Positions 1-64,000 of a DNA stretch of 64,000 bases are shown here, piece after piece (position 1 is the first letter of the stretch; each line of letters starts with the position of its first letter). Under the pieces are notes generated by a model. It saw only the letters and a program-made list of their open reading frames with translations, ran no database searches and was not told where the DNA came from. The position numbers and the translations under genes are program-made. Origin of the DNA: a virus; IMG/VR virus record IMGVR_UViG_3300038701_001470, positions 1,970 through 65,969 of that record; one strand, written 5' to 3'.

Positions 1-26
1 ACGGGATAAAGATTCGTCTCGTCGCA

Positions 27-716
27 ATGATCCCGCGACACGACATGATCACTCATGCTTTTCGACGGAAGCTGGTTGAGGCCGGTGTCGAAATCCTCGA
101 GTTCGAGGCTCGAATGACTCGGGGAAAATCCCGGTTCGGAATCAAATACTACGGGCTTCGAGAACTGATGGCGCGTAAAGAAGCGGTTCGCTACACGATC
201 ATCGACACCGATGTTCTCTTTCTCGATTACCCGACGTTCGTAGGCCCTCAGATCGAAGCCCCGGTAATCACGATCCGATCAAATGGGAAGAAGGTTCGAG
301 GTCACCACAACCAGTTTTGGGATCATGCCTACGAGTGCGCTGAACTTCCCAGGCCGGAAAATGTCTGGACTCGATGCGCTCAGGTTCATCCTTTCATCCA
401 CGGTTGCTACCTTTCGGTTCACTCCAGTCAGAAAGAGCTCGTCGACGAGTGGGCCCGAATCTTCCCGAAGCTTCACAAGCGTCTCACTGGCCGGATGAGA
501 AATCATCTCGACGAGGTTGCAATGTCGATCTCGATTATGAAGGTCGTAGGAACCCGTTTTCTATTCAGCGATGAAGGCCGATACTGGCCGATGATCGAGA
601 AAGACATGAGAGGGAAGAAAGTCACAAAAACCCTTTCCGCGATCGCCCATTACAGTCACCGTCGACACGAGAAGATGAGAACCGATTTGAGGATCATCCG
701 GAATCAGACCAAATGA
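27..716 (+). CDS. putative glycosyltransferase (GT-A fold, GT8-like)
   Basis: DxD-type motif YTIIDTDVLF, HLDEVAMS (DQ/DE-like), late IAHY motif; 4-nt overlap with next gene. Confidence 0.55.
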   Translation: MIPRHDMITHAFRRKLVEAGVEILEFEARMTRGKSRFGIKYYGLRELMARKEAVRYTIIDTDVLFLDYPTFVGPQIEAPVITIRSNGKKVRGHHNQFWDHAYECAELPRPENVWTRCAQVHPFIHGCYLSVHSSQKELVDEWARIFPKLHKRLTGRMRNHLDEVAMSISIMKVVGTRFLFSDEGRYWPMIEKDMRGKKVTKTLSAIAHYSHRRHEKMRTDLRIIRNQTK

Positions 717-1231
717 AAGAGCGATTACTACTGCAGGAGGAACGGGAATGGAATGCCTTTCTCGAGTACCTCAAGGGCCAGGACATTCACAGCATTTTGG
801 AAATCGGCGCCGGGAAAGGTGGTTCGATCTCATCGCTCTGCAAAACGCTTCCGGTCGATCGAGCTTTGACCATCGACAAGGAAGTGAAGAATGGATGGTT
901 TCGGAAAGTCACGGATCACATTGTCGAGCTTCGCCGTCTCGGGGTTGACGCCCAGGTTCATTACGGAGACAGCCGGCATCCTGCTACAATAGCCCGTGCG
1001 GTGAACTCTGGCCCCTACGATCTCGTGTTCATCGACGCTGATCACAGCTACGAAGCAGTTCGTTCAGATTGGTGGAATTACGGCAAGTTGGGTCGGATCA
1101 TTGCTTTTCACGACGTTATCGGGCATCATACCGGAGTTCCGAAACTTTGGAGACGGGTATCGAAGACTCGAACGAGTCGCACCTTCGAGACACCGGGATC
1201 CAGAAAAGGCATCGGAGTGATTGAACAGTGA
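713..1231 (+). CDS. class I SAM-dependent methyltransferase (Methyltransf_24-like)
   Basis: ILEIGAGKGGS motif I; YDLVFIDADHSYEAV and IIAFHDV motifs. Confidence 0.85.
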   Translation: MKERLLLQEEREWNAFLEYLKGQDIHSILEIGAGKGGSISSLCKTLPVDRALTIDKEVKNGWFRKVTDHIVELRRLGVDAQVHYGDSRHPATIARAVNSGPYDLVFIDADHSYEAVRSDWWNYGKLGRIIAFHDVIGHHTGVPKLWRRVSKTRTSRTFETPGSRKGIGVIEQ

Positions 1232-1956
1232 GCGCAAAAAAGACAGCAGCGAAGAGGAAGGCCCCGGCGAAGAAAGCCGCGGCGACTCGGAAGCGTGCAG
1301 TCAAAAAGAAGGCCGCGAAGAAGCAGGCTACCGCGAAGAAGGTGACCACGAAAAAGGTTGCCCGGGCGGTGAAGAAAGTCGCGACGAAGAAAGCAGCGGA
1401 GGCCGGATTCGCGACGAGTCAGGAAACGCTTTCTCAGGCAATGGGGATCTCGCGATCAACCCTGAACCGATTGAAGCGAATCAAAGGTTGTCCCACTGCG
1501 ACGGCAGACGGCCGATACAAGATTTCCGACTTCGCCGACTTCTACCAGAAGCACAAAAAAGCGGATCCGGCAGACGAAGCGGAAGCCGCGGCGCGGAAAG
1601 AACTGCGTGAACTCGATCTCGAGAAGAAGAGACTCGAAGTTGCTGAGCGCCGGATGGAGTATGATCTCAAGCGAGGTTTGCTCATGGACGCTGAGGAAGT
1701 GAAGCAGGTTCTCGGCGAGGCTTTCGGAGGCATCACTCAGACGATGCGCGATTCCGAAACGGCGATCGCTCCACAGGTAGCCGGCTGCGAATACATCGAA
1801 GCTCTTGAGATTGTCCGGAACTCAAATCGTGAGGCGCTGAGTCGTTTCTCCCTCGGCGATTGGGCAAAAAAAAAAGCATTCTGGCGGAACATTTTTGCCG
1901 AATTGCAAGACCTCCAGACGACATTCAACCCTGGGAGTGGGCAGAACGTCACGTAA
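1228..1956 (+). CDS. terminase small subunit-like protein with Lys/Ala-rich histone-like N-terminus
   Basis: Directly upstream of terL; HTH-like SQETLSQAMGISRSTLNRL followed by coiled coil; first ~55 aa almost only K/A/T/V. Confidence 0.65.
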   Translation: MSAKKTAAKRKAPAKKAAATRKRAVKKKAAKKQATAKKVTTKKVARAVKKVATKKAAEAGFATSQETLSQAMGISRSTLNRLKRIKGCPTATADGRYKISDFADFYQKHKKADPADEAEAAARKELRELDLEKKRLEVAERRMEYDLKRGLLMDAEEVKQVLGEAFGGITQTMRDSETAIAPQVAGCEYIEALEIVRNSNREALSRFSLGDWAKKKAFWRNIFAELQDLQTTFNPGSGQNVT

Positions 1957-3695
1957 TTGTTCCCCGGCGAAACACTGGCGAGAATTGGGACTCGAAGCAG
2001 GCCCCGTTCGTTCGTCAGATCATGGAGGATTTCAAGAATCCGAACATCAACGAGATTACGTGCATGTGTTCGGCTCAGTCTGCGAAGACGGAAACGATCA
2101 TGGCGCTGGTTGCCTGGGTCATCGATCAAGATCCCGGCCCGATCCTTTGGGTGACGACGAACATGCAGGAAGCGAGAAAGTTCGCTCGAGCTCGTCTCAT
2201 GCCTCTTCTCGAAAAATGCGGCCCGATCATCGACAAGATGCCAGCCGGCCGATACGACAAAACGACGACGGCCATTTATTTCCCGGGCGCTCCGCTTTTC
2301 ATCGTCGGTGCCGACTCCCCGGCCGCATTGCAGTCGACTCCGTTCCGATACATCTTTCTCGATGAGGTCAGATCGTGGAAGGAAGGCGCTCTGGAAATGG
2401 TTTCCAAGCGTGTTCGATCGTTCCCTCACAGCTACAAGAAGGTCGTAGTCTCAACGCCGGCGAAACAGGGCGATCATTTGCACCGTGCGTTCATGGCCGG
2501 GACTCAGAACGAGTGGCACGTGAAGTGCCCGGAGTGCGGGAACGAACACGCTCTCGAATGGGGAGACGAAAAGACACCTGGGGGCGTGAAATGGGACAGA
2601 ACGGAAGTCACAAAAGTGAACGGCGAGTATGATTACGAGGAATTGCTGAAAACGATTCGATACGAGTGCTGGAATTGCGATTACTCGTGGAGAGACACGC
2701 CGCGGGAGAGGAAGCAGCTCGCGAAACTCGGGCGATGGGTGCCTCAGAACGACAGGGCCCCGAAGAATGTGACGAGTTACACTTGGAATGCCGTCCTTCC
2801 ATGGTGGGCAAGTCTGAAAATGCAGGTTCGAGAAGGTCTGGACGCATTCAGAGCACTCAGTTTCGGCGCTTGGCAACCTCTCCGCGATCATCTGACGGAA
2901 ACGCGGGGGCAAATTTGGTCTGATGAGTACCGGTACCGCCAGAACAACGCGATCCTCGAGGACAGAACCACTGATTACTCTCCGACCGATCACGAGGCCA
3001 TGTCGAAAGCCCTGGGACGATGGGGAACGATTCAGATCCCGCTGAAAGTCGGTGATTTCAACGAAGTGAAGCGGATCATGAGCATCGACGTCCAAGGAAA
3101 GGGCGGTCGCCACTACTACACCGTGATTCGAGCGCACGAAATGGGCGGTCGGAGTCGATTACTCCACAATGAGAAGATTTGGAACGCCGATGAGATTCGC
3201 GGCCTGCAGCGAGACTGGAATGTGAACCCTGACGACGTAATTTTCGACGCCGCGCACTACTCGGATGAGATTTACCAGCTCATTCTCGCCTCGGGCGGGA
3301 AGTGGAAGGCTTTCAGGGGAGACAAGCGAGAGCATTTCAAGGTCGTGGGCTCGGACGGTAAGACGTACGAGCAGATGTGGACGAAAACCTACGCGGATCC
3401 AGCAATCGGAACTCACATGGAGGGACGGGTCGGAAAAATCCCGCTTTGGCTCTTCTCGAAGCCGACGACGATCGAGCGTCTTCAAAATCTCATCAGTGGA
3501 GTCATGCCTGGGTGGGAGATGCACGAAGACGCCGACGATGACTACCGAACTCAGGTGAATTCCTACTATCTCCACGAGTTTTTCGATACGAAGGGAAATC
3601 GATGCCTCGAATGGCGGTTCCGCGGGGATAACCACTACGCCGACTGCGAAAGGATGCAGATCGCGGCCCAAGACATCACGGGGCTGATTAACTGA
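1860..3695 (+). CDS. terL: terminase large subunit (lambda GpA family)
   Basis: RPPDDIQPWEWAE N-terminus, SAQSAKTE Walker A variant, YIFLDEV Walker B, VVVSTP motif, CPECG and CWNC Zn sites, IDVQ nuclease motif, NHYADC; start codon uncertain (TTG). Confidence 0.93.
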   Translation: MGKKKSILAEHFCRIARPPDDIQPWEWAERHVIVPRRNTGENWDSKQAPFVRQIMEDFKNPNINEITCMCSAQSAKTETIMALVAWVIDQDPGPILWVTTNMQEARKFARARLMPLLEKCGPIIDKMPAGRYDKTTTAIYFPGAPLFIVGADSPAALQSTPFRYIFLDEVRSWKEGALEMVSKRVRSFPHSYKKVVVSTPAKQGDHLHRAFMAGTQNEWHVKCPECGNEHALEWGDEKTPGGVKWDRTEVTKVNGEYDYEELLKTIRYECWNCDYSWRDTPRERKQLAKLGRWVPQNDRAPKNVTSYTWNAVLPWWASLKMQVREGLDAFRALSFGAWQPLRDHLTETRGQIWSDEYRYRQNNAILEDRTTDYSPTDHEAMSKALGRWGTIQIPLKVGDFNEVKRIMSIDVQGKGGRHYYTVIRAHEMGGRSRLLHNEKIWNADEIRGLQRDWNVNPDDVIFDAAHYSDEIYQLILASGGKWKAFRGDKREHFKVVGSDGKTYEQMWTKTYADPAIGTHMEGRVGKIPLWLFSKPTTIERLQNLISGVMPGWEMHEDADDDYRTQVNSYYLHEFFDTKGNRCLEWRFRGDNHYADCERMQIAAQDITGLIN

Positions 3696-3710
3696 TCCTT
3701 ATCGTAAGGA
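3696..3710. repeat. variant of dispersed palindrome (1-nt insertion)
   Basis: TCCTTATCGTAAGGA. Confidence 0.6.
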
Positions 3711-3719
3711 GAAGAGCAC

Positions 3720-3750
3720 AAAAAAAGGCCACCCCCTTTCGGGAGTGGCC
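3720..3750 (-). terminator. intrinsic terminator between convergent terL and early module
   Basis: GGCCAC-CCC/GGG-A-GTGGCC stem with A7 on the left (U-tract on - strand). Confidence 0.75.
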
Positions 3751-3777
3751 AATTACGCAATCTTTGCTCTCACAAGC

Positions 3778-4533
3778 TTAGACGTCCTGATCATAGGGCT
3801 TTCTGTCCGGAGAATCAAGCCCGCCTTGAATGATTTTCATCAATTCTTCGTCACTGGTTTCGTCGATGCAGTCGCAAAGCAGATAGTAGCTCTCAGTCGG
3901 ACACGCTTTCTTCGCAGCGGTCTCGAGAGCATGTCGATTCAGGATTCCGACGCTCTTTCCCTCGATGGCGACGGCCAGATCGAAGGCCGCGTAGAGATTC
4001 GATGCGGTTTCGGGCTCAGCCATCATGTTTTCATCCTCACGGGACAGGAAGCTGACATCGCATTGAGTGTTGGGTGTGTCCGGGATCGAAGGGTCTCCAG
4101 ACTCGGTTATCATGACCTTTCCCCACACGTATTCCTTCTCGAAGGCGTCGCATCCCCCGCCAGTTTCGATTTTCGAGAATCCGTAACGCTGAGCGATCCG
4201 GGTAGTCGTTTCTTCGTGTCCGGATCGGTATAGAGCGATCTTTTTGAGAACCAGAGAGACGATATTGTCTCTTTCGAGCTCTTGAGGGTAAAACCAAGCG
4301 ATCGGGGCGATTTCGAGGTCTGCCAGTCCGGTTTGGGGCGTCCAGTCTTTGCTGGCAATCTCTTCGACGAAAGATTTCTCGTGAAGAACTCCCAACGGGT
4401 CTTGTTTCTTGTCTCCCAAGCAAATCGCGTAGTCTCCGACGCAAAAGCTCAACGGATCGGTTTTCATGCACTGAAATCCGGCCGCGATGAGGCGATCGCC
4501 ACATTCTTTGATCAGATCTATCCGATTGCTCAT
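3778..4533 (-). CDS. hypothetical protein
   Basis: 251-aa ORF, ATG start, overlaps upstream gene by 4 nt; no motif recognised. Confidence 0.7.
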   Translation of the reverse strand: MSNRIDLIKECGDRLIAAGFQCMKTDPLSFCVGDYAICLGDKKQDPLGVLHEKSFVEEIASKDWTPQTGLADLEIAPIAWFYPQELERDNIVSLVLKKIALYRSGHEETTTRIAQRYGFSKIETGGGCDAFEKEYVWGKVMITESGDPSIPDTPNTQCDVSFLSREDENMMAEPETASNLYAAFDLAVAIEGKSVGILNRHALETAAKKACPTESYYLLCDCIDETSDEELMKIIQGGLDSPDRKPYDQDV

Positions 4534-4913
4534 GAGGTCGATTCAGGGGTTTCAGTGACGAGCTTTTCGGCGAGTTCATCGCTGATTTTCAGATATTCGC
4601 CACATTCCATGCAGTAGACTCGAACTGATTCATTTTCCGGGTCGAGATTGCCGTCGAACTCGATATTTCGCTCGATATGCTGATCGTCGTAGATGGTGAC
4701 GTCGACGGCGCTCGTCATCGTCTCTTTGCCTTCGCAATGAGGGCATTCTTCTGGAATTTCGGTAATTGGAGTCATGGATTTGTTGGTATGGGTGGAAATG
4801 ATGGATTTGATTTGGTGGATGGCTGAATCGGCCTCTGCGACTTTCTCGGGGTTTTCCGGATCGTCGCAGAGGCAAGTGAAGAGGTCGGTTAGCAGAGTTT
4901 CGAGCTGATCCAT
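4530..4913 (-). CDS. hypothetical protein with Zn-ribbon-like CxxC pairs
   Basis: Start moved to ATG 4913 (TAATG coupling to upstream stop); CPHC and CMEC motifs. Confidence 0.6.
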   Translation of the reverse strand: MDQLETLLTDLFTCLCDDPENPEKVAEADSAIHQIKSIISTHTNKSMTPITEIPEECPHCEGKETMTSAVDVTIYDDQHIERNIEFDGNLDPENESVRVYCMECGEYLKISDELAEKLVTETPESTS

Positions 4914-6082
4914 TATTCGACGGGTAGAACCTCGCCGAAAGGGGCGGTGTGAACGGATGAGTAGGAGGCCCACAGCGTAGGGTATGACGGCGGCTCATCC
5001 GGGAACGAACCGTACATGTCGGTGAGATAGATTAGGCAGGCCGGTGTGATCGCGTTCTTCTCGACGTAGTTGAACACCGGCTCGAAAGCGGTTCCGCCTC
5101 CCCCGGTGAAAGTCATCTGAACTTCATCGCCTCGCTCGAACGTCACGCATTGATGCACACGGGCGTCACAATCGATCAGATGGAGCGCGGAGGGCTGGCA
5201 GTCGTCAAAGATGCTGCGAACCTCAGCCATGAAGCGAGCGAGCATGTCAGCGCCGATAGATCCGGAGGTGTCGATGGCAACGACGACTTCTCCGAGAGCA
5301 TCGCCGTCGAGAGCCGGCAGAATGATCCGGCCTTGAGTCGCGGCCATGATTGACTTGTTCGGACGCACCCAGGAGTAGTCGTTCTGAACACGATCTTCCA
5401 CGAACTGTCGGAGAAGAACTTTCCACGGGAGTTCGGGCTCGAAGATCTCTTCGACGAGTCGCTTGAGGGTGGACGGCATATCGCCGCGCATCTTTTGGGC
5501 GATCGCGGCCTGTTGGACGTTGGCTTGCCACTTCGCCTCGAGCTCAGCCTGTTCCGCGTCGTCGGTAGCGGGAGTCGGAAGAATCTCGCCCGGGCCACAC
5601 GGGGCATCGTCATCGCCGTCTCCCCCGCTACCTTTCGGAGATTCGGGCGGATCCGGAATGCGGTTGTAGATGGCTTCCATGGCGAGGTCATCCCACTCGT
5701 GATTGATCAACGGCGGGAACTTCTGAGGCCAGGGGAATGTCCCGGCGCCAACTTCGGTATTCATGCTGTCGAGGCGATTGTTGATCGCGTAGTCAGCGGC
5801 CATGTTCGCCTTCTTGTGATTGAGCGAACGGTTTTGCATTCGGAAGCAGTGACCAAGGGCGCAATGAAGAACCTCATGGGCGATGATCGTTTTCAGTTCG
5901 CCGTCACTGAGTGAATCGACGAATGACGGATTGAAAAGCAGGTGAACTGCATCGGTCGCCATCGTCGGGATTTCGCGTGATTCGACGAGCTTGAGCTGGC
6001 ACGAAAGCACTCCGAAGAAAGGATGGTCGAGAACCAGCTGACATCGCTGATTGATGATTCGGGATTTAGAGTCGCTGTCCAT
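4913..6082 (-). CDS. putative metallopeptidase plus VWA domain protein (DUF2201-like)
   Basis: PTMATD, AHEVLH (HExxH), VAIDTSGS (MIDAS DxSxS), GGGGTAF, YLTDMYG. Confidence 0.88.
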   Translation of the reverse strand: MDSDSKSRIINQRCQLVLDHPFFGVLSCQLKLVESREIPTMATDAVHLLFNPSFVDSLSDGELKTIIAHEVLHCALGHCFRMQNRSLNHKKANMAADYAINNRLDSMNTEVGAGTFPWPQKFPPLINHEWDDLAMEAIYNRIPDPPESPKGSGGDGDDDAPCGPGEILPTPATDDAEQAELEAKWQANVQQAAIAQKMRGDMPSTLKRLVEEIFEPELPWKVLLRQFVEDRVQNDYSWVRPNKSIMAATQGRIILPALDGDALGEVVVAIDTSGSIGADMLARFMAEVRSIFDDCQPSALHLIDCDARVHQCVTFERGDEVQMTFTGGGGTAFEPVFNYVEKNAITPACLIYLTDMYGSFPDEPPSYPTLWASYSSVHTAPFGEVLPVE

Positions 6083-6443
6083 TTGGAAGAATTGGTTTGG
6101 AATTGCCTGTGGCCCGTTGAAGGCCGATGGTCTTGAGGATGAAATCGGTGGTTTCGTCGAACGTCATTTTGGTGACGTCGGCGGTTTGCTTGGTCTTGAG
6201 AACGACGTGGAAATACACGTTCTCAGTTTCCCAATAGAAGAGTTCGGTGCCAGTGGTGGAACCGATTTGCCAGTGAGTCAGCTTTTGAAACTGGTCGGGG
6301 AGAAGTTCGTTATCTACTCGCAGATCGAGAAAGAACTGCTGAACGAGACTTGTGATGGTGGGAATGACGAGACCCTCCTGAAAGCCAGGAAGGTCTCGCG
6401 CCAATGTCACCTTGGGGTAGGTGTCTTTGGACTTACCACTCAT
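6066..6443 (-). CDS. hypothetical protein
   Basis: 125-aa ORF coupled between AAA and VWA genes. Confidence 0.6.
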   Translation of the reverse strand: MSGKSKDTYPKVTLARDLPGFQEGLVIPTITSLVQQFFLDLRVDNELLPDQFQKLTHWQIGSTTGTELFYWETENVYFHVVLKTKQTADVTKMTFDETTDFILKTIGLQRATGNSKPILPNGQRL

Positions 6444-7567
6444 CCACCTGTATAAATCTCTTGGTTCGCTGAAACGTGGTTCAGGAATGCGCGAGTCTCG
6501 CAGATCTCGTCATTTGCCAGTTGGAAGGCATTTGAAGCGCCGATCTCGAACTCCTTTGGAAAGCGGGCGATGTAGGTGTAGGCCGCGGGAGCTGTGTCGG
6601 GAGTGACACGACGGGCCAGCGCCATGCTGAGAGCGTAGATCTTGTCCAGCTCATCGGGGCGAGGGCACTCCGTTCCGTTCGGATCTTTGAAGATGTCGTC
6701 GATGTCCGGAAGCTTCTCGAAGAGAGAGAGGTAGGCGTAGATCTCGGAGCCAACGGCCTCGCCGACAGCTGCCTGAACGATGTCGAGTTCGATCTTGCTG
6801 GTTTCGGTCTCATACCAGGCGTCCATGAGGTCGGAGAGGATATGAGCCGTGCGAGGGCAACAATACGGTGTGTCTTGCTCCCACTTTGCAGGATCGAAGC
6901 TCATGAGCGTTTCCGGCCGGAACTTGAAGAACGCGATCAGGCGCTCGTCGATTCCGAAAGGCATAGCCCACTCGACCCACTGATCGACGGACACTTCGAG
7001 TTGAAGGTGCCAGTAGCGGGACACGAGAGGCGATGGCATCCGAGAGACGACGCCTTTGTCGCCGAGGCGGTTACCGGTAGCGACCATGAACCAGCCATCG
7101 GCGATTGGCTCGCCGTTGATCTCGCGATCGAGCATGACCTGATACGTCGCTGCCTGAACTGCAGGAGGGGCGCTCGGAAGCTCTTCAAAGTTCCACTCGC
7201 CTTGAGCGGGAACGTGGCCGGCATCGACATTGCGCTGCAACGGGAATTGCCCGGGAGGGAGCCAGTAGCTCATCTGCTTTTCGAGGTCGACCGCGGGAAA
7301 GCCCTTGAGGTCGGTAGGGTCGAAGTAGAGAACACGGGAGTCGATGTAGCCGTAGGCGTTCTCGAGTTCGTCACCTGATACGTTGCCGATCATGTGAGGG
7401 CGCCACAGGATTCCGCCGAGTTGCTTCGCTCGCATTTCAGCGTGTGCCTTGAAAATATCGGACTTGCCGATACCGGGCCCGCCTCGAATGATCATCGGGC
7501 GTTTCGCCTTCTCTGCGAGGATGAGACGGCGCTTGAGTTTGGTTGGAGATACAGTTGGAAGTGCCAT
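6440..7567 (-). CDS. AAA+ ATPase (MoxR/AAA_5-like)
   Basis: GGPGIGKS Walker A, NFEEL Walker B variant, VATGNR sensor 1, PLVSRY arginine-finger region; adjacent VWA partner. Confidence 0.88.
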   Translation of the reverse strand: MALPTVSPTKLKRRLILAEKAKRPMIIRGGPGIGKSDIFKAHAEMRAKQLGGILWRPHMIGNVSGDELENAYGYIDSRVLYFDPTDLKGFPAVDLEKQMSYWLPPGQFPLQRNVDAGHVPAQGEWNFEELPSAPPAVQAATYQVMLDREINGEPIADGWFMVATGNRLGDKGVVSRMPSPLVSRYWHLQLEVSVDQWVEWAMPFGIDERLIAFFKFRPETLMSFDPAKWEQDTPYCCPRTAHILSDLMDAWYETETSKIELDIVQAAVGEAVGSEIYAYLSLFEKLPDIDDIFKDPNGTECPRPDELDKIYALSMALARRVTPDTAPAAYTYIARFPKEFEIGASNAFQLANDEICETRAFLNHVSANQEIYTGG

Positions 7568-7597
7568 TGTAGTATTGGATTTGTGGGTTTCTGAGAA

Positions 7598-7613
7598 TTC
7601 CTTACGTAAGGAA
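7598..7613. repeat. dispersed palindrome copy
   Basis: TTCCTTACGTAAGGAA. Confidence 0.95.
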
Positions 7614-7745
7614 ATTGAGAAGTTTGAGTAGTTGAATCAGCTGGCGACGAGTGGCTACCGGCTGGTTGTCTGAGTCGTAGAGATTTTCGTTGTCGTCGTT
7701 GCTCAGGTGATTTTCTATGAGTGCTTTGAGAACTTTGGGATCCAT
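7602..7745 (-). CDS. small hypothetical protein (47 aa; not in ORF track)
   Basis: ATG coupled to upstream TAA (TAATG at 7743-7747); MDPKVLKALIENHL...LLKLLNFLT; stop codon lies inside the palindrome at 7598. Confidence 0.45.
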   Translation of the reverse strand: MDPKVLKALIENHLSNDDNENLYDSDNQPVATRRQLIQLLKLLNFLT

Positions 7746-8596
7746 TATGCCGCGGGGAAAAGTGACTGGAGGTTCTCAAGATGCTGATCGACACGTTTCG
7801 CAACGGTGCCTCGAAGCTGCTTGTCAGATCGAAGCTGATCGGCATCGAAGAGGGTGACGTTCTTCTGGAGCGCATCTGCGATCTCGAGAAGCTTCTTGTT
7901 CCCCGTGATGTTCAGATCGGGAAGAACCTTGATGATACCGCGAAGATTCTCGACGAGAGAGTCGCGAAAGACGGCATCCGGATCCCCCAGGCGATCGGCC
8001 ATGTCGGAGAGCGGTTTCGAGAGACGTTCGAGAAGATCGTTGACCGCGGCTTGCTCAGCGGCTTGCAACTTACCATTCAGGCTCTCTTCCATCTCTTCGA
8101 GCTCACGCTGAGAGACATCGATCCGGAAGTCACCGGAAGCAGGAACAGGAGCGTTGTCCCACCGGAATTGAAACTTGTCGGCGATCGTTGTGTCGCTCGG
8201 ATAATTCGAGTCGTCGAACAGATCTCCGAGGGTGCGACGGGCCTCAGCAACGTGAGAGTTGTAGGAGGAAACGAAGGCACAAACTTCCGTCTCGCGGCGA
8301 GCTTTGAACTTCCGCATCTCAGTCGAATAGTCGAGGAACTTCTTGCTCGGAAGCAATCGGGCTCCGCTATCAGACCAGGCGAGAGTGTGTTCGTAATGAA
8401 ACCGGCGAATCTCGCCGTCGAGTTTGGAGATTTTCTCCATCGCGCCGGCTGGAAGCAGATTGGTTTGCCAGCGTCCAGCATCGCCGGATGCTTTCTTGTT
8501 CTGGATGACTTCGGCAGTCGCTTTCTTGTCGAGGCGTTTGGCCGTGAATTTTGTCAGATGAACTGACACGAGTAATGCTCTATCTTGGAGTGACAT
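7745..8596 (-). CDS. conserved phage helical protein (DUF3150-like)
   Basis: ALLVSV, FRDSLVENL and LPDLNITG motifs recalled from proteins encoded next to phage AAA/VWA pairs. Confidence 0.55.
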   Translation of the reverse strand: MSLQDRALLVSVHLTKFTAKRLDKKATAEVIQNKKASGDAGRWQTNLLPAGAMEKISKLDGEIRRFHYEHTLAWSDSGARLLPSKKFLDYSTEMRKFKARRETEVCAFVSSYNSHVAEARRTLGDLFDDSNYPSDTTIADKFQFRWDNAPVPASGDFRIDVSQRELEEMEESLNGKLQAAEQAAVNDLLERLSKPLSDMADRLGDPDAVFRDSLVENLRGIIKVLPDLNITGNKKLLEIADALQKNVTLFDADQLRSDKQLRGTVAKRVDQHLENLQSLFPAA

Positions 8597-8619
8597 GGTG
8601 TTATACAGTTGGGTTTGAG

Positions 8620-8635
8620 TTCCTTACGTAAGGAA
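8620..8635. repeat. dispersed palindrome copy
   Basis: TTCCTTACGTAAGGAA. Confidence 0.95.
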
Positions 8636-8646
8636 AAGAGGGCATG

Positions 8647-8677
8647 AAAAAGCCGGGGAGGAAAACCAACCCCGGCT
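8647..8677 (-). terminator. intrinsic terminator after clamp gene
   Basis: GCCGGGG/CCCCGGC stem with A5 on the left. Confidence 0.65.
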
Positions 8678-8695
8678 CATCTATTACCGATTTGA

Positions 8696-8709
8696 GGTTC
8701 AATTATTCG
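8696..8709 (-). promoter_or_regulatory. conserved early-region element CGAATAATTGAACC
   Basis: Exact 14-mer, followed on - strand by N5-TCGGTAATAG. Confidence 0.6.
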
Positions 8710-9968
8710 TTTGGCGCTCGCATCGGCATGATGATGTATTCAGCATCATCGTTCTGAAATCGCGCTGGACGATCGTGATTGGCATAGCAGAAGGTATCCA
8801 AGCCCCATTTGAGAGGCGTCTCGACAAACTTCGCCGACAGTCGAACCGTTCCAATCTCCTCTTTGCTTCGGGAGCGGAAGAACGGGATCTCGAAGTGCGC
8901 TTCGTCACGCGATACGTGAATGGATTCCGGGCGCAATTCCATGACGAGAGTATCAAGGGCGTTGCCTTCGATTTTCGGAAGGGCTCTGATTCCTTCGAGA
9001 AGGGCTTTGGGGTCGAATTTCCCGATGATCTTGAACTCGTGATCCTCGAGCATAATCTGACGGAAGTTCGGATAGTTCCCTTCCAGAAGTTTCGTCACGA
9101 ACATGAAGTCACCGGAGGTCACAGCGACGAGCTCTTTCTGAATCGGCTCAGCGTTTTTGCCTTTTCCTTCGACGGGAGGCGCGTAGCCAATCCGCCAGGG
9201 CTTCGACTGAAACGTGCGGTTCGTGATCGCTTTCGTGAGAGGAAAGATGATGCTTTCTTCGAGCACGGGAACGTCAGAGTAGGAATAGGCCAATCGACGG
9301 CCATCAGTCGCGACAATGACTGGATCATGGCCCGAGTGGGTTTCCTTGCTATCCCCCCAACCGCTCGTGTAGGTGCCGTTCTCGATGTAGACACCGTTCA
9401 GGACGTAGCGGGTTTCATCCGTGGAAGCAGCTTCGCAGAATTGAACGAATCGCTTCTTAGATGCTTCGGTGAACGGTTGCCATCTCATGTCGCAGCTGAG
9501 TGTCATGAGGGTTTCAACGTAGTCGTTGTGATCGAGAGTGGAGACTTCTCGATCGACGACGACGCCACCCTTGCACTCGTAGTGCATCGCGACGGTGTGA
9601 TGCTGAACGTATTCGGTTTCATCGTCGTCGCTTTCCTTCTCATGCTGAGTGACGGTGTGAACGAACTCGATTTCGCCGATCGCCTTTTTCGCGGCTTCTT
9701 CGATGGTATCCATCGGAACGAGAAAGGTGTCGTTCTCGCGCTCCCAGGCTGAGGTTTGGATGCGACGGCCAAGCTCTGACGTAGCAGGTGCGACGGAACC
9801 GGGAACGGTGTAGGTAAGCTGTCGATCCAGATCGTTCGCAGTGATGCGAGTGACGCCATTGTGACGCCGGATCAGAAGGGATTCGAGAGCCCTGAATGTA
9901 GACTTTCGCGGGGCAATCGTCTTGAGAACAGGGATTGCTTTCTTGAGTTGTGAAGATTCGATTTTCAT
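8703..9968 (-). CDS. DNA polymerase III beta sliding clamp homologue
   Basis: ASTDETRYVLNGVYIE, VATDGRRLA, KLLEGNYPNFRQI, YIIMPMR closely follow DnaN motifs. Confidence 0.85.
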   Translation of the reverse strand: MKIESSQLKKAIPVLKTIAPRKSTFRALESLLIRRHNGVTRITANDLDRQLTYTVPGSVAPATSELGRRIQTSAWERENDTFLVPMDTIEEAAKKAIGEIEFVHTVTQHEKESDDDETEYVQHHTVAMHYECKGGVVVDREVSTLDHNDYVETLMTLSCDMRWQPFTEASKKRFVQFCEAASTDETRYVLNGVYIENGTYTSGWGDSKETHSGHDPVIVATDGRRLAYSYSDVPVLEESIIFPLTKAITNRTFQSKPWRIGYAPPVEGKGKNAEPIQKELVAVTSGDFMFVTKLLEGNYPNFRQIMLEDHEFKIIGKFDPKALLEGIRALPKIEGNALDTLVMELRPESIHVSRDEAHFEIPFFRSRSKEEIGTVRLSAKFVETPLKWGLDTFCYANHDRPARFQNDDAEYIIMPMRAPNE

Positions 9969-9985
9969 GAGTTTGTGAGAGTGAT

Positions 9986-10001
9986 TTCCTTACGTAAGGA
10001 A
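9986..10001. repeat. dispersed palindrome copy
   Basis: TTCCTTACGTAAGGAA. Confidence 0.95.
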
Positions 10002-10025
10002 AATCGACGGACGGGCCTTGAAATG

Positions 10026-10070
10026 AAAAAAAAAGAGAGAAGCGAGCGCCGGAATTGCCGGCGCTCACTC
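10026..10070 (-). terminator. intrinsic terminator
   Basis: GAGCGCCGG-AATTG-CCGGCGCTC with A9 tract. Confidence 0.7.
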
Positions 10071-10090
10071 CGCTATGATTACGCTGCGAA

Positions 10091-11014
10091 TTATGCAGCC
10101 TTGAGTTTGGTGATTGCGGGCGAACCAGCTTCCCCGAGAGAGTCGCCAACCATCATCGTCAGATCGGTCAAACGCTTGTAAACGTCGGTGATGTCGGCAT
10201 CTTCCGGAAGCGAAGCGATCGCCATTTCAAGATCGGTGATTTTGCTCAGGATCTCGCCAGTATCGGCAACGTCGGAAGTCGGCGCCGTTTCGGTTTCCTC
10301 AGTGACTTCGGGAGTCGTCTCAGGATCGGTTTCCTGCTCAGGCTCAGGATCGGTCTCAGTCTCAGTGACTTCGGGAGTCGGCTCAGGAGTCGGATCGGGA
10401 GTCGGCTCAGTATCGCCATCGCCGGAGTCGTCAGAACTGACTACCGGATCGGTTTCGGTTTCCTCGGAGCCCTTGTTCGCAGCGAGAGCGGCGGCATCGG
10501 CCTCAGTTTGCTTGCGGTTTTCCTCAGCGATCCGGGTCTGCTCAGTGGCATAATCCTCGGCGAGCATATCGTGATTTGCCATCGATTCGATGTCATCGGC
10601 AATCGACTTCGATTCCTTGATGATCATGGCGATAGTCTCAGCGGACTGGACATGCTCAGGCTTTTTGTTCTGCTTTCCGAGAGCGAACTTGATAGCGACG
10701 CACGCTTTGAACGTGAGTTTGTTGTAGTACTGGCTTTCCGTGATCAGGCCAGGGATGAGAAGCGACTCAACCGCATGAGCGGCATACTCGCCGTTTGAAA
10801 TCTGGCCTTCATTCAGGCCAGCGGCTCGAAGAATTTGCCCGATGGACTTTTCCCCGCGTTTCGCGATCTCGACGAAGTGACGGATCAGGCCCATTTCGAG
10901 AAAGATTTTCTTCTCGGCTTTTGCCTTTTCTCCGATCAGCTTAATCCGATCAGCTTGTTTCATGGACTCGACTTCTTTGAGAGAGACGAGAGATTGCGTA
11001 TTTGTCTTTTTCAT
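10091..11014 (-). CDS. hypothetical protein with acidic Pro/Glu/Thr-rich linker
   Basis: Start moved to ATG 11014 (downstream of promoter-like element); TEPTPDPTPEPTPEVTETETDPEPE low-complexity tract. Confidence 0.7.
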   Translation of the reverse strand: MKKTNTQSLVSLKEVESMKQADRIKLIGEKAKAEKKIFLEMGLIRHFVEIAKRGEKSIGQILRAAGLNEGQISNGEYAAHAVESLLIPGLITESQYYNKLTFKACVAIKFALGKQNKKPEHVQSAETIAMIIKESKSIADDIESMANHDMLAEDYATEQTRIAEENRKQTEADAAALAANKGSEETETDPVVSSDDSGDGDTEPTPDPTPEPTPEVTETETDPEPEQETDPETTPEVTEETETAPTSDVADTGEILSKITDLEMAIASLPEDADITDVYKRLTDLTMMVGDSLGEAGSPAITKLKAA

Positions 11015-11070
11015 AGGTTTGTTTTCAGTTAGAAGATTGAGCGTTACCTGCTCACTTATTACCGAACGGC

Positions 11071-11084
11071 GGTTCAATTATTCG
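11071..11084 (-). promoter_or_regulatory. conserved early-region element CGAATAATTGAACC
   Basis: Exact 14-mer, followed by N5-TCGGTAATAA. Confidence 0.6.
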
Positions 11085-11103
11085 ATACCGTTCAGAAGTT
11101 TTT

Positions 11104-11119
11104 TTCCTTACGTAAGGAA
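11104..11119. repeat. dispersed palindrome copy
   Basis: TTCCTTACGTAAGGAA. Confidence 0.95.
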
Positions 11120-11143
11120 TCGGACGGGATTCCGTCAGGACAC

Positions 11144-11170
11144 AAAAAAACCGCGACTTTCGCCGCGGTT
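11144..11170 (-). terminator. intrinsic terminator
   Basis: AACCGCG/CGCGGTT stem with A7 tract. Confidence 0.7.
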
Positions 11171-11190
11171 GATTCGATGAAATTTTAGAT

Positions 11191-12051
11191 TCACTTGCCA
11201 GCGTAGCGAGCCAGCAATTTTTCCCCTTTCGCGATGTACTCGAGAAAGGCGGTTTTCTTCATTGATCTTGTGGACTTGTTCAGAATCCACTTAGGCGGAT
11301 TTCCTTTTTCGTCGCATAGCTCATTCCATCCGGAATATTCGCCAGTTTCAAGGGCTAGAGCAAGATCAAGATAGGCGGAATGATTCGCCTTTACGGATTT
11401 CCATTTTCGTTTTCCAGCGTCTTTTTCGACATTGGAAACCGCTTCAATGCACCGTTGAAAATGGCGGTATCGTCTCGCGATGTACCGCTTGCGACCGTGG
11501 GAAATTTCTTCATTCTCGCGAGTCGCGAAAATGTTAAAATCAATGTCCCTTGGAACGTCTCGCCCTTTTTCAATGCGGTTCAAATTCAATCCGCGAATTG
11601 ATCGCGTTTCATTGAAAACCGTATTTTCTCCAGTCGTGACGTAATCGCCATTTTCACCGATAGCGATGGAAAATTTTTCCTCGCTACCTTGCCAGAAAAT
11701 TTCTGGCGCTTTCAATTTTTCAAAGGGTACCGCTTGCGATTCGATGAACTCAAAAGCATTGCACGAAACAAGCTTTTCAGTCACTAGGCCGATAATTTCC
11801 TCGCAATCCACTTGCGACAAGTCGCGATAGGTGGCGTGATTCGATTTCGGATATTGAATCGATTTGATAACCTTTCCCGCCGTCACTGCGATAAAAGCAA
11901 TTTCGAGCGGTACGGAATTGAATCCGTCATTGTTTGGTTGAGCGTACGAATTGAGATAATTCAAAATCGCACGATTCGAGTTTTTCAGCTTGGAAAGCTG
12001 AACTGTCTTGGCTTGGAATGATTGCGTAATCATAGGACTAGAATAAACCAC
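11191..12051 (-). CDS. hypothetical protein, visibly more AT-rich than neighbours
   Basis: 286-aa ORF flanked by a terminator and the conserved promoter-like element. Confidence 0.7.
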   Translation of the reverse strand: MVYSSPMITQSFQAKTVQLSKLKNSNRAILNYLNSYAQPNNDGFNSVPLEIAFIAVTAGKVIKSIQYPKSNHATYRDLSQVDCEEIIGLVTEKLVSCNAFEFIESQAVPFEKLKAPEIFWQGSEEKFSIAIGENGDYVTTGENTVFNETRSIRGLNLNRIEKGRDVPRDIDFNIFATRENEEISHGRKRYIARRYRHFQRCIEAVSNVEKDAGKRKWKSVKANHSAYLDLALALETGEYSGWNELCDEKGNPPKWILNKSTRSMKKTAFLEYIAKGEKLLARYAGK

Positions 12052-12131
12052 AAAACCGTTTTTAATTCAAGTATTGTTTACAGGGAATTGCGTTTTTCCA
12101 GTCGTTTCCTTGCCACTTTCTACCGATTAGC

Positions 12132-12145
12132 GGTTCAATTATTCG
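12132..12145 (-). promoter_or_regulatory. conserved early-region element CGAATAATTGAACC
   Basis: Exact 14-mer, followed by N5-TCGGTAGAAA. Confidence 0.6.
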
Positions 12146-12171
12146 CCACTTTCGAGAAAGTTTTTTCGCTT

Positions 12172-12187
12172 TTCCTTACGTAAGGAA
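12172..12187. repeat. dispersed palindrome copy
   Basis: TTCCTTACGTAAGGAA. Confidence 0.95.
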
Positions 12188-12217
12188 ATCACGCGACACC
12201 TTTAAACATCGGGAAAT

Positions 12218-12256
12218 CTCACAATACATAATTATCAATAATTACGTATATGTGAG
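12218..12256. repeat. AT-rich imperfect inverted repeat
   Basis: CTCACAATACATAATTAT-CA-ATAATTACGTATATGTGAG (one mismatch, one bulge). Confidence 0.7.
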
Positions 12257-12302
12257 TCTGCCGACGTTTAATTTGTGAGTGGTGAAAAGGGGGATTCCCG
12301 TC

Positions 12303-12611
12303 TCACTGATCTCGCATCAGAACGGCCCACCATCCCCGGCCTGGGCGCTCCTGAACCGTCAGAAAAAAATCTGATCGGGCCTCGATTTGGAACCGTTGCT
12401 CAAGTTCGAGCTCAGCGGCCGTCGCGTCCTCTTCCGTCTGAATGAAAATGTCGAGTGGGATCCGGACATAGCAGCCCTCGAAGTCAGGTAGATCCTCGAT
12501 CGGGACTTCTTCAATGTTGATTGGCTGGTAGTCACCGTCTGAGGCGGCCGCGAGAACGCTCACTGGAGCGTCGTCGAATATGGAGGTGATTTCTTGCTGT
12601 TTAATCTTCAT
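12303..12611 (-). CDS. hypothetical acidic protein
   Basis: Start moved to ATG 12611 (MKIKQQEI), overlapping upstream stop. Confidence 0.55.
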   Translation of the reverse strand: MKIKQQEITSIFDDAPVSVLAAASDGDYQPINIEEVPIEDLPDFEGCYVRIPLDIFIQTEEDATAAELELEQRFQIEARSDFFLTVQERPGRGWWAVLMRDQ

Positions 12612-13059
12612 ATTTGCATTCCTTCCATTCTCCATCAGCTCCCATCCGGTGCTTCCACCGGTAGGTGTTGGGATCCATGACAAGAGTTCCGTTGTCAAAG
12701 ATCGGGGAGATGTCCTCGAAGCCGATGATGTATTTCTGACCGTTCGATGAAGGGCCATTCTCCCACTCTTCTCGCGTCCAGTTCCGGGGCCAGTGGTCAA
12801 TCACTGCGATGACCTCTCTTTTCTCTTCGTCGATCGATTCGATGTAGGCTTCCTCAGAGTAGCAGTAGCTTTGATTCTCTTCACCGACGCGGCGGGCGCA
12901 TGTCGTCGATATGTTGAAGTAGCGACCAACGGCCGGCCCGGGCCATCCCCACGATTCCCAAAGCCGTTTCTGCAATTCGATTGCCTCGTCTCTCCACTTC
13001 TCATGCTCGTCTTTCTCGATCTCTTCGATGAAGCCAGGGAAGAATTCAGTTTCGCTCAT
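12601..13059 (-). CDS. hypothetical protein
   Basis: Start moved to ATG 13059 (MSETEFF), 4-nt overlap with upstream gene. Confidence 0.6.
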   Translation of the reverse strand: MSETEFFPGFIEEIEKDEHEKWRDEAIELQKRLWESWGWPGPAVGRYFNISTTCARRVGEENQSYCYSEEAYIESIDEEKREVIAVIDHWPRNWTREEWENGPSSNGQKYIIGFEDISPIFDNGTLVMDPNTYRWKHRMGADGEWKECKYED

Positions 13060-13286
13060 AGGAATGGATCGGTTTGAGGTTCGATTTTTCGGTCGGGTGG
13101 AATGACGAATCCGGAATCCGTGACAGTCGCAGTTCCGACGTTCACCACTTTGAAGTGGTATCCGCAATTCGGGCATTGGAACTCATCTCGAGCCAGTTCT
13201 ATTCCAAGTCGGGATTCGCAGAAGTCGAAAAGATTTGCCGTCTGTTCGCACTCGCCGCATGTGATTGAGCATTCTCCGTCGATCAT
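13056..13286 (-). CDS. small Zn-finger protein
   Basis: CGEC and CPNC pairs; coupled on both sides. Confidence 0.6.
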   Translation of the reverse strand: MIDGECSITCGECEQTANLFDFCESRLGIELARDEFQCPNCGYHFKVVNVGTATVTDSGFVIPPDRKIEPQTDPFL

Positions 13287-14875
13287 GATAGGAGTCGTGA
13301 GGGGTCAAGGTTGATGTGGGTTTTCGCTCGGAAAGCTCTCATTGCTTCGACCGGTTTCGCCTTCATCTCGCGAGCGACTTCCTGATGGGAATGAACCCAT
13401 CCTTTGAGTTTTCCGAATTGAGCGTTGAGAGCCAGCGTGAAGCTTCCGTTCAGTTTCAGATGGAGGTTTCCATTCCGGTAGGCTTTCATGGTAGCCCAAA
13501 GGATCCGCTCGCCCCGGTAATCGGCATAGAACTCGACGGCTTGCCCGGGCTTGTCGGTATCTTGGAAAACATGATTGTACTGATCTCCAACGAGTGTCAC
13601 GATCTCGAATCCTAGAGTCCTCGCCACAACGGATAGATCTTCAATCAGAGCGATTCCGGAAGTGTTGAGCCAAAGTTTCGAGTGGTGATCTCGAGCGTTC
13701 CACCGATCCGTGTTGAATCCGCACCATCCCATGACGATTCGATGCTGGAGCTTCACGTGGGTTGCTTCCTCACGGAAATTGTGTCGGTTCCAGTGATCGT
13801 CTTTGAAGACTTTGGAGTTCGAGACGTAGTTCTCGCAGTTCGAGACATACATCATTCGCTCGTAGACCTCGATGAGCTGCTGATCGATGAAGTCATTGGC
13901 GTTTTTGATGGCCCATATCACGACGGCATAGACGTTCTCTTTCGAGAAATCGATTTGCGTGTTCGACGATGCCTTGCGAAGCAGTTCGTCACGAGTCTTG
14001 GAAGTGAGTCGTGATGTGATCGGCGTCATGTTGTCGAAGATGCTCTTCCAGTATGCGTTCTTGAGTTCCTTGATTCTTCGTTTCAGCATTTCACGAACGT
14101 CCTTCACTGAAATCTCGAACTCTTTCAGAACTCGCGGGTGGAGACGTCCGACCTCCTGATAATTCTGTTGAAGCTGTTCCATCTCTGCGAGGTAGAGTCC
14201 GACGAGGGTTTCAACGTAGTCCTTCCCCACTGCCAGTTCGCGGAGTTTGGGGATTTTGGGAGCGTCTGGAACGGTGTCGGTGAGCTCAGGATACAGATCG
14301 GCGAAGAAGGAATCGAATCCGTCTTCTGACTCAGGGCCATCGAAGTCTATCCGGATGGCGTTCACACGGCCACGGGCTTTGCGATCTTCCGAGTCGCAGA
14401 ACCGGAACTCTCCAAGGTTGAGAGCCTGAACTCGTCTCACTTGCATCGCATCGCCGATGATTTTCGATCGAGACCAACGAACGGGAATTACAAGGTAGAG
14501 AGTTTTGCAGGATGCTTCCCTGACGAGCTTCGCAACCCAGGACTCGAACTCGCTGTATGGAGGATTGCAAAACATGACATCGACGTGTTTGTCGAAAAAG
14601 GACTGATCGTGAAAATCGGTTCCTAGAATCACGATCTCCTTACGTAAGGATTTGATCAGTCGTTGAGACTTCTCGATGGCAAAAAGATTCTCGATCTCGA
14701 ACCGATCATCGAAAGCGTCGATGACTTTGCCATTGCCGGCGCCGACATCGAGAAAGGACTCGACATTCAGGCTGATGCAGTCATTGAGAATCGCCTCGAT
14801 GATTTCCTCAGTGGTGGGATACCACTCGAAATCTTCGCCAGCTTCTTGAACTTGGGTGAGTAGTGCAGTAGTCAT
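13283..14875 (-). CDS. amino-DNA methyltransferase (DUF4942-like)
   Basis: EWYPT, FLDVGAGNG (SAM binding), NPPY catalytic motif; C-terminal AYRNGNLHLK. Confidence 0.8.
   Translation of the reverse strand: MTTALLTQVQEAGEDFEWYPTTEEIIEAILNDCISLNVESFLDVGAGNGKVIDAFDDRFEIENLFAIEKSQRLIKSLRKEIVILGTDFHDQSFFDKHVDVMFCNPPYSEFESWVAKLVREASCKTLYLVIPVRWSRSKIIGDAMQVRRVQALNLGEFRFCDSEDRKARGRVNAIRIDFDGPESEDGFDSFFADLYPELTDTVPDAPKIPKLRELAVGKDYVETLVGLYLAEMEQLQQNYQEVGRLHPRVLKEFEISVKDVREMLKRRIKELKNAYWKSIFDNMTPITSRLTSKTRDELLRKASSNTQIDFSKENVYAVVIWAIKNANDFIDQQLIEVYERMMYVSNCENYVSNSKVFKDDHWNRHNFREEATHVKLQHRIVMGWCGFNTDRWNARDHHSKLWLNTSGIALIEDLSVVARTLGFEIVTLVGDQYNHVFQDTDKPGQAVEFYADYRGERILWATMKAYRNGNLHLKLNGSFTLALNAQFGKLKGWVHSHQEVAREMKAKPVEAMRAFRAKTHINLDPSRLLS
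14637..14650. repeat. dispersed palindrome copy (inside methyltransferase CDS)
   Basis: TCCTTACGTAAGGA. Confidence 0.9.
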
Positions 14876-14915
14876 ATTTTGGGTGCGTTGATTGTCATTA
14901 CCCTTTCCGATCGAG

Positions 14916-14929
14916 GGTTCAATTATTCG
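14916..14929 (-). promoter_or_regulatory. conserved early-region element CGAATAATTGAACC
   Basis: Exact 14-mer, followed by N5-TCGG. Confidence 0.6.
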
Positions 14930-14934
14930 GAATT

Positions 14935-14950
14935 CTCCTTACGTAAGGAA
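14935..14950. repeat. dispersed palindrome copy (divergent intergenic region)
   Basis: CTCCTTACGTAAGGAA. Confidence 0.95.
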
Positions 14951-14981
14951 ATCCTCAGAGTTGACAGATCTCGTTTTTCAA

Positions 14982-15425
14982 ATGGCAAATCTCGTAATCG
15001 ACCCAACTCTCGTCATCGCTTCTTCGGGTGCGTCCACTCTCAAAAGCACGGCTGGCGAAACAATCCTCGCCGGACAACCCGTTTACAAAGCTGACGGGAG
15101 CATGTTCCTCGGAGACGCCAACGATCCCGAGAAGATCGACATCGCCGGTATCGCTCTTCACAATGCTTCTCTTGGACAACCGCTTTCGTACGTGGTTTCC
15201 GACGAAGCTCTTGAAATTGGTGCCGATGTTGGGGTGGGATTCCCTTACGTTCTCGGAGATGAGCCAGGAGACATTTCCGGAGTTGCGGATCTCGCTCCCG
15301 GTCATTTCACTGTCATGATCGGCGTGGGGCGTCCGGATAATAAGCTCCACATCAACTTTGCCAGCCCTTCCCCTCTCCGTTCTGACGAGGCAATCGGCTC
15401 AGGTGAAGATCCCGTAGCCCCCTGA
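14982..15425 (+). CDS. capsid decoration/cement-like protein
   Basis: Start moved to ATG 14982 (TTGACA-N15-ATG); AGETILAGQPVY...IAGIALH motif. Confidence 0.5.
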   Translation: MANLVIDPTLVIASSGASTLKSTAGETILAGQPVYKADGSMFLGDANDPEKIDIAGIALHNASLGQPLSYVVSDEALEIGADVGVGFPYVLGDEPGDISGVADLAPGHFTVMIGVGRPDNKLHINFASPSPLRSDEAIGSGEDPVAP

Positions 15426-15426
15426 T

Positions 15427-15442
15427 TTCCTTACGTAAGGAA
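15427..15442. repeat. dispersed palindrome copy
   Basis: TTCCTTACGTAAGGAA. Confidence 0.95.
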
Positions 15443-15496
15443 AAGTGGCTTCGGTTGACTGTGACACGCAGAGCATAGCGCACTGCGAAAGTCACC

Positions 15497-15754
15497 ATGG
15501 CAACTGATTGGGAAACCACATATCGGCACTTCACCGACACAGAACTCGCTGAGGAGATTGAAGATCTCCAGAAAAAGCGAAAGCAGTATAATTCTGCTCA
15601 GAATGTCGGGAATCACGGTTTCACCCGTGACATTCGACTGATCAACGATCAGTTCAAAGCTGCGATCAAGGTTCGTGGCGAGCGTCGTCAAAACTCAGGC
15701 CCAGGCACGGGCAAGCATGGTGTCGTGGATTACAGCGGACTCGACATCTCATGA
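15497..15754 (+). CDS. head completion/joining protein (gpW-like position)
   Basis: 85-aa helical protein upstream of portal. Confidence 0.5.
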   Translation: MATDWETTYRHFTDTELAEEIEDLQKKRKQYNSAQNVGNHGFTRDIRLINDQFKAAIKVRGERRQNSGPGTGKHGVVDYSGLDIS

Positions 15755-16593
15755 AGGGAATCACGTATCAGCAGAATGGGGCCGGTCTCTCAGGGCACGG
15801 ATTGAAGGATCTCTTCTCTTCGGTAGCCATGGCCGAAATCTTCGGGGCGGAAGCCGTCTACGATGAGAGCTGGAATAACCAGAGCATCATCCCGGCCGAA
15901 CACGCTGAAATGCTTCTGGCTTCTCAGGATGACTTCAAGCGAGCTGCGATCATTCGACGAAGAAAGAAGTTCTGGACTGGAATCCCGTTCAAAGAGCTCG
16001 CGGCCGCCCGGGAAATCTTCGACGGGATGGAGGATGGAGGATTGCTCACTCTCACCAACGTATTCCGGATCCAGCCATACCAGGTCGATAATTGGGAGAG
16101 AAAGGGCCTGATCCCGGAGGGAAGTTACTCCCGTGTCATCTCGAAGCTGTCTCAGCTCTATTGGGGAGAAGAGGAGCCCTACCGTGTCGACGGCATCGCG
16201 ATTCATGTTCGCCGCGGTGAAGTCGGAACTCCCCGGCATCGTCATCACGAGTGGATGGGAGGCGGCATCTGGAACGTCGACTTCTACAATGGCATGGTGA
16301 AAGATCTCAGGGCTGAATTTCCCGAAAAGGAAATCCGAGTTTTTTCACAGAAGAGAAATTCTCGCGATCTTTTGAGACTCGGAGAAGGGGCCGAATTGAG
16401 ATTGGGAGATGACACGCAGCTTCAACTACACTTTCGTGAGCTCGTTACGGCTGAGATTCTGATTCCGGCAAATTCAGGATTCTCGACGTGGGCGGCATAC
16501 CTGAACACAGGAACCGTTCGACTGTATCAGGCTCGTGAAGTGAAGCACATCGAACATACTGAATATCCCCCACACTTCACCGTGATTTCATGA
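15751..16593 (+). CDS. putative glycosyltransferase (GT11 fucosyltransferase-like)
   Basis: N-terminal GAGLSG, IAIHVRRGE (HVRRGD-type), RVFSQ, ANSGFSTWAAYL motifs. Confidence 0.7.
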   Translation: MKGITYQQNGAGLSGHGLKDLFSSVAMAEIFGAEAVYDESWNNQSIIPAEHAEMLLASQDDFKRAAIIRRRKKFWTGIPFKELAAAREIFDGMEDGGLLTLTNVFRIQPYQVDNWERKGLIPEGSYSRVISKLSQLYWGEEEPYRVDGIAIHVRRGEVGTPRHRHHEWMGGGIWNVDFYNGMVKDLRAEFPEKEIRVFSQKRNSRDLLRLGEGAELRLGDDTQLQLHFRELVTAEILIPANSGFSTWAAYLNTGTVRLYQAREVKHIEHTEYPPHFTVIS

Positions 16594-18290
16594 GTCAGAA
16601 ACCCGATACCAGCCTAAATTTCCTCGAACGTGTCGTCGGCACGGTAGCTCCCGGATGGGCGCTCAGTCACGCTATCGGAAGGGCTCAGCTGAATCACTTC
16701 GAGTCCCGCGGTGCGAACGACGGTAGGCTGCGAGGCGATTCGGGCGGGATGAACAAGAACGGATCCCCGGAGAGTCATCGCGCCAACAAGGATCGAATCA
16801 AGACGATGTGGGATGCCCGGGACATGGAGGATAACTCTCCTCTCATCGCCGGCATTCTCGAGCGAACCACGATGTACACCGTGGGAAACCTATCCTACAA
16901 ATCGAAGACGGGAGACGGCGCGGTGGATGACCACTACGAGAGGTTTTTCGGCGAGTGGGCAAAGAACTGCGATGTCACTGGCCGGTTCTCTCTTCGGGAA
17001 ATGATCTCGATCGCCTTTCGTTCGATGCTTCGCGATGGTGACTACGGAATCGCTTTCGTCGATGTCGGGAAAGGCATCAAGCTGCAGGGCATCGAAGCAG
17101 ACCGGATCGGTTCGCCGCTCGATAGCCGTCAGGATGAAAAGCATGTCGGCGGTCTCGATCTCGACGACTTCGGACAGGTCATCAACTATCAGATCTTCAA
17201 GCGTTCACGGACGAACCAGTACACGAAGGATCGGGATTGCTCTCCGAATCACTTCATCCACTTGAACAAAGTTACTCGCTCCGACCGGTATCGTTGCAAG
17301 TCATGGCTCGCCGCGGGACTCCCTCATGCTCGTGATTTGCATGAGATTTTCGGCTTCGAGAAGCAGGGCGCGAAGTTCGCTTCGATGTGGGCTGCGTTCA
17401 TCCGGGCGAAAGATCACACTGGCCGTGGAGGATGGGACACTGAGGACAAGAAGGGCCTCAAGATCAAGGAAGCCGTTCCCGGCCTGATCACTGAACTCGA
17501 GACAGACCAGAGCATCGAGTTTGCTCCCGGTGTTCAGCGTCCGTCAGGTGCCTTCATGAATCTCGTCGAATCCGTGATTCGCAATATCGCTATCGGCCTG
17601 AACCTCCCGTATGGCTTCGTCTACAACATGGCGGCATTCGGCGGTGTTACCGCTCGCCTTGAGACTCAGCAGGCACAGCGAGTGTTCGAGACTTGGCAGC
17701 GCCTCCTGATCGACAAGGTTCTCGATCGAATCCGCGATCAGGTCATCGGATGGGGAATCGCTACCCGTCAGATCCCTGCTCATCCAAACTGGAGAAAAGG
17801 CGACTGGAGATTCGGCGCGGCCATCACAGCCGACGTTCAGCATCAGACGTCTTCTGACATCATGCTCATCGACAAAGGACTCAAGACCCGCTCTCAGTGG
17901 TGTCAGGAGCATGGCCTCGACTTCGAGGAAGTTCAGGAAGAGTGCGCTCGCGAGATGAACATCATGCGTGACGTTTCCGCTCGGAACGAGATGCCGGTTG
18001 AATTGCTTCACGAGGGTAAGCCGAATGCGACTGAGATGCTGGCTGCTATGAGTGCTCGTGATGATCCCCCTCCAGAGCCAAAAGGGATGATTGAGGAGTA
18101 TGGGGCTCAAGGAATGAAACCACTTCTCGACGTTCTCGAACAGGTCGGAGATGGCTCCATGGACAGGGAAAGCGCAATCGCTACCCTCATGGATCTCTAC
18201 GGTATCGAGTATCACAAAGCGTCGATGATGGTTCCTCAAGAACCTCGTCTCACGCAGGGTTCAGTCGTGGGGCCTCCACTGATCGGGTAA
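16590..18290 (+). CDS. portal protein (lambda family)
   Basis: ARDMEDNSP, RDGD, LQGIEADRI, IHL...RSDRYR, YGFVYNMA, GLKTRSQ motifs; 566 aa. Confidence 0.92.
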   Translation: MSQKPDTSLNFLERVVGTVAPGWALSHAIGRAQLNHFESRGANDGRLRGDSGGMNKNGSPESHRANKDRIKTMWDARDMEDNSPLIAGILERTTMYTVGNLSYKSKTGDGAVDDHYERFFGEWAKNCDVTGRFSLREMISIAFRSMLRDGDYGIAFVDVGKGIKLQGIEADRIGSPLDSRQDEKHVGGLDLDDFGQVINYQIFKRSRTNQYTKDRDCSPNHFIHLNKVTRSDRYRCKSWLAAGLPHARDLHEIFGFEKQGAKFASMWAAFIRAKDHTGRGGWDTEDKKGLKIKEAVPGLITELETDQSIEFAPGVQRPSGAFMNLVESVIRNIAIGLNLPYGFVYNMAAFGGVTARLETQQAQRVFETWQRLLIDKVLDRIRDQVIGWGIATRQIPAHPNWRKGDWRFGAAITADVQHQTSSDIMLIDKGLKTRSQWCQEHGLDFEEVQEECAREMNIMRDVSARNEMPVELLHEGKPNATEMLAAMSARDDPPPEPKGMIEEYGAQGMKPLLDVLEQVGDGSMDRESAIATLMDLYGIEYHKASMMVPQEPRLTQGSVVGPPLIG

Positions 18291-18311
18291 TTGACAGAGG
18301 AAACATCACTG

Positions 18312-20774
18312 ATGAAGCCCGAGAAAAAACGTCTCAAGAAAATCCGCCGTGAAGCCAATGCAGGGGAATCGACCTCTCAGAAGGTGAAGAATTACAGCGT
18401 TGCCGGTGCTTCCGGTGCAGCTGGACTTGGCGCTGCCGTCGCGGGAGTTGCCGCGGCCCGGGCTGCAAAGAAGGTCGGAAAGACTGCCGAGTCAGTTGGT
18501 GAAGAGGCGAAGAAAACGCTCAAGAAGGTGAACAGTGTAGCCGGCGCACCGGGGCGAGCTGCGAACAAGGCGAAGAGTGTGGGTAAGGGGCTCATGAAAA
18601 AGATCGCCAAGACCGGTAAGCGAATCGTTCGTGCCGAGTCTCAGCTTCCACTGAACCACTTCAAGGCGTCCGAAGTTCGGAAGGGCGTGATGGTTGTCGA
18701 CGGCAATGCGATCAGCGTTCCAAAGCTGGAACTGCTTCTCAAGAAAAAGAAGGTCGAAAAGGTTCCCCTTAAAAAAGTGAAGGGTATCGGCCGTCAGAAG
18801 GGGTATTCCGCAGACCGGTTCGAGGGCGCTTCCAACGCTCTCGACAAGCCAGGCATCATCGGAACGGATGGAACTCTCATCGATGGAAGGCATCGCTCTC
18901 GCGGTCGGAAAGCCCGTGGAGACAAGGATGGCCTCTATCGCCGTGCCTCGAAGAAGGATCTCAAAGCTGCGATGATCACGCTCGCGAGAAAGTATCGTGA
19001 TGTGAACGAGTTCAATCTCGCGCCCGGGGTTTACCATGGCGATCGCGCCGTGAAGAAAGCCCCTATGTTTCGCCACGAATACGTCGCGGTTGTTCCAGAG
19101 GATGAAAAAGCCCTCCCGAAGAATGTTCGTCGCCAGCTCGTGAAAGTGGGGCCAAACGGTGAGAAGGCTCTCGTGTCCGGTGGATACAATCGCCGTGGTC
19201 GACTTCGCGCCAAGATCGGCGATCGAACCGATGTGAAGGCAATTCGCAAATCGATCGCCAAGGGGAAGGGCCCTGATCATGTTGCTACCGAGGGCGGAAA
19301 TGCCGCGGCCATCAAGACTGCCGAGGTGTCGAAGCGGTTCGGATCACGGAAGTATCCCGGCCTGATCGACAATGCTCGAGGAAAAGGGAAGAACTCGAAC
19401 TCCTATGCTCGAACCGTTCTGAAAGAGAATGGAGTCGTCAGGGATCCCAAGAAATCAAATCCCGGATCGAATCTCTACTTCGCCAAGAAGGATGAACCCA
19501 ACCGTCAGGAGAAAATCGCCACGGCCATCAGAAAGGTTGCACCCACAGTTCGCGGGGCGGCTTCCGGAGCTCTCGTCGGAGCGGCGGTAGGAAACGTGCC
19601 AGGTGCTATCGCCGGTGGAACGGCCGGGGCGCTCGCTCAGAACAAAATGGCGAAAGTTGCACGCAAACAAGAGCGTGAAAGAAAGCCTCTCAGTGCCATG
19701 GCTACCGTGGCAGCGGTTCCCGCGGGAGCGGCTGCAATCGCAGCTGGCATCAAAAACCGAAAGAAAATCATGAAGAAAGCGAAACCATTTCTCAAGAAAT
19801 TGAAGCACTTTGAATCGAAACTCGATGACTGTCTCGAGTTCTCGAAAAAGGATCAGTTCAAGCGAGGGCCTGACACTGATCGTCCGGGCGAATTCCTCAA
19901 TACTGTGAAGGTCATCGCCGGCGCTGAAAAGCCTTTCGTCTCCAATCCGAATCACGTGAAAGGCTCCGTTGATCCTTCAACGGCTTCCGCTCTGATTCCC
20001 TACGACGGGCCAATCGGTGCCAGTTCCCAGGCATGGAAGGGTGCGTATCGTACCGCCAAGAAAGGGAACCAGATCGCTCAAAGGACTGGCCGCGTAGCTC
20101 GTGATGTCGGCGATGTGGTGACCGGCAAGGGTCGGAGAAAGGATTCCGCGGGACGTCCGAAAAAGCGTGAGTGGGAGAAGCCATACTTCCGGAACACCGT
20201 CGCGGCGGGAGCGGGAGCGGCGGGACTCATGCTTGGCGGAAAGGCCCTTCGTGAGAATCCTGCCATCCTCTCGAAAGTTTCCGATACCACCGGCCCGCTG
20301 GCTGAGAGTCTTCTCAAGAAGACAAAGAACATCGGCGCCTCATACTTCGAGGAAGATTTGGATCTTCGCCCGGGCATGATCGAGTTCACCGAAAGCGTTT
20401 CCGTTCGAGACAACAAGGGTCGCCAGGTGTTTCGCGTGGAAGATGCTCGAGGAAACTCCGCTCGCATCCATCAGGGCGATAAGCCCAAGCGAGTTCGCCG
20501 TAAGAAGAAGTGGCATGAGAAGGCTCAGAACGAGCGGAAACTCTGGAAGGGCGCGGCTCTCGGAGCTGCCGTTGCTGGTGTCGCAGCCGGGGCAAAGGGC
20601 AAAACCATTGCCAAAGGAGCGAAGAAAGTCGTGAAGCGTGTCGCAGCGAAAGCCGGATCAACCAAGGTGGGTTCAGCTCTCGGTAAGGAAGTGGCAAAGC
20701 GCGGGGCCGCGAAGAAGATCAATCGGCAGGCGAAGAAGATCATGAAATCTCGCGCTGGCATCGGAGCCAACTAA
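18312..20774 (+). CDS. large basic internal virion (poly)protein with Gly/Ala zippers and a ParB/Srx-like module
   Basis: Start moved to ATG 18312; Lys/Arg-rich; repeated GAxxG hydrophobic stretches; GIIGTDGTLIDGRHR; located between portal and protease. Confidence 0.6.
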   Translation: MKPEKKRLKKIRREANAGESTSQKVKNYSVAGASGAAGLGAAVAGVAAARAAKKVGKTAESVGEEAKKTLKKVNSVAGAPGRAANKAKSVGKGLMKKIAKTGKRIVRAESQLPLNHFKASEVRKGVMVVDGNAISVPKLELLLKKKKVEKVPLKKVKGIGRQKGYSADRFEGASNALDKPGIIGTDGTLIDGRHRSRGRKARGDKDGLYRRASKKDLKAAMITLARKYRDVNEFNLAPGVYHGDRAVKKAPMFRHEYVAVVPEDEKALPKNVRRQLVKVGPNGEKALVSGGYNRRGRLRAKIGDRTDVKAIRKSIAKGKGPDHVATEGGNAAAIKTAEVSKRFGSRKYPGLIDNARGKGKNSNSYARTVLKENGVVRDPKKSNPGSNLYFAKKDEPNRQEKIATAIRKVAPTVRGAASGALVGAAVGNVPGAIAGGTAGALAQNKMAKVARKQERERKPLSAMATVAAVPAGAAAIAAGIKNRKKIMKKAKPFLKKLKHFESKLDDCLEFSKKDQFKRGPDTDRPGEFLNTVKVIAGAEKPFVSNPNHVKGSVDPSTASALIPYDGPIGASSQAWKGAYRTAKKGNQIAQRTGRVARDVGDVVTGKGRRKDSAGRPKKREWEKPYFRNTVAAGAGAAGLMLGGKALRENPAILSKVSDTTGPLAESLLKKTKNIGASYFEEDLDLRPGMIEFTESVSVRDNKGRQVFRVEDARGNSARIHQGDKPKRVRRKKKWHEKAQNERKLWKGAALGAAVAGVAAGAKGKTIAKGAKKVVKRVAAKAGSTKVGSALGKEVAKRGAAKKINRQAKKIMKSRAGIGAN

Positions 20775-20795
20775 GTTGACAGATCCTTTTTGATT

Positions 20796-21179
20796 ATGGA
20801 AAACGAACTTATCGCACTCGAAGCCAAGCTTGATTCGCACCTCTTCGAGTCAACTCCCGAAGACAAGAAGAAGCGGCTCAAAAAAGCCGGTGCGATCGCA
20901 GCTGGCGCGGGTAGCGTTGCTCTCGCCGGGGCTGCACTCGCGGGTGGACGTCGGATCAAGCGTGCTGGCGGCTTCAAGAAGGTTGTCAAAAAGGGTGCCG
21001 AGGCGGTTGCAGATCGCGTCAAAAAGCAGCCTGACAACACTTGGAAGGCAGCGGGAGAGCAAAAGCTCAAGAAGAAAATCGCCAAGAAATATGGCGTTGA
21101 GATGAGCGCCGTCCCAGGCCAGCTCATTGAGCTTTCTTCAAAGCTTGATTCCGTTCTCGAAACTGCAGACTCCGAGTAA
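20796..21179 (+). CDS. small basic internal virion protein
   Basis: ATG 20796 (TTGACA-N14); acidic ALEAKLDSHLF and IELSSKLD linkers flank a basic Gly/Ala-rich core. Confidence 0.65.
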   Translation: MENELIALEAKLDSHLFESTPEDKKKRLKKAGAIAAGAGSVALAGAALAGGRRIKRAGGFKKVVKKGAEAVADRVKKQPDNTWKAAGEQKLKKKIAKKYGVEMSAVPGQLIELSSKLDSVLETADSE

Positions 21180-21187
21180 TCGAGCGC

Positions 21188-22021
21188 ATGATCGAACCTG
21201 AAATCACCGAACTGAGCGCGAAGCTTGATGGGGCTCTCCATGAGTTCGACAAGCTCGATCTCGGATACACCTACGCCGACGAGGATAATGATTTCCCCGT
21301 GTGCGGTAGCAATGACAACTACCGGACGAAGAAGCGGTATCCGACTGCCTACATCAGTCGTGTTTCAGATGATCCGAAGGACTTCCCGGAGACGGGCAAG
21401 GCGATCATCGAATACAAGGTGACTGAGAAGAGAACTCGTTCCTCTTCCAAATCAGGAAAGACAAAGGCACGTCACTCCATGGACATCGAGATTCACTCGA
21501 TCGAGCCCGTGAAGAAGAACGACAAGACCAAGACTTCCGATCCGGTTTCCAAGCTGAAAGGATCCGCTGAACCAGTTTCGGAGCTTTCCGACATTCGCCC
21601 AGGGATGATTGAGTTCATTTCTCTTCCGGACAAAGTAGCCAAGGCTGCAGTGAAGAAAGTTCGGAAAGTCCCGTTGAAGAAGATCGCAGCTATTTCAGGT
21701 GCTACCGCGGCGGGAACGATCGCTGGAGGCGCTATCATCCGGAGACGGAAGAAAAAGAAGGATCAGGCCGTTGAACTCGAGTCCCTTCGTCCGGGCATGA
21801 TTGAGTTCTCGGATCCCCGTCCTCGAAACCCTCAAGGTCAGTTCGCCGATGTTTCCACTGGCGGTGCAAACCCCCAGGCAATGAAGGCCGCGTATGGTCA
21901 GAAGCCGGGAGTCGCCATGGTCGGAGGGCAGGCCGGAATGGGACAACCTCTCATTCCTCGCAAGAAAGTCGTTCGTTCCGGGATTCAGCCCGTGACAAAA
22001 GCGCATCAGTCGGTAGTATAA
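21188..22021 (+). CDS. internal virion (poly)protein
   Basis: ELSAKLDGALHEF and two RPGMIEF linkers; PRPRNPQGQF motif. Confidence 0.65.
   Translation: MIEPEITELSAKLDGALHEFDKLDLGYTYADEDNDFPVCGSNDNYRTKKRYPTAYISRVSDDPKDFPETGKAIIEYKVTEKRTRSSSKSGKTKARHSMDIEIHSIEPVKKNDKTKTSDPVSKLKGSAEPVSELSDIRPGMIEFISLPDKVAKAAVKKVRKVPLKKIAAISGATAAGTIAGGAIIRRRKKKKDQAVELESLRPGMIEFSDPRPRNPQGQFADVSTGGANPQAMKAAYGQKPGVAMVGGQAGMGQPLIPRKKVVRSGIQPVTKAHQSVV
21992..22019 (+). promoter_or_regulatory. sigma70-like promoter for the tRNA-like RNA
   Basis: GTGACA (21992-21997), 16-nt spacer, TAGTAT (22014-22019); predicted start falls at G1 (22026) of the cloverleaf. Confidence 0.45.
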
Positions 22022-22025
22022 ATCG

Positions 22026-22179
22026 GCTCTCGTAGTGTAACGGCTACCAGGAAGTCGGTGAATGGTTTAGCGGCCCACACTGACGACACGCGGAAAGAGG
22101 CGACTGAATCGCGATAGGAAACCTCTTTGCACGCTCTTTGAATAAAAGGGAAGTCCCGGTTCGAGTCCGGGCGGGGGCA
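22026..22179 (+). tRNA. tRNA-like RNA with 82-nt structured insertion in the D-loop; non-canonical anticodon loop; no encoded CCA
   Basis: Acceptor GCTCTCG/CGGGGGC; D-stem GTGT/GCAC; anticodon stem CTCTT/AAGGG with loop TGAATAA; T-arm CCCGG-TTCGAGT-CCGGG; discriminator A then CTA; insert 22047-22128. Confidence 0.8.
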
Positions 22180-22218
22180 CTATTCATCCCTTCGATGATT
22201 GACATGCTCTGATCGGGC

Positions 22219-23475
22219 ATGAAAAGAGCCAAGAAGCCTCCCGTATATCACTTTGAAGTTGTAGCCCCTCTCAGCGATGCCGCTGTCGATTCCGAGAACG
22301 GAGTCATCAAAGGAGTTTCCATTATCACCTGTGGCGTTGAAGCCAGAGGGCACGATCTCGAAGTCGACGACACAACCGTTTCTCAGATGTTCCTTTGCGC
22401 GAATGGCATGGGGCAAGTTCCGGTGAAGTGGAACCACAAGAGCGGTGCCGACGCCATCAACGGTTACCTCTCCAACTTCTCTGTCGAGGGGAACAAGCTC
22501 AAGGGAGACTGGCATCTCCTCAAGACTCACGCTCAATACGATCAGGCGATCGAGCTTGCTGAGCGTATGCCGAAAAACTTCGGACTGTCCGCAGCATTCG
22601 CCGGACAGGGTGAGAAGAAGGGTGGAAAAACCAAAGCGAGGTGCACCGAACTTATTTCGGTCGATCTCGTCGCTAACCCTGCAGCGAATCCCGATGGACT
22701 GTTTGAAGCAGTTGACACTTCCGGAGATGGCATGGATCAAGAACCCACACTCGCCGATGTCCTCGCAGCTGTTCAGCAGGTGCAGAGCGATCAAGCTGCC
22801 ATCACTGAGCGTCTCGACGCCGCTGAGCAGTTCCAGAATGATCTCATTGATCAGTTCGCCGACGAAGGCGAGGGCAATGAGGAAATCGAAGACGGAGTCG
22901 AATATGAGTATATCGACGAAGCTGGAAATCCTGTTCAGGTGGGAACCGCAGTCAATGGCGGTGCACCGAACGACATCGCAAGTGCCCCAGGCACCCTTAC
23001 CGGAACTCCCGGCGCTCCCGCTGGCGCTCCTGCCATGGCCGGTGCAGCCGCTACTTCCGAGCTCGCCGCTCTTCGCCAAACGGTGACTTACCTCGCCGAG
23101 AAGGACATCGCCGAGACTGAGGCAGCTGAAAAGGCTGAGCGTGAACACGCTTTCGCAGTCGTTGATCAGAAGATCGACAAACTCGTTGAGTTCAATACGA
23201 AGCTCAAAGCCGAGAACGAGGCTCTGGTCACTGCCCTGCAGACTGCCGGTGCTTCCGCAGCTCATCTTTCCGCACCGGCTCGCGGGCCGGTTACTCATCT
23301 TTCAGCCCACGACGGCGAGCCAGCCGACGAGTGGGAAGAGCTCGTTCACGAGTTCCAGTCTCAGGACAAGGATATGCCTCCAACCAAGGCGATTCAGCTT
23401 GCGATTCAGCAGCGTCCGGATCTCTACCAGACGCACCTTGGCCGAATCGGTGTCGTGAACCAAATGGGCTCGTAA
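22219..23475 (+). CDS. prohead protease fused to scaffolding domain
   Basis: VKWNH (His), GLSA (Ser), SVDLVANPAA motifs of HK97/Mu-type proteases in the first 170 aa; acidic helical C-terminal half. Confidence 0.85.
   Translation: MKRAKKPPVYHFEVVAPLSDAAVDSENGVIKGVSIITCGVEARGHDLEVDDTTVSQMFLCANGMGQVPVKWNHKSGADAINGYLSNFSVEGNKLKGDWHLLKTHAQYDQAIELAERMPKNFGLSAAFAGQGEKKGGKTKARCTELISVDLVANPAANPDGLFEAVDTSGDGMDQEPTLADVLAAVQQVQSDQAAITERLDAAEQFQNDLIDQFADEGEGNEEIEDGVEYEYIDEAGNPVQVGTAVNGGAPNDIASAPGTLTGTPGAPAGAPAMAGAAATSELAALRQTVTYLAEKDIAETEAAEKAEREHAFAVVDQKIDKLVEFNTKLKAENEALVTALQTAGASAAHLSAPARGPVTHLSAHDGEPADEWEELVHEFQSQDKDMPPTKAIQLAIQQRPDLYQTHLGRIGVVNQMGS
22732..23475 (+). CDS. putative nested in-frame scaffolding protein
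   Basis: In-frame ATG (codon 172) preceded by TTGACA-N14, the same signature as free-standing late genes; lambda C/Nu3-like arrangement. Confidence 0.55.
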   Translation: MDQEPTLADVLAAVQQVQSDQAAITERLDAAEQFQNDLIDQFADEGEGNEEIEDGVEYEYIDEAGNPVQVGTAVNGGAPNDIASAPGTLTGTPGAPAGAPAMAGAAATSELAALRQTVTYLAEKDIAETEAAEKAEREHAFAVVDQKIDKLVEFNTKLKAENEALVTALQTAGASAAHLSAPARGPVTHLSAHDGEPADEWEELVHEFQSQDKDMPPTKAIQLAIQQRPDLYQTHLGRIGVVNQMGS

Positions 23476-23540
23476 GCCTTCAACCCCCTCAATTCTCAAT
23501 CGTTTTTTCTCTCTCATTTTGAACTGAACTTCTTTCCACC

Positions 23541-23888
23541 ATGAATAAAAATTGCGTCATTTCCCTTCCTATCGCCGAGGATACCAAGATCGCCGCGTTC
23601 ACTCGGGTCAAGCTCGATGAGAACGGCCAGGTAGTCGTGGCAGACGCCGGCGACAAGGCCATCGGCCACACCGAACTCGATGTGGATGGGTCAAATGGCA
23701 GACCGGTTTGCGATGTGTATCGCACCAATGGGGGAGGATCGCACTACGCGATTGCTTCCGAAGCATTCACTCCCGGACAGGAGTTCGAGGGTGCCGATGA
23801 CGGTGAGATTGCCGTTCTGGATGCCGGAACAGCTGAGGGCCAAGCTCTCGAAGCTGGAGACGGAACCATCCGAGTTCTCTACTACTAA
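23541..23888 (+). CDS. head decoration/cement protein (DUF2190-like)
   Basis: 115 aa between scaffold and major capsid; paralogue of 26048..26446. Confidence 0.7.
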   Translation: MNKNCVISLPIAEDTKIAAFTRVKLDENGQVVVADAGDKAIGHTELDVDGSNGRPVCDVYRTNGGGSHYAIASEAFTPGQEFEGADDGEIAVLDAGTAEGQALEAGDGTIRVLYY

Positions 23889-23952
23889 GAAATCGCCTTC
23901 TCTCACGAACCATTTCCCTAACCCAATTTTTTTCATCCAACTGTAATCAGCC

Positions 23953-24912
23953 ATGTATGCTAACTCCGCAGCCGTAAGCCGGCCCGAAATCTCCACCTTT
24001 CTTGAGGAGGCGACCAAGGCAGAAGACTTCTACATCGCGCAGAAGATCATGCCCGTCTTCACCTCGAAATCGAGGGCTGGACGATACCCGCGTCTCAAAA
24101 TCGAGAACGGTGAACTCATGAAAGCCCAGTCGACCCTTCGTGGCCCTTCTGGTACCTACAATGAGGTCGCACGTAAGTTCGATTGGGAGACCTACGACTG
24201 TGAAGATCGCGGTCTCGAAGAGCGCATCGACGATGTGAATGCTCGTGAGATGCAGAACTTCTTCGACACCGAAGTTGTGACTGCCAAGCTGGTTCGCCGG
24301 TCGGTTGTTCTCGACTACGAGAAGCGTGTCGCCGATCAGATCATGAATCCTGATTCGTTCAATGCAGTCGCATCCCACGTTGGATACACTGAGGCGAATC
24401 TCGCTACGATCGACTTTGCCCGGGATCTTCTCGATGCAGTTGAGCGTCTTGAGCAGCGTGCTCAAATGGCGAACACCATGATTCTCACCCGTGCGGTGTT
24501 CAACCTGCTTCGTCGCTCCAAGCTTCTGCAGACCTACCTCTTCGGTAATCTCGGAGCTGGAACCGAGCATCGTCTGATCAACCCAACGGACATCGGAAAT
24601 GCTTTCGGCATCAAAGACGTCCGGATCGCGGCTGCGACCTACGACCGCGCTCAAAAGGGCAAGCCGAAAGAACTCGTTCCGGTTTGGAAGAACGATTACA
24701 TCTTCCTTGGCAATGTTCAGGGCGGTGACTTCGAGAACGGCGGTATCGGTCGGACGATCGTTTGGGACTCCGATTCTCCCGGTGGACTCTTTGCGACCGA
24801 AACCTATCGCGACGAGAAGCGCCGCGGTAACATGGTTCGAGTCCGCATGAACACCGACGAGAAGATCGTCGACGAGACTGCCGGTGAGCTGATCACCACT
24901 CAGTTCGAGTAG
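23953..24912 (+). CDS. major capsid protein (lambda gpE-like)
   Basis: 319 aa; IAQKIMPVF, YDCEDRGLEERIDD, LDYEKRVA; position followed by strong terminator. Confidence 0.88.
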   Translation: MYANSAAVSRPEISTFLEEATKAEDFYIAQKIMPVFTSKSRAGRYPRLKIENGELMKAQSTLRGPSGTYNEVARKFDWETYDCEDRGLEERIDDVNAREMQNFFDTEVVTAKLVRRSVVLDYEKRVADQIMNPDSFNAVASHVGYTEANLATIDFARDLLDAVERLEQRAQMANTMILTRAVFNLLRRSKLLQTYLFGNLGAGTEHRLINPTDIGNAFGIKDVRIAAATYDRAQKGKPKELVPVWKNDYIFLGNVQGGDFENGGIGRTIVWDSDSPGGLFATETYRDEKRRGNMVRVRMNTDEKIVDETAGELITTQFE

Positions 24913-24956
24913 AACTTTCTCGGAGACCTTTTTACGGGGGTTTTTGGGTTTCTGAT

Positions 24957-24987
24957 AAAGGGGCGGGTCGAAAGACTCGCCCCTTTT
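24957..24987 (+). terminator. intrinsic terminator after major capsid gene
   Basis: GGGGCGGGTC-GAAA-GACTCGCCCC followed by TTTT. Confidence 0.85.
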
Positions 24988-25009
24988 GTTTGACACTGAT
25001 CGTCTCTGC

Positions 25010-25336
25010 ATGAGCAGTTTCCACGACGCGATGGTCGAAGCCTATTCCGAGATGGAAGATCAGGCCGGTGAAGAGGTTTTCATCGACGGCCAGCCAGCAA
25101 CCGGCATTGTCGACGAAAGCACGTTCTCGATCGGTAACCATCCTGGGGGCGCAAGGCAGAGTGCCATTCAGATGCAGGTTCATATCTCCATCGCGGAATT
25201 CCAGCGAGTAGGGGGAAGAGATGGGTCGAAGGTCGAAGTCCCAAGCCGAAAGCTCAAAGGCCGGGTATCCAGCATTGAAGGATACACAGCCGGCCACTAC
25301 ACTCTTCTGATTGGAAGCCCCAACGCGAGAACATGA
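25010..25336 (+). CDS. head-tail joining protein (gpFII-like position)
   Basis: Start moved to ATG 25010 (TTGACA-N14); beta-rich small protein after capsid gene. Confidence 0.55.
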   Translation: MSSFHDAMVEAYSEMEDQAGEEVFIDGQPATGIVDESTFSIGNHPGGARQSAIQMQVHISIAEFQRVGGRDGSKVEVPSRKLKGRVSSIEGYTAGHYTLLIGSPNART

Positions 25337-25614
25337 TCAAGATCAAATCCTCCAATAACCTCAAGGCCACATTCAGCCGGATCGTTTCAAAGTTCGATTC
25401 GGTTGTCTCCGAGTCATCCAAGGCCGGAGGGCGGGAGTATCGTCGTCATGGGATGGGGCTGGCAGATATTGAGGAACTTCCGGAGCCAGATCAGATCCTT
25501 CTCAAAGCCATGGGAGCGGTGGACGAAACCGGTTTTCAGGATGAGAAGAAAATCGCCGACAAGAAGGTTCTCAATGCCGTGATGAAAGGACTCAACAAAC
25601 TCTTTGGGAAATGA
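25333..25614 (+). CDS. putative neck/tail completion protein
   Basis: Synteny; 4-nt overlaps. Confidence 0.45.
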   Translation: MIKIKSSNNLKATFSRIVSKFDSVVSESSKAGGREYRRHGMGLADIEELPEPDQILLKAMGAVDETGFQDEKKIADKKVLNAVMKGLNKLFGK

Positions 25615-26027
25615 TCGATCTACCTATCCGTGACAGAGTTGAGCGCATGTTCGTCGATGGCCTGAAAGAGTGCATCGAAGAGCTTCCGGTGTTCCCTCGC
25701 CGTATCGATGAGTCAGTGGATGATGAGGACTACTGGATCGTTTGCCGGTGCGAAGAAGCTGAGGAAACGACTACCGGTTCAGGAGTCTACTACGGCGATT
25801 GCTCGATCGTTTTCGCGTCTCATGTCAGCGACGTTGGTTCTGATCAACATGGGAAATGGCTCAAGAAGATCGAGGATCGTCTCGTCGAAATGAACCTTGA
25901 GAAAATCACCGATGAGAAGAACGGTGTCGTCGGTTTCGGATGGGGCCCGATGGTTCTTCGGGAGGCGTCTCAGTTCAAGACTCACGGTGATGTGGTGACA
26001 TTCAGGGGCGGTTTCGGCTACCTCTAA
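25611..26027 (+). CDS. putative tail terminator/completion protein
   Basis: 138 aa; synteny and alpha/beta pattern. Confidence 0.45.
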   Translation: MIDLPIRDRVERMFVDGLKECIEELPVFPRRIDESVDDEDYWIVCRCEEAEETTTGSGVYYGDCSIVFASHVSDVGSDQHGKWLKKIEDRLVEMNLEKITDEKNGVVGFGWGPMVLREASQFKTHGDVVTFRGGFGYL

Positions 26028-26047
26028 TTGACACTCTCTTTTCAGCA

Positions 26048-26446
26048 ATGAACAAAAGCTTCGTCATCTCATTGCCCCTCGCTCCCGGTGCCGTCATTCC
26101 GGCATACGCTCGAGTGAAATTCAGCCAGGAGGGTATCGAGATTGCCGACGAGAACGACCGTTCGATCGGACACTGCGAACAGGATTGCAATTACTCAGTG
26201 CGTCCCGTCATTGACGTCTACCGCTCGAACTCAGGAGGATTGCATTTCGCTACGGCTTCCGAACCTCTCGTTGCCGGGGAAGGTTTTGTGGGTGCCGACG
26301 ACGGCATGATTCAGGCAGCTGATGAGCATCCCGAGGGGATCGTGATTCAAGATGCGGAAGAAGGTGCCACGATAATGGTTGCCTATTACTCTGCTTCCGG
26401 TTTGACTGTAACTGATGATTCAGGCAGTGAACCAGAAGCCCCATGA
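26048..26446 (+). CDS. second head decoration/cement paralogue
   Basis: MNKSFVISLPLA...RVK...IGH...RPVIDVYRSNSGGLH aligns by eye with 23541..23888. Confidence 0.75.
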   Translation: MNKSFVISLPLAPGAVIPAYARVKFSQEGIEIADENDRSIGHCEQDCNYSVRPVIDVYRSNSGGLHFATASEPLVAGEGFVGADDGMIQAADEHPEGIVIQDAEEGATIMVAYYSASGLTVTDDSGSEPEAP

Positions 26447-27834
26447 GTAAATTAGGAATTTTTGTCACAGGCCGCGATGCAGTAACCAGGCATAGTGCGG
26501 AACATTTCAATCCCGAGGCGACTGTCGTTGTCGGGGTGCAGACGGTAGCTGAGATAGCTGAGGCCGTCAGAACAGAGCGCCTTTCCCATATCGTCATTGT
26601 GCGGCCGGGAATCGTTTTCAGCCGTGGGATCTCGACGAACATTCCCCTCAACGGAGACAGGCATTGCGGCATCATTGGCGACGGGTTGAAGCTGGCTCTC
26701 GTCTCTCCGAAATACATCGCTCATCTCGAGGACGGTCAGATTTGGGAATCGATCGCCGGTCAAGACGAAGTTCTCGTTCGCACGGGATGGCAGGGTAATT
26801 TCCTCGCAGCGTTCCCCACGACGTTCCCTGACAACTACGACTTCAACCGGTATCGGGTGAACTGCGTAGCGGTTTCGATCGAGGGCCGGCAGCGTGACGA
26901 GTTCAATCGGGTGAAAGAGGAGGTATGGCATTTCCTCAAGAATAACAAACCGATTCAGGTTGAGAACGTCTCGTATCCGATGATTCACGAGCTGTCATCG
27001 ATGCGCCGGGATGGGGTTCGATGCGAACTCAAGAAGCGGGGCGGATCCAAGTTGAATCACATGGTCACCATCGCGACGAAAGAGGTTGCCGAGGATTTGA
27101 CCCGTCTCATTCCGACTGCCCTCTTCTACACCGACGCTCATCTCCACATCATTTGCGATCCGGAGACGGCAGCAATGCTTCCGAGAACACTCGACAAGCG
27201 AATCCATGTCTACCCGATGCTCACTGAGAAAGCTCTCAACGATGCGATCGGGAAGCTCAAGAACCTCACGGTGCAGAGCGATTACTGGAAGCCCGGGCCT
27301 ATTTGGTGGAAACTCAAGGGGCTCGAATGGCTCGCTGAGACTCTGAACGATTCTCTGATGCTGGTTGATTCCGACATCGTTTTCACAGGCCGGTTCGACG
27401 AGCGCCTTCGTGGAGACGCCAAGCTGTCACCGTTCTTCTGGCCTGATCCTCTTCTATCGGTTCGCCGTGCCCCTGACTCCGACGACTTCGTTCCCATCTC
27501 AGAGCGGGACGGATGGATCAATGCTGGCTATGCTTGGATCCGGAGTGAAGAGGTGGCGACCTACTGGAAGGAACTCTACGAATCCGGTATCGGCGGCTTC
27601 TACGAGCAATGGTGCATGGGCTTCCTTCCCTCGAAGTTCAAGTGCTCTTACTTCGATGAGCGTCACAATCACGGGAACTGGAGAAATCAGGCTCCCGACG
27701 ACGAAACGATCTCAGTTCACATTCATGCTGAGACGAGGCCGAAAAAGAAGTCTCTGATTTCCGTTCAAAATGCCGCTAATTCGGCTGTTGACCGTGCAAT
27801 TTCGGAAGTCCCTGCTATCATCCTGAAAAGATGA
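26443..27834 (+). CDS. putative glycosyltransferase (C-terminal GT-A/GT8-like domain)
   Basis: MLVDSDIVF (DxD), WINAGY, FYEQ, HIH motifs. Confidence 0.65.
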   Translation: MSKLGIFVTGRDAVTRHSAEHFNPEATVVVGVQTVAEIAEAVRTERLSHIVIVRPGIVFSRGISTNIPLNGDRHCGIIGDGLKLALVSPKYIAHLEDGQIWESIAGQDEVLVRTGWQGNFLAAFPTTFPDNYDFNRYRVNCVAVSIEGRQRDEFNRVKEEVWHFLKNNKPIQVENVSYPMIHELSSMRRDGVRCELKKRGGSKLNHMVTIATKEVAEDLTRLIPTALFYTDAHLHIICDPETAAMLPRTLDKRIHVYPMLTEKALNDAIGKLKNLTVQSDYWKPGPIWWKLKGLEWLAETLNDSLMLVDSDIVFTGRFDERLRGDAKLSPFFWPDPLLSVRRAPDSDDFVPISERDGWINAGYAWIRSEEVATYWKELYESGIGGFYEQWCMGFLPSKFKCSYFDERHNHGNWRNQAPDDETISVHIHAETRPKKKSLISVQNAANSAVDRAISEVPAIILKR

Positions 27835-28505
27835 TATTTTGGGATCGAAAAGAAATCTTCCTCCACTTTCCCAGGACGGGCGGAACCTCCTACGAGTCAG
27901 CGATCCTTGAGCCGATGGGGTTCAAGGGCTCCCGCGGGGCCGAAACCTACGAGCTGCGTTCAGCGCCGGTAGCATCGAAGCATCTCGACGCAATGAGAGC
28001 CGAGGCTCTTTGGCCCGATCAATTCCACGATCCTGAATGGAAGGTCACCACGATCATGAGGCGTCCGGACAAGGTGATGATCTCTCAGTTCATCCAGTCT
28101 CACAACACGGCAGATCCCAACCGGGGCACTTTCAAAATCCCGGAGTTCAGGGGATGGGCCAAGAGGCGTGGATTCCGTTACATAACGGCTGCAGAAGTGG
28201 ACGATCACGCGAGACACCTGATTGCCGATCAGGAGAATCTGATCAGCGCCGGCGCTTCGATCGCTCGTTTCTATCAAACCCGGGAACCGGTTCGGATTGA
28301 GGTTTTGGATTTCGAGAATCTTCCCAAAGAAATTCATGAAAGGCTTGGCACAAGACCTCCCCACAGAGGGAAGCGTTCAGCGAAGCGGAAGAATCCCCGC
28401 AAGGTTTATGGCGATCTACACCAGCCATTCATTCAGGAGTTCAGCCTCGATTTCCTGCTTTGGGAGACGGGAATTAGAAACGGGTTCATAGTTTCTCCAA
28501 CGTGA
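27831..28505 (+). CDS. sulfotransferase-like protein (Sulfotransfer_2-like)
   Basis: FLHFPRTGGTS (5'-PSB), TIMRRP...ISQF (3'-PB), LDFENL. Confidence 0.7.
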   Translation: MIFWDRKEIFLHFPRTGGTSYESAILEPMGFKGSRGAETYELRSAPVASKHLDAMRAEALWPDQFHDPEWKVTTIMRRPDKVMISQFIQSHNTADPNRGTFKIPEFRGWAKRRGFRYITAAEVDDHARHLIADQENLISAGASIARFYQTREPVRIEVLDFENLPKEIHERLGTRPPHRGKRSAKRKNPRKVYGDLHQPFIQEFSLDFLLWETGIRNGFIVSPT

Positions 28506-28528
28506 TAAGTTGACACATGCCGAAAGGC

Positions 28529-28897
28529 ATGAGCGGATTCACCCAACATGGTAACCAGGACTATCGATTCGGATTCAAAGATCCGGCAGCGGAAAACATC
28601 GCTGATGCGGTAGGTCTCAAGCCTCAAACTCTTTCGATTTCCGGAGAGCCGGAATTTACCGCCGAGGGCAAGAACCTTGAGGGACTGACTGAGGCGTTCG
28701 TTGTCGCCAAGGAAAAGTTCTCGTTCACCATGAGCGGTTTCATTGTCGATCTCGAGAACTTCGGCGCTCCCGGAGCTACCTTCGACTACGACGGGAATCA
28801 CTTCATCGTGACAGGTCGGAAGCGGGACGTTTCCAGTCAGGACTTCCAGAAGGGAGAAATCACTGGAATGAGTTACCCTCTCATCGACGGAAACTGA
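28529..28897 (+). CDS. putative tail tube protein
   Basis: Second ATG chosen (TTGACA-N13); precedes chaperone and tape measure; beta-rich. Confidence 0.5.
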   Translation: MSGFTQHGNQDYRFGFKDPAAENIADAVGLKPQTLSISGEPEFTAEGKNLEGLTEAFVVAKEKFSFTMSGFIVDLENFGAPGATFDYDGNHFIVTGRKRDVSSQDFQKGEITGMSYPLIDGN

Positions 28898-28898
28898 T

Positions 28899-28914
28899 CT
28901 CCTTACGTAAGGAA
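28899..28914. repeat. dispersed palindrome copy
   Basis: CTCCTTACGTAAGGAA. Confidence 0.95.
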
Positions 28915-28920
28915 ACTTTT

Positions 28921-28948
28921 CGAGGGGCCGCCATTGAGCGGCCTTTCG
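28921..28948 (+). terminator. hairpin/terminator after putative tail tube gene
   Basis: CGAGGGGCCGC ... GCGGCCTTTCG stem followed by TGTTT. Confidence 0.55.
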
Positions 28949-28958
28949 TGTTTATAGA

Positions 28959-29591
28959 ATGAGCTGGCAAGCATTTGAAGAGTCGTTCATCAACACTGAT
29001 GATCATGTGGTCTTGGGACGTCGGCTCAAGCCGTTCTGCCTTTGGTATCAGTTCGTCCTCGAGGCGATTGATTCTCCCATCTTCTCTCCGAATGCTCCGC
29101 TCAGTCTCGTGGACTTGGAGATTGCCGCTCGAATCTGTCAGTCCGATTATCAGGACTTCACCCAGGCTCAGCAGAAGCCGGGGTTCATGGGGAAGGTGAA
29201 GTTCGGAGTGAAGGCCATGCGAACGTCGATCGCCGACGAGGTATCGAAATTCGACCGATACATTCTCGACTACGCGAGACTTCCCGAGACGTTCGAGAAC
29301 ATCGATCCTCCTACGGAACGAGTTCATCACGACTTTCCCCCGGCGCTTTCTATCGTTTCCGTCCTGATGAGGAACGGGTTCGAGGGAGGCCAGAGGAAAG
29401 CAACGTGGATGACCGGAGTGGGGGAAGCTCACTGGTACGCCACATCATTCACTCGTCTCGAAGGGCACGATCCGAAGCTGATCACTGATCACGATCGGGA
29501 GTTCATGGAAGGACTCAGGGCAGAGAGAGAAGAGAAGGCTCGTCGTGAAGCTGAGGAGTCTGAGATTGACACCCCGAACTCAGATGAATGA
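28959..29591 (+). CDS. tail assembly chaperone-like protein
   Basis: Immediately upstream of tape measure; 210 aa. Confidence 0.55.
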   Translation: MSWQAFEESFINTDDHVVLGRRLKPFCLWYQFVLEAIDSPIFSPNAPLSLVDLEIAARICQSDYQDFTQAQQKPGFMGKVKFGVKAMRTSIADEVSKFDRYILDYARLPETFENIDPPTERVHHDFPPALSIVSVLMRNGFEGGQRKATWMTGVGEAHWYATSFTRLEGHDPKLITDHDREFMEGLRAEREEKARREAEESEIDTPNSDE

Positions 29592-32500
29592 GCGAAGGCA
29601 ATCCAAAGATCGGCGTTGAAGTCGAAGCGATCGGAATCAAGGCGGTAAAGTCGGGATTCTTCGACCTCGCTACTGATCTCGCTGAACCCCTCCTGATGAT
29701 TGCAGGGGGCGCATCCAAAGCCGAGGCCGCTTGGGTCGGTTTCGCCGGTGCTATCGAAGGCAGGATCATGGGGCCCTTGGCCGGTATCTCAGGCGGTGCG
29801 CTTGGCGCGTTGATCGGGATCCAAAAGCTAGGAGAAGGACTGGCTGAACTTGGAAAGGAAGGGGCGGGGAATCTCGAAACCCTTGAGACACAGTTCAAAC
29901 CGCTTCTCAAGTCAGCAGCCCTCACGACAGAGCGTGTCGAGGAACTGATCGACGTTACCAAAGAGACTCCGTTCAATCAGGACGGGGTTATCAAGGCGAA
30001 CAAAACTCTCCAGACTCTCACCCAGGGCGCTCTCGCAACGAAGGATGGAATGCTTCTCGTCGGCGATGCCGCGGCGGTGGCAGGAGAGGACATGCAGGGT
30101 GTCGCGAAGTGGGTAGGTCGAATGTATGACCAACTCAGATCAGGGCAACCCATCGGAGAAGCTGCGAACCGGCTGCAGGAGATGGGTATCATGAGCGGAC
30201 AGACTCGCCGTGCGCTTGAGGCCATGAATGACTCAGGGGCCGGTTTCGCTGATATGTGGGGTCTGGTTGAGGCTGAACTCAAGAAGAGCGAGGGGGCCAT
30301 GAAAGATCTCTCTCAGACTCTTGAGGGATTGCAGTCCACCTACGAAGACACAGCGGACATTCTCAGCGCCGAGTTCGCGAAAGGCTTCCTCGAAGGGGAG
30401 AAGGCCGCGGTGGACTCCACGACGAAAGCACTGGAACGACTCACGCCAGCGGCATCGTTCTTCGGTGACATTCTCGGAACGGTGTCGAACTCAGGGAAGA
30501 AGTTCAAAGGATTCCTTCTCGAAACCGCTACCGGTGTTACCGGATTCACTGAGGTTCTGAAAGTCGGTGGACTCGGAATCATTGCCTTCCTTGGCGCTCT
30601 CGCGATCGGGGGCGGTGCAGCGGTTGGAAAGTTTGCCGTCTCTATTCTCAGTGCGACCGGCAGCATGACGAGGCTCACAGCGGCTACTGGATCGGCCACA
30701 GTCGCTCAGGGGATTCAGACTTCCGTTGCCGGAAAGCTCTCCGCGGCAAACACTCAGCTGGCTCTCACAGCGAACGCAGTGGCTACCGGCAACATCAAGG
30801 CGGCTCTCTCGTCTCTCAAGGCTGCAGCGGCCCACACGATCGCAGCGGTGAAAACCAATGCCTTTGCCGCGTCGTCGATCATGCTTCGCGGTGCGCTCAC
30901 TGTTCTCGGAACCAGCATCAAGTTCGTGACGACACTGATGAAAGCGTTTCTCGTGTCGCTCGTCACGAATCCGTTCTTCCTCGTCGCAGCGGCATTGCTC
31001 GCAGTAGGGGCCGTGATGATCAAGTTTGCGAATGAGGCAAAGAGAGCTCGAAAGGCTCTCGCCGACTATGCCGACGCATCAAAGGACTTGGTATCGAATC
31101 TCCAAGCTCAGCAGCGGGCGATCGAAACGTCCACCGATCTCATGAAGGCTCACACCGACGTTGTGAATGCCCTCACGAAAGCGAAGGCCGATCTTGCCGA
31201 GGCTGAACGGAACGGAACAAAGGCCATGCAGCAAGAGGCTCAGAAGAGAATCGCTTTGCTGGAAGATGAGCTTGAAAGCGTCTCGAAATACGACCGTGAC
31301 AAACTGGCTCTCACTGAGGATGAGAAGCAGCGCATGGTTGATAAGGCCGCTTCCGACAAAGAGGTGAAGAAGGAAGCCCGTTCTGCAGCCCGTAGCCTGA
31401 TGAATCCGGAAGAGCGGGTTGCCGACATTCAGCGTGAAGCAGAAGAGATTGCCAGGGCAAAGGCGAAAGCAGAGGATGAGATTCTGGCTCAGGAACTCAC
31501 TCAGCGTGCTCAACAGGATGCCGGGGCCGATACGTCAGTAGCCCTTTCGGAAATCTCTACGCTCGAAGCGAAGCTGGAAGGTCTCAAAAAGGATCGTGAT
31601 GCGATCGATCGGAACCTGAACAAGAATCGCGGTTTCTTCGGGGATGAGGAAGTCGAAAAGATGCAGAGCGATCTCCGTTCCGGAGAGAACACGGCAAAGT
31701 ATTCGGTGTCTGATCAGGCGTCCGGAGACATCTTTCTCGCTCGCGAAATCGGTGCGAAGTCACTCACTGCCGGGGCGAGGAAAGCCGAGGTGGATGCCAA
31801 GCTGCAGGAGATTCAGCAGATCGGGAAGCTCGAAGAAGAACTGGCCGCTCTGTACAGCTCAGCGTTCGACAATCAGCAGGGTATCGAAATTGGACTGACT
31901 TCCGATTCGGAAATCAAACGTCTCGAAACTCAGATCGCACTGCGGAAACAGATCCGTGCCCTCAATGAGCAAATCCGTTCTGAGAGTGGGAAAGACAACT
32001 CCGAGAAGTCGGCGGAAGAAATCGACGCGGAGGCCCGGGCACTGGACAAGAAGAAGAGACAGCTTCAATCGCTCGAAGCGTTGGCTGATGGTGCCAGCGT
32101 GGACTTGAGTTCTCGAGCTGAGTCTCTGGATCAAACGAATCTCCAGATCAAAAAGGCTGAACTCCAAGAGGACAACGATCCTCTCAAAGCTGAGCAATTG
32201 AAGAACGAAGCTCGCATGGCTGGCATTCTGATCGAACGTCGCGGTGTCGATGCTCGTCTCGAAATGGAGCGGGCGATCGCCGGCATCAAGAACGAGGGTC
32301 TTGAGGCGACCATGAAGGAACTCGACTTTGAGCAAAAGAAACTCGATGTCGCACGGGAGCGCGGGAAACTCACCGATGAAGAGTTCGGTTCTCGATCGGC
32401 CGTCGTGGAGGCGAAGCGCGAGAAGTCTCGGATCGAAGCAGCCAAAGCCACAGTGAAGGCCCTGAATGAAACTCGCCTTCGTCAGTTCAAGCTGGAAGAA

Positions 32501-33148
32501 GAAGCGGCTCGTCGTGTCGGAAACCTCGAAGCGGCTGCGAACGCTCAAAGCAAAGCCGATGCAGTCACGGACATCGAACTGAAAAAGGATCTCGTGAAGC
32601 AGGCCAAAGAGCTATTCGATTCTGAGGTTGCTCGTTCCGGTTGGGTTCAGGCTCGTCTCGCAGGTGAGAGGGCTGAAAGGGAAACCCGTCGCCAGTTTGA
32701 AGAGCGGGACAAAGCTCGAAACCGTGAAGGCACTCGCACCGGTGAAGCGATCTCCATTGCTGAACTCAGGGAACAGGTTCTCAAGTCGGCGGGACGAACT
32801 CAGGAAGCGAAAGCGGAAAGGGACAAGGCCGATGCTCTGAAAGACAGCGAGCTTCGGAAGAAGACTGAACAGGATCTCATCAGTCAGGGATTCAGCGCGG
32901 AAGAAGCAGCGAAGAGAGCGGACACTCAGGTAGGCATTTCTCAGGCTCAGCGTGAACTCGATCGAATTGCGGAGATGGGAGACGGAAAGATCATCGCATC
33001 CTCTCTCGCTCGAATCGGAGGCGGCGGCGCCGTTGCCGGTACTGATCCGGTTGCTTCTCGAATCGACCGGTCGAATGAACTCCTCAAGGAAATCAGGGAT
33101 TTGACAGGGAACTCTGAGGGTAACGTCATCACCATCGCAACCCAATGA
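29588..33148 (+). CDS. tail tape measure protein
   Basis: 1186 aa, Ala-rich helical; ETQFKPLLKS, KETPF, VGDAAA, GRMYDQL tape-measure motifs; hydrophobic mid region. Confidence 0.9.
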   Translation: MSEGNPKIGVEVEAIGIKAVKSGFFDLATDLAEPLLMIAGGASKAEAAWVGFAGAIEGRIMGPLAGISGGALGALIGIQKLGEGLAELGKEGAGNLETLETQFKPLLKSAALTTERVEELIDVTKETPFNQDGVIKANKTLQTLTQGALATKDGMLLVGDAAAVAGEDMQGVAKWVGRMYDQLRSGQPIGEAANRLQEMGIMSGQTRRALEAMNDSGAGFADMWGLVEAELKKSEGAMKDLSQTLEGLQSTYEDTADILSAEFAKGFLEGEKAAVDSTTKALERLTPAASFFGDILGTVSNSGKKFKGFLLETATGVTGFTEVLKVGGLGIIAFLGALAIGGGAAVGKFAVSILSATGSMTRLTAATGSATVAQGIQTSVAGKLSAANTQLALTANAVATGNIKAALSSLKAAAAHTIAAVKTNAFAASSIMLRGALTVLGTSIKFVTTLMKAFLVSLVTNPFFLVAAALLAVGAVMIKFANEAKRARKALADYADASKDLVSNLQAQQRAIETSTDLMKAHTDVVNALTKAKADLAEAERNGTKAMQQEAQKRIALLEDELESVSKYDRDKLALTEDEKQRMVDKAASDKEVKKEARSAARSLMNPEERVADIQREAEEIARAKAKAEDEILAQELTQRAQQDAGADTSVALSEISTLEAKLEGLKKDRDAIDRNLNKNRGFFGDEEVEKMQSDLRSGENTAKYSVSDQASGDIFLAREIGAKSLTAGARKAEVDAKLQEIQQIGKLEEELAALYSSAFDNQQGIEIGLTSDSEIKRLETQIALRKQIRALNEQIRSESGKDNSEKSAEEIDAEARALDKKKRQLQSLEALADGASVDLSSRAESLDQTNLQIKKAELQEDNDPLKAEQLKNEARMAGILIERRGVDARLEMERAIAGIKNEGLEATMKELDFEQKKLDVARERGKLTDEEFGSRSAVVEAKREKSRIEAAKATVKALNETRLRQFKLEEEAARRVGNLEAAANAQSKADAVTDIELKKDLVKQAKELFDSEVARSGWVQARLAGERAERETRRQFEERDKARNREGTRTGEAISIAELREQVLKSAGRTQEAKAERDKADALKDSELRKKTEQDLISQGFSAEEAAKRADTQVGISQAQRELDRIAEMGDGKIIASSLARIGGGGAVAGTDPVASRIDRSNELLKEIRDLTGNSEGNVITIATQ

Positions 33149-33867
33149 GCGCATTCCCTTCCATTACCGGCATCAGGACTCATGGCAACACGGGCCTGAT
33201 TTTGAAACAAGCCACTACGCAGACTCAGAAAGATGGTCTGACTACCGGGACTGCGGTATTCACCCATCCTATGAGGGGAGCTGATACCGCGGGGCCAATG
33301 ATTGATTCTTCGCACCCGATGGTGAGTTGGCTTCGATGCGAGAAGAGAAACGTTACCTGGGGGCCGGGAATCGCGGTCATCAAATGCGACTTCGCCGGTC
33401 TGGATCCCAACGGGCCGGATGATACTCCACCGGTCTACGAGTTGCAGTTCGGAACCGGACAGGAACCGATCGAGATTCATCCCAAGTTCGCTTCGGAGCT
33501 TGGCGGGAAACCTTCGAGTCCACAGAACGGGGCGATCTACGTTGATCCTCAAGGCAATTTCACAACCGATGACCAGGTTGGAATGTTCGAGCGTTTCGCT
33601 ATCGACTCTGATCTCGCTGGCATCACACACTTCCTCGATACCGTCAATATCACTTGGCGAATGAAGTACACAGCGCGGTCGAAGCCGAGTGGTATGGGGA
33701 ACGTCGGAAAGATCGACTCTCCAGAAGGGGGGCCTCCAAACATCGGGGGGGCAAGGAATTGGCTTTACACTGGCCTCTCCTACACAGAACGTGGTGACGT
33801 GTTCTCAGTCGTGAAAGAGTGGAAAGGCTCTGGACGAAAAGGCTGGAACGGTCAAGTCTACGGCTGA
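33145..33867 (+). CDS. tail protein (distal tail position)
   Basis: Directly after tape measure; 240 aa. Confidence 0.55.
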   Translation: MSAFPSITGIRTHGNTGLILKQATTQTQKDGLTTGTAVFTHPMRGADTAGPMIDSSHPMVSWLRCEKRNVTWGPGIAVIKCDFAGLDPNGPDDTPPVYELQFGTGQEPIEIHPKFASELGGKPSSPQNGAIYVDPQGNFTTDDQVGMFERFAIDSDLAGITHFLDTVNITWRMKYTARSKPSGMGNVGKIDSPEGGPPNIGGARNWLYTGLSYTERGDVFSVVKEWKGSGRKGWNGQVYG

Positions 33868-35204
33868 TGCAGGAGCTACTGTCAAAGCTAACACCGGTCA
33901 AAGCAGGCGATGATGTATCGGTTGTGGCGAGCGAGATGCGCATCAATGCGATGCAGGAGGCTATTCATGCCCTTGCCGCAGGACGGAACATCAACGCTGG
34001 ATACGGTGTCTACAAAGGGGGAAGCCCCGGCGATGTGAACCTGTTCAGTGAACGGCAGCGATTCGTTCCACCGGGGAGACAGCCTCTTGAAATCTACGTG
34101 GTAGCCAAAGGCTCTGAGGAAGAGTACACCTACGAGGCCATGGTCACTCCCGGCGTGGTCTTTTCCTACACCGGAGAAGAGCTTGGTCACAAGAAGGTTC
34201 AGTTTCAGGGAGCTGAACTCGAAGTGGATGATCCGGAGCCTCCAAAGAAAACAGTCACCGGTGGAGAGACTGCCTACCTCGTGACTCGATGGATGTATCG
34301 TGATGACGCTCAGATGGAGCTTGTCACTGCCCTGATCGAAATCACTAACAGGGAGCCAAGACAGAACGAGTGTCGTCTCGCGAGAAAGATCGCTACTTTC
34401 GAGGCCGATGAAGCTACGGGCCGTGTGATCGTGAAGCAGGATTGGACGGGTAACCGAGACTGGTTTCGCTTCGATCCGATCGAGTGTTCCGGTTCGAGCT
34501 CGTCATCGAGTAGCAGTTCGAGTTCGTCCTCGAGTTCGCCGTCAAGCTCTTCTCCGAGTTCGAGTTCATCGTCTTCAAGTTCCGACAGTTCTGACGATAG
34601 TTCTTCGCCTCCCGACAGTTCATCTTCATCCGACTCATCGGACTCTTCTGATTCAGACGATCCGCCTCCAGATAGCTCGTCGTCTCCATCGCCTTCGGAC
34701 TCAGACGATTCGGATGATCCTCCCGGCTCTGATTCTCCAAGCCCTCCCGGTTCAGATGATTCAGGAGACCCGCCCGGAGGAAGCGGCAGTGGTTCTGACA
34801 AGAGCACGGCTATCGTTCCTGCCTCGTTCCATGATACCGGTTACACGGCTCTGTTCATTGCAGAGATGCCGGAAGTCAGGTTCGATGATGTCGTGACTGT
34901 TACCGTTCCGATTCGAGGCCGGTTCACTCGCACGAAGATCGATCCTCGATACGTAGAGGTTTGCCACAAGGGAACCATTCAAGCTTGCGGTTGGAGTGCT
35001 GATCGTCCAGGTGGCGTCGGTATCAAGATTGACGGCGACATGATTTCGATCGAGACTGGATGGTGGAAGCGCCCTACGGAAGTAGTGATTCGACTGACAG
35101 CTATTCGCCGGGGATTCAAAGACATGAGATTCCCATCGCGAACAAGGAAGCAGTTTGAAGAGAACGAGGCGTTCATCAATTCGGCATACTCAGCGAGTGA
35201 ATAA
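33867..35204 (+). CDS. tail-associated protein with ~100-aa Ser/Asp/Pro-rich linker
   Basis: Start moved to ATG 33867 (TGATG); poly-Ser tract at about 34488-34800 between two globular regions. Confidence 0.75.
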   Translation: MQELLSKLTPVKAGDDVSVVASEMRINAMQEAIHALAAGRNINAGYGVYKGGSPGDVNLFSERQRFVPPGRQPLEIYVVAKGSEEEYTYEAMVTPGVVFSYTGEELGHKKVQFQGAELEVDDPEPPKKTVTGGETAYLVTRWMYRDDAQMELVTALIEITNREPRQNECRLARKIATFEADEATGRVIVKQDWTGNRDWFRFDPIECSGSSSSSSSSSSSSSSSPSSSSPSSSSSSSSSDSSDDSSSPPDSSSSSDSSDSSDSDDPPPDSSSSPSPSDSDDSDDPPGSDSPSPPGSDDSGDPPGGSGSGSDKSTAIVPASFHDTGYTALFIAEMPEVRFDDVVTVTVPIRGRFTRTKIDPRYVEVCHKGTIQACGWSADRPGGVGIKIDGDMISIETGWWKRPTEVVIRLTAIRRGFKDMRFPSRTRKQFEENEAFINSAYSASE

Positions 35205-35737
35205 TGGATAGCGGAAGTGGAGACGAACCAAGCGCACCAAGCGGAAGCGGTGACTTTAGCGATCCGTCGTTCCCATCCTATCCGAGTGAGCCATCGTTCC
35301 CGTCTTACCCATCGGAGCCTCCAAGCGATCCTCCAAGCGATCCGCCGAGTGATCCGCCGAGTGACCCGCCTTCCGATCCAAGCGGAAGCGGGGGTTCTGG
35401 CGGTTCCGATTCAGGGGGGAGCGGAGGTTCTGATTCCGGTGGAAGTGGCGGCTCAGACTCGGGCGGTTCAGGAGGATCGGACTCAGGAGGTTCATCCGGG
35501 GGTGGGAGTTCTGGCGGTTCATCAGGAGGCGGTTCGTCAGATGGAAGTTCGGGCGGATCCGGATCATCGGCCAATGACTCCAGTGCAGATTCGAGCGGTG
35601 GTTCCAGTTCAGGATCATCGGCAAACAGTTCTGATTCAAGCCCGTCCGGTTCATCGTCATCAGGTTCATCGAACAACAGTTCGAGTAGCGGAAGTTCTAA
35701 ATCGTACTCGACCGTAGGTGAATCGATGGCAACATGA
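35204..35737 (+). CDS. wholly low-complexity Ser/Gly/Asp/Pro protein
   Basis: TAATG coupling; PSDP and GGSDSGGS repeats with varied synonymous codons. Confidence 0.65.
   Translation: MDSGSGDEPSAPSGSGDFSDPSFPSYPSEPSFPSYPSEPPSDPPSDPPSDPPSDPPSDPSGSGGSGGSDSGGSGGSDSGGSGGSDSGGSGGSDSGGSSGGGSSGGSSGGGSSDGSSGGSGSSANDSSADSSGGSSSGSSANSSDSSPSGSSSSGSSNNSSSSGSSKSYSTVGESMAT
35320..35500 (+). repeat. coding tandem repeats (12-nt PSDP units; 21-nt GGSDSGG-type units)
   Basis: ccaagcgatcct/ccaagcgatccg/ccgagtgatccg/ccgagtgacccg/ccttccgatcca followed by Gly/Ser repeats; end points approximate. Confidence 0.7.
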
Positions 35738-35741
35738 GTCG

Positions 35742-36608
35742 ATGGCTGATAAAATCGACTGCGTTTGGATGCTCGGAAAGGATTCCGACTTTGATAATTG
35801 GGAGGTCAGATATTCCCTTCGATCTTGTCTCAAGAACTTCCGCGACATGGGGACTCCATGGATCATCGGAGTGATACCGGACTGGATTGATCGTAACGAG
35901 GTGCGGTGCATCGACTTCCCTGATCCCTACACTTCCTGCAAAGATGCGAACCTGATCGGGAAGCTCTTGCGGCTCACGTTCGAGGAAGATCTATCAGAGC
36001 GGTTCATCTACTTCTCCGACGATCAATTCGTTCTCAGGGATTGCGGCCGGGATGACTTCAAGCCCTACCATTGCGGGGATCTATCGAAGGACAAATTTCA
36101 GGACGCTACCGGTTGGAGAATGCGTCTCTACCAGACCTATCTCTACCTTGAGAAGCACGGGAAAACTACATGGTCAATGGACGGCCACGTTCCCTATCCG
36201 GTGAACAAGTCAGTGGCTCGAAAGCTTCTCGAAACGAACTTCGGAGCGGGGAAAGGCTACACAATCTTCACTCTCTACTACAACTGGTGTCACTTCCCGG
36301 AACTCGGAGTCGAACCAGTCGCGATCAACTCAGATCGAATCCGCGGGACACTTCACGGCGAGGACGTTCCCCGCGAAACCGTTCTCGACAAGATGGGGAA
36401 GAACCTGTTTTGCAACTTCAACAATGCCTCGCTTCGGAACTTCCACATTACCTCCTACATGGAGAGCACGTTCTCTGAGGTGTCTCCCTACGAAAAGGAT
36501 GGGGGCGGTGAAATCCTCACTGACATGAGCAAAGTGGATTCGAGAATCGAACAGCTCAGAAGAGAACTGACGATCATGGAGCAAGCGAAGAAGATTGGCA
36601 ATGATTGA
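35742..36608 (+). CDS. Stealth-family-like hexose-1-phosphate transferase
   Basis: IDCVW, EVRYSLRS and FIYFSDDQF resemble Stealth CR1/CR2; start moved to ATG 35742. Confidence 0.6.
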   Translation: MADKIDCVWMLGKDSDFDNWEVRYSLRSCLKNFRDMGTPWIIGVIPDWIDRNEVRCIDFPDPYTSCKDANLIGKLLRLTFEEDLSERFIYFSDDQFVLRDCGRDDFKPYHCGDLSKDKFQDATGWRMRLYQTYLYLEKHGKTTWSMDGHVPYPVNKSVARKLLETNFGAGKGYTIFTLYYNWCHFPELGVEPVAINSDRIRGTLHGEDVPRETVLDKMGKNLFCNFNNASLRNFHITSYMESTFSEVSPYEKDGGGEILTDMSKVDSRIEQLRRELTIMEQAKKIGND

Positions 36609-37335
36609 ACTCGGGTATCAAGTCCACGCGGTAGCTCGCTCAGCTCACCACAGCTTCATTGCATGGCTGGCCTCGGGCTGCAGGATGAGGCCGGTTTACT
36701 ACCGGAACAATGTCGACCCATCGAAGAACCCTGACGAGTGGGATACTCGCTCGAGGATCGAAGGGCTGCAGCGAATGGCTGAGTTCAAGGATGCGAAAAC
36801 CGTGATCGAAAGCGGGGAGGTTTGGAGACTCGACGCCCCCAGGTTCATCGAAGTGAAGCGTAGCAGGGTTGTCATCTTCATGCGCGATCCGTTCAACAAT
36901 CTCGCGAGCTACGTGAAAGGCTTTCGGAAAGAAGGATCTCCAAGACTCAGGCCGGAGCCGACGTTCGCACGGGAGCGATGGATCTACCTCGCGAAAGAGT
37001 CTCTTCGTCATACTGAGCAGCTGGACAACGTGACTCTCGTTCTCTTCCACAAGTGGCGATACGATCCGGTCTACCGTCACTACGTCGCGACTCAGCTTGG
37101 CATCACTCCGAACGAAAGGCTGGTTGAGCATGTCGTCTCAGCGATCGGGGGAGGCTCTTCGTTCGACGGCCTGCAGTATCGCGGGAAGTCAGGAGAGATG
37201 GCGGTGCAGGAGCGATACAAGATCATGAGTGACGACGATGAGTTCCGGAGCCTGATCGACGACGAGGTGATAGATCTTTCCCGCGAACTGTTCCCTGACA
37301 TAACAGAAGAAGCAGTATCCTTCCTTGGCCTATGA
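36601..37335 (+). CDS. sulfotransferase-like P-loop protein
   Basis: ARSAHH (PSB-like), FMRDPFNNLASY (3'-PB), GGGSSFDG. Confidence 0.55.
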   Translation: MIELGYQVHAVARSAHHSFIAWLASGCRMRPVYYRNNVDPSKNPDEWDTRSRIEGLQRMAEFKDAKTVIESGEVWRLDAPRFIEVKRSRVVIFMRDPFNNLASYVKGFRKEGSPRLRPEPTFARERWIYLAKESLRHTEQLDNVTLVLFHKWRYDPVYRHYVATQLGITPNERLVEHVVSAIGGGSSFDGLQYRGKSGEMAVQERYKIMSDDDEFRSLIDDEVIDLSRELFPDITEEAVSFLGL

Positions 37336-38114
37336 GCAAAAACGCAATCATCGCCTTCGCTATCGGGAACCATTGCCGCGTGAACATGAAACGCGCTCAG
37401 CTTTGGTTCGAGTCCCTTCGCACGCTCGGAGAGTTCGATGGAGATTTGATCTTCCTTCACGGGAAGATGCTTCAAGGAACCACGTTCCCGGATGAACTCA
37501 ACGTGACGACACATCAGATCGGAGGATGGCGACCGTTCAAGAAAGCCCGGGCGAATATTTTCAAACTGGTCATCAACAAGCATATCGATCTCTCTGGATA
37601 TGATCTTGTTCTCGGGATGGACTGCGACCTTTGCGCGATGGGGCCCGTCTCTGTCCTCTTCGATGAGTTCACCGGTGGAGTTCAGGCGATGCAGGTCGAA
37701 AGGCCCTTCTCGAAATGGTTCGATGAGTCCGACCACTCCAGCTTCAAAGGAAGGGCCGGTTTCAATTCGGGTGTGATCCTCACGGAAGGCTCTCAGTTCG
37801 CCTCTCTCTGCGAGCAATGGCTCTCGGTTCACATGGAGAGGGAGAAGACGCTGCGACGGTTCAGCAGCTACGCAGATCAACACAGCTTCAATCTCATGGC
37901 CCTTCGTGGAGTCGTAGAGGTGAATCCCTTTGAGGAATACCGCGTGATGACTGCGAACCCCGTGGCCGGCTACGACCTAAAGGACAATTCAGTCTACCCG
38001 AAGACTCGAATCATCCACTACACAGGGAAGAAGCCGGGAGAGAAAGTCGCACCGATCTACTGGCACTATTATTCTCGTCTTGGGATCCCGTTGGGAGCGC
38101 CGGAGATTCCTTAG
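37332..38114 (+). CDS. glycosyltransferase (GT8-like)
   Basis: GMDCD (DxD), FNSGVIL, ADQHSFN, IIHYTGKKP. Confidence 0.8.
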   Translation: MSKNAIIAFAIGNHCRVNMKRAQLWFESLRTLGEFDGDLIFLHGKMLQGTTFPDELNVTTHQIGGWRPFKKARANIFKLVINKHIDLSGYDLVLGMDCDLCAMGPVSVLFDEFTGGVQAMQVERPFSKWFDESDHSSFKGRAGFNSGVILTEGSQFASLCEQWLSVHMEREKTLRRFSSYADQHSFNLMALRGVVEVNPFEEYRVMTANPVAGYDLKDNSVYPKTRIIHYTGKKPGEKVAPIYWHYYSRLGIPLGAPEIP

Positions 38115-38677
38115 CCCTTGAGAGTGGCCTCGATCATTTCCCAATTCTCTTTCTCGACTCCCTTGTTCTTGAGAACGCACTGGTAGGGAATCGATTTTTC
38201 ACGAAAGACGAGGCAGGTCTTGTCCTGATGCCTCTGATCGAATCCGATCTTTGTGACAACGTGATCAGCGGCGAGGTCGAAAGTGTGAACGTCTCCCCTT
38301 TGGTGGGTGTGATCATCGCCTACCCCTTGGATCTCTTCACCGGTGAAAGTCATCTCGACATTCGGGTGGATGATGCGCGGAGGTTTACCGGCGAGGCAGT
38401 CAGTCTCCAGTGCCTCATGGCTGGCCTCGTGTTCTACTACCTCGTAATCATAGAACAAGTTCCGGATCGCTCCCTTCAACGTCACGCTATCGAATTCGCT
38501 GCGATGATTGTGAAGTGATCTCGCGACGGCCGGAATGTCCTTCGAGTAGAAGTGGTACTTGTGTTTGATACCGCGTCGATCTTTCCCCATGATCAAGATG
38601 ATCATTCCGAAGCCGTGATAGTACGGTGCCTTTTTGCATTTCCTTCGCAGTTCATCTATCGTCGGGAGTTCGATCAT
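38111..38677 (-). CDS. cupin-fold-like hypothetical protein
   Basis: SLHNHRSEFDS (HxH) and DVHTF motifs; opposite strand within late region. Confidence 0.45.
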   Translation of the reverse strand: MIELPTIDELRRKCKKAPYYHGFGMIILIMGKDRRGIKHKYHFYSKDIPAVARSLHNHRSEFDSVTLKGAIRNLFYDYEVVEHEASHEALETDCLAGKPPRIIHPNVEMTFTGEEIQGVGDDHTHQRGDVHTFDLAADHVVTKIGFDQRHQDKTCLVFREKSIPYQCVLKNKGVEKENWEMIEATLKG

Positions 38678-38701
38678 GGTTTCGGATTTTACCCCCTCAG
38701 A

Positions 38702-39619
38702 ATGAAGAAAGCAACGGTCATAGGCGCTGGAATATTTGGAAGCGTTCTTTCAATGCGCCTATCGGACAACGGTTATCGGGTAGACCTTCTTGAGAAAGGT
38801 AGCGAGGCCATGCTCGGAGCGAGTGAGAAGAATCATTGCCGGTACCACTACGGATTCCACTATCCTCGATGCCCGGAGACCGTAGCTCAAATCAAGTGGG
38901 CCGGGAATCATCTCACGCAATACCTGGGGCTGTTCCTCGACTATTTGCCCCACTACTACGGAATTGCCGATTCAGGATCGAAAATATCCTACCAAGATTT
39001 TTCTAAATTCGCTGAAACAGTCGGTCATTTCATGCCTTGCTCGAATGAAGCGATCAAAAGCGTAGAGGGGGGAGGTCTCGCAGACGAACCAGTCTGGAAT
39101 CTCTCGGAGCTTAGGCAGGCGGTGACAAGGCGGCTTCAATCCGATCCAAACATCAACGTGTTCCTAGATCATGAAGTGAAAGACGAAATTCCGAAGGGGA
39201 TTGTCTTCGACTGCACCTACCGCGGGGATGGCGTTCCCGATGTAAAAAAACAGGAGTGCTTCATGCTTGAGTACGAGGGGTTGCCTCTCAATGGCAGTGC
39301 GACAATCATGGATGGCCCTTTTTGCTCGCTGATGTCGTCAGGGAAGAACCGTCATCGTCTCTGGCATGTCACGGAATCAGTTCAGGGAACGCCGGGGTCT
39401 ATGGTGGATGAGTCCCTTCGATTCTTTCCGTTCCTCAAAAGAAGCAGTCGTTCAAAGTTCAAACTGGTTCGCACGATACCAGTCCAGAAGGTTTTCGTTC
39501 CGACCGGGGGCGATGGGAAGCCGACGAGAATTGTTGAGCTCGAGGATCGTATTGCCATCATCGGAGGAAAGATGCAGACTGCACTGATGTTCGCCGACAA
39601 AGCGATCGCCATGCTATGA
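38702..39619 (+). CDS. FAD-dependent oxidoreductase (DAO-like)
   Basis: VIGAGIFG dinucleotide fold, LEK, GAS..NH.RYHYGFHYPR; start moved to ATG 38702. Confidence 0.85.
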   Translation: MKKATVIGAGIFGSVLSMRLSDNGYRVDLLEKGSEAMLGASEKNHCRYHYGFHYPRCPETVAQIKWAGNHLTQYLGLFLDYLPHYYGIADSGSKISYQDFSKFAETVGHFMPCSNEAIKSVEGGGLADEPVWNLSELRQAVTRRLQSDPNINVFLDHEVKDEIPKGIVFDCTYRGDGVPDVKKQECFMLEYEGLPLNGSATIMDGPFCSLMSSGKNRHRLWHVTESVQGTPGSMVDESLRFFPFLKRSSRSKFKLVRTIPVQKVFVPTGGDGKPTRIVELEDRIAIIGGKMQTALMFADKAIAML

Positions 39620-40248
39620 CCCAGCTGGAATTCTACGCTGAAAAATACTCCCCGGAATCAGGACTCCACATCTCGGGGTCTACACTTCTCAAACTGAGAG
39701 GGCTTCCCCGAAAAGTCTCCGACATTGATTTGTCAGTGAAGCACTGCCACTTCGATGAAGCGGTGGACTTCCTGACTGAGAACTTCTATCCCGATTCAGT
39801 AGAGCAACACGTTCGAGCGAAGCGGTTCATCATCCGGAGCCATGCGCCGAAAGGGAAACAGTTCAAGTTCGATGTCGTCGCTGACATTGGAAGGATGAAG
39901 GATCGATACCCGGAGGGCGGGCTGACAACGATCGATGTCCACGGAAAGGAAGTGAGTGCGTTCTCAATCGAGTACGCCATTGCCTACAAGTTTCACTGGC
40001 TCGTGACTCAGGTGAACGGCATCCGTCCGAAGCATATCTTCGACATTCAGTGGTCAATCACTCATCTTGAGTTTGATCGTGATCTTTTCCGGGCAATGAT
40101 GAAGGATCAGTACGGTGACTTTGACCAGGACAAAGCGAGACGTAGGATCGAACCTCTCTGGAAGAACTACAAGCAGTGCGTCAATCACTTCAACGTAAAA
40201 TCCCCACCCTACCCAAAGGCTCTCGAAATTTGCTTCTCTCTGCTATGA
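39616..40248 (+). CDS. AbiEii-family nucleotidyltransferase-like protein
   Basis: SGSTLL...RKVSDID, YAIAYK, RPKHIFDI. Confidence 0.65.
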   Translation: MTQLEFYAEKYSPESGLHISGSTLLKLRGLPRKVSDIDLSVKHCHFDEAVDFLTENFYPDSVEQHVRAKRFIIRSHAPKGKQFKFDVVADIGRMKDRYPEGGLTTIDVHGKEVSAFSIEYAIAYKFHWLVTQVNGIRPKHIFDIQWSITHLEFDRDLFRAMMKDQYGDFDQDKARRRIEPLWKNYKQCVNHFNVKSPPYPKALEICFSLL

Positions 40249-40853
40249 CAATCGTTTTCGGCTCAACCGGCTCAATCGGATCTCACTTCTGCGAACACAC
40301 GATTCACAAGCCCATCATCTTCCGTCCGACCAAGGAAGAATTCGACATGGCGAATCCGAACTACGCAGTTCCCAATGAGGGAGTGAAGAACGTCGTCTTT
40401 GCTCAGGGATTGAACCCTGAAATCATAGCGAATCAGAATGCCAGTAGAGCACGTGAGATGATGGCCCTGAATGTCCTCGGGCCACTCGAAGTGATCGAGG
40501 CGCTTCACAACTACGGGAACACTGAGATGTCTTTCGTCTTCATCGGATCAATCTCCGCTCGTAAGGGAAGCGTTGATCCTTCCTACGCTGCAGCCAAGTC
40601 CGCTCTCGACGGGATGATGGCCTCGTTGGTGAAGTCCTATCCGGACAGTCGATTCAACACGCTCTCTCTCGGACTCGTTTCCGGATCCCGGATAGCCAAA
40701 GCAATGGGAGGGAAGGGAAGGCGGCGACACGCTCTCAATATGGGAGGCCGTCTCGTTCAGAAGGCCGATGTGACGTCGGCGATCGATTTCATTCTCTCGA
40801 ATGGCTCCATGAACAACTCGAATCTGTCCCTCGATCGGGGATTCAGATTATAG
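40245..40853 (+). CDS. short-chain dehydrogenase/reductase
   Basis: GSTGSIG, FIGSIS, YAAAK (YxxxK); start moved to ATG 40245. Confidence 0.85.
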   Translation: MTIVFGSTGSIGSHFCEHTIHKPIIFRPTKEEFDMANPNYAVPNEGVKNVVFAQGLNPEIIANQNASRAREMMALNVLGPLEVIEALHNYGNTEMSFVFIGSISARKGSVDPSYAAAKSALDGMMASLVKSYPDSRFNTLSLGLVSGSRIAKAMGGKGRRRHALNMGGRLVQKADVTSAIDFILSNGSMNNSNLSLDRGFRL

Positions 40854-41681
40854 GTTGTCGATATTGTGAGCGCCCTTGTGCCCTCGCTTCCGGGAACGTC
40901 CGTTCGCTCTTCGACGCTTCACTTCGGGTGGAGTGAAGCCGTGGGGAACCTCGTAGATTGAGGGATTGGGAAAGCGTTCTCGCAGGGCCTCGATGACGTT
41001 CGGATCGGTTGAGGATACCGGATCGATGGCAGTGAACATGCAGTGATCAAAAACCTTCTTGATGTCAGATCGACGATAATCCTCCAGCCAAATCGGTTTG
41101 AAAACGTGATTTCGGATTTTTTTCACAGGGGTTTCCGCGACGTTGTGATACAGCTCCACGTTGATAAAATTCCTGTCCCATGCCGCGGCGAGAAGTTCAG
41201 CGGCTTTCCCGTAGTTGATCAGGTGCGGAATATGGCCCTCGATTCGATGATGGGTGTGCCCGTTCTCTCGGAGCCAAGTCATCGTCCGGTTGAGATTGTT
41301 TCTCCACTTGCTTCGAGCGCGTACCATTCTCCCAGGCAATGTGTAGGGGCCGAAATCATCGACGGACTCGATGGACGAAAGAGCGAATTGATCATCGTTC
41401 CACCACACGAAATGCTTGTCAGTGGGGGTTCCTCTTCCGACTTCGATTGCGGCGGCCGCGGCGAGCTTCAAAGTGATGTTGCTCTCTCGCTTCCTCTTGA
41501 ACGGATCCGGAAAGGGAATGTGATGAACCTTGTCACTGACGCATCCCGGTTTCCTTCCGATGATGATGATTCGATCGAGTAGGGCTGGATCTACGTTCTC
41601 TGCGATGGATCGAAGGGCGATTCTCAGCTCCCAATCGTTCAATTCAGAACTCGGGCCGATGGGAAAGATGATGTCTATCAT
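40848..41681 (-). CDS. second Stealth-family-like protein
   Basis: IDIIF, ELRIALRS, FVWWNDDQF, EGHIP; paralogous by eye to 35742..36608. Confidence 0.6.
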   Translation of the reverse strand: MIDIIFPIGPSSELNDWELRIALRSIAENVDPALLDRIIIIGRKPGCVSDKVHHIPFPDPFKRKRESNITLKLAAAAAIEVGRGTPTDKHFVWWNDDQFALSSIESVDDFGPYTLPGRMVRARSKWRNNLNRTMTWLRENGHTHHRIEGHIPHLINYGKAAELLAAAWDRNFINVELYHNVAETPVKKIRNHVFKPIWLEDYRRSDIKKVFDHCMFTAIDPVSSTDPNVIEALRERFPNPSIYEVPHGFTPPEVKRRRANGRSRKRGHKGAHNIDNL

Positions 41682-42352
41682 GGGAGGTATCGGTAAATCG
41701 TTTCGATGCAGTCTGCGTAATCAGGGGATTCAGGAAAGCTGCCTCGCTGATCGTCGAAACCGAGAAGGAACTCTTTCCGGTCGATTCTCGGGTCATTCGG
41801 CTTCAACGGGGGAACGGCGAAATCGTCGCAATACTTCTCGATCGCTTCGATGAACCGTCGCTTCGATGGGATCTCTCTTTCGATGAACCACCAAAGATCG
41901 TAGATGTCTTTCCCGCGAAAGATCTCCCGGCCTTGGCTGAACCAAAGGAGCCAGATTATTTTGATCGCGAGTATTTCCTCGAGGCGAACACCCATCATCG
42001 AACACCCATTGAAAAACATCGGTTCCACGATCTCTTCTCGCCGGCGATCGAATGATTCGGTAGTCAGACAATCGAAGTGATAGCCATAGACCTCCAGCTT
42101 CCGGCAATGAACGATGTCACGCTCATTGGCTACCATCATCTTCTCTTTCGTGATTTCCGGCTCGTATCCGAATCGATTCTCCAGATAGAGCTCGAACTCT
42201 GAGAAGTCCTCAGTGGCGACCATGACGTCCAGATCGTGAGGCTTTCGTGGAAGGCCGTAGGCGTAGTGAAGGACTGCAGAACCAGCGGGGAAAACAAGTT
42301 GGGGCTTTACCGCTACGATCCGAATCCTCTCTGGAACTGAATCAAAGGTCAT
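41678..42352 (-). CDS. AbiEii-family nucleotidyltransferase
   Basis: AGSAVL...RKPHDLD, EEILAIK, RGKDIYDL; start probably ATG 42352 (track start 42394). Confidence 0.78.
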   Translation of the reverse strand: MTFDSVPERIRIVAVKPQLVFPAGSAVLHYAYGLPRKPHDLDVMVATEDFSEFELYLENRFGYEPEITKEKMMVANERDIVHCRKLEVYGYHFDCLTTESFDRRREEIVEPMFFNGCSMMGVRLEEILAIKIIWLLWFSQGREIFRGKDIYDLWWFIEREIPSKRRFIEAIEKYCDDFAVPPLKPNDPRIDRKEFLLGFDDQRGSFPESPDYADCIETIYRYLP

Positions 42353-42530
42353 CGGGTAAGAACCTTTCATACTTGAGTAGAAGACGCCAGGCAAGAGCTT
42401 TGCATCTCCCCCGGAGAGGCTTCTTTCTCCCGATCATGTTTCGGATCATTGCTTTCTCCATGTCGGTGAACTCTTCTCTCGGAGCATTCTCCCACAAGTA
42501 TCTCAGTTGCAGTTTAGGCCGTCCCTTCAT
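42342..42530 (-). CDS. small basic hypothetical protein
   Basis: 62 aa, overlaps start of the nucleotidyltransferase gene. Confidence 0.45.
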   Translation of the reverse strand: MKGRPKLQLRYLWENAPREEFTDMEKAMIRNMIGRKKPLRGRCKALAWRLLLKYERFLPDDL

Positions 42531-42553
42531 GTTGACACTTTTCCACGAAGTGT

Positions 42554-43030
42554 ATGCCGCGTCCTAATCATCTGAAACGAAAGCGGCGAAAGAAATCCAA
42601 ATTGAAACCCATGAAAAATCCATTCGCCAGTAAAACTGTTTGGGGTCTTGTGATCCTCGTAATCAGCAACATTCTCGTTCGCTTCGGTGTCGAGTCTCCA
42701 TCTGAACAACTCCATGAGAGCGTGAACTTTCTCAGTGCAAATTGGGAACTGATCTCGACGTTTCTCACCGCCGTAGGTGCATTCCTCGGTATCTGGGGCC
42801 GGAAAGACGCCAAGAAGCCTATCAGCCTCAACCCGTTCAAAGGGGCCGGAAAAGTGGTCGGAGTGTTCATCGCGACTCTCTGTTTCTTCTGCCTCTTCCT
42901 GTTCACGAGCTGTGCAACCTCGCCTTCCATCGGATTCAATGATGCCGGGGAACCTCAAGGCTGCGTTCAGCTGATCGGACTCGGGCCGGTAGACCTCACC
43001 GTTTGCGCCGACAGATCGAATCGCGATTAA
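42554..43030 (+). CDS. holin-like membrane protein
   Basis: Directly upstream of amidase; three hydrophobic segments; second possible start at 42611. Confidence 0.6.
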   Translation: MPRPNHLKRKRRKKSKLKPMKNPFASKTVWGLVILVISNILVRFGVESPSEQLHESVNFLSANWELISTFLTAVGAFLGIWGRKDAKKPISLNPFKGAGKVVGVFIATLCFFCLFLFTSCATSPSIGFNDAGEPQGCVQLIGLGPVDLTVCADRSNRD

Positions 43031-43102
43031 GCCGATTCCAATTCAATTCCCGTTGACGGCCCGCCTCTTTGTTGAGACGGGCCGTTTCCGTTTCTGCACA
43101 AA

Positions 43103-43909
43103 ATGAAAACGCTTCTCTGGACAATTCGCTGGTACCTCAATAACTGGACTGATGATTCACGACAGGCGCTTTTGCGTTTGGTGAATCGGGCTCTCGGAAT
43201 CGTTGAGCCGGTCGAAGTGGAAGGCATCACTGAGAAGGTCATGGATGCCGAAACCGGCGAAGTGACTCTTCGGGTAAGGCCGAATGCCCGGGAACTCTAC
43301 TATCCGGACGCTCGCACCGACTTCCCCAAGTCTCGAACTCGAGGCAGCTATCCAAAGGGCGGGCCAGAAGGTGCTCTTGTTCACTGGACTGCCGGCCGTC
43401 CGGAACAAACTCTCGATGCGGCCATGGCATACCAGGCCAAGCGTGGATTCACGTATTTCTGCATCGATGCTGATGGAAACGTGGGTCAGAACTTCCCCCT
43501 CAACCGCCATGGCTATCACGGCGGAAAGTCATATTGGCCGAAGTTCGGGAACTATGTCAGCAATCGAATTGTCGGCATCGAAGTTCTCAATCCCGGAGTC
43601 GTCGACAAGAGCAATGCGCCTTGGTTCGATGATGACCTTCACTATGACGAAAGCCTGATTCGTGTCGTCACGAAGAAGGTGGACAACATGGCTGCAGGCC
43701 GATACTACAAATACACTGAGGCTCAGGAGAAGTCTCTGGTTCGCCTTCTTCTTTGGCTCGATCGCAACTTCGCTGAGTTCGATCTCGATTATGTTCTCGG
43801 ACACGATGAGGTGTCTCCAGGTCGAAAGGTTGATCCGGGCGGATCGCTTTCAATGTCCATGCCTCGATTCCGTGAATTCCTCAAGAAGAAGAAGGCTCAG
43901 CTGAAATGA
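43103..43909 (+). CDS. endolysin, N-acetylmuramoyl-L-alanine amidase (Amidase_2)
   Basis: LVHWTAG, YHGG, IVGIEV, GHDEVSPGRKVDPG. Confidence 0.9.
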   Translation: MKTLLWTIRWYLNNWTDDSRQALLRLVNRALGIVEPVEVEGITEKVMDAETGEVTLRVRPNARELYYPDARTDFPKSRTRGSYPKGGPEGALVHWTAGRPEQTLDAAMAYQAKRGFTYFCIDADGNVGQNFPLNRHGYHGGKSYWPKFGNYVSNRIVGIEVLNPGVVDKSNAPWFDDDLHYDESLIRVVTKKVDNMAAGRYYKYTEAQEKSLVRLLLWLDRNFAEFDLDYVLGHDEVSPGRKVDPGGSLSMSMPRFREFLKKKKAQLK

Positions 43910-44472
43910 CACCAGAAGAAGTAACAGAGGCGGTAATCGCCGGAGTGAAGGCATCCAAAGAGGGAACTCACCCCGGGTGGAAAATGCTAGGTGGAATCCT
44001 CAGTATTTGCAGTTTGATCTTCCTAGCAGGAGGGGGTTGGCACCAACTCAAGCAGCTTGGCACCCAAACCGAGGAAAACAAAACGGAGCTGAAAACAGAG
44101 TTCAACTCAAAGCTCACTCAGGCAGTCTCCGACCTCAAGGATGATATGAGTGAAGATCAGCAAGGTCTAAAGGATCTCGTTCAGGAGGTGAAGAACATGA
44201 AAGAGGTTCAGATCCAGCGAGGTTCAGCCATTGATAAGATCGCGACTCTGGACAAGCGAGTCTCAGATGTATCTGCATCGAACGCAGAGAGAGCGAACAA
44301 TGCTCAGGAGCGAATGAATACTCTTTTTGATCTCCTAAAAGAGAATGCCGCCCGCCTCTACGAAATCGAAAAGCAGAGCGGCGATCGCATCAAGCGAACT
44401 CCTCTTGAACGATGGATCATTCAATTCGAGAAGCAGAATCAAGAATTGGATGTCCCTGAACTCGGGCACTAG
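43906..44472 (+). CDS. membrane-anchored coiled-coil protein (spanin-like position)
   Basis: N-terminal transmembrane segment and long coiled coil after endolysin. Confidence 0.45.
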   Translation: MTPEEVTEAVIAGVKASKEGTHPGWKMLGGILSICSLIFLAGGGWHQLKQLGTQTEENKTELKTEFNSKLTQAVSDLKDDMSEDQQGLKDLVQEVKNMKEVQIQRGSAIDKIATLDKRVSDVSASNAERANNAQERMNTLFDLLKENAARLYEIEKQSGDRIKRTPLERWIIQFEKQNQELDVPELGH

Positions 44473-45842
44473 AGCAAGTCAGGCTGAGTAGCGTTCAGCA
44501 TTTCGGCCCGTTGAAGCTCGCCGTCGAACTGCATTTCGACAGGATCGAATAGGCCGGTGTTCCTGCCCTTCAATGAGAACAAGTCCATGTGAGGATTGTC
44601 GTTGCCCCATGGTCGGTTGATCGCCCAAATCTGATCGGCATCGGCCTCGATCTTTCCTGATTCTCGCAAGTCGGACATTCGAGGGGCCTTCTGTTCCTTC
44701 TCTCGCTTGTCCTGATCTCGGTTGAACTGAGCGAGAATCAACCCAGGCACTTCGAGTTCCCGGAGCATGTTCTTCGTTCCGGTGGAGATTGCCGCGGCCT
44801 TCTCTTCGCCGAACAGGTTGGGATCCTTCTTCACCATCTGCATGTAGTCCATGGCGATGAGTTTGACGCCGTGCTTCACAACCATCTGACGGCCACGAGA
44901 ACGGATCTCTTCGATCGGCATGTCGGGAGTGTCGTCGATCACGAGCATTCCCTTTGCGATCAGATCCTTTGCAGAATAGAAGCGAGCCCTCTGTTCTGCA
45001 GTGACCATGGCATTCTCGACTTTGAGCCAGGAGACACCGGAGAGGTGAGAAGCGGCGCGTTGCATCAGATCCTCGGCAGGCATCTCGAGCGAGAAGATTC
45101 CAACCGGAGCGCCTTCGACTCTGGCAGCGTGGAGAGCGATTTGCAGCATGAGAGCCGTCTTTCCTGCTGAGGGGCGAGCGGCGAGAACAGTCATCATGCC
45201 GGGACGTAGCCCTCGCACGATGTTGTCGATGTCCGGAATGCCCGTCATGATTCCGCGGGGAACCGGTGTCGGATTTGCGAGGTATTCCTGCAACCCGATC
45301 AGCTCTTGCGCGAGAACTTCCGCACCGTCTTTGAAGCTCAGTTGGCTTTCCCGGGCCTTCCTGATCTTGAGAGCGGAAGTCTCCAGCCAATCGAGAAACG
45401 TGTCCATCGAGTCGCCTACACCGAAACCCATCGCCTTCTCAGAGAGCTTCCCGCAATAGCTCATGGCAGTCCGGAGGATCCGCTTGTCTCGAATGAGCTT
45501 GAAATAATCGACATGGAGGCCCATCGGAACACTGTCTTCGCAGATGTCGGCGATGTAGTTTTCCGTCAGATCCTTCGGACGCTTCTCCAGTTTGGCTACC
45601 TTCTCGGCAATGTGAACCTTGTCGATCGGGAGTCCCGCTTGCCACAGATCTTGAACCGCGACGAAGAACTGCTGATGAGCGGAGATTCCAAAGTCCAGCG
45701 GTACGAGCGCCGGCAAATCATTCCCTACGATGGTAGGGTTCTGCACGATCAGGGTGAGAAGGCTTCTCTCAGCTTCGGGGTTTTGAAGTCCCGATGGGCC
45801 GGAACTTGATTGTGGATTTTGTTGGGACGGATGGTTCATCAA
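44469..45842 (-). CDS. dnaB: replicative DNA helicase
   Basis: EAERSLL N-domain, LAARPSAGKT, FSLEM, IDDTP, MDYMQ, LAQFNR, DLRESGKIEADAD. Confidence 0.95.
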   Translation of the reverse strand: MMNHPSQQNPQSSSGPSGLQNPEAERSLLTLIVQNPTIVGNDLPALVPLDFGISAHQQFFVAVQDLWQAGLPIDKVHIAEKVAKLEKRPKDLTENYIADICEDSVPMGLHVDYFKLIRDKRILRTAMSYCGKLSEKAMGFGVGDSMDTFLDWLETSALKIRKARESQLSFKDGAEVLAQELIGLQEYLANPTPVPRGIMTGIPDIDNIVRGLRPGMMTVLAARPSAGKTALMLQIALHAARVEGAPVGIFSLEMPAEDLMQRAASHLSGVSWLKVENAMVTAEQRARFYSAKDLIAKGMLVIDDTPDMPIEEIRSRGRQMVVKHGVKLIAMDYMQMVKKDPNLFGEEKAAAISTGTKNMLRELEVPGLILAQFNRDQDKREKEQKAPRMSDLRESGKIEADADQIWAINRPWGNDNPHMDLFSLKGRNTGLFDPVEMQFDGELQRAEMLNATQPDLL

Positions 45843-46278
45843 AGATTGCGGTTACATGGGTGAAAGATTTCTGAACGTCGGCGGCTACATGGGAAAGCCG
45901 TGCGCTTGCTCTCATGAGAGTGGAGAAGTCAAAAGGAGTTTTTTGCGTCTCAAACCTCATCGAGACTGATGTAAAGCTGGCAGGCTTCTTCAAGTTCCGG
46001 CCTCTGGCGATCGCAAGATGACCGAGTATCACAGATTTCATGTCCTCACGAGAGAGAAATTGATCGTCTCGGATCGGTTCGAGTATTAGGCCGTTCACCC
46101 ATCCTTTGCCTGGGTGGTAATCCCACATCTTGCTCGCGGGAGTCATGAACTTCGAGATGTTGGTAGGGCCGTTGAATCCCATGAAGGTCAATCCCGGAAG
46201 CCAGCCGATTTCTCGAAGTCGCTTTCGCCGGCATTTCGAGCTGCCTCCAACTCTAGGTCTTGTGTCGAGTCGATTCAT
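45769..46278 (-). CDS. hypothetical protein
   Basis: Coupled to upstream gene; 3' end overlaps dnaB start by 74 nt. Confidence 0.45.
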   Translation of the reverse strand: MNRLDTRPRVGGSSKCRRKRLREIGWLPGLTFMGFNGPTNISKFMTPASKMWDYHPGKGWVNGLILEPIRDDQFLSREDMKSVILGHLAIARGRNLKKPASFTSVSMRFETQKTPFDFSTLMRASARLSHVAADVQKSFTHVTAIFDEPSVPTKSTIKFRPIGTSKPRS

Positions 46279-46661
46279 AACTGGTTCCAGCGGTCTTTTT
46301 CGTAGATGCCGTCTTCGAGCTCAATGTAATGCTCATGACTGAATGTTCGCGGATTCATCGCCGGCTTCTTTCCTTTCGATCTGAGGATGGCAGCGGACTT
46401 GGAAGCGATCTCTTTGAAGCAGATAACGGCAGCGACGATCGAATCAAACTCATCGATCATCTTCCCGTTGCGATCACGCACCCTGTAAATCGTTCCCCCC
46501 TGCATGTCATGGCAGGTCAGTTCACAGTCCCAATAAACAACCGATTTGGACTTTGAAACCAGTTCGTCTTCTCGGATTGATCGACCGCTCTGAGTGCGTT
46601 CGACGCAAAGGAACTCTCTCACCTTCTCCAAATCGGTTTGTAACAGGTAGGCTAGGCTCAT
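46275..46661 (-). CDS. hypothetical protein
   Basis: 128 aa, coupled. Confidence 0.6.
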   Translation of the reverse strand: MSLAYLLQTDLEKVREFLCVERTQSGRSIREDELVSKSKSVVYWDCELTCHDMQGGTIYRVRDRNGKMIDEFDSIVAAVICFKEIASKSAAILRSKGKKPAMNPRTFSHEHYIELEDGIYEKDRWNQL

Positions 46662-47629
46662 TCAAAGTAGGGGGTTAGGTAGGCTCCAGCATCGGCGGCT
46701 GAGAACTCTTCGATGAAATCATTCAGATCCGTCTTCGGGCGGCCGCCAAAGTTGCAGACCCGAAAACCGGCGATGGGCGCGAGTTGTCCACCCCATCTTT
46801 CTGAGGCGTCTTTTCCCGCCTCGTCGTTGTGTTGGACTTGAACCACTCTCTTGCCCCGGAAGAACGGAAGGCTCTTTTCGTGGAAGGGAGAGACGCCAAA
46901 CATGCCGACAGGCTTCCACGGGTAGCCATAGATGCAGCAAATCTCCATCGCGCATAGAAAGTCAGGGCCTCCCTCGGCGAGAAGAATGTCGGGATGATCC
47001 CCCACGTAGGAGATTCCAATCGGCCATGAAGCCCATGAACCAGTGATCGTGAGGCTCTTCACCTCTCCCCAATAAGGCTTCCCGTCGAGTCTTCGTGCCT
47101 GGGCGTTCACTTTCACCTTGTCGGTAATGACGAACGACCGGTGATTTTCCACTTGGCAAAAACCGACGAAATTATTCCTGACTGCGTATTCGATCGTCTC
47201 AGGTTGGAGAAAGCGAAGTCTCGCCAGTGCCTCTCGTTCCTCTTTGGATCCCGGATCAAGTTCCGGAATCGAAGGAAGATCGCGAGGTTTCATTGTCCGG
47301 CGCCGGCGAGTGGGGCGGTTCGTCGGATTGTAGTCCTTCCCCTCGTCGACATGGATTCCCAATCGACCGGCCAAACGCTTCACCGCATCGGGGAACTCAA
47401 CCCCGTCATACATCTGCACCCACTTGATAGCGTCGCCACCGGCCTGACACCCGAAGCAGTGAAATATCTGCCGTTCCGGGTTCACGTTGAAGCTACCGCT
47501 CTTCTCGTTGTGGAAAGGGCAGAGAGCTCGCCAGCTCGTTCCGGCCCTCTTGAGTTCTAAGTGTTCCCCGATCAGAGCAACGATGTCCGTGTCGGCGAGG
47601 ACACGCTGAATCGTTTCCTCGGGGATCAT
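46658..47629 (-). CDS. DNA primase-like protein (CHC2 Zn finger plus TOPRIM)
   Basis: CPFHNEKSGSF...CFGC; LLAEGGPD; HNDEAG. Confidence 0.88.
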   Translation of the reverse strand: MIPEETIQRVLADTDIVALIGEHLELKRAGTSWRALCPFHNEKSGSFNVNPERQIFHCFGCQAGGDAIKWVQMYDGVEFPDAVKRLAGRLGIHVDEGKDYNPTNRPTRRRRTMKPRDLPSIPELDPGSKEEREALARLRFLQPETIEYAVRNNFVGFCQVENHRSFVITDKVKVNAQARRLDGKPYWGEVKSLTITGSWASWPIGISYVGDHPDILLAEGGPDFLCAMEICCIYGYPWKPVGMFGVSPFHEKSLPFFRGKRVVQVQHNDEAGKDASERWGGQLAPIAGFRVCNFGGRPKTDLNDFIEEFSAADAGAYLTPYFE

Positions 47630-47976
47630 TCGATTTCAGGGTAGAGTTTCCCCTCGATGGTGAAGGTTGGGGTACCGTTAGAAATCGCTCGTGATACAAC
47701 GATTCCGTTTTGATCTCGAACGTCGAAGCTATCTTCGGGCTGATGCTTCACCGCCAGATCGCGAGCAACGGCGCTTACTGATTGACTCCCACTTTTCAAA
47801 AGCAGGGATTTTCCTACCTCAACGACCGGAGCCAGATCTTTCCCGGCGAGGAAATACTCGACCTGATTGAGAGTCCGCTCTTTCAATTTCTTGAGAGCTT
47901 TCTCGGCTTCGAGCTGGTTCTCTCGCTTGTCGACGCTGTGAATCTCACCGTCCTTTTCGTAGCAGATGAAGATCAT
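47626..47976 (-). CDS. hypothetical protein (tandem paralogue A)
   Basis: FICY...EAEKALKKL...YFLAG shared with next gene. Confidence 0.65.
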   Translation of the reverse strand: MIFICYEKDGEIHSVDKRENQLEAEKALKKLKERTLNQVEYFLAGKDLAPVVEVGKSLLLKSGSQSVSAVARDLAVKHQPEDSFDVRDQNGIVVSRAISNGTPTFTIEGKLYPEIE

Positions 47977-48293
47977 TTGTAGATGTTGTTTTCTCCCATT
48001 TCGATTCCATCGATTTGAACAGTCGCTCCATCCTGGGACTCAGACCAGTTGATGTTGGTTACCAGAAAGTCTTTGTCACTGAACATATCGATCTTGAAAA
48101 AAGAAGCCATCGTGAGACGGGGCACTACCCCCGGGCCGGCAATAAAATAGGGCGATTTCACTATTCGATCATTCAGCTTCTCCAGTGCTTTCTCAGCTTC
48201 GTGCAGAGTGGGATAGCTTTGGAACACCTTCAATTCTTCATCTTCCAAGTAGCAGATGAATGTCGGTGGAACTGGCATTTCGTCGTCGATCAT
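47973..48293 (-). CDS. hypothetical protein (tandem paralogue B)
   Basis: FICY...EAEKALEKL...YFIAG. Confidence 0.65.
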   Translation of the reverse strand: MIDDEMPVPPTFICYLEDEELKVFQSYPTLHEAEKALEKLNDRIVKSPYFIAGPGVVPRLTMASFFKIDMFSDKDFLVTNINWSESQDGATVQIDGIEMGENNIYK

Positions 48294-48790
48294 TGTTTGC
48301 CTCTGTTTTTTGCGATCTCTACAAGAAACCGGTTTTTAGTTTCCTCGTAGGAGTCGAAAACTTCCCGTCTGATGTTCGGATCAGAATACTCGTACTTCTC
48401 TTTGATGAAGACGATCGCCATTTCAGTTCTGGCCTTGATGCTGATCGGGCGAGCGGCGATGAATCCTCGAAGGATGCTCCAACCCATGCTCTCCAGGTCG
48501 GACTTTACTTCATCCGGGAAAGATGGCATTCCGAATGATTCCTGTCCTATGACATCAATCAGGGCGGAAAACTCTTCAAATATTCGAGTCGTTCGATTGT
48601 AGTTTTTGCTGCCTCGCTGCCAGCCCCATTTAAAAACGAAGTCACTCCCGTTCTTCCGAGCCTCGATCTCTAAGTCGATAGTGAAAGGGCCCATTTCCCC
48701 TGATGCAGTTGCTTTCGGATTTTTCACCCGAAAGCCCTTCGACATCATCGTTTGGCATTGCTTGTGATTGAATTGCGGTATTTCTTTCAT
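48290..48790 (-). CDS. hypothetical protein
   Basis: Start moved to ATG 48790 (ATGA overlap). Confidence 0.6.
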   Translation of the reverse strand: MKEIPQFNHKQCQTMMSKGFRVKNPKATASGEMGPFTIDLEIEARKNGSDFVFKWGWQRGSKNYNRTTRIFEEFSALIDVIGQESFGMPSFPDEVKSDLESMGWSILRGFIAARPISIKARTEMAIVFIKEKYEYSDPNIRREVFDSYEETKNRFLVEIAKNRGKQ

Positions 48791-49593
48791 GATTCTTTGA
48801 TGAGAAGGTATTCGTCGGCAGTCTCTTTCAGCATCCCGGATCTCATCGAATTCTTTGTCGCCGTGATTGTCTGGTAAACCCACTTCTCGGGGGGGTAGAA
48901 CTCTTCGATTTGCTCGAACCTGTAGTAACTGACGACGGCTTTCGCTTTGCAGGAGTTCAGCTGTTCAGCCAGGAACACGTGATCGGCCGTCTTGATCGTC
49001 CTCGAGTAATATCCCTCGGTTCCGAAGTAGGGAGGATCGCAGTAGAGAACGGCATTCGATCTCCTGCCGTAGTTCTCGATGATTTTTTGATAACTCTGAT
49101 TCTCGATGCAGGTATCCATCCAGAAGTCGGCGAGCTTGGAGAAGTCGCGAAGTCTTGATCGAAAGGTCTTGGCTTCCTTGATGAACGTGCGGTCACTGGC
49201 GCTCACTGAGAAGCCCCCGTTGCTCATCTTCCCGCCGTAGCTGTAATTCGACCGGAAGAACGTCGCAGCGGCTCTCTCGACAGGGGGGAGCGAAGCGAAG
49301 GATCTTCCCCCGGCCATGTAGATTTGATGATACCGGTCGAACTCGGCGCGGGACATCGGAAAGGCTTTGAGGAATTGAAGAAGCTCGCGACGGCGCTCTC
49401 GAAGGACTCGGAAGAAGTTCACGAGGTCACCATCGACGTCGTTGTAGACTCGCTTGTCGAAACCGGCATTCATGACGACGCTTCCGGATCCCCCGAAAAC
49501 ATCGACGAGAAGATCGGCGCCCGTGTCGTGGAGTGCTTTTCGGATATGGTTCATGATTCGGAATTTGGAACCGATGGATTTCAACGCTATCAT
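48787..49593 (-). CDS. DNA adenine methyltransferase (Dam/D12-like)
   Basis: DVFGGSGSV, VYND, YCDPPY. Confidence 0.9.
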   Translation of the reverse strand: MIALKSIGSKFRIMNHIRKALHDTGADLLVDVFGGSGSVVMNAGFDKRVYNDVDGDLVNFFRVLRERRRELLQFLKAFPMSRAEFDRYHQIYMAGGRSFASLPPVERAAATFFRSNYSYGGKMSNGGFSVSASDRTFIKEAKTFRSRLRDFSKLADFWMDTCIENQSYQKIIENYGRRSNAVLYCDPPYFGTEGYYSRTIKTADHVFLAEQLNSCKAKAVVSYYRFEQIEEFYPPEKWVYQTITATKNSMRSGMLKETADEYLLIKES

Positions 49594-49907
49594 CCTCGGT
49601 AATTGATTGCTCTGATGCCGTCCGGAGAAGGGCAGGCGATTCGATTGAAAGCCGACAAGGTGAATTGAGCAGTGAACTCTTCCGTGCGAACAAAGATCAT
49701 CGCGAAATCATCGGGGCGCATCCTGACTCGGTATCCTGTGTGATCAAATGGAACGACGATCTTCTGTTTGAGCGGTTCGCATCCAATGTGGAAGGGAACG
49801 ACCTTCAACCTTTCGGCCCGGGCGATCGCAAACCAGTATGCTTGCAGATCGGCATACCACTTCTGATCGCTCAGGACTTCAAACTCAGGGCCGGTCGGTA
49901 GCGCCAT
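49590..49907 (-). CDS. hypothetical protein
   Basis: Coupled ORF. Confidence 0.55.
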   Translation of the reverse strand: MALPTGPEFEVLSDQKWYADLQAYWFAIARAERLKVVPFHIGCEPLKQKIVVPFDHTGYRVRMRPDDFAMIFVRTEEFTAQFTLSAFNRIACPSPDGIRAINYRG

Positions 49908-50197
49908 TATGAATCGACGAATCCCTCAGTCTCGAGTTCGGTTGCAATATCCTCCCATCCCTCGGAGCGAGCCGTCGTGATCATCTGAGTCCCGCGGACA
50001 AGACGCTCGCCGGCCATGTCGAAAACGTGACTGTTCCCGATCTCGACTCCGTTCTTCTCGCACCATTTCAGAAGCTCAGGGTGAGAGATGTCGATCCGCT
50101 CGCCTTTGTTATTCAGGCCAAGCCAGTATTCTTCGGTTCCGAATTTCATATCAATCGAAGTGATTATTCCCAAGGGTGTAGATTTTGAATTTCCCAT
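49907..50197 (-). CDS. hypothetical protein
   Basis: 96-aa ORF, TAATG coupling. Confidence 0.55.
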   Translation of the reverse strand: MGNSKSTPLGIITSIDMKFGTEEYWLGLNNKGERIDISHPELLKWCEKNGVEIGNSHVFDMAGERLVRGTQMITTARSEGWEDIATELETEGFVDS

Positions 50198-50308
50198 CCG
50201 GCCAGTCGTTGTCCGAGTGGTAGTTGTTATATGTGATCCGCGCTCTCAGCGGAGATTTAGAAATAATGAAATGCCAAGCGAAAACCCTGACGTTGAATAT
50301 GGAATCGC

Positions 50309-50659
50309 TCATGATTTCTTGTTCCACTCACTCTCCATGATGATGTGTTCGCACTCCCGGCATTCGTGAACATAGCTGTACCAAGGAATGGTGTGTTCTA
50401 CCGTGGCGATTTGCTCAGTGTTGCACTCGGGACACTCAATGACTTCTTCGTGACTCCCGACGCTTGGAAGTCCACCGATCTTGTCGAGTGCCGACTTCGC
50501 CTCAGCCTGCAGGAAGAGGCGCGTTCCGTATTTCTTCGCTATCTCAGCATCACTCCAGTTGATCTTCCCATTCGCTTTATCGTCTTTGCCGGCGAGCGTT
50601 GGAAAGGATATTCGGGCCAGTGCTTTGGTGGCGATCTCTAGTTTTTCGGTGTCAGTCAT
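50309..50659 (-). CDS. hypothetical protein with C-terminal Zn ribbon
   Basis: CPEC and HECREC. Confidence 0.6.
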   Translation of the reverse strand: MTDTEKLEIATKALARISFPTLAGKDDKANGKINWSDAEIAKKYGTRLFLQAEAKSALDKIGGLPSVGSHEEVIECPECNTEQIATVEHTIPWYSYVHECRECEHIIMESEWNKKS

Positions 50660-51237
50660 GAGAGTAATTTAGCGATGTGTTCCTTGGATGCTCCAACGGG
50701 TTTGAAATCTCGCCATATCGTCATTTCAGCGAATTGAGTTCCGTTGTCGAGAGTGATTGCGTAGGTGAGAGTGTCTTTCCGGGCGAGCACGAAACCTGTC
50801 TTTGTTGTGAGGCTTGGGTGCCTGCCTGTTAGAATAATCTTCGCTCCGACTTCGAGATTTGGCCTAATGCGTTGGAGTGCCTTCTCTTTTGTATTTCGGA
50901 GTTCAACCGCGGCTTCCATGAGGGAGTGAACCTCGGCATACAGGTCACAGATATTCCGGTTGAAGTCATTCAGCATGTCGAAGAACGCGACGGCCTTATC
51001 GTGCCAGCAATCACAACCGTTGCAGAAATCCCCCTGTCCGAAGTCTACGGTGCCAGGGCCATAGTCACATTTGATCGCGCTCGAGTTCTCAAGCTCTTCG
51101 TACTCGCCTTCCTCCCAATCGTAGTGTTCAGGCTGAGCGCCATCGTAGTAGACCTTGTTGCACTCGCACTGAAAGACAGGGCCTCCCCCCGTGGAGAAGA
51201 ACTGTTCGATCAGTTCGATCTTTCGATCTCGTCTCAT
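50656..51237 (-). CDS. hypothetical Cys-containing protein
   Basis: CEC and CNGCDC motifs; coupled. Confidence 0.6.
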   Translation of the reverse strand: MRRDRKIELIEQFFSTGGGPVFQCECNKVYYDGAQPEHYDWEEGEYEELENSSAIKCDYGPGTVDFGQGDFCNGCDCWHDKAVAFFDMLNDFNRNICDLYAEVHSLMEAAVELRNTKEKALQRIRPNLEVGAKIILTGRHPSLTTKTGFVLARKDTLTYAITLDNGTQFAEMTIWRDFKPVGASKEHIAKLLS

Positions 51238-52079
51238 GAAACTGCAGGGTGAAAGTCCTGAACTCTGAGCTCTCTCGGGAAGTCGCTCATGTCGGTGTAG
51301 TGGTTCCTCGGCTCTCGCTTGCTGAGTCCCGCGCCGGTCTTGCTATCGTGCCAGTACGAACCGAGCTGCTTCATGAAGATCGGAACGCCATACTTGCAGG
51401 CTATCTCAGCGATCTCTCTGGCCCACTCGATGTCGAAGCGACGAGCTTCACTCCCGGACTCTCCACCGATCAGAAACCACATCTTCTTCCGCATGTCGGG
51501 AGTCAGATGCTCCATGTAGGCTTCGAGCGGATCCGCGATGGATTCGAGAAGTGGCTCGATCGAAAGGAAAACACAGGACGATTCAACCTCGAAGAGATAG
51601 TTCGCCCGGGCCATCGACTTCGCCGTTCCGACCGTCGTTCCGAAAGCTACGTTCTCGGGAGCGCGATCGGCAAGCCAGTCGATAGGAACTTCCTTCTTGA
51701 TCCGGCGAGGCCGCTTCGTGAGAAGCAGGAAGCGAAGATGAGGGAATGCCTCAACGGAATCGAGGAACTGACGGCGAGGATCAATGAGGCGATCGTCATC
51801 CTCGAAGATGTCGCTCATGGAGTTGATGAACACTCGGCGGTTTCGCTTCTGACTGATCGCGTCCCTCTCGGACTTCGCGATCTCGAGCATCGCACGTTCA
51901 ATGCGAATCCACCGGTGCTTCTCAGGCCCCCAATGAACCTTCCCATCGTCGAAGAGCGGCCCTCTCATCGAGTCGAGTTCCCGGGCGTAGCAGTGATCGC
52001 ACTCAGGGCCGGCTTCGGTGCATCCCCACCAAAGATTCCGAGTGTCGTCTGTCCATCCAATTTTTGAATCAGTTGCCAT
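51234..52079 (-). CDS. phage Gp37/Gp68-like protein (DUF5131)
   Basis: KIGWTD.T.N...GC....PECDHCYA, VFINSMSDIF, LLLTKRP, SIEPLL, IGGESG, FMKQLG. Confidence 0.9.
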   Translation of the reverse strand: MATDSKIGWTDDTRNLWWGCTEAGPECDHCYARELDSMRGPLFDDGKVHWGPEKHRWIRIERAMLEIAKSERDAISQKRNRRVFINSMSDIFEDDDRLIDPRRQFLDSVEAFPHLRFLLLTKRPRRIKKEVPIDWLADRAPENVAFGTTVGTAKSMARANYLFEVESSCVFLSIEPLLESIADPLEAYMEHLTPDMRKKMWFLIGGESGSEARRFDIEWAREIAEIACKYGVPIFMKQLGSYWHDSKTGAGLSKREPRNHYTDMSDFPRELRVQDFHPAVS

Positions 52080-52080
52080 G

Positions 52081-52581
52081 TTACTTCGTGAGTCGATCTT
52101 GCTGCCTCTTGAGGCGTTCGAGTTCTGCGATCATGAGCGCCGTCGCTTTGATCAGGTTCTCGCCTGCCGTTTCAGCAGGCTTCCAGTCTTTCGCCTCCCA
52201 GGGCCATTCCTTCGGAGGCTTCTTCATCGTGTCATTGCCGACGTTGATCGCGGCGTAGGCATAGCTCAGGGCCGCATCGAGGATTTCACCTCGAACGTGC
52301 ATGTCGTCGTGAACGGGGCCAAAGCCATGTTTGTGAACCTGTCTGAGTCGTTCGTGAATCACATCGAAGACGACAGGGCCGGAGAGGATCATAGCGAGAA
52401 TACTCTCGACGCCATGGCTTTCGTAGATCCCGGTTTTGACTGCACCGTTCCTGCACTTGAGGACGTTCACGCCATTTCCAACCAGCGGCGCCAGTAGGAT
52501 GACATCTCGCGTTGCTGCGTTCGGAATGCTTTTCAGATCGGCTTGTCGCCACTCGGGGTGTTTGAAGGATGATATAATCAT
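52081..52581 (-). CDS. conserved phage hypothetical protein
   Basis: WPWEAKDWKP...ENLIKATALMIAELERL; start moved to ATG 52581. Confidence 0.65.
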   Translation of the reverse strand: MIISSFKHPEWRQADLKSIPNAATRDVILLAPLVGNGVNVLKCRNGAVKTGIYESHGVESILAMILSGPVVFDVIHERLRQVHKHGFGPVHDDMHVRGEILDAALSYAYAAINVGNDTMKKPPKEWPWEAKDWKPAETAGENLIKATALMIAELERLKRQQDRLTK

Positions 52582-52916
52582 GATGGTTTTTTGGTTTGAA
52601 ACGACTGGCACCATGCTCGCCACTTCATTGTGTCTCGCATGATCTCGTCGCTTGGTTGAGATTCGATGTAGTGATAATCAGCCATGATTCCCCAATAGCT
52701 TTTGCTTCGAGGGCTCATAGTAACGTGGTATCGCGAGACGGAACTCTCGTCGATTTGATAGGCGTAGATGGCCTCGTTGTCGGAAGGCTTGTCGGTGAGT
52801 TGATCGAGCGCATCGACGACACCGGTAGGGCCATCGATCACGACACGAAGCAAGATGGGAGTCCGTTTCAGTTGCAGTTTTGATTCGGCTGCAGGGCCGT
52901 TGTGGAACTTGATCAT
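52578..52916 (-). CDS. hypothetical protein
   Basis: Coupled ORF. Confidence 0.6.
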   Translation of the reverse strand: MIKFHNGPAAESKLQLKRTPILLRVVIDGPTGVVDALDQLTDKPSDNEAIYAYQIDESSVSRYHVTMSPRSKSYWGIMADYHYIESQPSDEIMRDTMKWRAWCQSFQTKKPS

Positions 52917-53065
52917 GATTCAGTTTCTTCTTCTTCGAGTTCGTCGAAGTCCTCGATTACTTGGCAGTTCGTAGCGCCACAATCGGGACATTCGGTGTGA
53001 GTGAGATTGGTCAAAGGCCCTTGCCAAGTAACCTCAGTGCTTCCGCAGATTGAACAGATCATCAT
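52913..53065 (-). CDS. small Zn-ribbon protein
   Basis: CSIC and CPDC; start moved to ATG 53065. Confidence 0.55.
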   Translation of the reverse strand: MMICSICGSTEVTWQGPLTNLTHTECPDCGATNCQVIEDFDELEEEETES

Positions 53066-53487
53066 AGCTGCCAGCATTCGGGATCCAGACAGGGGATTAA
53101 GCCGGCGTGATTGCCGTCGCACTTCTCAAGAGCGAAGTCGTAGAAGTTCAACCGGCCTTTCGAGGGAACGAAATCGAGCGGCTTCGAATTCTCGAGTACG
53201 AAACCTTTCGGCCCGAAGAACCAGGGCGATTCACTCTCTGTCACGCAGTCGGTGACAGTGGAGTAGCCGACGATTCCGCCAGTTTCGAGGTCTTGCCAGT
53301 CGGGAATGTCGATACCGAATTCATCGAGACACTGTTTCCGGATTTGGAAGTAATCGCGTTCGATTGTCATGCTGGCGTGAACCAGAAAGACACCTCGGAA
53401 GTGAGTGTTCCAAGATCGGTTTTCGATGTCTTTATGTCCGTTGGTAATCAGCCAGGCCCACGGCTGGCGTATCGAGAGAGCTTTCAT
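53062..53487 (-). CDS. ASCH domain protein
   Basis: MKALSIRQPWAWLI..G.KDIENRSW.T.FRG..LVHA. Confidence 0.9.
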   Translation of the reverse strand: MKALSIRQPWAWLITNGHKDIENRSWNTHFRGVFLVHASMTIERDYFQIRKQCLDEFGIDIPDWQDLETGGIVGYSTVTDCVTESESPWFFGPKGFVLENSKPLDFVPSKGRLNFYDFALEKCDGNHAGLIPCLDPECWQL

Positions 53488-53890
53488 TTTTGAATTTTCG
53501 GATTGCGTAATCAGGGTTCGTTTCGTTGTGAAGCCCGTAGATCCCCATCATCCTCGCGCAAGCGAGAAGGTTCTGAGGACTCCCAGGCATAAATTCAGTG
53601 TTCCATTTGTCGAGTAATCGAGTGCGTTCTTCTTCGGGTAGGGCTCTGATAAAGGCTCTGGCTTTTCGCCAGCAATTCGCTCTGTTCGCCCTCATGGTCT
53701 TGGAGAAGAAATCACCTTGGCGATCGATGCGGGACTGTCTCTGTTCGAGCGTCTGCTCAGGAGCCAATTCAGGGAAGAGAGGCGTCTTGTCCTTCTCCCG
53801 CTGAATGGCTCGCTTTGCAGCTGAGATGCGGCGAGGCGTCCATTCTCGCCTTTCCATCGTGATCTCGTATCGCTCCCAATAGACCTTCAT
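53432..53890 (-). CDS. hypothetical protein
   Basis: Start moved to ATG 53890 (ATGA overlap). Confidence 0.55.
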   Translation of the reverse strand: MKVYWERYEITMERREWTPRRISAAKRAIQREKDKTPLFPELAPEQTLEQRQSRIDRQGDFFSKTMRANRANCWRKARAFIRALPEEERTRLLDKWNTEFMPGSPQNLLACARMMGIYGLHNETNPDYAIRKFKNESSLDTPAVGLADYQRT

Positions 53891-54078
53891 CCCAACATAT
53901 CGAGTTCGTCGTCGGCGCACTGGCGAGAGCAATGATCCATGTAGCAGGGCCAATAGATGAAAAGCTCTCTTCGAGATGGGTTCTTCTTCTCGACCAAGTA
54001 AGGCCAAGGGAGTCCGGCCCAAAAGGGCTTCCCACACATGCAGCATCGTTGGACTGGAAACCAAGACGGTATTCTCAT
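53887..54078 (-). CDS. small hypothetical protein
   Basis: CCMC and HCSRQC; coupled on both sides. Confidence 0.5.
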   Translation of the reverse strand: MRIPSWFPVQRCCMCGKPFWAGLPWPYLVEKKNPSRRELFIYWPCYMDHCSRQCADDELDMLG

Positions 54079-54998
54079 CCTTCGAGCTCCTTTCTGAGTT
54101 CAGAGCTTTCGGCTTTCAGCTCACGCTGAGTCGAAGGTGGGAGATTCCAGAATGAGTTCGGAATCTTCGCCTCGGGATACTTCGCCTTCATGATCGCCTT
54201 CCAGTCGGTAGCCGGCTCTTTCTTCGAGACGGTGTTCGCCGGGGGCGGGGTATCGGGCGTCTGATCGAGCCGGATCTTCTTCGCCATCGTGAAGTTCAGT
54301 CCTTTCATGCCGTTGGCGATCGAGTAATTTATCGCGTTCACGATGTCGTCGGGATGATGCTGTTCGCACTCGGAATTGAGTTGCTGCCACATCGGAACCT
54401 CAAGCGGATCCCCGATCGTCATTCGATGATCCCACCATTTCATGAGCGCATCGAACACTTCTTGAACCGTCCGGAACTTGCATGTCGAGACACACTGCTC
54501 ACGGATGGCCGTCCAATCTTTCGTCGCGTGTCTCAAGTCCTCGCGAGAAGCGGTTGGCAGTTCACCGGCCACTGAGGGAGTATCCATGTCAGGAATCTCT
54601 CGCAGCATTGCCATGAAAGCGTCCACACTCATGAATCGTTCTTGCTGAGCTTTCATCAGCTTCACGATTTGAGTGTGAGCCCTGTTCTTCGGGTTGATCG
54701 GCCAGTTGCTCTGCACTCTCACGAAGTTCGGGAGCCAGATCCAAAGCCCGTTCACGAGAACGGAATAGGTTCCATCCCCTTTAACCTGGGAGAGTTCAGC
54801 GAGCGGTTCTTTCACCGAACTGAGGCCGGTATGGAAACACCAGAGACGAAGATTCATTTCGATGAAGCCGGCATTGTCGACCGCATCGCAGAGATAATGG
54901 AAAAGCAACTTGGCTTCTACGGAGAGTTCGCAGAACCAAGGATCTTCCCATTTGCGCGTTTCGGTGTGACGGATCATTTCGTGGATAGTGCTTTGCAT
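54075..54998 (-). CDS. replication initiator/replisome organiser-like protein
   Basis: KWEDPWF..LS.EAKLLF.YL...DNAG winged-helix N-terminus; C-terminal helical domain. Confidence 0.65.
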   Translation of the reverse strand: MQSTIHEMIRHTETRKWEDPWFCELSVEAKLLFHYLCDAVDNAGFIEMNLRLWCFHTGLSSVKEPLAELSQVKGDGTYSVLVNGLWIWLPNFVRVQSNWPINPKNRAHTQIVKLMKAQQERFMSVDAFMAMLREIPDMDTPSVAGELPTASREDLRHATKDWTAIREQCVSTCKFRTVQEVFDALMKWWDHRMTIGDPLEVPMWQQLNSECEQHHPDDIVNAINYSIANGMKGLNFTMAKKIRLDQTPDTPPPANTVSKKEPATDWKAIMKAKYPEAKIPNSFWNLPPSTQRELKAESSELRKELEG

Positions 54999-55152
54999 TC
55001 GCTGATTCTGTTGAAGTCAGATGAGACTTGCTCTCCCGTTTTCCCCCAAAGAAAACTCAGGAACTCGAGGCAGAAGAGAAGAGTTCTCGGATCTACCGTT
55101 TGATCGGCGAGCCACTGGAGGGCGGGCCGGTATCCTACTGATTGCCCCTTTT

Positions 55153-55356
55153 TCATTTCAGAAACCAGCTGGCGATCATTCCTCCGACGAAGCCGGCAAC
55201 GCCACCCACGACAAGGGCGCGTTGCTCAGCATCTTCCAGAGTTGAGTAGAATTTAGAGAAGGTTTCGGTACCGGCATCGATCGATACGCTCAGCAACCAG
55301 AAGATCAGGCCAAGGCAGGCCACGATGAAGATGACGAGGTAGGCAACTTTCATCAC
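55153..55356 (-). CDS. small membrane protein
   Basis: Two hydrophobic segments. Confidence 0.55.
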   Translation of the reverse strand: MMKVAYLVIFIVACLGLIFWLLSVSIDAGTETFSKFYSTLEDAEQRALVVGGVAGFVGGMIASWFLK

Positions 55357-56222
55357 TTGTAGATCTCCAATGGTTCGAGGGTTTCAGTGTGAGAAGGCCA
55401 GTGATCGTCGGCGAGGCACCGGCAATACCGCTTGAGCATGTCGAGGTATCCCTCGATGACTCCCCACTTCTCACGACGGCCGTTTCGCCCTACCTCGATG
55501 TCGGATGGCTCGAGATAGTATGACGCCACCGAAAACGGAGAGCTGTTCGACTGCACGATGAACGCGAAGTTGTCACGGGCCTCGAAGCACTCGCGGTAGC
55601 CGTCCAAGTAGAAAGCGGCCTGAATGTCGTAGCGGAGATATTTCGCCGACATGCGGAATTTGTGTTTCCGGGGATCCCGGCTCGTCTTGAAGTCGGCGAG
55701 GTATGGATCGTCGATTCCAGCGCCGTCGATGAGGCACTTCAACGGGACGGTAATACCGGTGTCTTCGTCGAAGTATTCCCACTGGCAAAACACCTGCTTG
55801 TCAGCATTCCCGAAGATGGCTTGAGCCTCGTCGTTCTCGAGAAGAACAGCCAGTGCCTTCTTCGCCATGTTGAGTTGGAAATCGTTCACGACTTCCTTCC
55901 CTGATGCCTCGGCTTCCTTCATCCAGTTCTTACACCAGTTGGAATTCCCGCTCCAAGGCTTCTTCAAATCTGGATTCGCCTTCGTTGGCGCCGGATAGGT
56001 TTTCGGGCGTAGAGTGTAGCGGTTGCTGAACTCATCGGGAGTGAGGAACATCACATCGACGAGACTCCCCCACTCGGTTGAGGGGCTTCCGTCAAAGGAC
56101 TTCCCCTGTCTCCATTCCCAAGGGCAGTCACCAAAGGTAACGAGCTCTGTTCGGGACATGATGTATTCGGGGTTACCGCGGGGAATGTCAGCTCCCAATC
56201 CAAAGTATTCTTGATCTTTCAT
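55353..56222 (-). CDS. PD-(D/E)XK exonuclease (RecE/ExoVIII, DUF3799-like)
   Basis: KCLIDG...ADFKTS, YDIQAAFYLDG; start moved to ATG 56222 because the track extension covers the tRNA-like element. Confidence 0.85.
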   Translation of the reverse strand: MKDQEYFGLGADIPRGNPEYIMSRTELVTFGDCPWEWRQGKSFDGSPSTEWGSLVDVMFLTPDEFSNRYTLRPKTYPAPTKANPDLKKPWSGNSNWCKNWMKEAEASGKEVVNDFQLNMAKKALAVLLENDEAQAIFGNADKQVFCQWEYFDEDTGITVPLKCLIDGAGIDDPYLADFKTSRDPRKHKFRMSAKYLRYDIQAAFYLDGYRECFEARDNFAFIVQSNSSPFSVASYYLEPSDIEVGRNGRREKWGVIEGYLDMLKRYCRCLADDHWPSHTETLEPLEIYK

Positions 56223-56233
56223 AGTAAATAAGG

Positions 56234-56333
56234 AGAGGCGAGATGGAGTTGAACCATCCTGATCCGTTGGGTACCCCGGATCATTCTCCCGGTCGGGTTG
56301 CAATCCCCGCCATAGCCGCTACCGGCCCGCCTC
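56234..56333 (-). tRNA. tRNA(Cys)-like RNA with degenerate anticodon arm and enlarged structured variable region; no encoded CCA
   Basis: Acceptor GAGGCGG/TCGCCTC, discriminator U; D-loop AGCGGCTA; GGGGA-TTGCAA-CCC; extra stem TGATCCG/CGGATCA; T-arm GATGG-TTCAACT-CCATC. Confidence 0.6.
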
Positions 56334-56346
56334 GTTTGGGTTGAAA

Positions 56347-57396
56347 TTACTCAGCGTCGTTCTCGCGAACTTGCTCAACGACTCCCATGAAGGTATCGAA
56401 GTCCTCAAGGATGACAGTCATCTTGTCCTCGGGGATAAGCTCGATCGACTCAGGACTTCCGAAACCGAGAAGCTTCGCAGCTTCGACCGCTTCGTACGGC
56501 TCAACCTTCTCATCCACGAGCTTCTTGCGAAGCGCGGCCAGTGTCGGCTCTTCCGGATCCGCGGATTCTTCCTTTGCCGGCGTAGCTTTGGCCTCTTCTT
56601 TGGGAGGGGCCTCTTCTTTCGCTTCGGGCTTTGGAGTCGCCTCGGGTTTGGCCTCGGGCTCAGAATCGGCGGGCTTGGCCTCATCCATGGGGATCTCGTC
56701 GGCATCGGGCTCAGTTGCCCGGGTTTTCTTTTCGAGAGATTTAGCCTGGGTGGTTTTACCCTTGCCTTTCGACGGGAATCCGGATGGACGGTTCGAGTCG
56801 TCTGTCACATCGGAGACATCGGCTTGGATCGCTGCGAACTTCTCGGCATCCTCTTCGTCGTAGATTCCGCTGATACCAAAAGCGACACGGCCACACTGCA
56901 TGATCGTCTTGTGACGAAGCATTCGGTGTTTCATCTTCCACGGTTCGGTGGGACGATAACACTCTTCGAGGTACTCAGTGATGACAGTCGGATAGTCGCG
57001 ATCCTTCACATGAATGGTGCAGGTGCAGGAAACGAGTTCACCATCGGCATCGAAGTTGTCGACGGTTTCGAGGCCGTTGAACTTCTCCTGACGATTGATG
57101 ATGTTGAGCCAGCCATCGACACCGACAACCGGAACGATGCCCCCGCCTTTTGCGGGGAAGGCATACATTTCGCGGAGAAGCGGGTTGAGTTGGTACTCGT
57201 TGGCGACGACGACGAGAGCGAGCATTTCCTCTTCGGAACGGCACTCTTTGAAAACGGTAGTTTGAAGCGTCTTGAGGAGCTTCTTCGGATCGACACTGAG
57301 GCGGCGAGCCATCACTGCGAGCGCACTCGGCTTTTGCCCTGGGGCTTGCTGAGTTGCTGGAGCTTGAGTCGGGGCCTCTTGGATTGCTGTGGTCAT
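56347..57396 (-). CDS. bet: single-strand annealing recombinase (Bet/RecT family)
   Basis: YQLNPLLREMYAF, PVVGVDGW..IIN, EYLEEC, PW..KHRMLRHK...QCGRVAFG. Confidence 0.92.
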   Translation of the reverse strand: MTTAIQEAPTQAPATQQAPGQKPSALAVMARRLSVDPKKLLKTLQTTVFKECRSEEEMLALVVVANEYQLNPLLREMYAFPAKGGGIVPVVGVDGWLNIINRQEKFNGLETVDNFDADGELVSCTCTIHVKDRDYPTVITEYLEECYRPTEPWKMKHRMLRHKTIMQCGRVAFGISGIYDEEDAEKFAAIQADVSDVTDDSNRPSGFPSKGKGKTTQAKSLEKKTRATEPDADEIPMDEAKPADSEPEAKPEATPKPEAKEEAPPKEEAKATPAKEESADPEEPTLAALRKKLVDEKVEPYEAVEAAKLLGFGSPESIELIPEDKMTVILEDFDTFMGVVEQVRENDAE

Positions 57397-57471
57397 ATTT
57401 ACGGTATGGGTATTTGGATTTCTGATTGTGCGGGCCTCTCACCCGCTCGCTGGATTGCCAGTTCTTTGAGA

Positions 57472-57984
57472 TTAGTCTTCGGAGTCTTCGCCTTGCTCTT
57501 CCTCCTGGGGTTCCTCGGCATCATCGCCGGCGTCAAGATCGAGCATCGACTGATTGCGCTCGCCTCGGACGTAGCGTTCAGCCTCGTCGATCAGATCGTC
57601 GATCGCTTCGAGAGCCTTGTCGGTGAGAACATCATCGCCCTCGGCATCTTCCGAAATGACGCCATCGGGCTTCTTCGGTGTGGAGATGTTGAAGGGAGAG
57701 TTCGAGTCGACGAGCTCTTTCTTTGCCTTGAGGATGATCTTCCGGATCCCGCTGGACTCAGTGATCGACAGGCCAGTGACCGTCATTGCATCGCCGTAGT
57801 CGGATGGGAGCTGCAGGATCTCAAGAATGTGAGGTTCGAGGCCCTGCAAGGCAGTGTTGAATTCAGGCCGCGGAGCTTCTTTCGACTCCAGCTTGAACTT
57901 GTCTTGGTCATCAGGGCGAGAAGGGTTCGCCTTCTTGTATTCGATGGTGATTTTCTCACCTGATTTCTGGATCTTTGTGATCAT
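57472..57984 (-). CDS. hypothetical protein
   Basis: 170 aa, acidic C-terminus. Confidence 0.65.
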   Translation of the reverse strand: MITKIQKSGEKITIEYKKANPSRPDDQDKFKLESKEAPRPEFNTALQGLEPHILEILQLPSDYGDAMTVTGLSITESSGIRKIILKAKKELVDSNSPFNISTPKKPDGVISEDAEGDDVLTDKALEAIDDLIDEAERYVRGERNQSMLDLDAGDDAEEPQEEEQGEDSED

Positions 57985-58601
57985 AGTATCTCTTCAGCAG
58001 TGTGTTGTACTTGGGTTTGGTTCATGAACTCACTGACTGAGCGAGTTCGGAATTTGATCGTCCGCGGTGTCTGTTTCACATCTGTCTTGAGAAACCGATT
58101 CGGAGTGAAAGTGTGATCGAAAAGGCTGGCAGGATTGGGGCCTACCTTCACGATGTTTGTGAAGATACCGTATCGCTGGTAAGCCCACATGATATTGATT
58201 CTGGCCTCTCCCATCTTGGTTCCGAAGCCTCCCCGCGGATTATACATCGCCGGTTTGACTTCCACCCATGACTTCACAGTCCATGTCCCATCCTCATTCG
58301 GGAAGCGGTGTGCGATGAGACGGCCCTTTGGCATTCGCCCGGAATATCGGACTCCCCCCTCCTGCATGAAGAGGCCATCGGCGAGCGGTTCATTCCACTC
58401 AAGAACGAAGTCCGGAGTGTAAATGTGCTTCTGGAAGATCGTCTGATTCTTCCGCCTCCCGTTGTCCTCGGCGAAAGGCTGAATGATGCTGTCAGAAAGG
58501 TCGAAGGGTTCAGCCCTCTCGTATCCAAGTAACACCTGGCACGCTACCAATTCCTCAGCCCACCACTGGAAATAATTCTCTTCCTTGGAATCGGTTTTCA
58601 T
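57981..58601 (-). CDS. putative PD-(D/E)XK nuclease
   Basis: YTPDF...WVEVK motif; start moved to ATG 58601. Confidence 0.6.
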   Translation of the reverse strand: MKTDSKEENYFQWWAEELVACQVLLGYERAEPFDLSDSIIQPFAEDNGRRKNQTIFQKHIYTPDFVLEWNEPLADGLFMQEGGVRYSGRMPKGRLIAHRFPNEDGTWTVKSWVEVKPAMYNPRGGFGTKMGEARINIMWAYQRYGIFTNIVKVGPNPASLFDHTFTPNRFLKTDVKQTPRTIKFRTRSVSEFMNQTQVQHTAEEIL

Positions 58602-59311
58602 GAGGCCATTGATTCCATGATCTTCTTCCGGATGCGATCGATCTCGGCTGTCTTCTTCATGAACTCGAGCTTTCGCTGTTCGTCCCATTTCAGAATCTCA
58701 TCCTCCCCGCCGACTTGCTTCTCCCATCGCTGGAAGTTGATCGAGATGTTCTCGATAGTCATCAGTCCACCGGACTGGCGACCGGACTGCTTCTCGGAGA
58801 TGTTACTCTTGATGACCTTCCCTGCATCCATCGACGCTTTGAGTTCTACGGAAGAAAGCCCCTGTTCCGTGGCCGTCTTGAGCCAGTGCCGTTGCTGAAC
58901 GGTGTCATTCGGGAACTTCTTCGAGGCAACATAGTAATGCTCCGAAGTGAGCTCGCAGAACTCGTCTCGCAGACAAAAGGGAACGGCGCTGATTTGCTTC
59001 GCCCTTGAAACGTCGGCAAACTCGAACTCTTCCTGCTCAAGAGCGGAGTCGACCGAAGCCTCTCCAAACTTGTTCTTTCCGAAACCGATCACATCGGCGA
59101 GAGCCGCGTGGTAGGTCGTTTTGATCCTGCGAAGTCCGACGAGAAGGCTTCGCCATTCGTCAAAAGTCAGGTCGGTTGATATTTCAATCCCTCCCCGGGT
59201 CAGATTGATCCCGGGTATCATCTGTATCGTCTGATTCTTCATCAGACTTCCATTTTCTGTTTCTCCAGTGGTCTTCATTGGCGCTTTGTCGGTAGTTTTC
59301 ACATGCGTCAT
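58598..59311 (-). CDS. LmbU-like DNA-binding protein
   Basis: GIEI..DLTFDEW...L......LADVI.FG...F...LTSEHYYVA.....QQRHWL..A....LS..EL follows the LmbU-family pattern as I recall it; true start probably downstream of 59311. Confidence 0.55.
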   Translation of the reverse strand: MTHVKTTDKAPMKTTGETENGSLMKNQTIQMIPGINLTRGGIEISTDLTFDEWRSLLVGLRRIKTTYHAALADVIGFGKNKFGEASVDSALEQEEFEFADVSRAKQISAVPFCLRDEFCELTSEHYYVASKKFPNDTVQQRHWLKTATEQGLSSVELKASMDAGKVIKSNISEKQSGRQSGGLMTIENISINFQRWEKQVGGEDEILKWDEQRKLEFMKKTAEIDRIRKKIMESMAS

Positions 59312-59999
59312 CTGACTTCATGTGAGAATTGGTTGGTAGATCAAGAACTTCTTTCCAGTGTCGGACTGACTTGGAAATCGCAGCCCTTGTCACACCGATC
59401 TTTCGACCGTACGCAGCTTGTGATTTCAGACCATTGAGCGCGGCGAGGTTTGCGGCGAATGCTAATCCCCCCGCTGCGATCTTGGCGTTCGGAGCTTCGA
59501 GAAAGGTAGCGACCACAGCCTGCAGCTGATTCGACACCCTTCTCTCGACCAGTTTCGAGACCTTCTCTTCGATCATTTCCTCGAGGATCTCGGCATCGGA
59601 TTCCGTGAGGCCGAATTGCTCTTCCAGCTTCTTCGTTTCCGATTCGATGATGCTCGCTGCTTCGCAACGTGACAGGTTTGATTCCGCCATGTCGCTCTCT
59701 GAGCGGTTCGACTCTACGTGGTCGTTGTCGCCGGCATTGAATCTCCGATTCGGAAGATCGACAATTCCGGCCTCCCTGAGAGTCTGTTGAGTTGACTCGT
59801 CGGAAGTGTGATAGAAGGCCCGATACAGGATAGAGATTTTCTCTTCCTTGATCTTGTCTTCGCTCCATCCCTTCTCTCGAAGCGCTGCTACACGTTGTTC
59901 GATTGAGGGCCAGTCCAGGTCGTTGTCGGCGAGTCGTTCCTGCGACTCTGCCGGCAACGTACGGAACCATTCTGGGTACGTGGCGTACGTGAAATCCAT
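59184..59999 (-). CDS. hypothetical protein with C-terminal HTH
   Basis: SQAAYGRKIGVTRAAISKSV helix-turn-helix. Confidence 0.65.
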   Translation of the reverse strand: MDFTYATYPEWFRTLPAESQERLADNDLDWPSIEQRVAALREKGWSEDKIKEEKISILYRAFYHTSDESTQQTLREAGIVDLPNRRFNAGDNDHVESNRSESDMAESNLSRCEAASIIESETKKLEEQFGLTESDAEILEEMIEEKVSKLVERRVSNQLQAVVATFLEAPNAKIAAGGLAFAANLAALNGLKSQAAYGRKIGVTRAAISKSVRHWKEVLDLPTNSHMKSDDACENYRQSANEDHWRNRKWKSDEESDDTDDTRDQSDPGRD

Positions 60000-60008
60000 T
60001 TATGGCCG

Positions 60009-60350
60009 TCATACTACCCCCTTTCCTGTCGAAATATCTAACTTTTTTTGAATCTCCAGATCCATTGAAGAAGTCTCAGTGCCTTCCGGAATCTTTGCGA
60101 ACACCTCAGCGTAGTCCGATCGTAGGACAGAAATCTGGAAAACGACGGCGCCATGAGCTTCCATGATCGAGGCCAGTTCGAGATGATCGCCCTCGTTGCA
60201 GTAGCGCGAAATCACTGTCTTTGATCGTGAGAACTGGCGGAAAACAGCCTCTTTCGCGAGAGTCGCGAGAGGAACCGTGCCTCGCTCATTGCTGATGCGC
60301 TCAAGAGTTTTGCGGACATCTTCGCCGCGCAGCATGATGGGAGTACTCAT
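60009..60350 (-). CDS. hypothetical protein
   Basis: Start moved to ATG 60350 (ATGA overlap). Confidence 0.5.
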   Translation of the reverse strand: MSTPIMLRGEDVRKTLERISNERGTVPLATLAKEAVFRQFSRSKTVISRYCNEGDHLELASIMEAHGAVVFQISVLRSDYAEVFAKIPEGTETSSMDLEIQKKLDISTGKGVV

Positions 60351-60745
60351 TCTTCGTCGACTCGGGTTGCACAGTAGATCCCGTTGAACCAAGCGATCTC
60401 AGTGATTCGATGCGCGAACTCTTCCATGTCCTCATTCTCTTTCGGGGCCATCGCTGAACCCTCGTTGTCCCACCAAGTTTGATAGTCCTGTTTGGCCTGA
60501 TAGACGGCGGAATTATCCCGACGCTTCTTCGACCATTTGAACGTCTGCTTGATGAACTGGTAGATTGCGATCCCCCAAATGAACGGGCCAGCGATGATCA
60601 TGACGATCAGGTGAACCCAAACCCAACGGCGAATGTGCTTCGCGATCAGGAAGTAGATCAGGAATCCGGCGAATGACCAGATGGTGAAGAGGGGGTAGTC
60701 CCGGGCGTGTTCGATGTGAAAGCGGATGGTTTCTTCCAAGTGCAT
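60347..60745 (-). CDS. membrane-associated hypothetical protein
   Basis: Two hydrophobic segments; start moved to ATG 60745. Confidence 0.5.
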   Translation of the reverse strand: MHLEETIRFHIEHARDYPLFTIWSFAGFLIYFLIAKHIRRWVWVHLIVMIIAGPFIWGIAIYQFIKQTFKWSKKRRDNSAVYQAKQDYQTWWDNEGSAMAPKENEDMEEFAHRITEIAWFNGIYCATRVDEE

Positions 60746-60866
60746 AGTGGTTTTCCGTTGATGTAGGCGTGGTAGTTTTGGCACACTCCCATTTCTTTGA
60801 GAACGTGGCCGTTGCATTCAGGGCAACGCTCGGTTTCGCCGGCGCGTTGGCTTTTCCAGTTCCCGC

Positions 60867-61313
60867 TCATTCGAGCATGAGCGGTGCACTCCCTTTTGCT
60901 TCGAGCATGGGAATGATTTGGGATCCAACGGTCTGGCCGTTGGCAGAGATGATGTGAGCAAGGAACTCCTGTTCAAAGGTGACGATCCCGCACTCAACGG
61001 CTTCGAGCTTGGCCTTGATCACGAGATAGAGGGCTCTCCATCGCTGGCGTCCAGCCTGTTCCCATGCCTGATGTTGAGCATCGGCCGTTCTTCGGTTCCC
61101 GCGGGAGGGAGTGTGAGTGAACTCGCGATCGTTCTTGTCCGGCATCGGAAGAACGAACTTCACGGACTTGTTTCTGACCTCGAACGCGATCATCGCATTC
61201 TCGTCATCCCATCCGGACATGAACTTTGAGGCACCGTATTTGAGTAGGCAGTCCTCGATTTCTGCTTTCGATTTTGCGATCGAAACCGACGTGTCTTTTG
61301 CGTATTGGCCCAT
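60867..61313 (-). CDS. conserved phage hypothetical protein
   Basis: YA..TSVS..KSKAEIE..L.KYGA...WRALYLVIKAKLEAVE.GI.TFEQEFLAHI. Confidence 0.75.
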   Translation of the reverse strand: MGQYAKDTSVSIAKSKAEIEDCLLKYGASKFMSGWDDENAMIAFEVRNKSVKFVLPMPDKNDREFTHTPSRGNRRTADAQHQAWEQAGRQRWRALYLVIKAKLEAVECGIVTFEQEFLAHIISANGQTVGSQIIPMLEAKGSAPLMLE

Positions 61314-61316
61314 AAC

Positions 61317-61550
61317 TTAGATTGAGAATATTTCACCCAGGAGCGTAGCGGAGTTGAATCCCTCACGGATTCCCTGCTTCTCCATCTGCTTCCACATTCC
61401 TCGATCGACAGCCCACCAAGCCGTGCGCTGGTGTTCGTGTTCTGCTTTCGGATCTCGGGCGTAGATGATGGGAGCGCCCTCACGGGTCTTGCCCCACTTC
61501 GCCTCGAGTCCGCTCTCTCTGAGTGTTCCCACTCGGTATTGGAGCGCCAT
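61317..61550 (-). CDS. small hypothetical protein
   Basis: 77-aa ORF in operon order. Confidence 0.55.
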   Translation of the reverse strand: MALQYRVGTLRESGLEAKWGKTREGAPIIYARDPKAEHEHQRTAWWAVDRGMWKQMEKQGIREGFNSATLLGEIFSI

Positions 61551-61554
61551 CGAA

Positions 61555-61716
61555 TCAGTCGGATGAGCCGGCGAGAGCTACGCCAGCGACGATGAAACAG
61601 GCGATGGCGAGTCCGATGAGAGCTACGCCTTCTGGAAGGTTGAACCGGTTCTGAACGACAAGTTCGTCCGGTGTGGATGGATCGTCGTTCTCGACGAGAA
61701 AGATGTCAGTCTTCAT
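61555..61716 (-). CDS. small membrane protein (53 aa; not in ORF track)
   Basis: MKTDIFLVENDD...GVALIGLAIACFIVAGVALAGSSD; first gene after promoter at 61771-61798. Confidence 0.5.
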   Translation of the reverse strand: MKTDIFLVENDDPSTPDELVVQNRFNLPEGVALIGLAIACFIVAGVALAGSSD

Positions 61717-61770
61717 TGCTTTGTGAGTTTGATTTGAGAAAAAGGGAGATTGCGTATCCCTGAGATGACT

Positions 61771-61798
61771 AAGCTATCACAGAGATAGCAATATTCAA
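61771..61798 (-). promoter_or_regulatory. sigma70-like promoter with operator-like inverted repeat in the spacer
   Basis: TTGAAT-N16-TAGCTT on - strand; GCTATC-N5-GATAGC at 61773-61789. Confidence 0.5.
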
Positions 61799-61801
61799 CA
61801 T

Positions 61802-62353
61802 CTATTTCACATTTTTTTTCATGAGTGATTCTACATCAGAACCGATTTCCCTGTCACTGAGTCGATTGAACCGGCCCCAAAGGGTTTTCGGGATCCGGCA
61901 GTAGAGCGAGAGTCGCTGTTCGATCGCCAGCTTCCAGAATCCATCGAGAACACCGGAGGCCCGATCGAGCCAGTTGAGATGAGCGTCGGCAGAGTGCTTC
62001 GCGGAGATGCGAAATCCCTTCCCCTTCCCTCGCCGGCTCGGATGGTGAATCTTCTCGATGAGTCGAATGTAGGACATGAGGGCCGCTGCGAGTTGATCCT
62101 CGCGGGAAGCATGAGGGCACTCGAAGAAAGTGTCGGCGATGCTGTTGATCCAGCGATCGTTCCAAGTGAGAAGCGATTCCGTGTGTGATTCGGTAAGATC
62201 AACGAACTGATCGTATTCGCTCGCAGTCAGGCCCCGGCGTCGGGAGGCGAGTATCAGGAAGAGAACTTCATGCTCCCAGGTCGAAAGTGCTTCGAGCGGC
62301 CGCCCGTCCTCGTAGTGCTTTTTGATTCGGGCGATTTCTTCGTCGGGATTCAT
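61802..62353 (-). CDS. hypothetical protein
   Basis: Start moved to ATG 62353, directly after a palindrome copy. Confidence 0.65.
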   Translation of the reverse strand: MNPDEEIARIKKHYEDGRPLEALSTWEHEVLFLILASRRRGLTASEYDQFVDLTESHTESLLTWNDRWINSIADTFFECPHASREDQLAAALMSYIRLIEKIHHPSRRGKGKGFRISAKHSADAHLNWLDRASGVLDGFWKLAIEQRLSLYCRIPKTLWGRFNRLSDREIGSDVESLMKKNVK

Positions 62354-62356
62354 GAT

Positions 62357-62372
62357 TTCCTTACGTAAGGAG
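62357..62372. repeat. dispersed palindrome copy
   Basis: TTCCTTACGTAAGGAG. Confidence 0.95.
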
Positions 62373-62381
62373 AATGTGCAC

Positions 62382-62417
62382 AAAAAAGCCCATCTCAACG
62401 AGCGTCAAGATGGGCTT
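62382..62417 (-). terminator. intrinsic terminator
   Basis: AAGCCCATCT/AGATGGGCTT stem with A6 on the left. Confidence 0.7.
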
Positions 62418-62436
62418 CTGAAATTGGTTAGGTGAA

Positions 62437-62913
62437 TCAAACTGGCTGAACACCGTCCATCGAACGGCACTTCGGACAATAGGTGGGAGCGTCGTAGTGA
62501 GGATCATAGATCAGATCCTCCTGCTTGCCTTCCCATCCACACCGACACTTCACTTCGGAACCATCCCGCGACTCGGGGGAGGGAACCTCGGACTCATCGC
62601 TTCCGGGAGAGCTGGAATCCTCAGCCCCGGGCGTCGGTGAAACAGATGGGCTCGAGGGACTGGACTCTTCGAGCTGAGTCACACCCTTCTTCTCTTCGAG
62701 AGGCGGCTTAGTCTCATCCGGATCCAGCTGAGTAGTCGCTGGAGTCTCGACGGGAGGATCGGCCGGGGGAGTGCTTTCCCCTCCGCTTCCGCTCGTGTCC
62801 CACCCATCGCCGCTTGGAGCTGGCGTCGAAGGACTCGACTCTGGTTTCTCTGTTCCGGGCTTATCGGCTTGCTTGGGTGCAGCCGGTGTCGTGGACTTCT
62901 TTGGTCTGGCCAT
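62437..62913 (-). CDS. Pro/Ser/Glu-rich protein with C-terminal Zn ribbon
   Basis: Disordered 120 aa, then CRCG and CPKC. Confidence 0.65.
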   Translation of the reverse strand: MARPKKSTTPAAPKQADKPGTEKPESSPSTPAPSGDGWDTSGSGGESTPPADPPVETPATTQLDPDETKPPLEEKKGVTQLEESSPSSPSVSPTPGAEDSSSPGSDESEVPSPESRDGSEVKCRCGWEGKQEDLIYDPHYDAPTYCPKCRSMDGVQPV

Positions 62914-63590
62914 GATGATTTATCGCTGAATTCAGGCTTTCCGTCAATCTCTACCGTGAAGCTGCCATCGCTGCGTGACTTGACTACTTTTCCGAGAACG
63001 GTTCCATTTTCGTCCGCTTGTTTGAGGTGTCCCATGCCACCCATGGTGACCATCATCCCCGCTTTGATCGCCATCTTCTCGACCTCCTGTTGTTCCTCGA
63101 TGGAACGTCTAATCAATTTGCCGGCATGAAATCCCCCTCCCAATGCAGCGGAGAGGCTTGCCAATCCAGCCATCGTGTTCCCCGCTTGAGAAGCTTTCTG
63201 AGCAACGGTTCGAGCTGAGGCACCTCCAGCGCCGGGTAGCCACACATGGCGAGGCTTGAGTTTTCTCGATACGGCACATGCAACGGCGACAACCTTCTCT
63301 TCGCTCTCATCAGCCAATATGACTGTTGGGTCACGTCGCATGACTGAAAGGCCATTCTCGCCAACAATCTGTTCCCCAAGCTTCTCGATGACGAACACTC
63401 GTCGAAGCGTGTCCGATGGCAGATAGGATCGAAGTTTGAACGTCGTCGAATCATCCCAGGCAATGTAGTGATCGGCAAAGTCGAACCGAATGGCGGGATT
63501 CTTGAACATGCCTCGGGAAGCGTCCCGCTCGTAGCCACACCGTTTCAGTGCATCGATCGATTTGTCAGAGTATGTCTGTCCAGTCTCCAT
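62679..63590 (-). CDS. hypothetical protein
   Basis: Start moved to ATG 63590; last ~78 codons overlap the next gene. Confidence 0.5.
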   Translation of the reverse strand: METGQTYSDKSIDALKRCGYERDASRGMFKNPAIRFDFADHYIAWDDSTTFKLRSYLPSDTLRRVFVIEKLGEQIVGENGLSVMRRDPTVILADESEEKVVAVACAVSRKLKPRHVWLPGAGGASARTVAQKASQAGNTMAGLASLSAALGGGFHAGKLIRRSIEEQQEVEKMAIKAGMMVTMGGMGHLKQADENGTVLGKVVKSRSDGSFTVEIDGKPEFSDKSSWPDQRSPRHRLHPSKPISPEQRNQSRVLRRQLQAAMGGTRAEAEGKALPRPILPSRLQRLLSWIRMRLSRLSKRRRV

Positions 63591-64000
63591 TTCTTCGTTG
63601 GTAGTAGGTTCGAGTGTGATAGAAAACGCTCGGATCTCGAGACGGTACTCGATCGCAGTGATGATCAGCGAGCCAAATGTCGTCGTTCTTCGGTCGGAAG
63701 TTCCCTTGGCTGTAAAATGCGAACCGATTGCCAGTTCGAGTGTAGAGGTATTTGTGATCGGTCTCGGGTGTCGGAGAGAGTTCGCTTCCTGAGACCATGA
63801 ACAGGCTCGTGAGCTCGTTTTTGAAGAAACCGACTGAATTTTCATCGGGCGTCAGAATGATGATCTCAGTAGATCGGGCCAGTCCGTTGAGGAGATAAGC
63901 CTGCAAGAGCATCTGCACGGTTTTCCCGGTTCGAGGCGATGTGTCCTTCGCATCCCATCGAGGCTTGATTCCACGAACGAGGGCAGAAGCGTAGGCAACG
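63565..64000 (-). CDS. P-loop protein, 5'-truncated by window edge
   Basis: Frame stays open to the window end and reads SPRTGKTVQMLLQAYL...IIILTP. Confidence 0.5.
   Translation of the reverse strand, partial: VAYASALVRGIKPRWDAKDTSPRTGKTVQMLLQAYLLNGLARSTEIIILTPDENSVGFFKNELTSLFMVSGSELSPTPETDHKYLYTRTGNRFAFYSQGNFRPKNDDIWLADHHCDRVPSRDPSVFYHTRTYYQRRNGDWTDIL

Follow-up and report, generated by a model that had tools for sequence, protein, structure and literature searches.

What do glycan-modifying enzymes act on when a phage encodes them among its virion genes? The question is raised by an uncultured phage, probably infecting planctomycete bacteria on algae, whose record is complete at 67.6 kb and encodes a gpA-type terminase, a lambda-type portal and a major head protein. 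The window analyzed here comprises 64 kb of that record. A first-pass annotation had described nine ORFs as a toolkit for glycan synthesis and decoration (three GT8-like, one GT11-like, two Stealth-like and two sulfotransferase-like genes, and a SAM methyltransferase) and had proposed virion proteins as the target, rather than DNA or the host surface. All nine ORFs are present, at or close to the positions it gave (Table 1). We consider it fairly probable that enzymes encoded by the phage glycosylate its tail fiber in the cytoplasm, with Ser-O-phosphoglycosylation of the stalk followed by extension, sulfation and methylation.

Table 1. Predicted enzymes and proposed acceptors, with positions in the window.
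Feature	Position	Strand	Remarks
275-aa gene, candidate GT-A glycosyltransferase	1-716 (3' part)	+	Full gene at genome 1858-2685; begins 112 nt upstream of the window
SAM-dependent methyltransferase (Methyltransf_24 / O-methyltransferase type)	713-1231	+	Coupled to terS
GT11-like (fucosyltransferase-fold) gene	15751-16593	+	Between small head gene and portal gene; ATGA overlap at either side
Two-domain protein, C-terminal ~260 aa GT-A fold (GT8/Nucleotid_trans-like)	26443-27834	+	DSD motif
Sulfotransferase-like protein (Sulfotransfer_2 type)	27831-28505	+	Motifs and hhalign
Tail-fiber-type protein: N-terminal domain, poly-Ser/Asp/Pro stalk, C-terminal beta-sandwich knob	33867-35204	+	Proposed acceptor
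Poly-Ser/Asp/Pro tract, about 100 residues	34488-34799	+	Within the tail-fiber-type protein
177-aa protein, solely Ser/Gly/Asp/Pro repeats	35204-35737	+	Second proposed acceptor
Stealth-family hexose-1-phosphate transferase 1	35742-36608	+	Family profile and motifs; activity predicted
Sulfotransferase-fold protein	36601-37335	+	Overlaps the Stealth stop
GT8/Nucleotid_trans-like GT-A glycosyltransferase	37332-38114	+	DCD motif; final gene of late block
Possible accessory genes: FAD/NAD-binding oxidoreductase, AbiEii-like nucleotidyltransferase, SDR/epimerase-family protein	38552-40853	+	Pfam matches
Stealth-family transferase 2	40848-41681	-	Convergent cassette; coupled to AbiEii-like nucleotidyltransferase; activity predicted

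Both Stealth-like genes are, on sequence grounds, true members of the Stealth family, as had been claimed. Their products are paralogs (25% identity, E 3e-21), and a profile of 11 Stealth relatives matched the GNPTAB catalytic domain (E 2e-15) and CpsY (E 7e-6) in the PDB. Nine of the 11 members matched PF11380, while a window Stealth protein alone reached 26.6 bits, under the 39.4 cut-off. Across the alignment, both window paralogs included, the residues of the ELRYSLRS, DD and H-x-P motifs do not vary (E29, R31, R35, D101, D102, H157 and P159). None of the members matched CR1 and two of 11 matched CR4 (E 0.0014), with a weak C-terminal FP-x-PS-x-E alignment to GNPTAB. Membership is indicated by conserved region 2, the profile relation to solved Stealth enzymes, and the acidic pair and histidine of CR2/CR3. 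The phage proteins share this CR2/CR3 core with GNPTAB and CpsY; however, known Stealth enzymes phosphorylate N-glycan mannose or polymerize capsule sugar-phosphates, the family including meningococcal capsule polymerases, and are not known to phosphorylate protein serine, whereas those of phages are minimal (about 245-290 aa), soluble by prediction and linked to poly-Ser proteins.

Assignment of the other enzymes by Pfam HMM succeeded in part. The methyltransferase call was borne out, with 39 bits against a Methyltransf_24 (PF13578) gathering threshold of 26.3, whereas six of the nine enzyme calls fell under their thresholds and one has no family assignment. Five genes (the GT11-like, two GT-A/GT8-like and two sulfotransferase-like) are nonetheless backed by comparisons of fold or profile, although they score below Pfam thresholds. 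For the GT11-like gene, fold (Atlas structure TM 0.69-0.73 to GT11 clusters) and position between head and portal genes agree with the original call, and an HVRRGE motif is present, although Pfam GT11 (PF01531) gave E 0.096 and 12.3 bits against a cut-off of 23.9. The GT8-like label is supported, below threshold, for two of the three genes that had received it. In the two-domain protein, the GT-A part spans residues ~200-463, the N-terminal ~200 residues having no assigned domain; its Atlas features score was 0.95, with TM by row of 0.60-0.68 to WaaO-type GT8 and Nucleotid_trans clusters, from a model with a pLDDT of just 0.62. The last gene of the late block matched GT8 (PF01501) with E 0.006 (16.6 bits, below the 24.3 cut-off) and NCBIfam with E 4e-5, and aligned over its full length with a Nucleotid_trans protein adjoining a Stealth gene in locus L006 (BLASTP E 1e-8). 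The third, the ORF annotated at 27-716 and cut by the window edge, was not upheld as GT8-like: the 275-aa product carries a DTD motif and gave a weak BLASTP match over 142 aa to the same L006 protein (E 0.014), an hhalign probability of 12%, and no match in Pfam, PHROG or NCBIfam. Its sole remote homolog (P0013) lies in a phage-like contig. The GT8 Pfam scan matched neither this gene nor the two-domain protein.

The two sulfotransferase-like calls likewise stand on fold and profile comparison, with Pfam sulfotransferase cut-offs reached by neither. The first carries PRTGGTS (5'-PSB) and RRPDKVMIS (3'-PB) motifs, matched Pfam Sulfotransfer_1 with E 0.008, and aligned by hhalign to phage Sulfotransfer_2-like proteins adjoining Stealth (85%, E 6e-6, 183 columns). 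The second has Atlas TM of 0.60-0.80 to Sulfotransfer_3/1 clusters, a 3'-PB motif (RDPFNNLAS) and a degenerate 5'-PSB (ARSAHHS). It might be argued that several of these calls over-read divergent ORFs that form no coherent pathway, given the number under Pfam cut-offs, the lack of sequence relatives of the first sulfotransferase-like protein and the 275-aa gene among 5.8 billion proteins, and an AF2 model of the former with a pLDDT of 34. We regard this as very improbable: independent lines concur for most genes, and the same families adjoin or are fused to Stealth in other phages, there above Pfam cut-offs. The fusions comprise Stealth with Methyltransf_24 (L009), Stealth with Mannosyl_trans3 and FkbM methyltransferase (L010), Sulfotransfer_4/3 with Stealth (L066), GT32-like with Stealth (L004), and Stealth with GT2/7-like and pyruvyl transferase (the related phage G001). 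In L006, Stealth is followed by Nucleotid_trans and then Sulfotransfer_2, and homologs of the window methyltransferase occur in eight Stealth-bearing phage loci. Because fusions join them, the enzymes appear to belong to one pathway. Among the possible accessory genes, the oxidoreductase likely starts near 38702, and PDB phmmer gave weak N-terminal flavoprotein matches only; that these genes supply sugar is a guess.

The proposed acceptors lie directly upstream of the first Stealth gene. The tail-fiber-type gene follows the tape-measure gene and a gene for a 240-aa tail protein, in the same order as in G001, and the model of its C-terminal domain (pLDDT 80.5) matches predicted phage tail and tail-fiber proteins. 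In its stalk, the densest 30-residue window holds 28 Ser/Thr; since all six Ser codons are used, mixed, the tract is not a DNA repeat. Fiber homologs in other phages have a collagen-like stalk in place of poly-Ser. The adjoining Ser/Gly protein is 42% Ser+Thr, and a Ser-rich ORF occupies its position in G001, L009, L010, L084, L102, L103 and L105. From the tail protein through the poly-Ser fiber, the Ser/Gly protein, Stealth and the sulfotransferase to the GT8-like gene, the successive junctions are TGATG, TAATG, a 4-nt gap, an 8-nt overlap and ATGA, so that the series is translationally coupled. The coupling to late-strand structural genes noted in the first-pass annotation is seen at ATGA, TGATG and TAATG junctions, but does not extend to the second Stealth gene, on the opposite strand. 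Glycosyltransferase and methyltransferase genes lie inside the structural operon, as in mycobacteriophages.

This arrangement is not confined to one phage. The order of a poly-Ser protein followed by Stealth plus glycosyltransferase, sulfotransferase or methyltransferase (often one fused polypeptide) recurs in unrelated phage contigs and Planctomycetota genomes. The closest Stealth relatives (L004, L006/L007, L009, L010, L066, G001 and L101) are immediately preceded by poly-Ser or (SP)n proteins, which belong to three or more unrelated types. Poly-Ser ORFs make up 13 of 477 in the 4.5-kb zone upstream of Stealth versus 20 of 3299 elsewhere (Fisher p 9e-5). Every Stealth linked to poly-Ser belongs to a single 17-row clade (SH-aLRT 97). 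Mapped on the tree, the poly-Ser label requires two changes, whereas shuffled labels averaged 7.7 and none of 500 shuffles was as low. In a reverse search with the fiber C-terminal domain alone, Stealth lay within 8 kb in six of 11 judgeable Ser-stalk lineages and was absent from that range in five, and none was found near fiber homologs with collagen-like stalks. The link is frequent rather than obligatory, given those five lineages and a sister subclade in which the Stealth genes are without a Ser-rich neighbor.

Sites downstream of tail-fiber genes are a frequent insertion spot for accessory genes, so that adjacency by itself is weak evidence. The enzymes could instead alter glycans of the host envelope (capsule, EPS, LPS or surface glycoproteins), for instance blocking superinfection, aiding release or acting as moron genes, and adjoin fiber genes only because insertions collect there. 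Bacterial Stealth proteins make capsules and EPS (compare the CpsY match), a close Stealth relative (P0006) is solitary in a bacterial genome, in comparison with G001 the glyco genes form variable insertions, and the second Stealth gene sits in a separate convergent cassette. However, neither a transmembrane segment nor a signal peptide was predicted in any of the enzymes, no tyrosine integrase homolog was found for the phage, and the genes are coupled within the late structural block. Nor does an insertion hot spot alone explain a link that is specific to poly-Ser proteins of unrelated families and follows a Stealth clade. We therefore consider host remodeling credible but unlikely.

Modification of phage DNA with glycosylated or otherwise hypermodified bases is hardly to be expected. 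Some phages do glycosylate their DNA, and this one encodes a separate DUF4942-type methyltransferase; however, no hydroxymethylase-type thymidylate synthase homolog was found, and the glyco genes are located among those for the virion and not in the replication block. We know of no action on DNA by the Stealth, GT8, GT11 or carbohydrate sulfotransferase families. Distinctly unlikely, in our view, is that chiefly head or other tail proteins are glycosylated, as in mycobacteriophages, the poly-Ser being only a flexible linker. The pair at 26443-28505 follows a second copy of a head decoration-like protein, 47% identical to that at 23541-23888; this second copy has gained a Ser/Thr/Asp-rich 17-residue tail, and the GT11-like gene lies among head genes. 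However, no conserved linkage was found for these targets, and the scattered genes at 15751, at 26443 and before terS have no counterparts in G001, which lacks the GT11-like gene at the corresponding position. The poly-Ser protein was the sole recurrent pathway partner found across phages. These scattered genes may serve other targets. The proposed virion target survives in narrowed form, with soluble enzymes, tail-gene coupling and the poly-Ser link pointing to the fiber stalk as the likely target, not the virion generally.

In the fiber-stalk pathway, with timing read from gene order alone, the fiber and Ser/Gly proteins would be made late in infection. The first Stealth enzyme would then move sugar-1-phosphate from a nucleotide sugar to serine hydroxyls of the stalk, a modification that may grow into sugar-phosphate chains. 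In bacteria, known Stealth enzymes have glycans as substrates or synthesize capsule polymers; that one could transfer directly to serine in a protein is our inference. The GT-A/GT8-like and GT11-like transferases would extend the glycan. Capping would fall to the SAM methyltransferase and to the two sulfotransferase-like enzymes, which would draw on host PAPS. The predicted lack of transmembrane segments fits action in the cytoplasm, the site of virion assembly. A dense anionic glycan would make the serine tract a stiff rod, where related fibers have a collagen-like triple helix. While gene families, order, coupling, recurrence, fusions and the fiber-like C-terminal fold are observed, acceptor, chemistry and order of steps are predictions.

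Mycobacteriophages offer one precedent, in which phage glycosyltransferases and an O-methyltransferase modify capsid and tail tube by O-glycosylation (Freeman et al. 2023, PMC10527164, as cited in PMC11600133). In both systems such genes are placed with structural genes and the phage modifies its own virion proteins in the host cytoplasm (here predicted). Neither a Stealth phosphotransferase nor a sulfotransferase is reported for mycobacteriophages; here a poly-Ser stalk, phosphodiester linkage and sulfation are predicted, in a probable planctomycete host. Serine-rich-repeat adhesins of Gram-positive bacteria offer another, in which GtfA/B plus GT8 enzymes glycosylate serine-rich repeats and SdgA/B Ser-Asp repeats. 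These too have a long Ser-rich stalk and cytoplasmic O-glycosylation partly by GT8 enzymes (here predicted), but the phage would initiate with a Stealth phosphotransferase and also has sulfotransferase-like genes, in a viral rather than a bacterial setting; no GT4 GtfA/GtfB-type initiating pair was recognized in general, untargeted scans. Serine phosphoglycosylation itself is known from eukaryotes, as GlcNAc-1-P-Ser of Dictyostelium proteinase I and in Leishmania proteophosphoglycans, and we know of no gene set, from a phage or a bacterium, that has been linked to structures of this kind. A cryo-EM preprint models the pond-water TLP-2 glycofibril as a linear X-Ser repeat with a phosphodiester-linked glycan on each Ser (doi 10.1101/2025.09.30.679562). 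These proteins share with the phage stalk a Ser-rich or X-Ser peptide carrying phosphodiester-linked glycans (here predicted from genes), the TLP-2 peptide forming a thin core in a glycan rod.

It is a speculative and rather unlikely extension that the stalk becomes a rigid glycofibril consisting largely of carbohydrate, in which almost every serine of a peptide thread bears a sulfated phosphoglycan. Such a fibril would resemble those from pond water, with the glycan as the working surface of the fiber. If so, planctomycete hosts that live on sulfated algal glycans might, for example, recognize the glycan through their polysaccharide-capturing surface. We found no paper describing such a tail-fiber modification, and phage virion glycosylation is, to our knowledge, known from few systems and only as plain O-glycans. 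If correct, the fiber-stalk pathway would extend phage biology to glycans that are phosphodiester-linked and sulfated, and give a role to PHROG 7999, a widespread phage family without an assigned function, with relatives in at least 167 IMG/VR stretches. It would also suggest which genes might underlie Ser-phosphoglycan fibrils in the environment, and point to Planctomycetota, which have few phage systems, as hosts in which to test it.

Two unusual proteins are encoded immediately upstream of Stealth 1. The first, a fibre protein whose gene comes after the tape-measure gene and the gene of a 240-aa tail protein, comprises an N-terminal domain, a ~100-residue tract made up nearly entirely of Ser, Asp and Pro, and a ~130-residue C-terminal domain; the second consists entirely of Ser/Gly/Asp/Pro repeats (42% Ser+Thr). 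All six types of Ser codon are mixed, which indicates that the Ser tracts are maintained as amino-acid sequence rather than being DNA repeats. Modelled from a 12-sequence alignment (pLDDT 80.5), the fibre C-terminal domain forms a beta-sandwich followed by a helix and matches predicted phage tail, minor tail and tail-fibre proteins (E down to 3e-13); a Foldseek search of the PDB with this domain gave nothing at E <= 0.001, and its profile had no match among PDB sequences. A small head decoration/scaffold-like protein is also encoded twice (the copies being 47% identical, E 1e-29); the second copy has a 17-residue Ser/Thr/Asp-rich C-terminal tail, overlaps the start of a GT-A gene and is a possible second acceptor.

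The first-pass annotation of two Stealth-like genes was borne out. The two are paralogues (25% identity, E 3e-21) and, in an alignment with nine database relatives, an ELRYSLRS motif, a DD pair and an H-x-P motif are invariant. Nine of the 11 aligned proteins match Pfam Stealth_CR2, and the alignment profile finds the catalytic domain of GlcNAc-1-phosphotransferase (E 2e-15) and M. tuberculosis CpsY (7e-6) in the PDB. The nearest relative that Stealth 1 has in the database (P0002, 43% identical) is likewise preceded by a Ser-rich ORF. Judging from sequence, we consider it the most likely mechanism, with moderate confidence, that Stealth would phosphoglycosylate serines in both the stalk of the fibre and the Ser/Gly protein in the cytoplasm, and that the glycan would then be extended, sulfated and methylated. 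Counted in favour of this mechanism are the lack of membrane segments in any of the glyco enzymes, the finding of no homologue of a tyrosine integrase or of a hydroxymethylase-type thymidylate synthase, and a preprint model of an environmental fibril, an X-Ser repeat whose serines each bear a phosphodiester-linked glycan (doi 10.1101/2025.09.30.679562). The main rival, that the enzymes remodel host surface glycans, appears unlikely. Against Ser-O-phosphoglycosylation it counts that Stealth is not linked to Ser-rich proteins in every case, that the DNA following fibre genes is a hot spot for insertions, and that we know of no Stealth enzyme acting on protein serine. Full-text literature searches found virion glycosylation in mycobacteriophages and giant viruses only; they turned up no account of Stealth genes or phosphoglycosylation in phages, or of sulfotransferases within structural modules of phages.

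The association of Stealth with Ser-rich proteins recurs beyond this phage. A profile scan of IMG/VR returned at least 167 stretches encoding Stealth relatives, from which 80 loci were kept. In three of these (L009, L010 and L066), the fibre C-terminal domain lies 1-2.6 kb upstream of Stealth, each time with a poly-Ser tract before it and another Ser-rich ORF after it; in L004, L006 and L007 the proteins at this position are unrelated and rich in cysteine, and carry poly-Ser or (SP)n tracts. The 4.5-kb zone preceding Stealth on its own strand is enriched in poly-Ser ORFs (13/477 vs 20/3299 elsewhere; Fisher p 9e-5, which overstates the case because related loci are not independent). In the Stealth tree, poly-Ser-linked genes all fall in one 17-row clade (SH-aLRT 97), and the poly-Ser label requires two changes compared with a shuffled mean of 7.7. 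The linkage is incomplete, and a sister subclade is without Ser-rich neighbours.

Searching with the fibre C-terminal domain alone (the genome scan being run with alignment A4, as A5 was too divergent) recovered 11 viral and seven genome loci. Since all seven genome loci are in Planctomycetota MAGs (Pirellula, Thermoguttaceae, Gemmatales, Tepidisphaerales and Planctomycetaceae), a planctomycete is the likely host of the window phage. Most fibre homologues have a Ser-rich stalk; in L092/L093 and L094 the stalk position is occupied by collagen-like G-X-Y repeats, and in L087 by cysteine-containing repeats. Stealth was present within 8 kb in six of the 11 Ser-stalk lineages with enough downstream sequence, and no Stealth gene was seen at the collagen-type fibre loci. 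L108 additionally has a Sulfotransfer_2-like gene and L089 a GT25 gene, and in L107 a Ser-rich ORF appears to be fused to a methyltransferase.

In the recurrent loci, enzyme families that have their own genes in the window are often joined to Stealth in one polypeptide (see table), and these fusions provide the best evidence that the glyco families may act in one pathway. Gene order in L006 is Stealth, Nucleotid_trans, Sulfotransfer_2, and homologues of the window methyltransferase occur in eight Stealth loci. The fusion in L004 adjoins a cysteine-rich poly-Ser protein, an arrangement hinting that the phage may direct disulfide bonding in the cytoplasm.

The remaining enzymes claimed for this toolkit varied in how well they held up. 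The SAM methyltransferase scores above the Pfam cut-off (Methyltransf_24). The sulfotransferase-like gene at 36601 is without a Pfam match, but an ESM Atlas model of the exact protein superposes on Sulfotransfer_3/1 clusters (TM 0.60-0.80). That at 27831 has both PAPS-binding motifs and aligns by profile with Sulfotransfer_2-like proteins flanking Stealth in other phages (hhalign 85%, E 6e-6, 183 columns), but falls below the Pfam threshold; its single-sequence AF2 model was unusable (pLDDT 34) and a word-based homologue search found only itself. Six-frame genome searches with PF03567 and PF13469 gave nothing, and neither sulfotransferase-like protein had a tblastn match among GenBank phages. 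The GT11-like gene superposes on GT11 clusters (TM 0.69-0.73) and has an HVRRGE motif, but its Pfam GT11 match is sub-threshold, and it shows no similarity to the O-FucT-like gene of G001, a related phage. Among the three genes called GT8-like, the C-terminal ~260 residues of that at 26443 match GT8/Nucleotid_trans GT-A clusters in a model of modest confidence, with no significant hhalign match to a small GT-A alignment (A3). The gene at 37332 has weak GT8 and LPS alpha-1,3-galactosyltransferase matches below the Pfam threshold, and aligns full length (E 1e-8) to an L006 protein that exceeds the Nucleotid_trans cut-off and adjoins Stealth. The gene at 27-716 is left unassigned: this ORF is part of a 275-aa gene cut by the window edge, and a DTD motif is the only hint of a GT-A enzyme. 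An exhaustive HMMER search of 1.8 billion representatives gave the 275-aa gene one weak, remote relative, a word-based search found only itself, and hhalign to A3 was not significant. Single-sequence phmmer searches of the PDB with the genes at 37332, 27831, 38552 and 15751 gave chance-level matches only. As for the proposed translational coupling on the late strand, the junctions are all ATGA-type overlaps or few-base gaps, but Stealth 2 lies on the opposite strand in a separate cassette. This cassette could synthesize a special sugar donor or be a defence/anti-defence module, and it and Stealth 2 may well serve a purpose other than fibre modification.

The window covers the greater part of a virus record that CheckV rates complete, a single contig of 67,577 bp. 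By sequence comparison this phage is far from known phages, as 20 kb had no megablast match to GenBank phages and its portal is <25% identical to that of any of them. Single-protein IMG/VR scans (Stealth, major head protein, terL and the sulfotransferase at 36595) found no close relatives, and PHROG scans with ten head and tail genes almost no matches. Letter-identical DNA (33000-38200 compared) occurs in algae metagenomes from two studies, one of which, where contig depth is ~706-fold, may be the source sample. No Shine-Dalgarno sequences precede the late genes, and in many of these TTGACA stands 4-16 nt ahead of the start codon, a pattern consistent with a host, for example a planctomycete, whose translation or promoter signals are unusual.

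Coordinates of features in the window and in comparison loci
Sequence	Positions	Strand	Feature
Window	27-716		3' part of 275-aa gene (genome 1858-2685)
Window	713-1231		SAM methyltransferase
Window	1860-3695		gpA-type large terminase
Window	3778-14875	-	11-kb leftward block separating terminase and portal: DUF2201 metallopeptidase/VWA protein, Pol III beta-like clamp, DUF4942 methyltransferase
Window	15751-16593		GT11-like gene
Window	16590-18290		lambda-family portal
Window	18285-18296, 22195-22221, 26024-26050, 28505-28519, 29564-29590		TTGACA/no Shine-Dalgarno sites
Window	23541-23888, 26048-26446		decoration/scaffold-like proteins
Window	23953-24912		major head protein
Window	26443-27834		GT-A gene
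Window	27831-28505		sulfotransferase-like gene
Window	33867-35204		fibre protein
Window	35204-35737		Ser/Gly protein
Window	35742-36608	+	Stealth 1
Window	36601-37335		sulfotransferase-like gene
Window	37332-38114		GT8-like gene
Window	38111-42958		convergent cassette: 188-aa minus-strand gene, FAD/NAD-binding oxidoreductase, two AbiEii-like nucleotidyltransferases, SDR/epimerase-family protein, Stealth 2
Window	40848-41681	-	Stealth 2
L004	9251-11224		fusion: GT32-like + Stealth + Erv1/Alr sulfhydryl oxidase
L009			fusion: Stealth + Methyltransf_24
L010			fusion: Stealth + Mannosyl_trans3 + FkbM methyltransferase
L066			fusion: Sulfotransfer_4/3 + Stealth, then GT32-like gene
G001			fusion: Stealth + GT2/7-like + pyruvyl transferase, then O-FucT-like gene
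L092	7380-9517		tandem paralogous fibre genes, collagen-like stalks ending in window fibre's C-terminal domain
L094	5316-8330		as L092
L107 (Tepidisphaerales MAG)	8344-9642		ORF after fibre gene: Ser-rich N-terminal part + apparent SAM methyltransferase domain (by eye)

The related phage G001, complete at 64.9 kb and bearing terminal repeats, shares 47% (terL), 42% (portal), 46% (major head protein) and 52% (tail tube) identity with the window phage. Four genes of the leftward block have counterparts in it. Both phages have the same order of tape-measure, tail protein and fibre genes, and in G001 too the fibre gene is followed by a small Ser-rich ORF and then Stealth (there as a fusion). G001 has none of the window's other glyco genes. 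Relative to G001 the GT11-like gene is an insertion, and the slot between head and tail-tube genes, which holds fibre-like, beta-helix and lysin-like ORFs in G001 (by eye), is filled in the window by the GT-A and sulfotransferase pair. On this comparison, the toolkit consists of variable accessory genes surrounding a conserved core of fibre and Stealth.

Follow-up and report, generated by a model that had tools for sequence, protein, structure and literature searches.

A tRNA-derived element interrupted in its D-loop within the head-gene operon of a phage that most likely infects Verrucomicrobiota

What kind of gene occupies a 154-nt interval in a phage head operon that carries both ends of a tRNA and yet is called by no standard tRNA finder? 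The interval, referred to here as element 1, was studied in a window of 64,000 nucleotides, the whole stretch of DNA analyzed, which belongs to a 67.6 kb virus record (IMGVR_UViG_3300038701_001470) of a tailed phage that CheckV rates as complete. Element 1 (22026-22179, + strand) fills the 197-nt gap between a 277-aa and a 418-aa ORF, and all three are co-oriented on the + strand. Most probably, it is either a tRNA look-alike that is not spliced and does not decode, or a tRNA gene that has died, and we place it among the tRNA-like or degenerate tRNA genes of phages. The head genes that define its setting are as follows:

16590-18290: lambda-type portal gene
21188-22021, + strand: ORF for a 277-aa head protein, directly upstream of element 1
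22219-23475, + strand: 418-aa protease/scaffold-like head gene, downstream of element 1, the syntenic anchor for relatives
23541-23888: scaffold-like ORF, after the 418-aa gene
23953-24912: major head protein gene, after the scaffold-like ORF

For the 418-aa ORF itself (22219-23475), a Pfam or PHROG match was not found. Its homologues, at about 40-50% identity, reside in contigs of Verrucomicrobiota MAGs (Verrucomicrobiae, Akkermansiaceae, Opitutaceae, and Chthoniobacter), one of these contigs being 1.9 Mb long, which makes a member of the Verrucomicrobiota the most likely host of the phage. The DNA originates from algae-associated metagenomes. In a second DNA run, contigs end on either side of element 1, which is uninformative. 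An ordinary tRNA was not found in the phage genome with either ARAGORN or the Rfam tRNA family RF00005.

Element 1 divides into three parts:

22026-22046, + strand: 5′ tRNA part, comprising the acceptor 5′ strand GCTCTCG, U8 and A9, the D-stem strand GTGT, and the D-loop AACGGCTA
22047-22128, + strand: D-loop insert of 82 nt, between the D-loop and the D-stem 3′ strand
22129-22179, + strand: 3′ tRNA part, comprising GCAC, G26, an anticodon-like arm, the variable loop, the T-arm, the acceptor 3′ strand, and A

Read across the insert, the two tRNA parts form a cloverleaf in which all four stems are fully paired, with 21 of 21 pairs intact. The acceptor joins GCTCTCG (22026-32) to CGGGGGC (22172-78) through 7 bp, two of them G-U pairs. 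The D-arm consists of GTGT (22035-38), a loop (22039-46) that holds A14, G18, G19, and A21, and GCAC (22129-32). A variable loop of 4 nt (AAGT) is followed by the T-arm CCCGG-TTCGAGT-CCGGG (22155-71) with its perfect stem. U8, G26, T54-T55-C56, A58, and a purine at position 37 complete the set of conserved nucleotides, and the 7-bp acceptor, the 5-bp T-stem, and the T-loop of the TTCRANY type are those of a canonical tRNA. The discriminator A73 lies at 22179, with no CCA encoded after it. In the anticodon-like arm, CTCTT-TGAATAA-AAGGG (22134-50), the loop UGAAUAA presents G33 and the anticodon AAU; U33, which is close to universal in tRNAs, is absent. The original prediction had described the same coordinates and arms, including the 7-bp acceptor, the perfect T-arm, the G33 loop with AAU, and the missing CCA, and the sequence bears it out on each point.

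In its native form, element 1 is not called as a tRNA by ARAGORN at default settings, and RF00005 and all of Rfam give no match at gathering thresholds, or even at E<=10; matches to Gut-1 and ncrMT1302 near the element at E<=10 were dismissed as noise. The native sequence has no contiguous D-arm, no detection at the family threshold, and no U33 with an anticodon of the host's domain. Excision of 22047-22128, which had been proposed to leave a complete cloverleaf, did so: in place of nothing, ARAGORN at default settings called a 72-nt tRNA-Ile(aat) with the same G33 loop. When the acceptor and T-arm were held fixed and the 122-nt interior was shuffled, a complete cloverleaf after a single deletion was obtained in just 13 of 5000 shuffles, and the two halves are for this reason genuinely tRNA-derived. 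Element 1 is a tRNA-derived gene interrupted in its D-loop, with its acceptor/T-arm half intact.

The junction has no unique position: 29 alternatives inside the D-loop serve equally well, and for 110 different deletions in the element the ARAGORN call is Ile(aat). Through 365 other deletions, the same scan arrived at Ser(tga), a weak reading of class-II-like form that was rejected because its D-stem has 2 of 4 pairs and it again has G33. A call of Ala(tgc) for the native element, with a poor stem, could only be forced at low threshold with the intron and tmRNA options of ARAGORN and was likewise set aside. No tmRNA was detected in the element by ARAGORN -m or Rfam.

The insert had been predicted to be structured. 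Both of its helices (helix 1, 22054-60 with 22078-84; helix 2, 22094-100 with 22122-28) are indeed recovered in the fold of the full-length 154 nt, with pair probabilities of 0.88-0.99, but their stability does not exceed that of shuffled sequence: the insert alone scores z -0.53 against dinucleotide shuffles, 56 of 200 of which fold as well. The whole element scores z -1.03. In the full-length fold, the acceptor, T, and anticodon-like helices reach pair probabilities of 0.8-0.94, the D-stem has a probability of about zero in the thermodynamic ensemble, and a fold constrained to the cloverleaf lies 4.6 kcal/mol above the MFE. Because the D-stem is not predicted and the insert folds at shuffle level, an L-shape for the element is uncertain. 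The fold predictions permit the insert to be a structured module and do not support this beyond chance.

As to its origin, the insert resembles neither the tRNA body nor a second tRNA-like element of the phage (described below) beyond the level of shuffles. It has no repeats in the rest of the phage genome and no blastn match among GenBank phages. Given the lack of similarity to tRNA body, second element, and genome, it is neither an internal duplication nor a nested tRNA. A 7-nt direct repeat, CTCTTTG, is present at 22123-22129, from the insert end into the D-stem, and at 22134-22140 in the anticodon-like stem; since AAAGAG (22094-99) can pair with either copy, alternative folds are possible.

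Homologues of element 1 were sought in 31 related viral records and at 80 loci that encode a homologue of the 418-aa protein. Upstream of the protease gene, none of the 80 syntenic loci contains an element comparable to element 1. RF00005 retrieved no homologue of it from the 31 related records, and a covariance model built here to tolerate a long insert at the D-arm (R1) retrieved only ordinary tRNAs of 71-74 nt from the same set. Five complete relatives showed nothing aberrant in a custom acceptor/T-arm scan. Exact patterns of the 5′ half and the anticodon region gave 0 matches in metagenome contigs, and the sole match of an exact 25-mer from the 3′ half in viral contigs (L129) was rejected as an att-like tRNA 3′ fragment. 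Blastn of the element against phage GenBank entries matched nothing but a 33-nt T-arm stretch of crAss-like tRNA-Gln, and its D-arm pattern occurs twice in 301 Verrucomicrobiota genomes, below the control rate. No RNA run holding the sequence is listed among sequencing runs. Element 1 is a singleton, with no homologue in any collection searched.

The relatives nevertheless place tRNA genes in the same neighborhood. Most of the 31 related records have one canonical tRNA within or near the head module, as detected with RF00005. With few exceptions, this tRNA is a tRNA-Met(CAT) that has C1:A72 or U1:A72 as its first pair and is thus initiator-like (L082-L099, G001-G017). Because the tRNA-Met genes are co-oriented inside the head module, tRNA genes within the head operon are a habit of the family; the phage with element 1 lacks this initiator-like tRNA-Met. 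Element 1 shares its co-oriented placement in the head module and a short AACGG-type D-loop with the tRNA-Met(CAT) and tRNA-Gln(UUG) genes of relatives. The latter differ from it in being contiguous (71-77 nt), in having U33 and standard anticodons, and in scoring 50-64 bits with RF00005, whereas element 1 is split, has G33, and is invisible to RF00005. The closest body to the joined halves is a tRNA-Gln(UUG) of one relative (G016), with 51 of 72 positions identical, and the D-arm and 4-nt variable loop resemble Verrucomicrobial tRNA-Glu(UUC), the gene for which is likewise without encoded CCA. By these resemblances, the body is of the Gln/Glu type.

Several observations were made in passing on these relatives. 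In one (G006), about 350 nt separate tRNA-Met from the protease gene that follows, and a small ORF occupies this interval. Directly behind the tRNA-Met, this ORF of 92 aa (L010:1179-1456) encodes on its own a homologue of the module with which the 277-aa ORF ends (21788-22021; DPRPRN..GQF..AAY). In another (L097, G017:C1:26512-26583), a 72-nt sequence scores 49 bits with RF00005 and receives no ARAGORN call. Among phages distantly related through the exonuclease gene, L204:765-838 is an intact tRNA-Met, while the 3′ halves in L181:678-838 and L186:19-179 are identical to it, their 5′ halves have diverged, and ARAGORN rejects both.

The phage carries a second aberrant tRNA-like element, element 2, between the genes for RecT and a PDDEXK exonuclease:

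55353-56222: PDDEXK exonuclease gene
56234-56334, - strand: element 2, filling the gap between the RecT and PDDEXK exonuclease genes
56347-57396: RecT gene

Element 2 has a 7-bp acceptor and the T-arm GATGG-TTCAACT-CCATC, with a long rod-like arm before the latter, and it lies 11 nt upstream of the next start codon. The D-loop of element 2, AGCGGCTA, differs little from that of element 1. It is followed directly by a hairpin of 19 nt whose loop (AUUGCAA) is anticodon-like; the D-stem CGGT/ACCG encloses both. Its fold is better than that of shuffles, at z -3.3. Against the tRNA-Sec model it scores 20 bits, below the cut-off, and ARAGORN calls it a tRNA only if one specific stretch of 11 nt is removed. 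Two elements of the same phage thus both carry extra material after the D-loop motif GGCTA. Element 2 has no equivalent at 80 loci that surround exonuclease-gene relatives. A segment of it (56297-56322, - strand; GUAGCG...CGGGGAUUGCAAC) gives weak, nonsignificant matches to the CRISPR repeat models DR9 (E 1.4) and DR31 (E 4.4).

The reading of element 1 that we favor, with a probability of roughly 45%, is that of a tRNA-derived RNA that neither decodes nor loses its insert by splicing, with an acceptor/T-arm half that RNase P and RNase Z still cleave. That the element is transcribed, that both enzymes cut it, that the product is stable, and that it has any role in trans are inferences. A tRNA gene with a Gln/Glu-type body, located in the head operon, would have gained 82 nt in its D-loop and a non-canonical anticodon loop (U-G33-AAU-A-A). 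Given these two changes, the element would no longer decode and the insert would remain unspliced. Transcription may proceed with, or begin at the head of, the protease-scaffold-capsid transcript. Alternatively, it could start at G1 from a weak promoter-like site:

21992-22019, + strand: sigma-70-like promoter candidate, with GTGACA (21992-97), a 16-nt spacer, and TAGTAT (22014-19)

This candidate shares bases with the stop codon that closes the 277-aa ORF and matches the consensus at 9 of 12 positions. The promoter had been proposed to start transcription at G1, and a start near 22026 is what the site predicts; its match frequency is that of chance, with 1 site found and 0.6 expected in shuffles.

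RNase P, RNase Z, and the CCA-adding enzyme accept acceptor/T-arm minihelices. Because RNase P and RNase Z need only this half of a tRNA, they would be expected to excise element 1. Host RNase P would cut at G1, unless transcription begins there, and RNase Z would cut after A73, which would leave the head-gene mRNA with a 5′ end 39 nt before the start codon. The released product would be a stable tRNA-shaped RNA of roughly 154 nt that retains the insert. A noncoding RNA or decoy and an RNase P/Z processing signal, two of the options raised at the outset, are both compatible with the anatomy of the element, given its intact acceptor/T-arm half, its G33 loop, and the way it fills the intergenic gap. 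Element 2, being well folded (z -3.3) and carrying its insert after the same D-loop motif, also counts in favor of a processed RNA.

Such an RNA would resemble the t-elements of plant mitochondria, in which tRNA-like structures define the ends of mRNAs via RNase P and RNase Z (PMC1920247). Like them, element 1 is a non-decoding acceptor/T-arm mimic that lies between genes of a polycistronic unit and is co-oriented with the genes that flank it. The t-elements, in contrast, are organellar and have mapped transcript ends; for element 1, cleavage is a prediction, and the D-loop and anticodon-like parts are retained. The YrlA-type Y RNAs of bacteria and phages offer a second comparison, as non-decoding RNAs with a tRNA-like domain that mimics D- and T-arm features (PMC4201824). 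Their ends, however, form a Ro-binding stem with the tRNA-like module internal, whereas the ends of element 1 form an acceptor stem, and YrlA or Y RNA models of the Rfam type give no match to the element at E<=10.

Should the RNA be made and processed, it would mean that bacteriophages, like plant mitochondria, punctuate operons with non-decoding tRNA-shaped elements and that the D-loop of a tRNA frame can carry a large insert. Phage annotations may then miss such genes systematically, because standard tRNA finders do not detect them.

A serious contender, nearly as likely as the processed RNA, is that element 1 is a neutral, recently inactivated tRNA pseudogene and serves as spacer DNA only. 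Its singleton status speaks for this, as neither a homologue nor a conserved position was found in the 31 related records and 80 syntenic loci. So do the insert without a fold signal and the G33 and AAU of the anticodon loop, which are not features of bacterial decoding. The phage prefers ATC over ATT (709 versus 225 codons), and an Ile(AAU) tRNA that reads AUU would hence bring no obvious gain. Degenerate tRNA copies are moreover known in other phages (L181 and L186 versus L204). On the other side stand the preservation of all 21 stem pairs and of the conserved tertiary nucleotides, the placement of the insertion in a loop rather than a stem, and the presence of a second aberrant but well-folded element (z -3.3) in a compact genome without a normal tRNA. 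A dead tRNA with such an acceptor/T-arm would, in addition, still be cut by processing enzymes, which we count against inactivity. The element is only two events (the insertion and the change of U33 to G) away from an intact AAU tRNA, so that a recent neutral pseudogene would look identical. Were it nothing but a dead gene, element 1 would be of little interest beyond showing how a tRNA gene decays in a lineage of Verrucomicrobiota phages whose other members retain an initiator-type tRNA in the head operon.

Less probable by a wide step is a function in trans, in which the RNA of element 1 would act as a tRNA mimic and, as decoy or sponge, occupy a tRNA-sensing or tRNA-cleaving factor of the host. 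Anticodon nucleases and toxins that modify the acceptor end are examples of such targets, and the insert and G33 loop would render the mimic resistant or non-decoding. An intact tRNA body altered only in the anticodon loop and D-loop would suit this role, as would a phage that encodes two different tRNA-like RNAs and zero decoding tRNAs; the initiator-type tRNA-Met of relatives would be compatible with the replacement of a cleaved host tRNA. The decoy is disfavored in that nothing links element 1 to any defense system, it has no homologues, and its insert shows neither a fold nor a motif signal.

We consider it similarly unlikely that the tRNA frame is a carrier, with a D-loop module (82 nt in element 1, 19 nt in element 2) that is either kept in a stable RNA, processed by RNase P/Z and acting on a tRNA-sensing host factor, or spliced out by an undescribed bacterial D-loop route. 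If either were true, the elements would represent a new class of phage tRNA-derived RNA.

Decoding is a much weaker prospect still. Under this explanation, which we regard as very improbable, element 1 would be a functional tRNA from which an 82-nt intron of a new or relaxed type is removed, or one that decodes with the insert retained. It draws on the precise removal of 82 nt to give a cloverleaf that ARAGORN accepts, on an insert helix 2 that ends at the junction, and on the existence of D-arm introns elsewhere. Such introns are known only from systems that depend on a bulge-helix-bulge (BHB), in archaea and the red alga Cyanidioschyzon merolae, where D-arm and D-loop introns require the BHB together with a splicing endonuclease of archaeal or eukaryal type and a ligase (PMC3695527, PMC3241643, PMC9602550). 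Element 1 resembles them in having an extra segment in the D-arm whose removal restores the cloverleaf. It differs in lacking a BHB, in a host that is likely bacterial (Verrucomicrobiota), and in a phage genome without the corresponding enzymes. The D-arm, D-loop, and intron passages of a review of non-canonical tRNAs describe no large D-loop insert (PMC7609411).

The original prediction had noted the absence of a BHB, and two scans agree with it. When every pair of cut sites was scanned strictly for the hBHBh′ motif, in which two bulges of 3 nt flank a 4-bp helix at the splice sites, no match lay at a junction compatible with a remaining cloverleaf. A relaxed scan gave only arrangements whose flanking helices are 2 bp long and consist of the D-stem itself. 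No family match in the phage genome points to a splicing endonuclease (EndA), RtcB, or an RNA ligase (PF01974, PF01139, and PF09414), or to a CCA-adding enzyme. The insert has no Rfam intron or ribozyme match at E<=10. Group I and group II introns are far larger than 82 nt, with a catalytic core of at least about 200 nt. In two genomes of the host group, the insert-tolerant model returned no tRNA match longer than 97 nt. Finally, any spliced product would keep G33 and the non-bacterial AAU; we know of no bacterium that uses this anticodon. The suggestion of a new small intron therefore fares poorly, given the missing BHB, the missing Rfam intron or ribozyme match, and the missing splicing enzymes of the phage.

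That element 1 is a chance resemblance or an assembly artefact is scarcely credible: although a loose scan for acceptor plus T-arm gives about 0.8 matches per shuffled window, a full cloverleaf after one deletion is as rare as reported above (13 of 5000 shuffles), the T-loop and D-loop are canonical, and in the source run a single 35-kb contig of depth 706 spans the site without differences, variants, or alternative joints.

A last observation concerns the anticodon. In the searched material, A34 Ile anticodons occur only in a eukaryote-type array (L234, G035:C198:1300-3000), which was rejected as a Verrucomicrobial source of Ile(AAU) since its tRNAs are of eukaryote type and it is probably mis-binned. 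The array is tight, with at least 9 eukaryote-type tRNA genes on a 3-kb contig assigned to an Oceaniferula MAG. Its A34 anticodons are Ser AGA, Ile AAT, Pro AGG, and Val AAC, and one of its genes is a class-I tRNA-Tyr(GTA) whose intron, at 37/38, is 24 nt long. The contig is probably mis-binned algal or giant-virus DNA.
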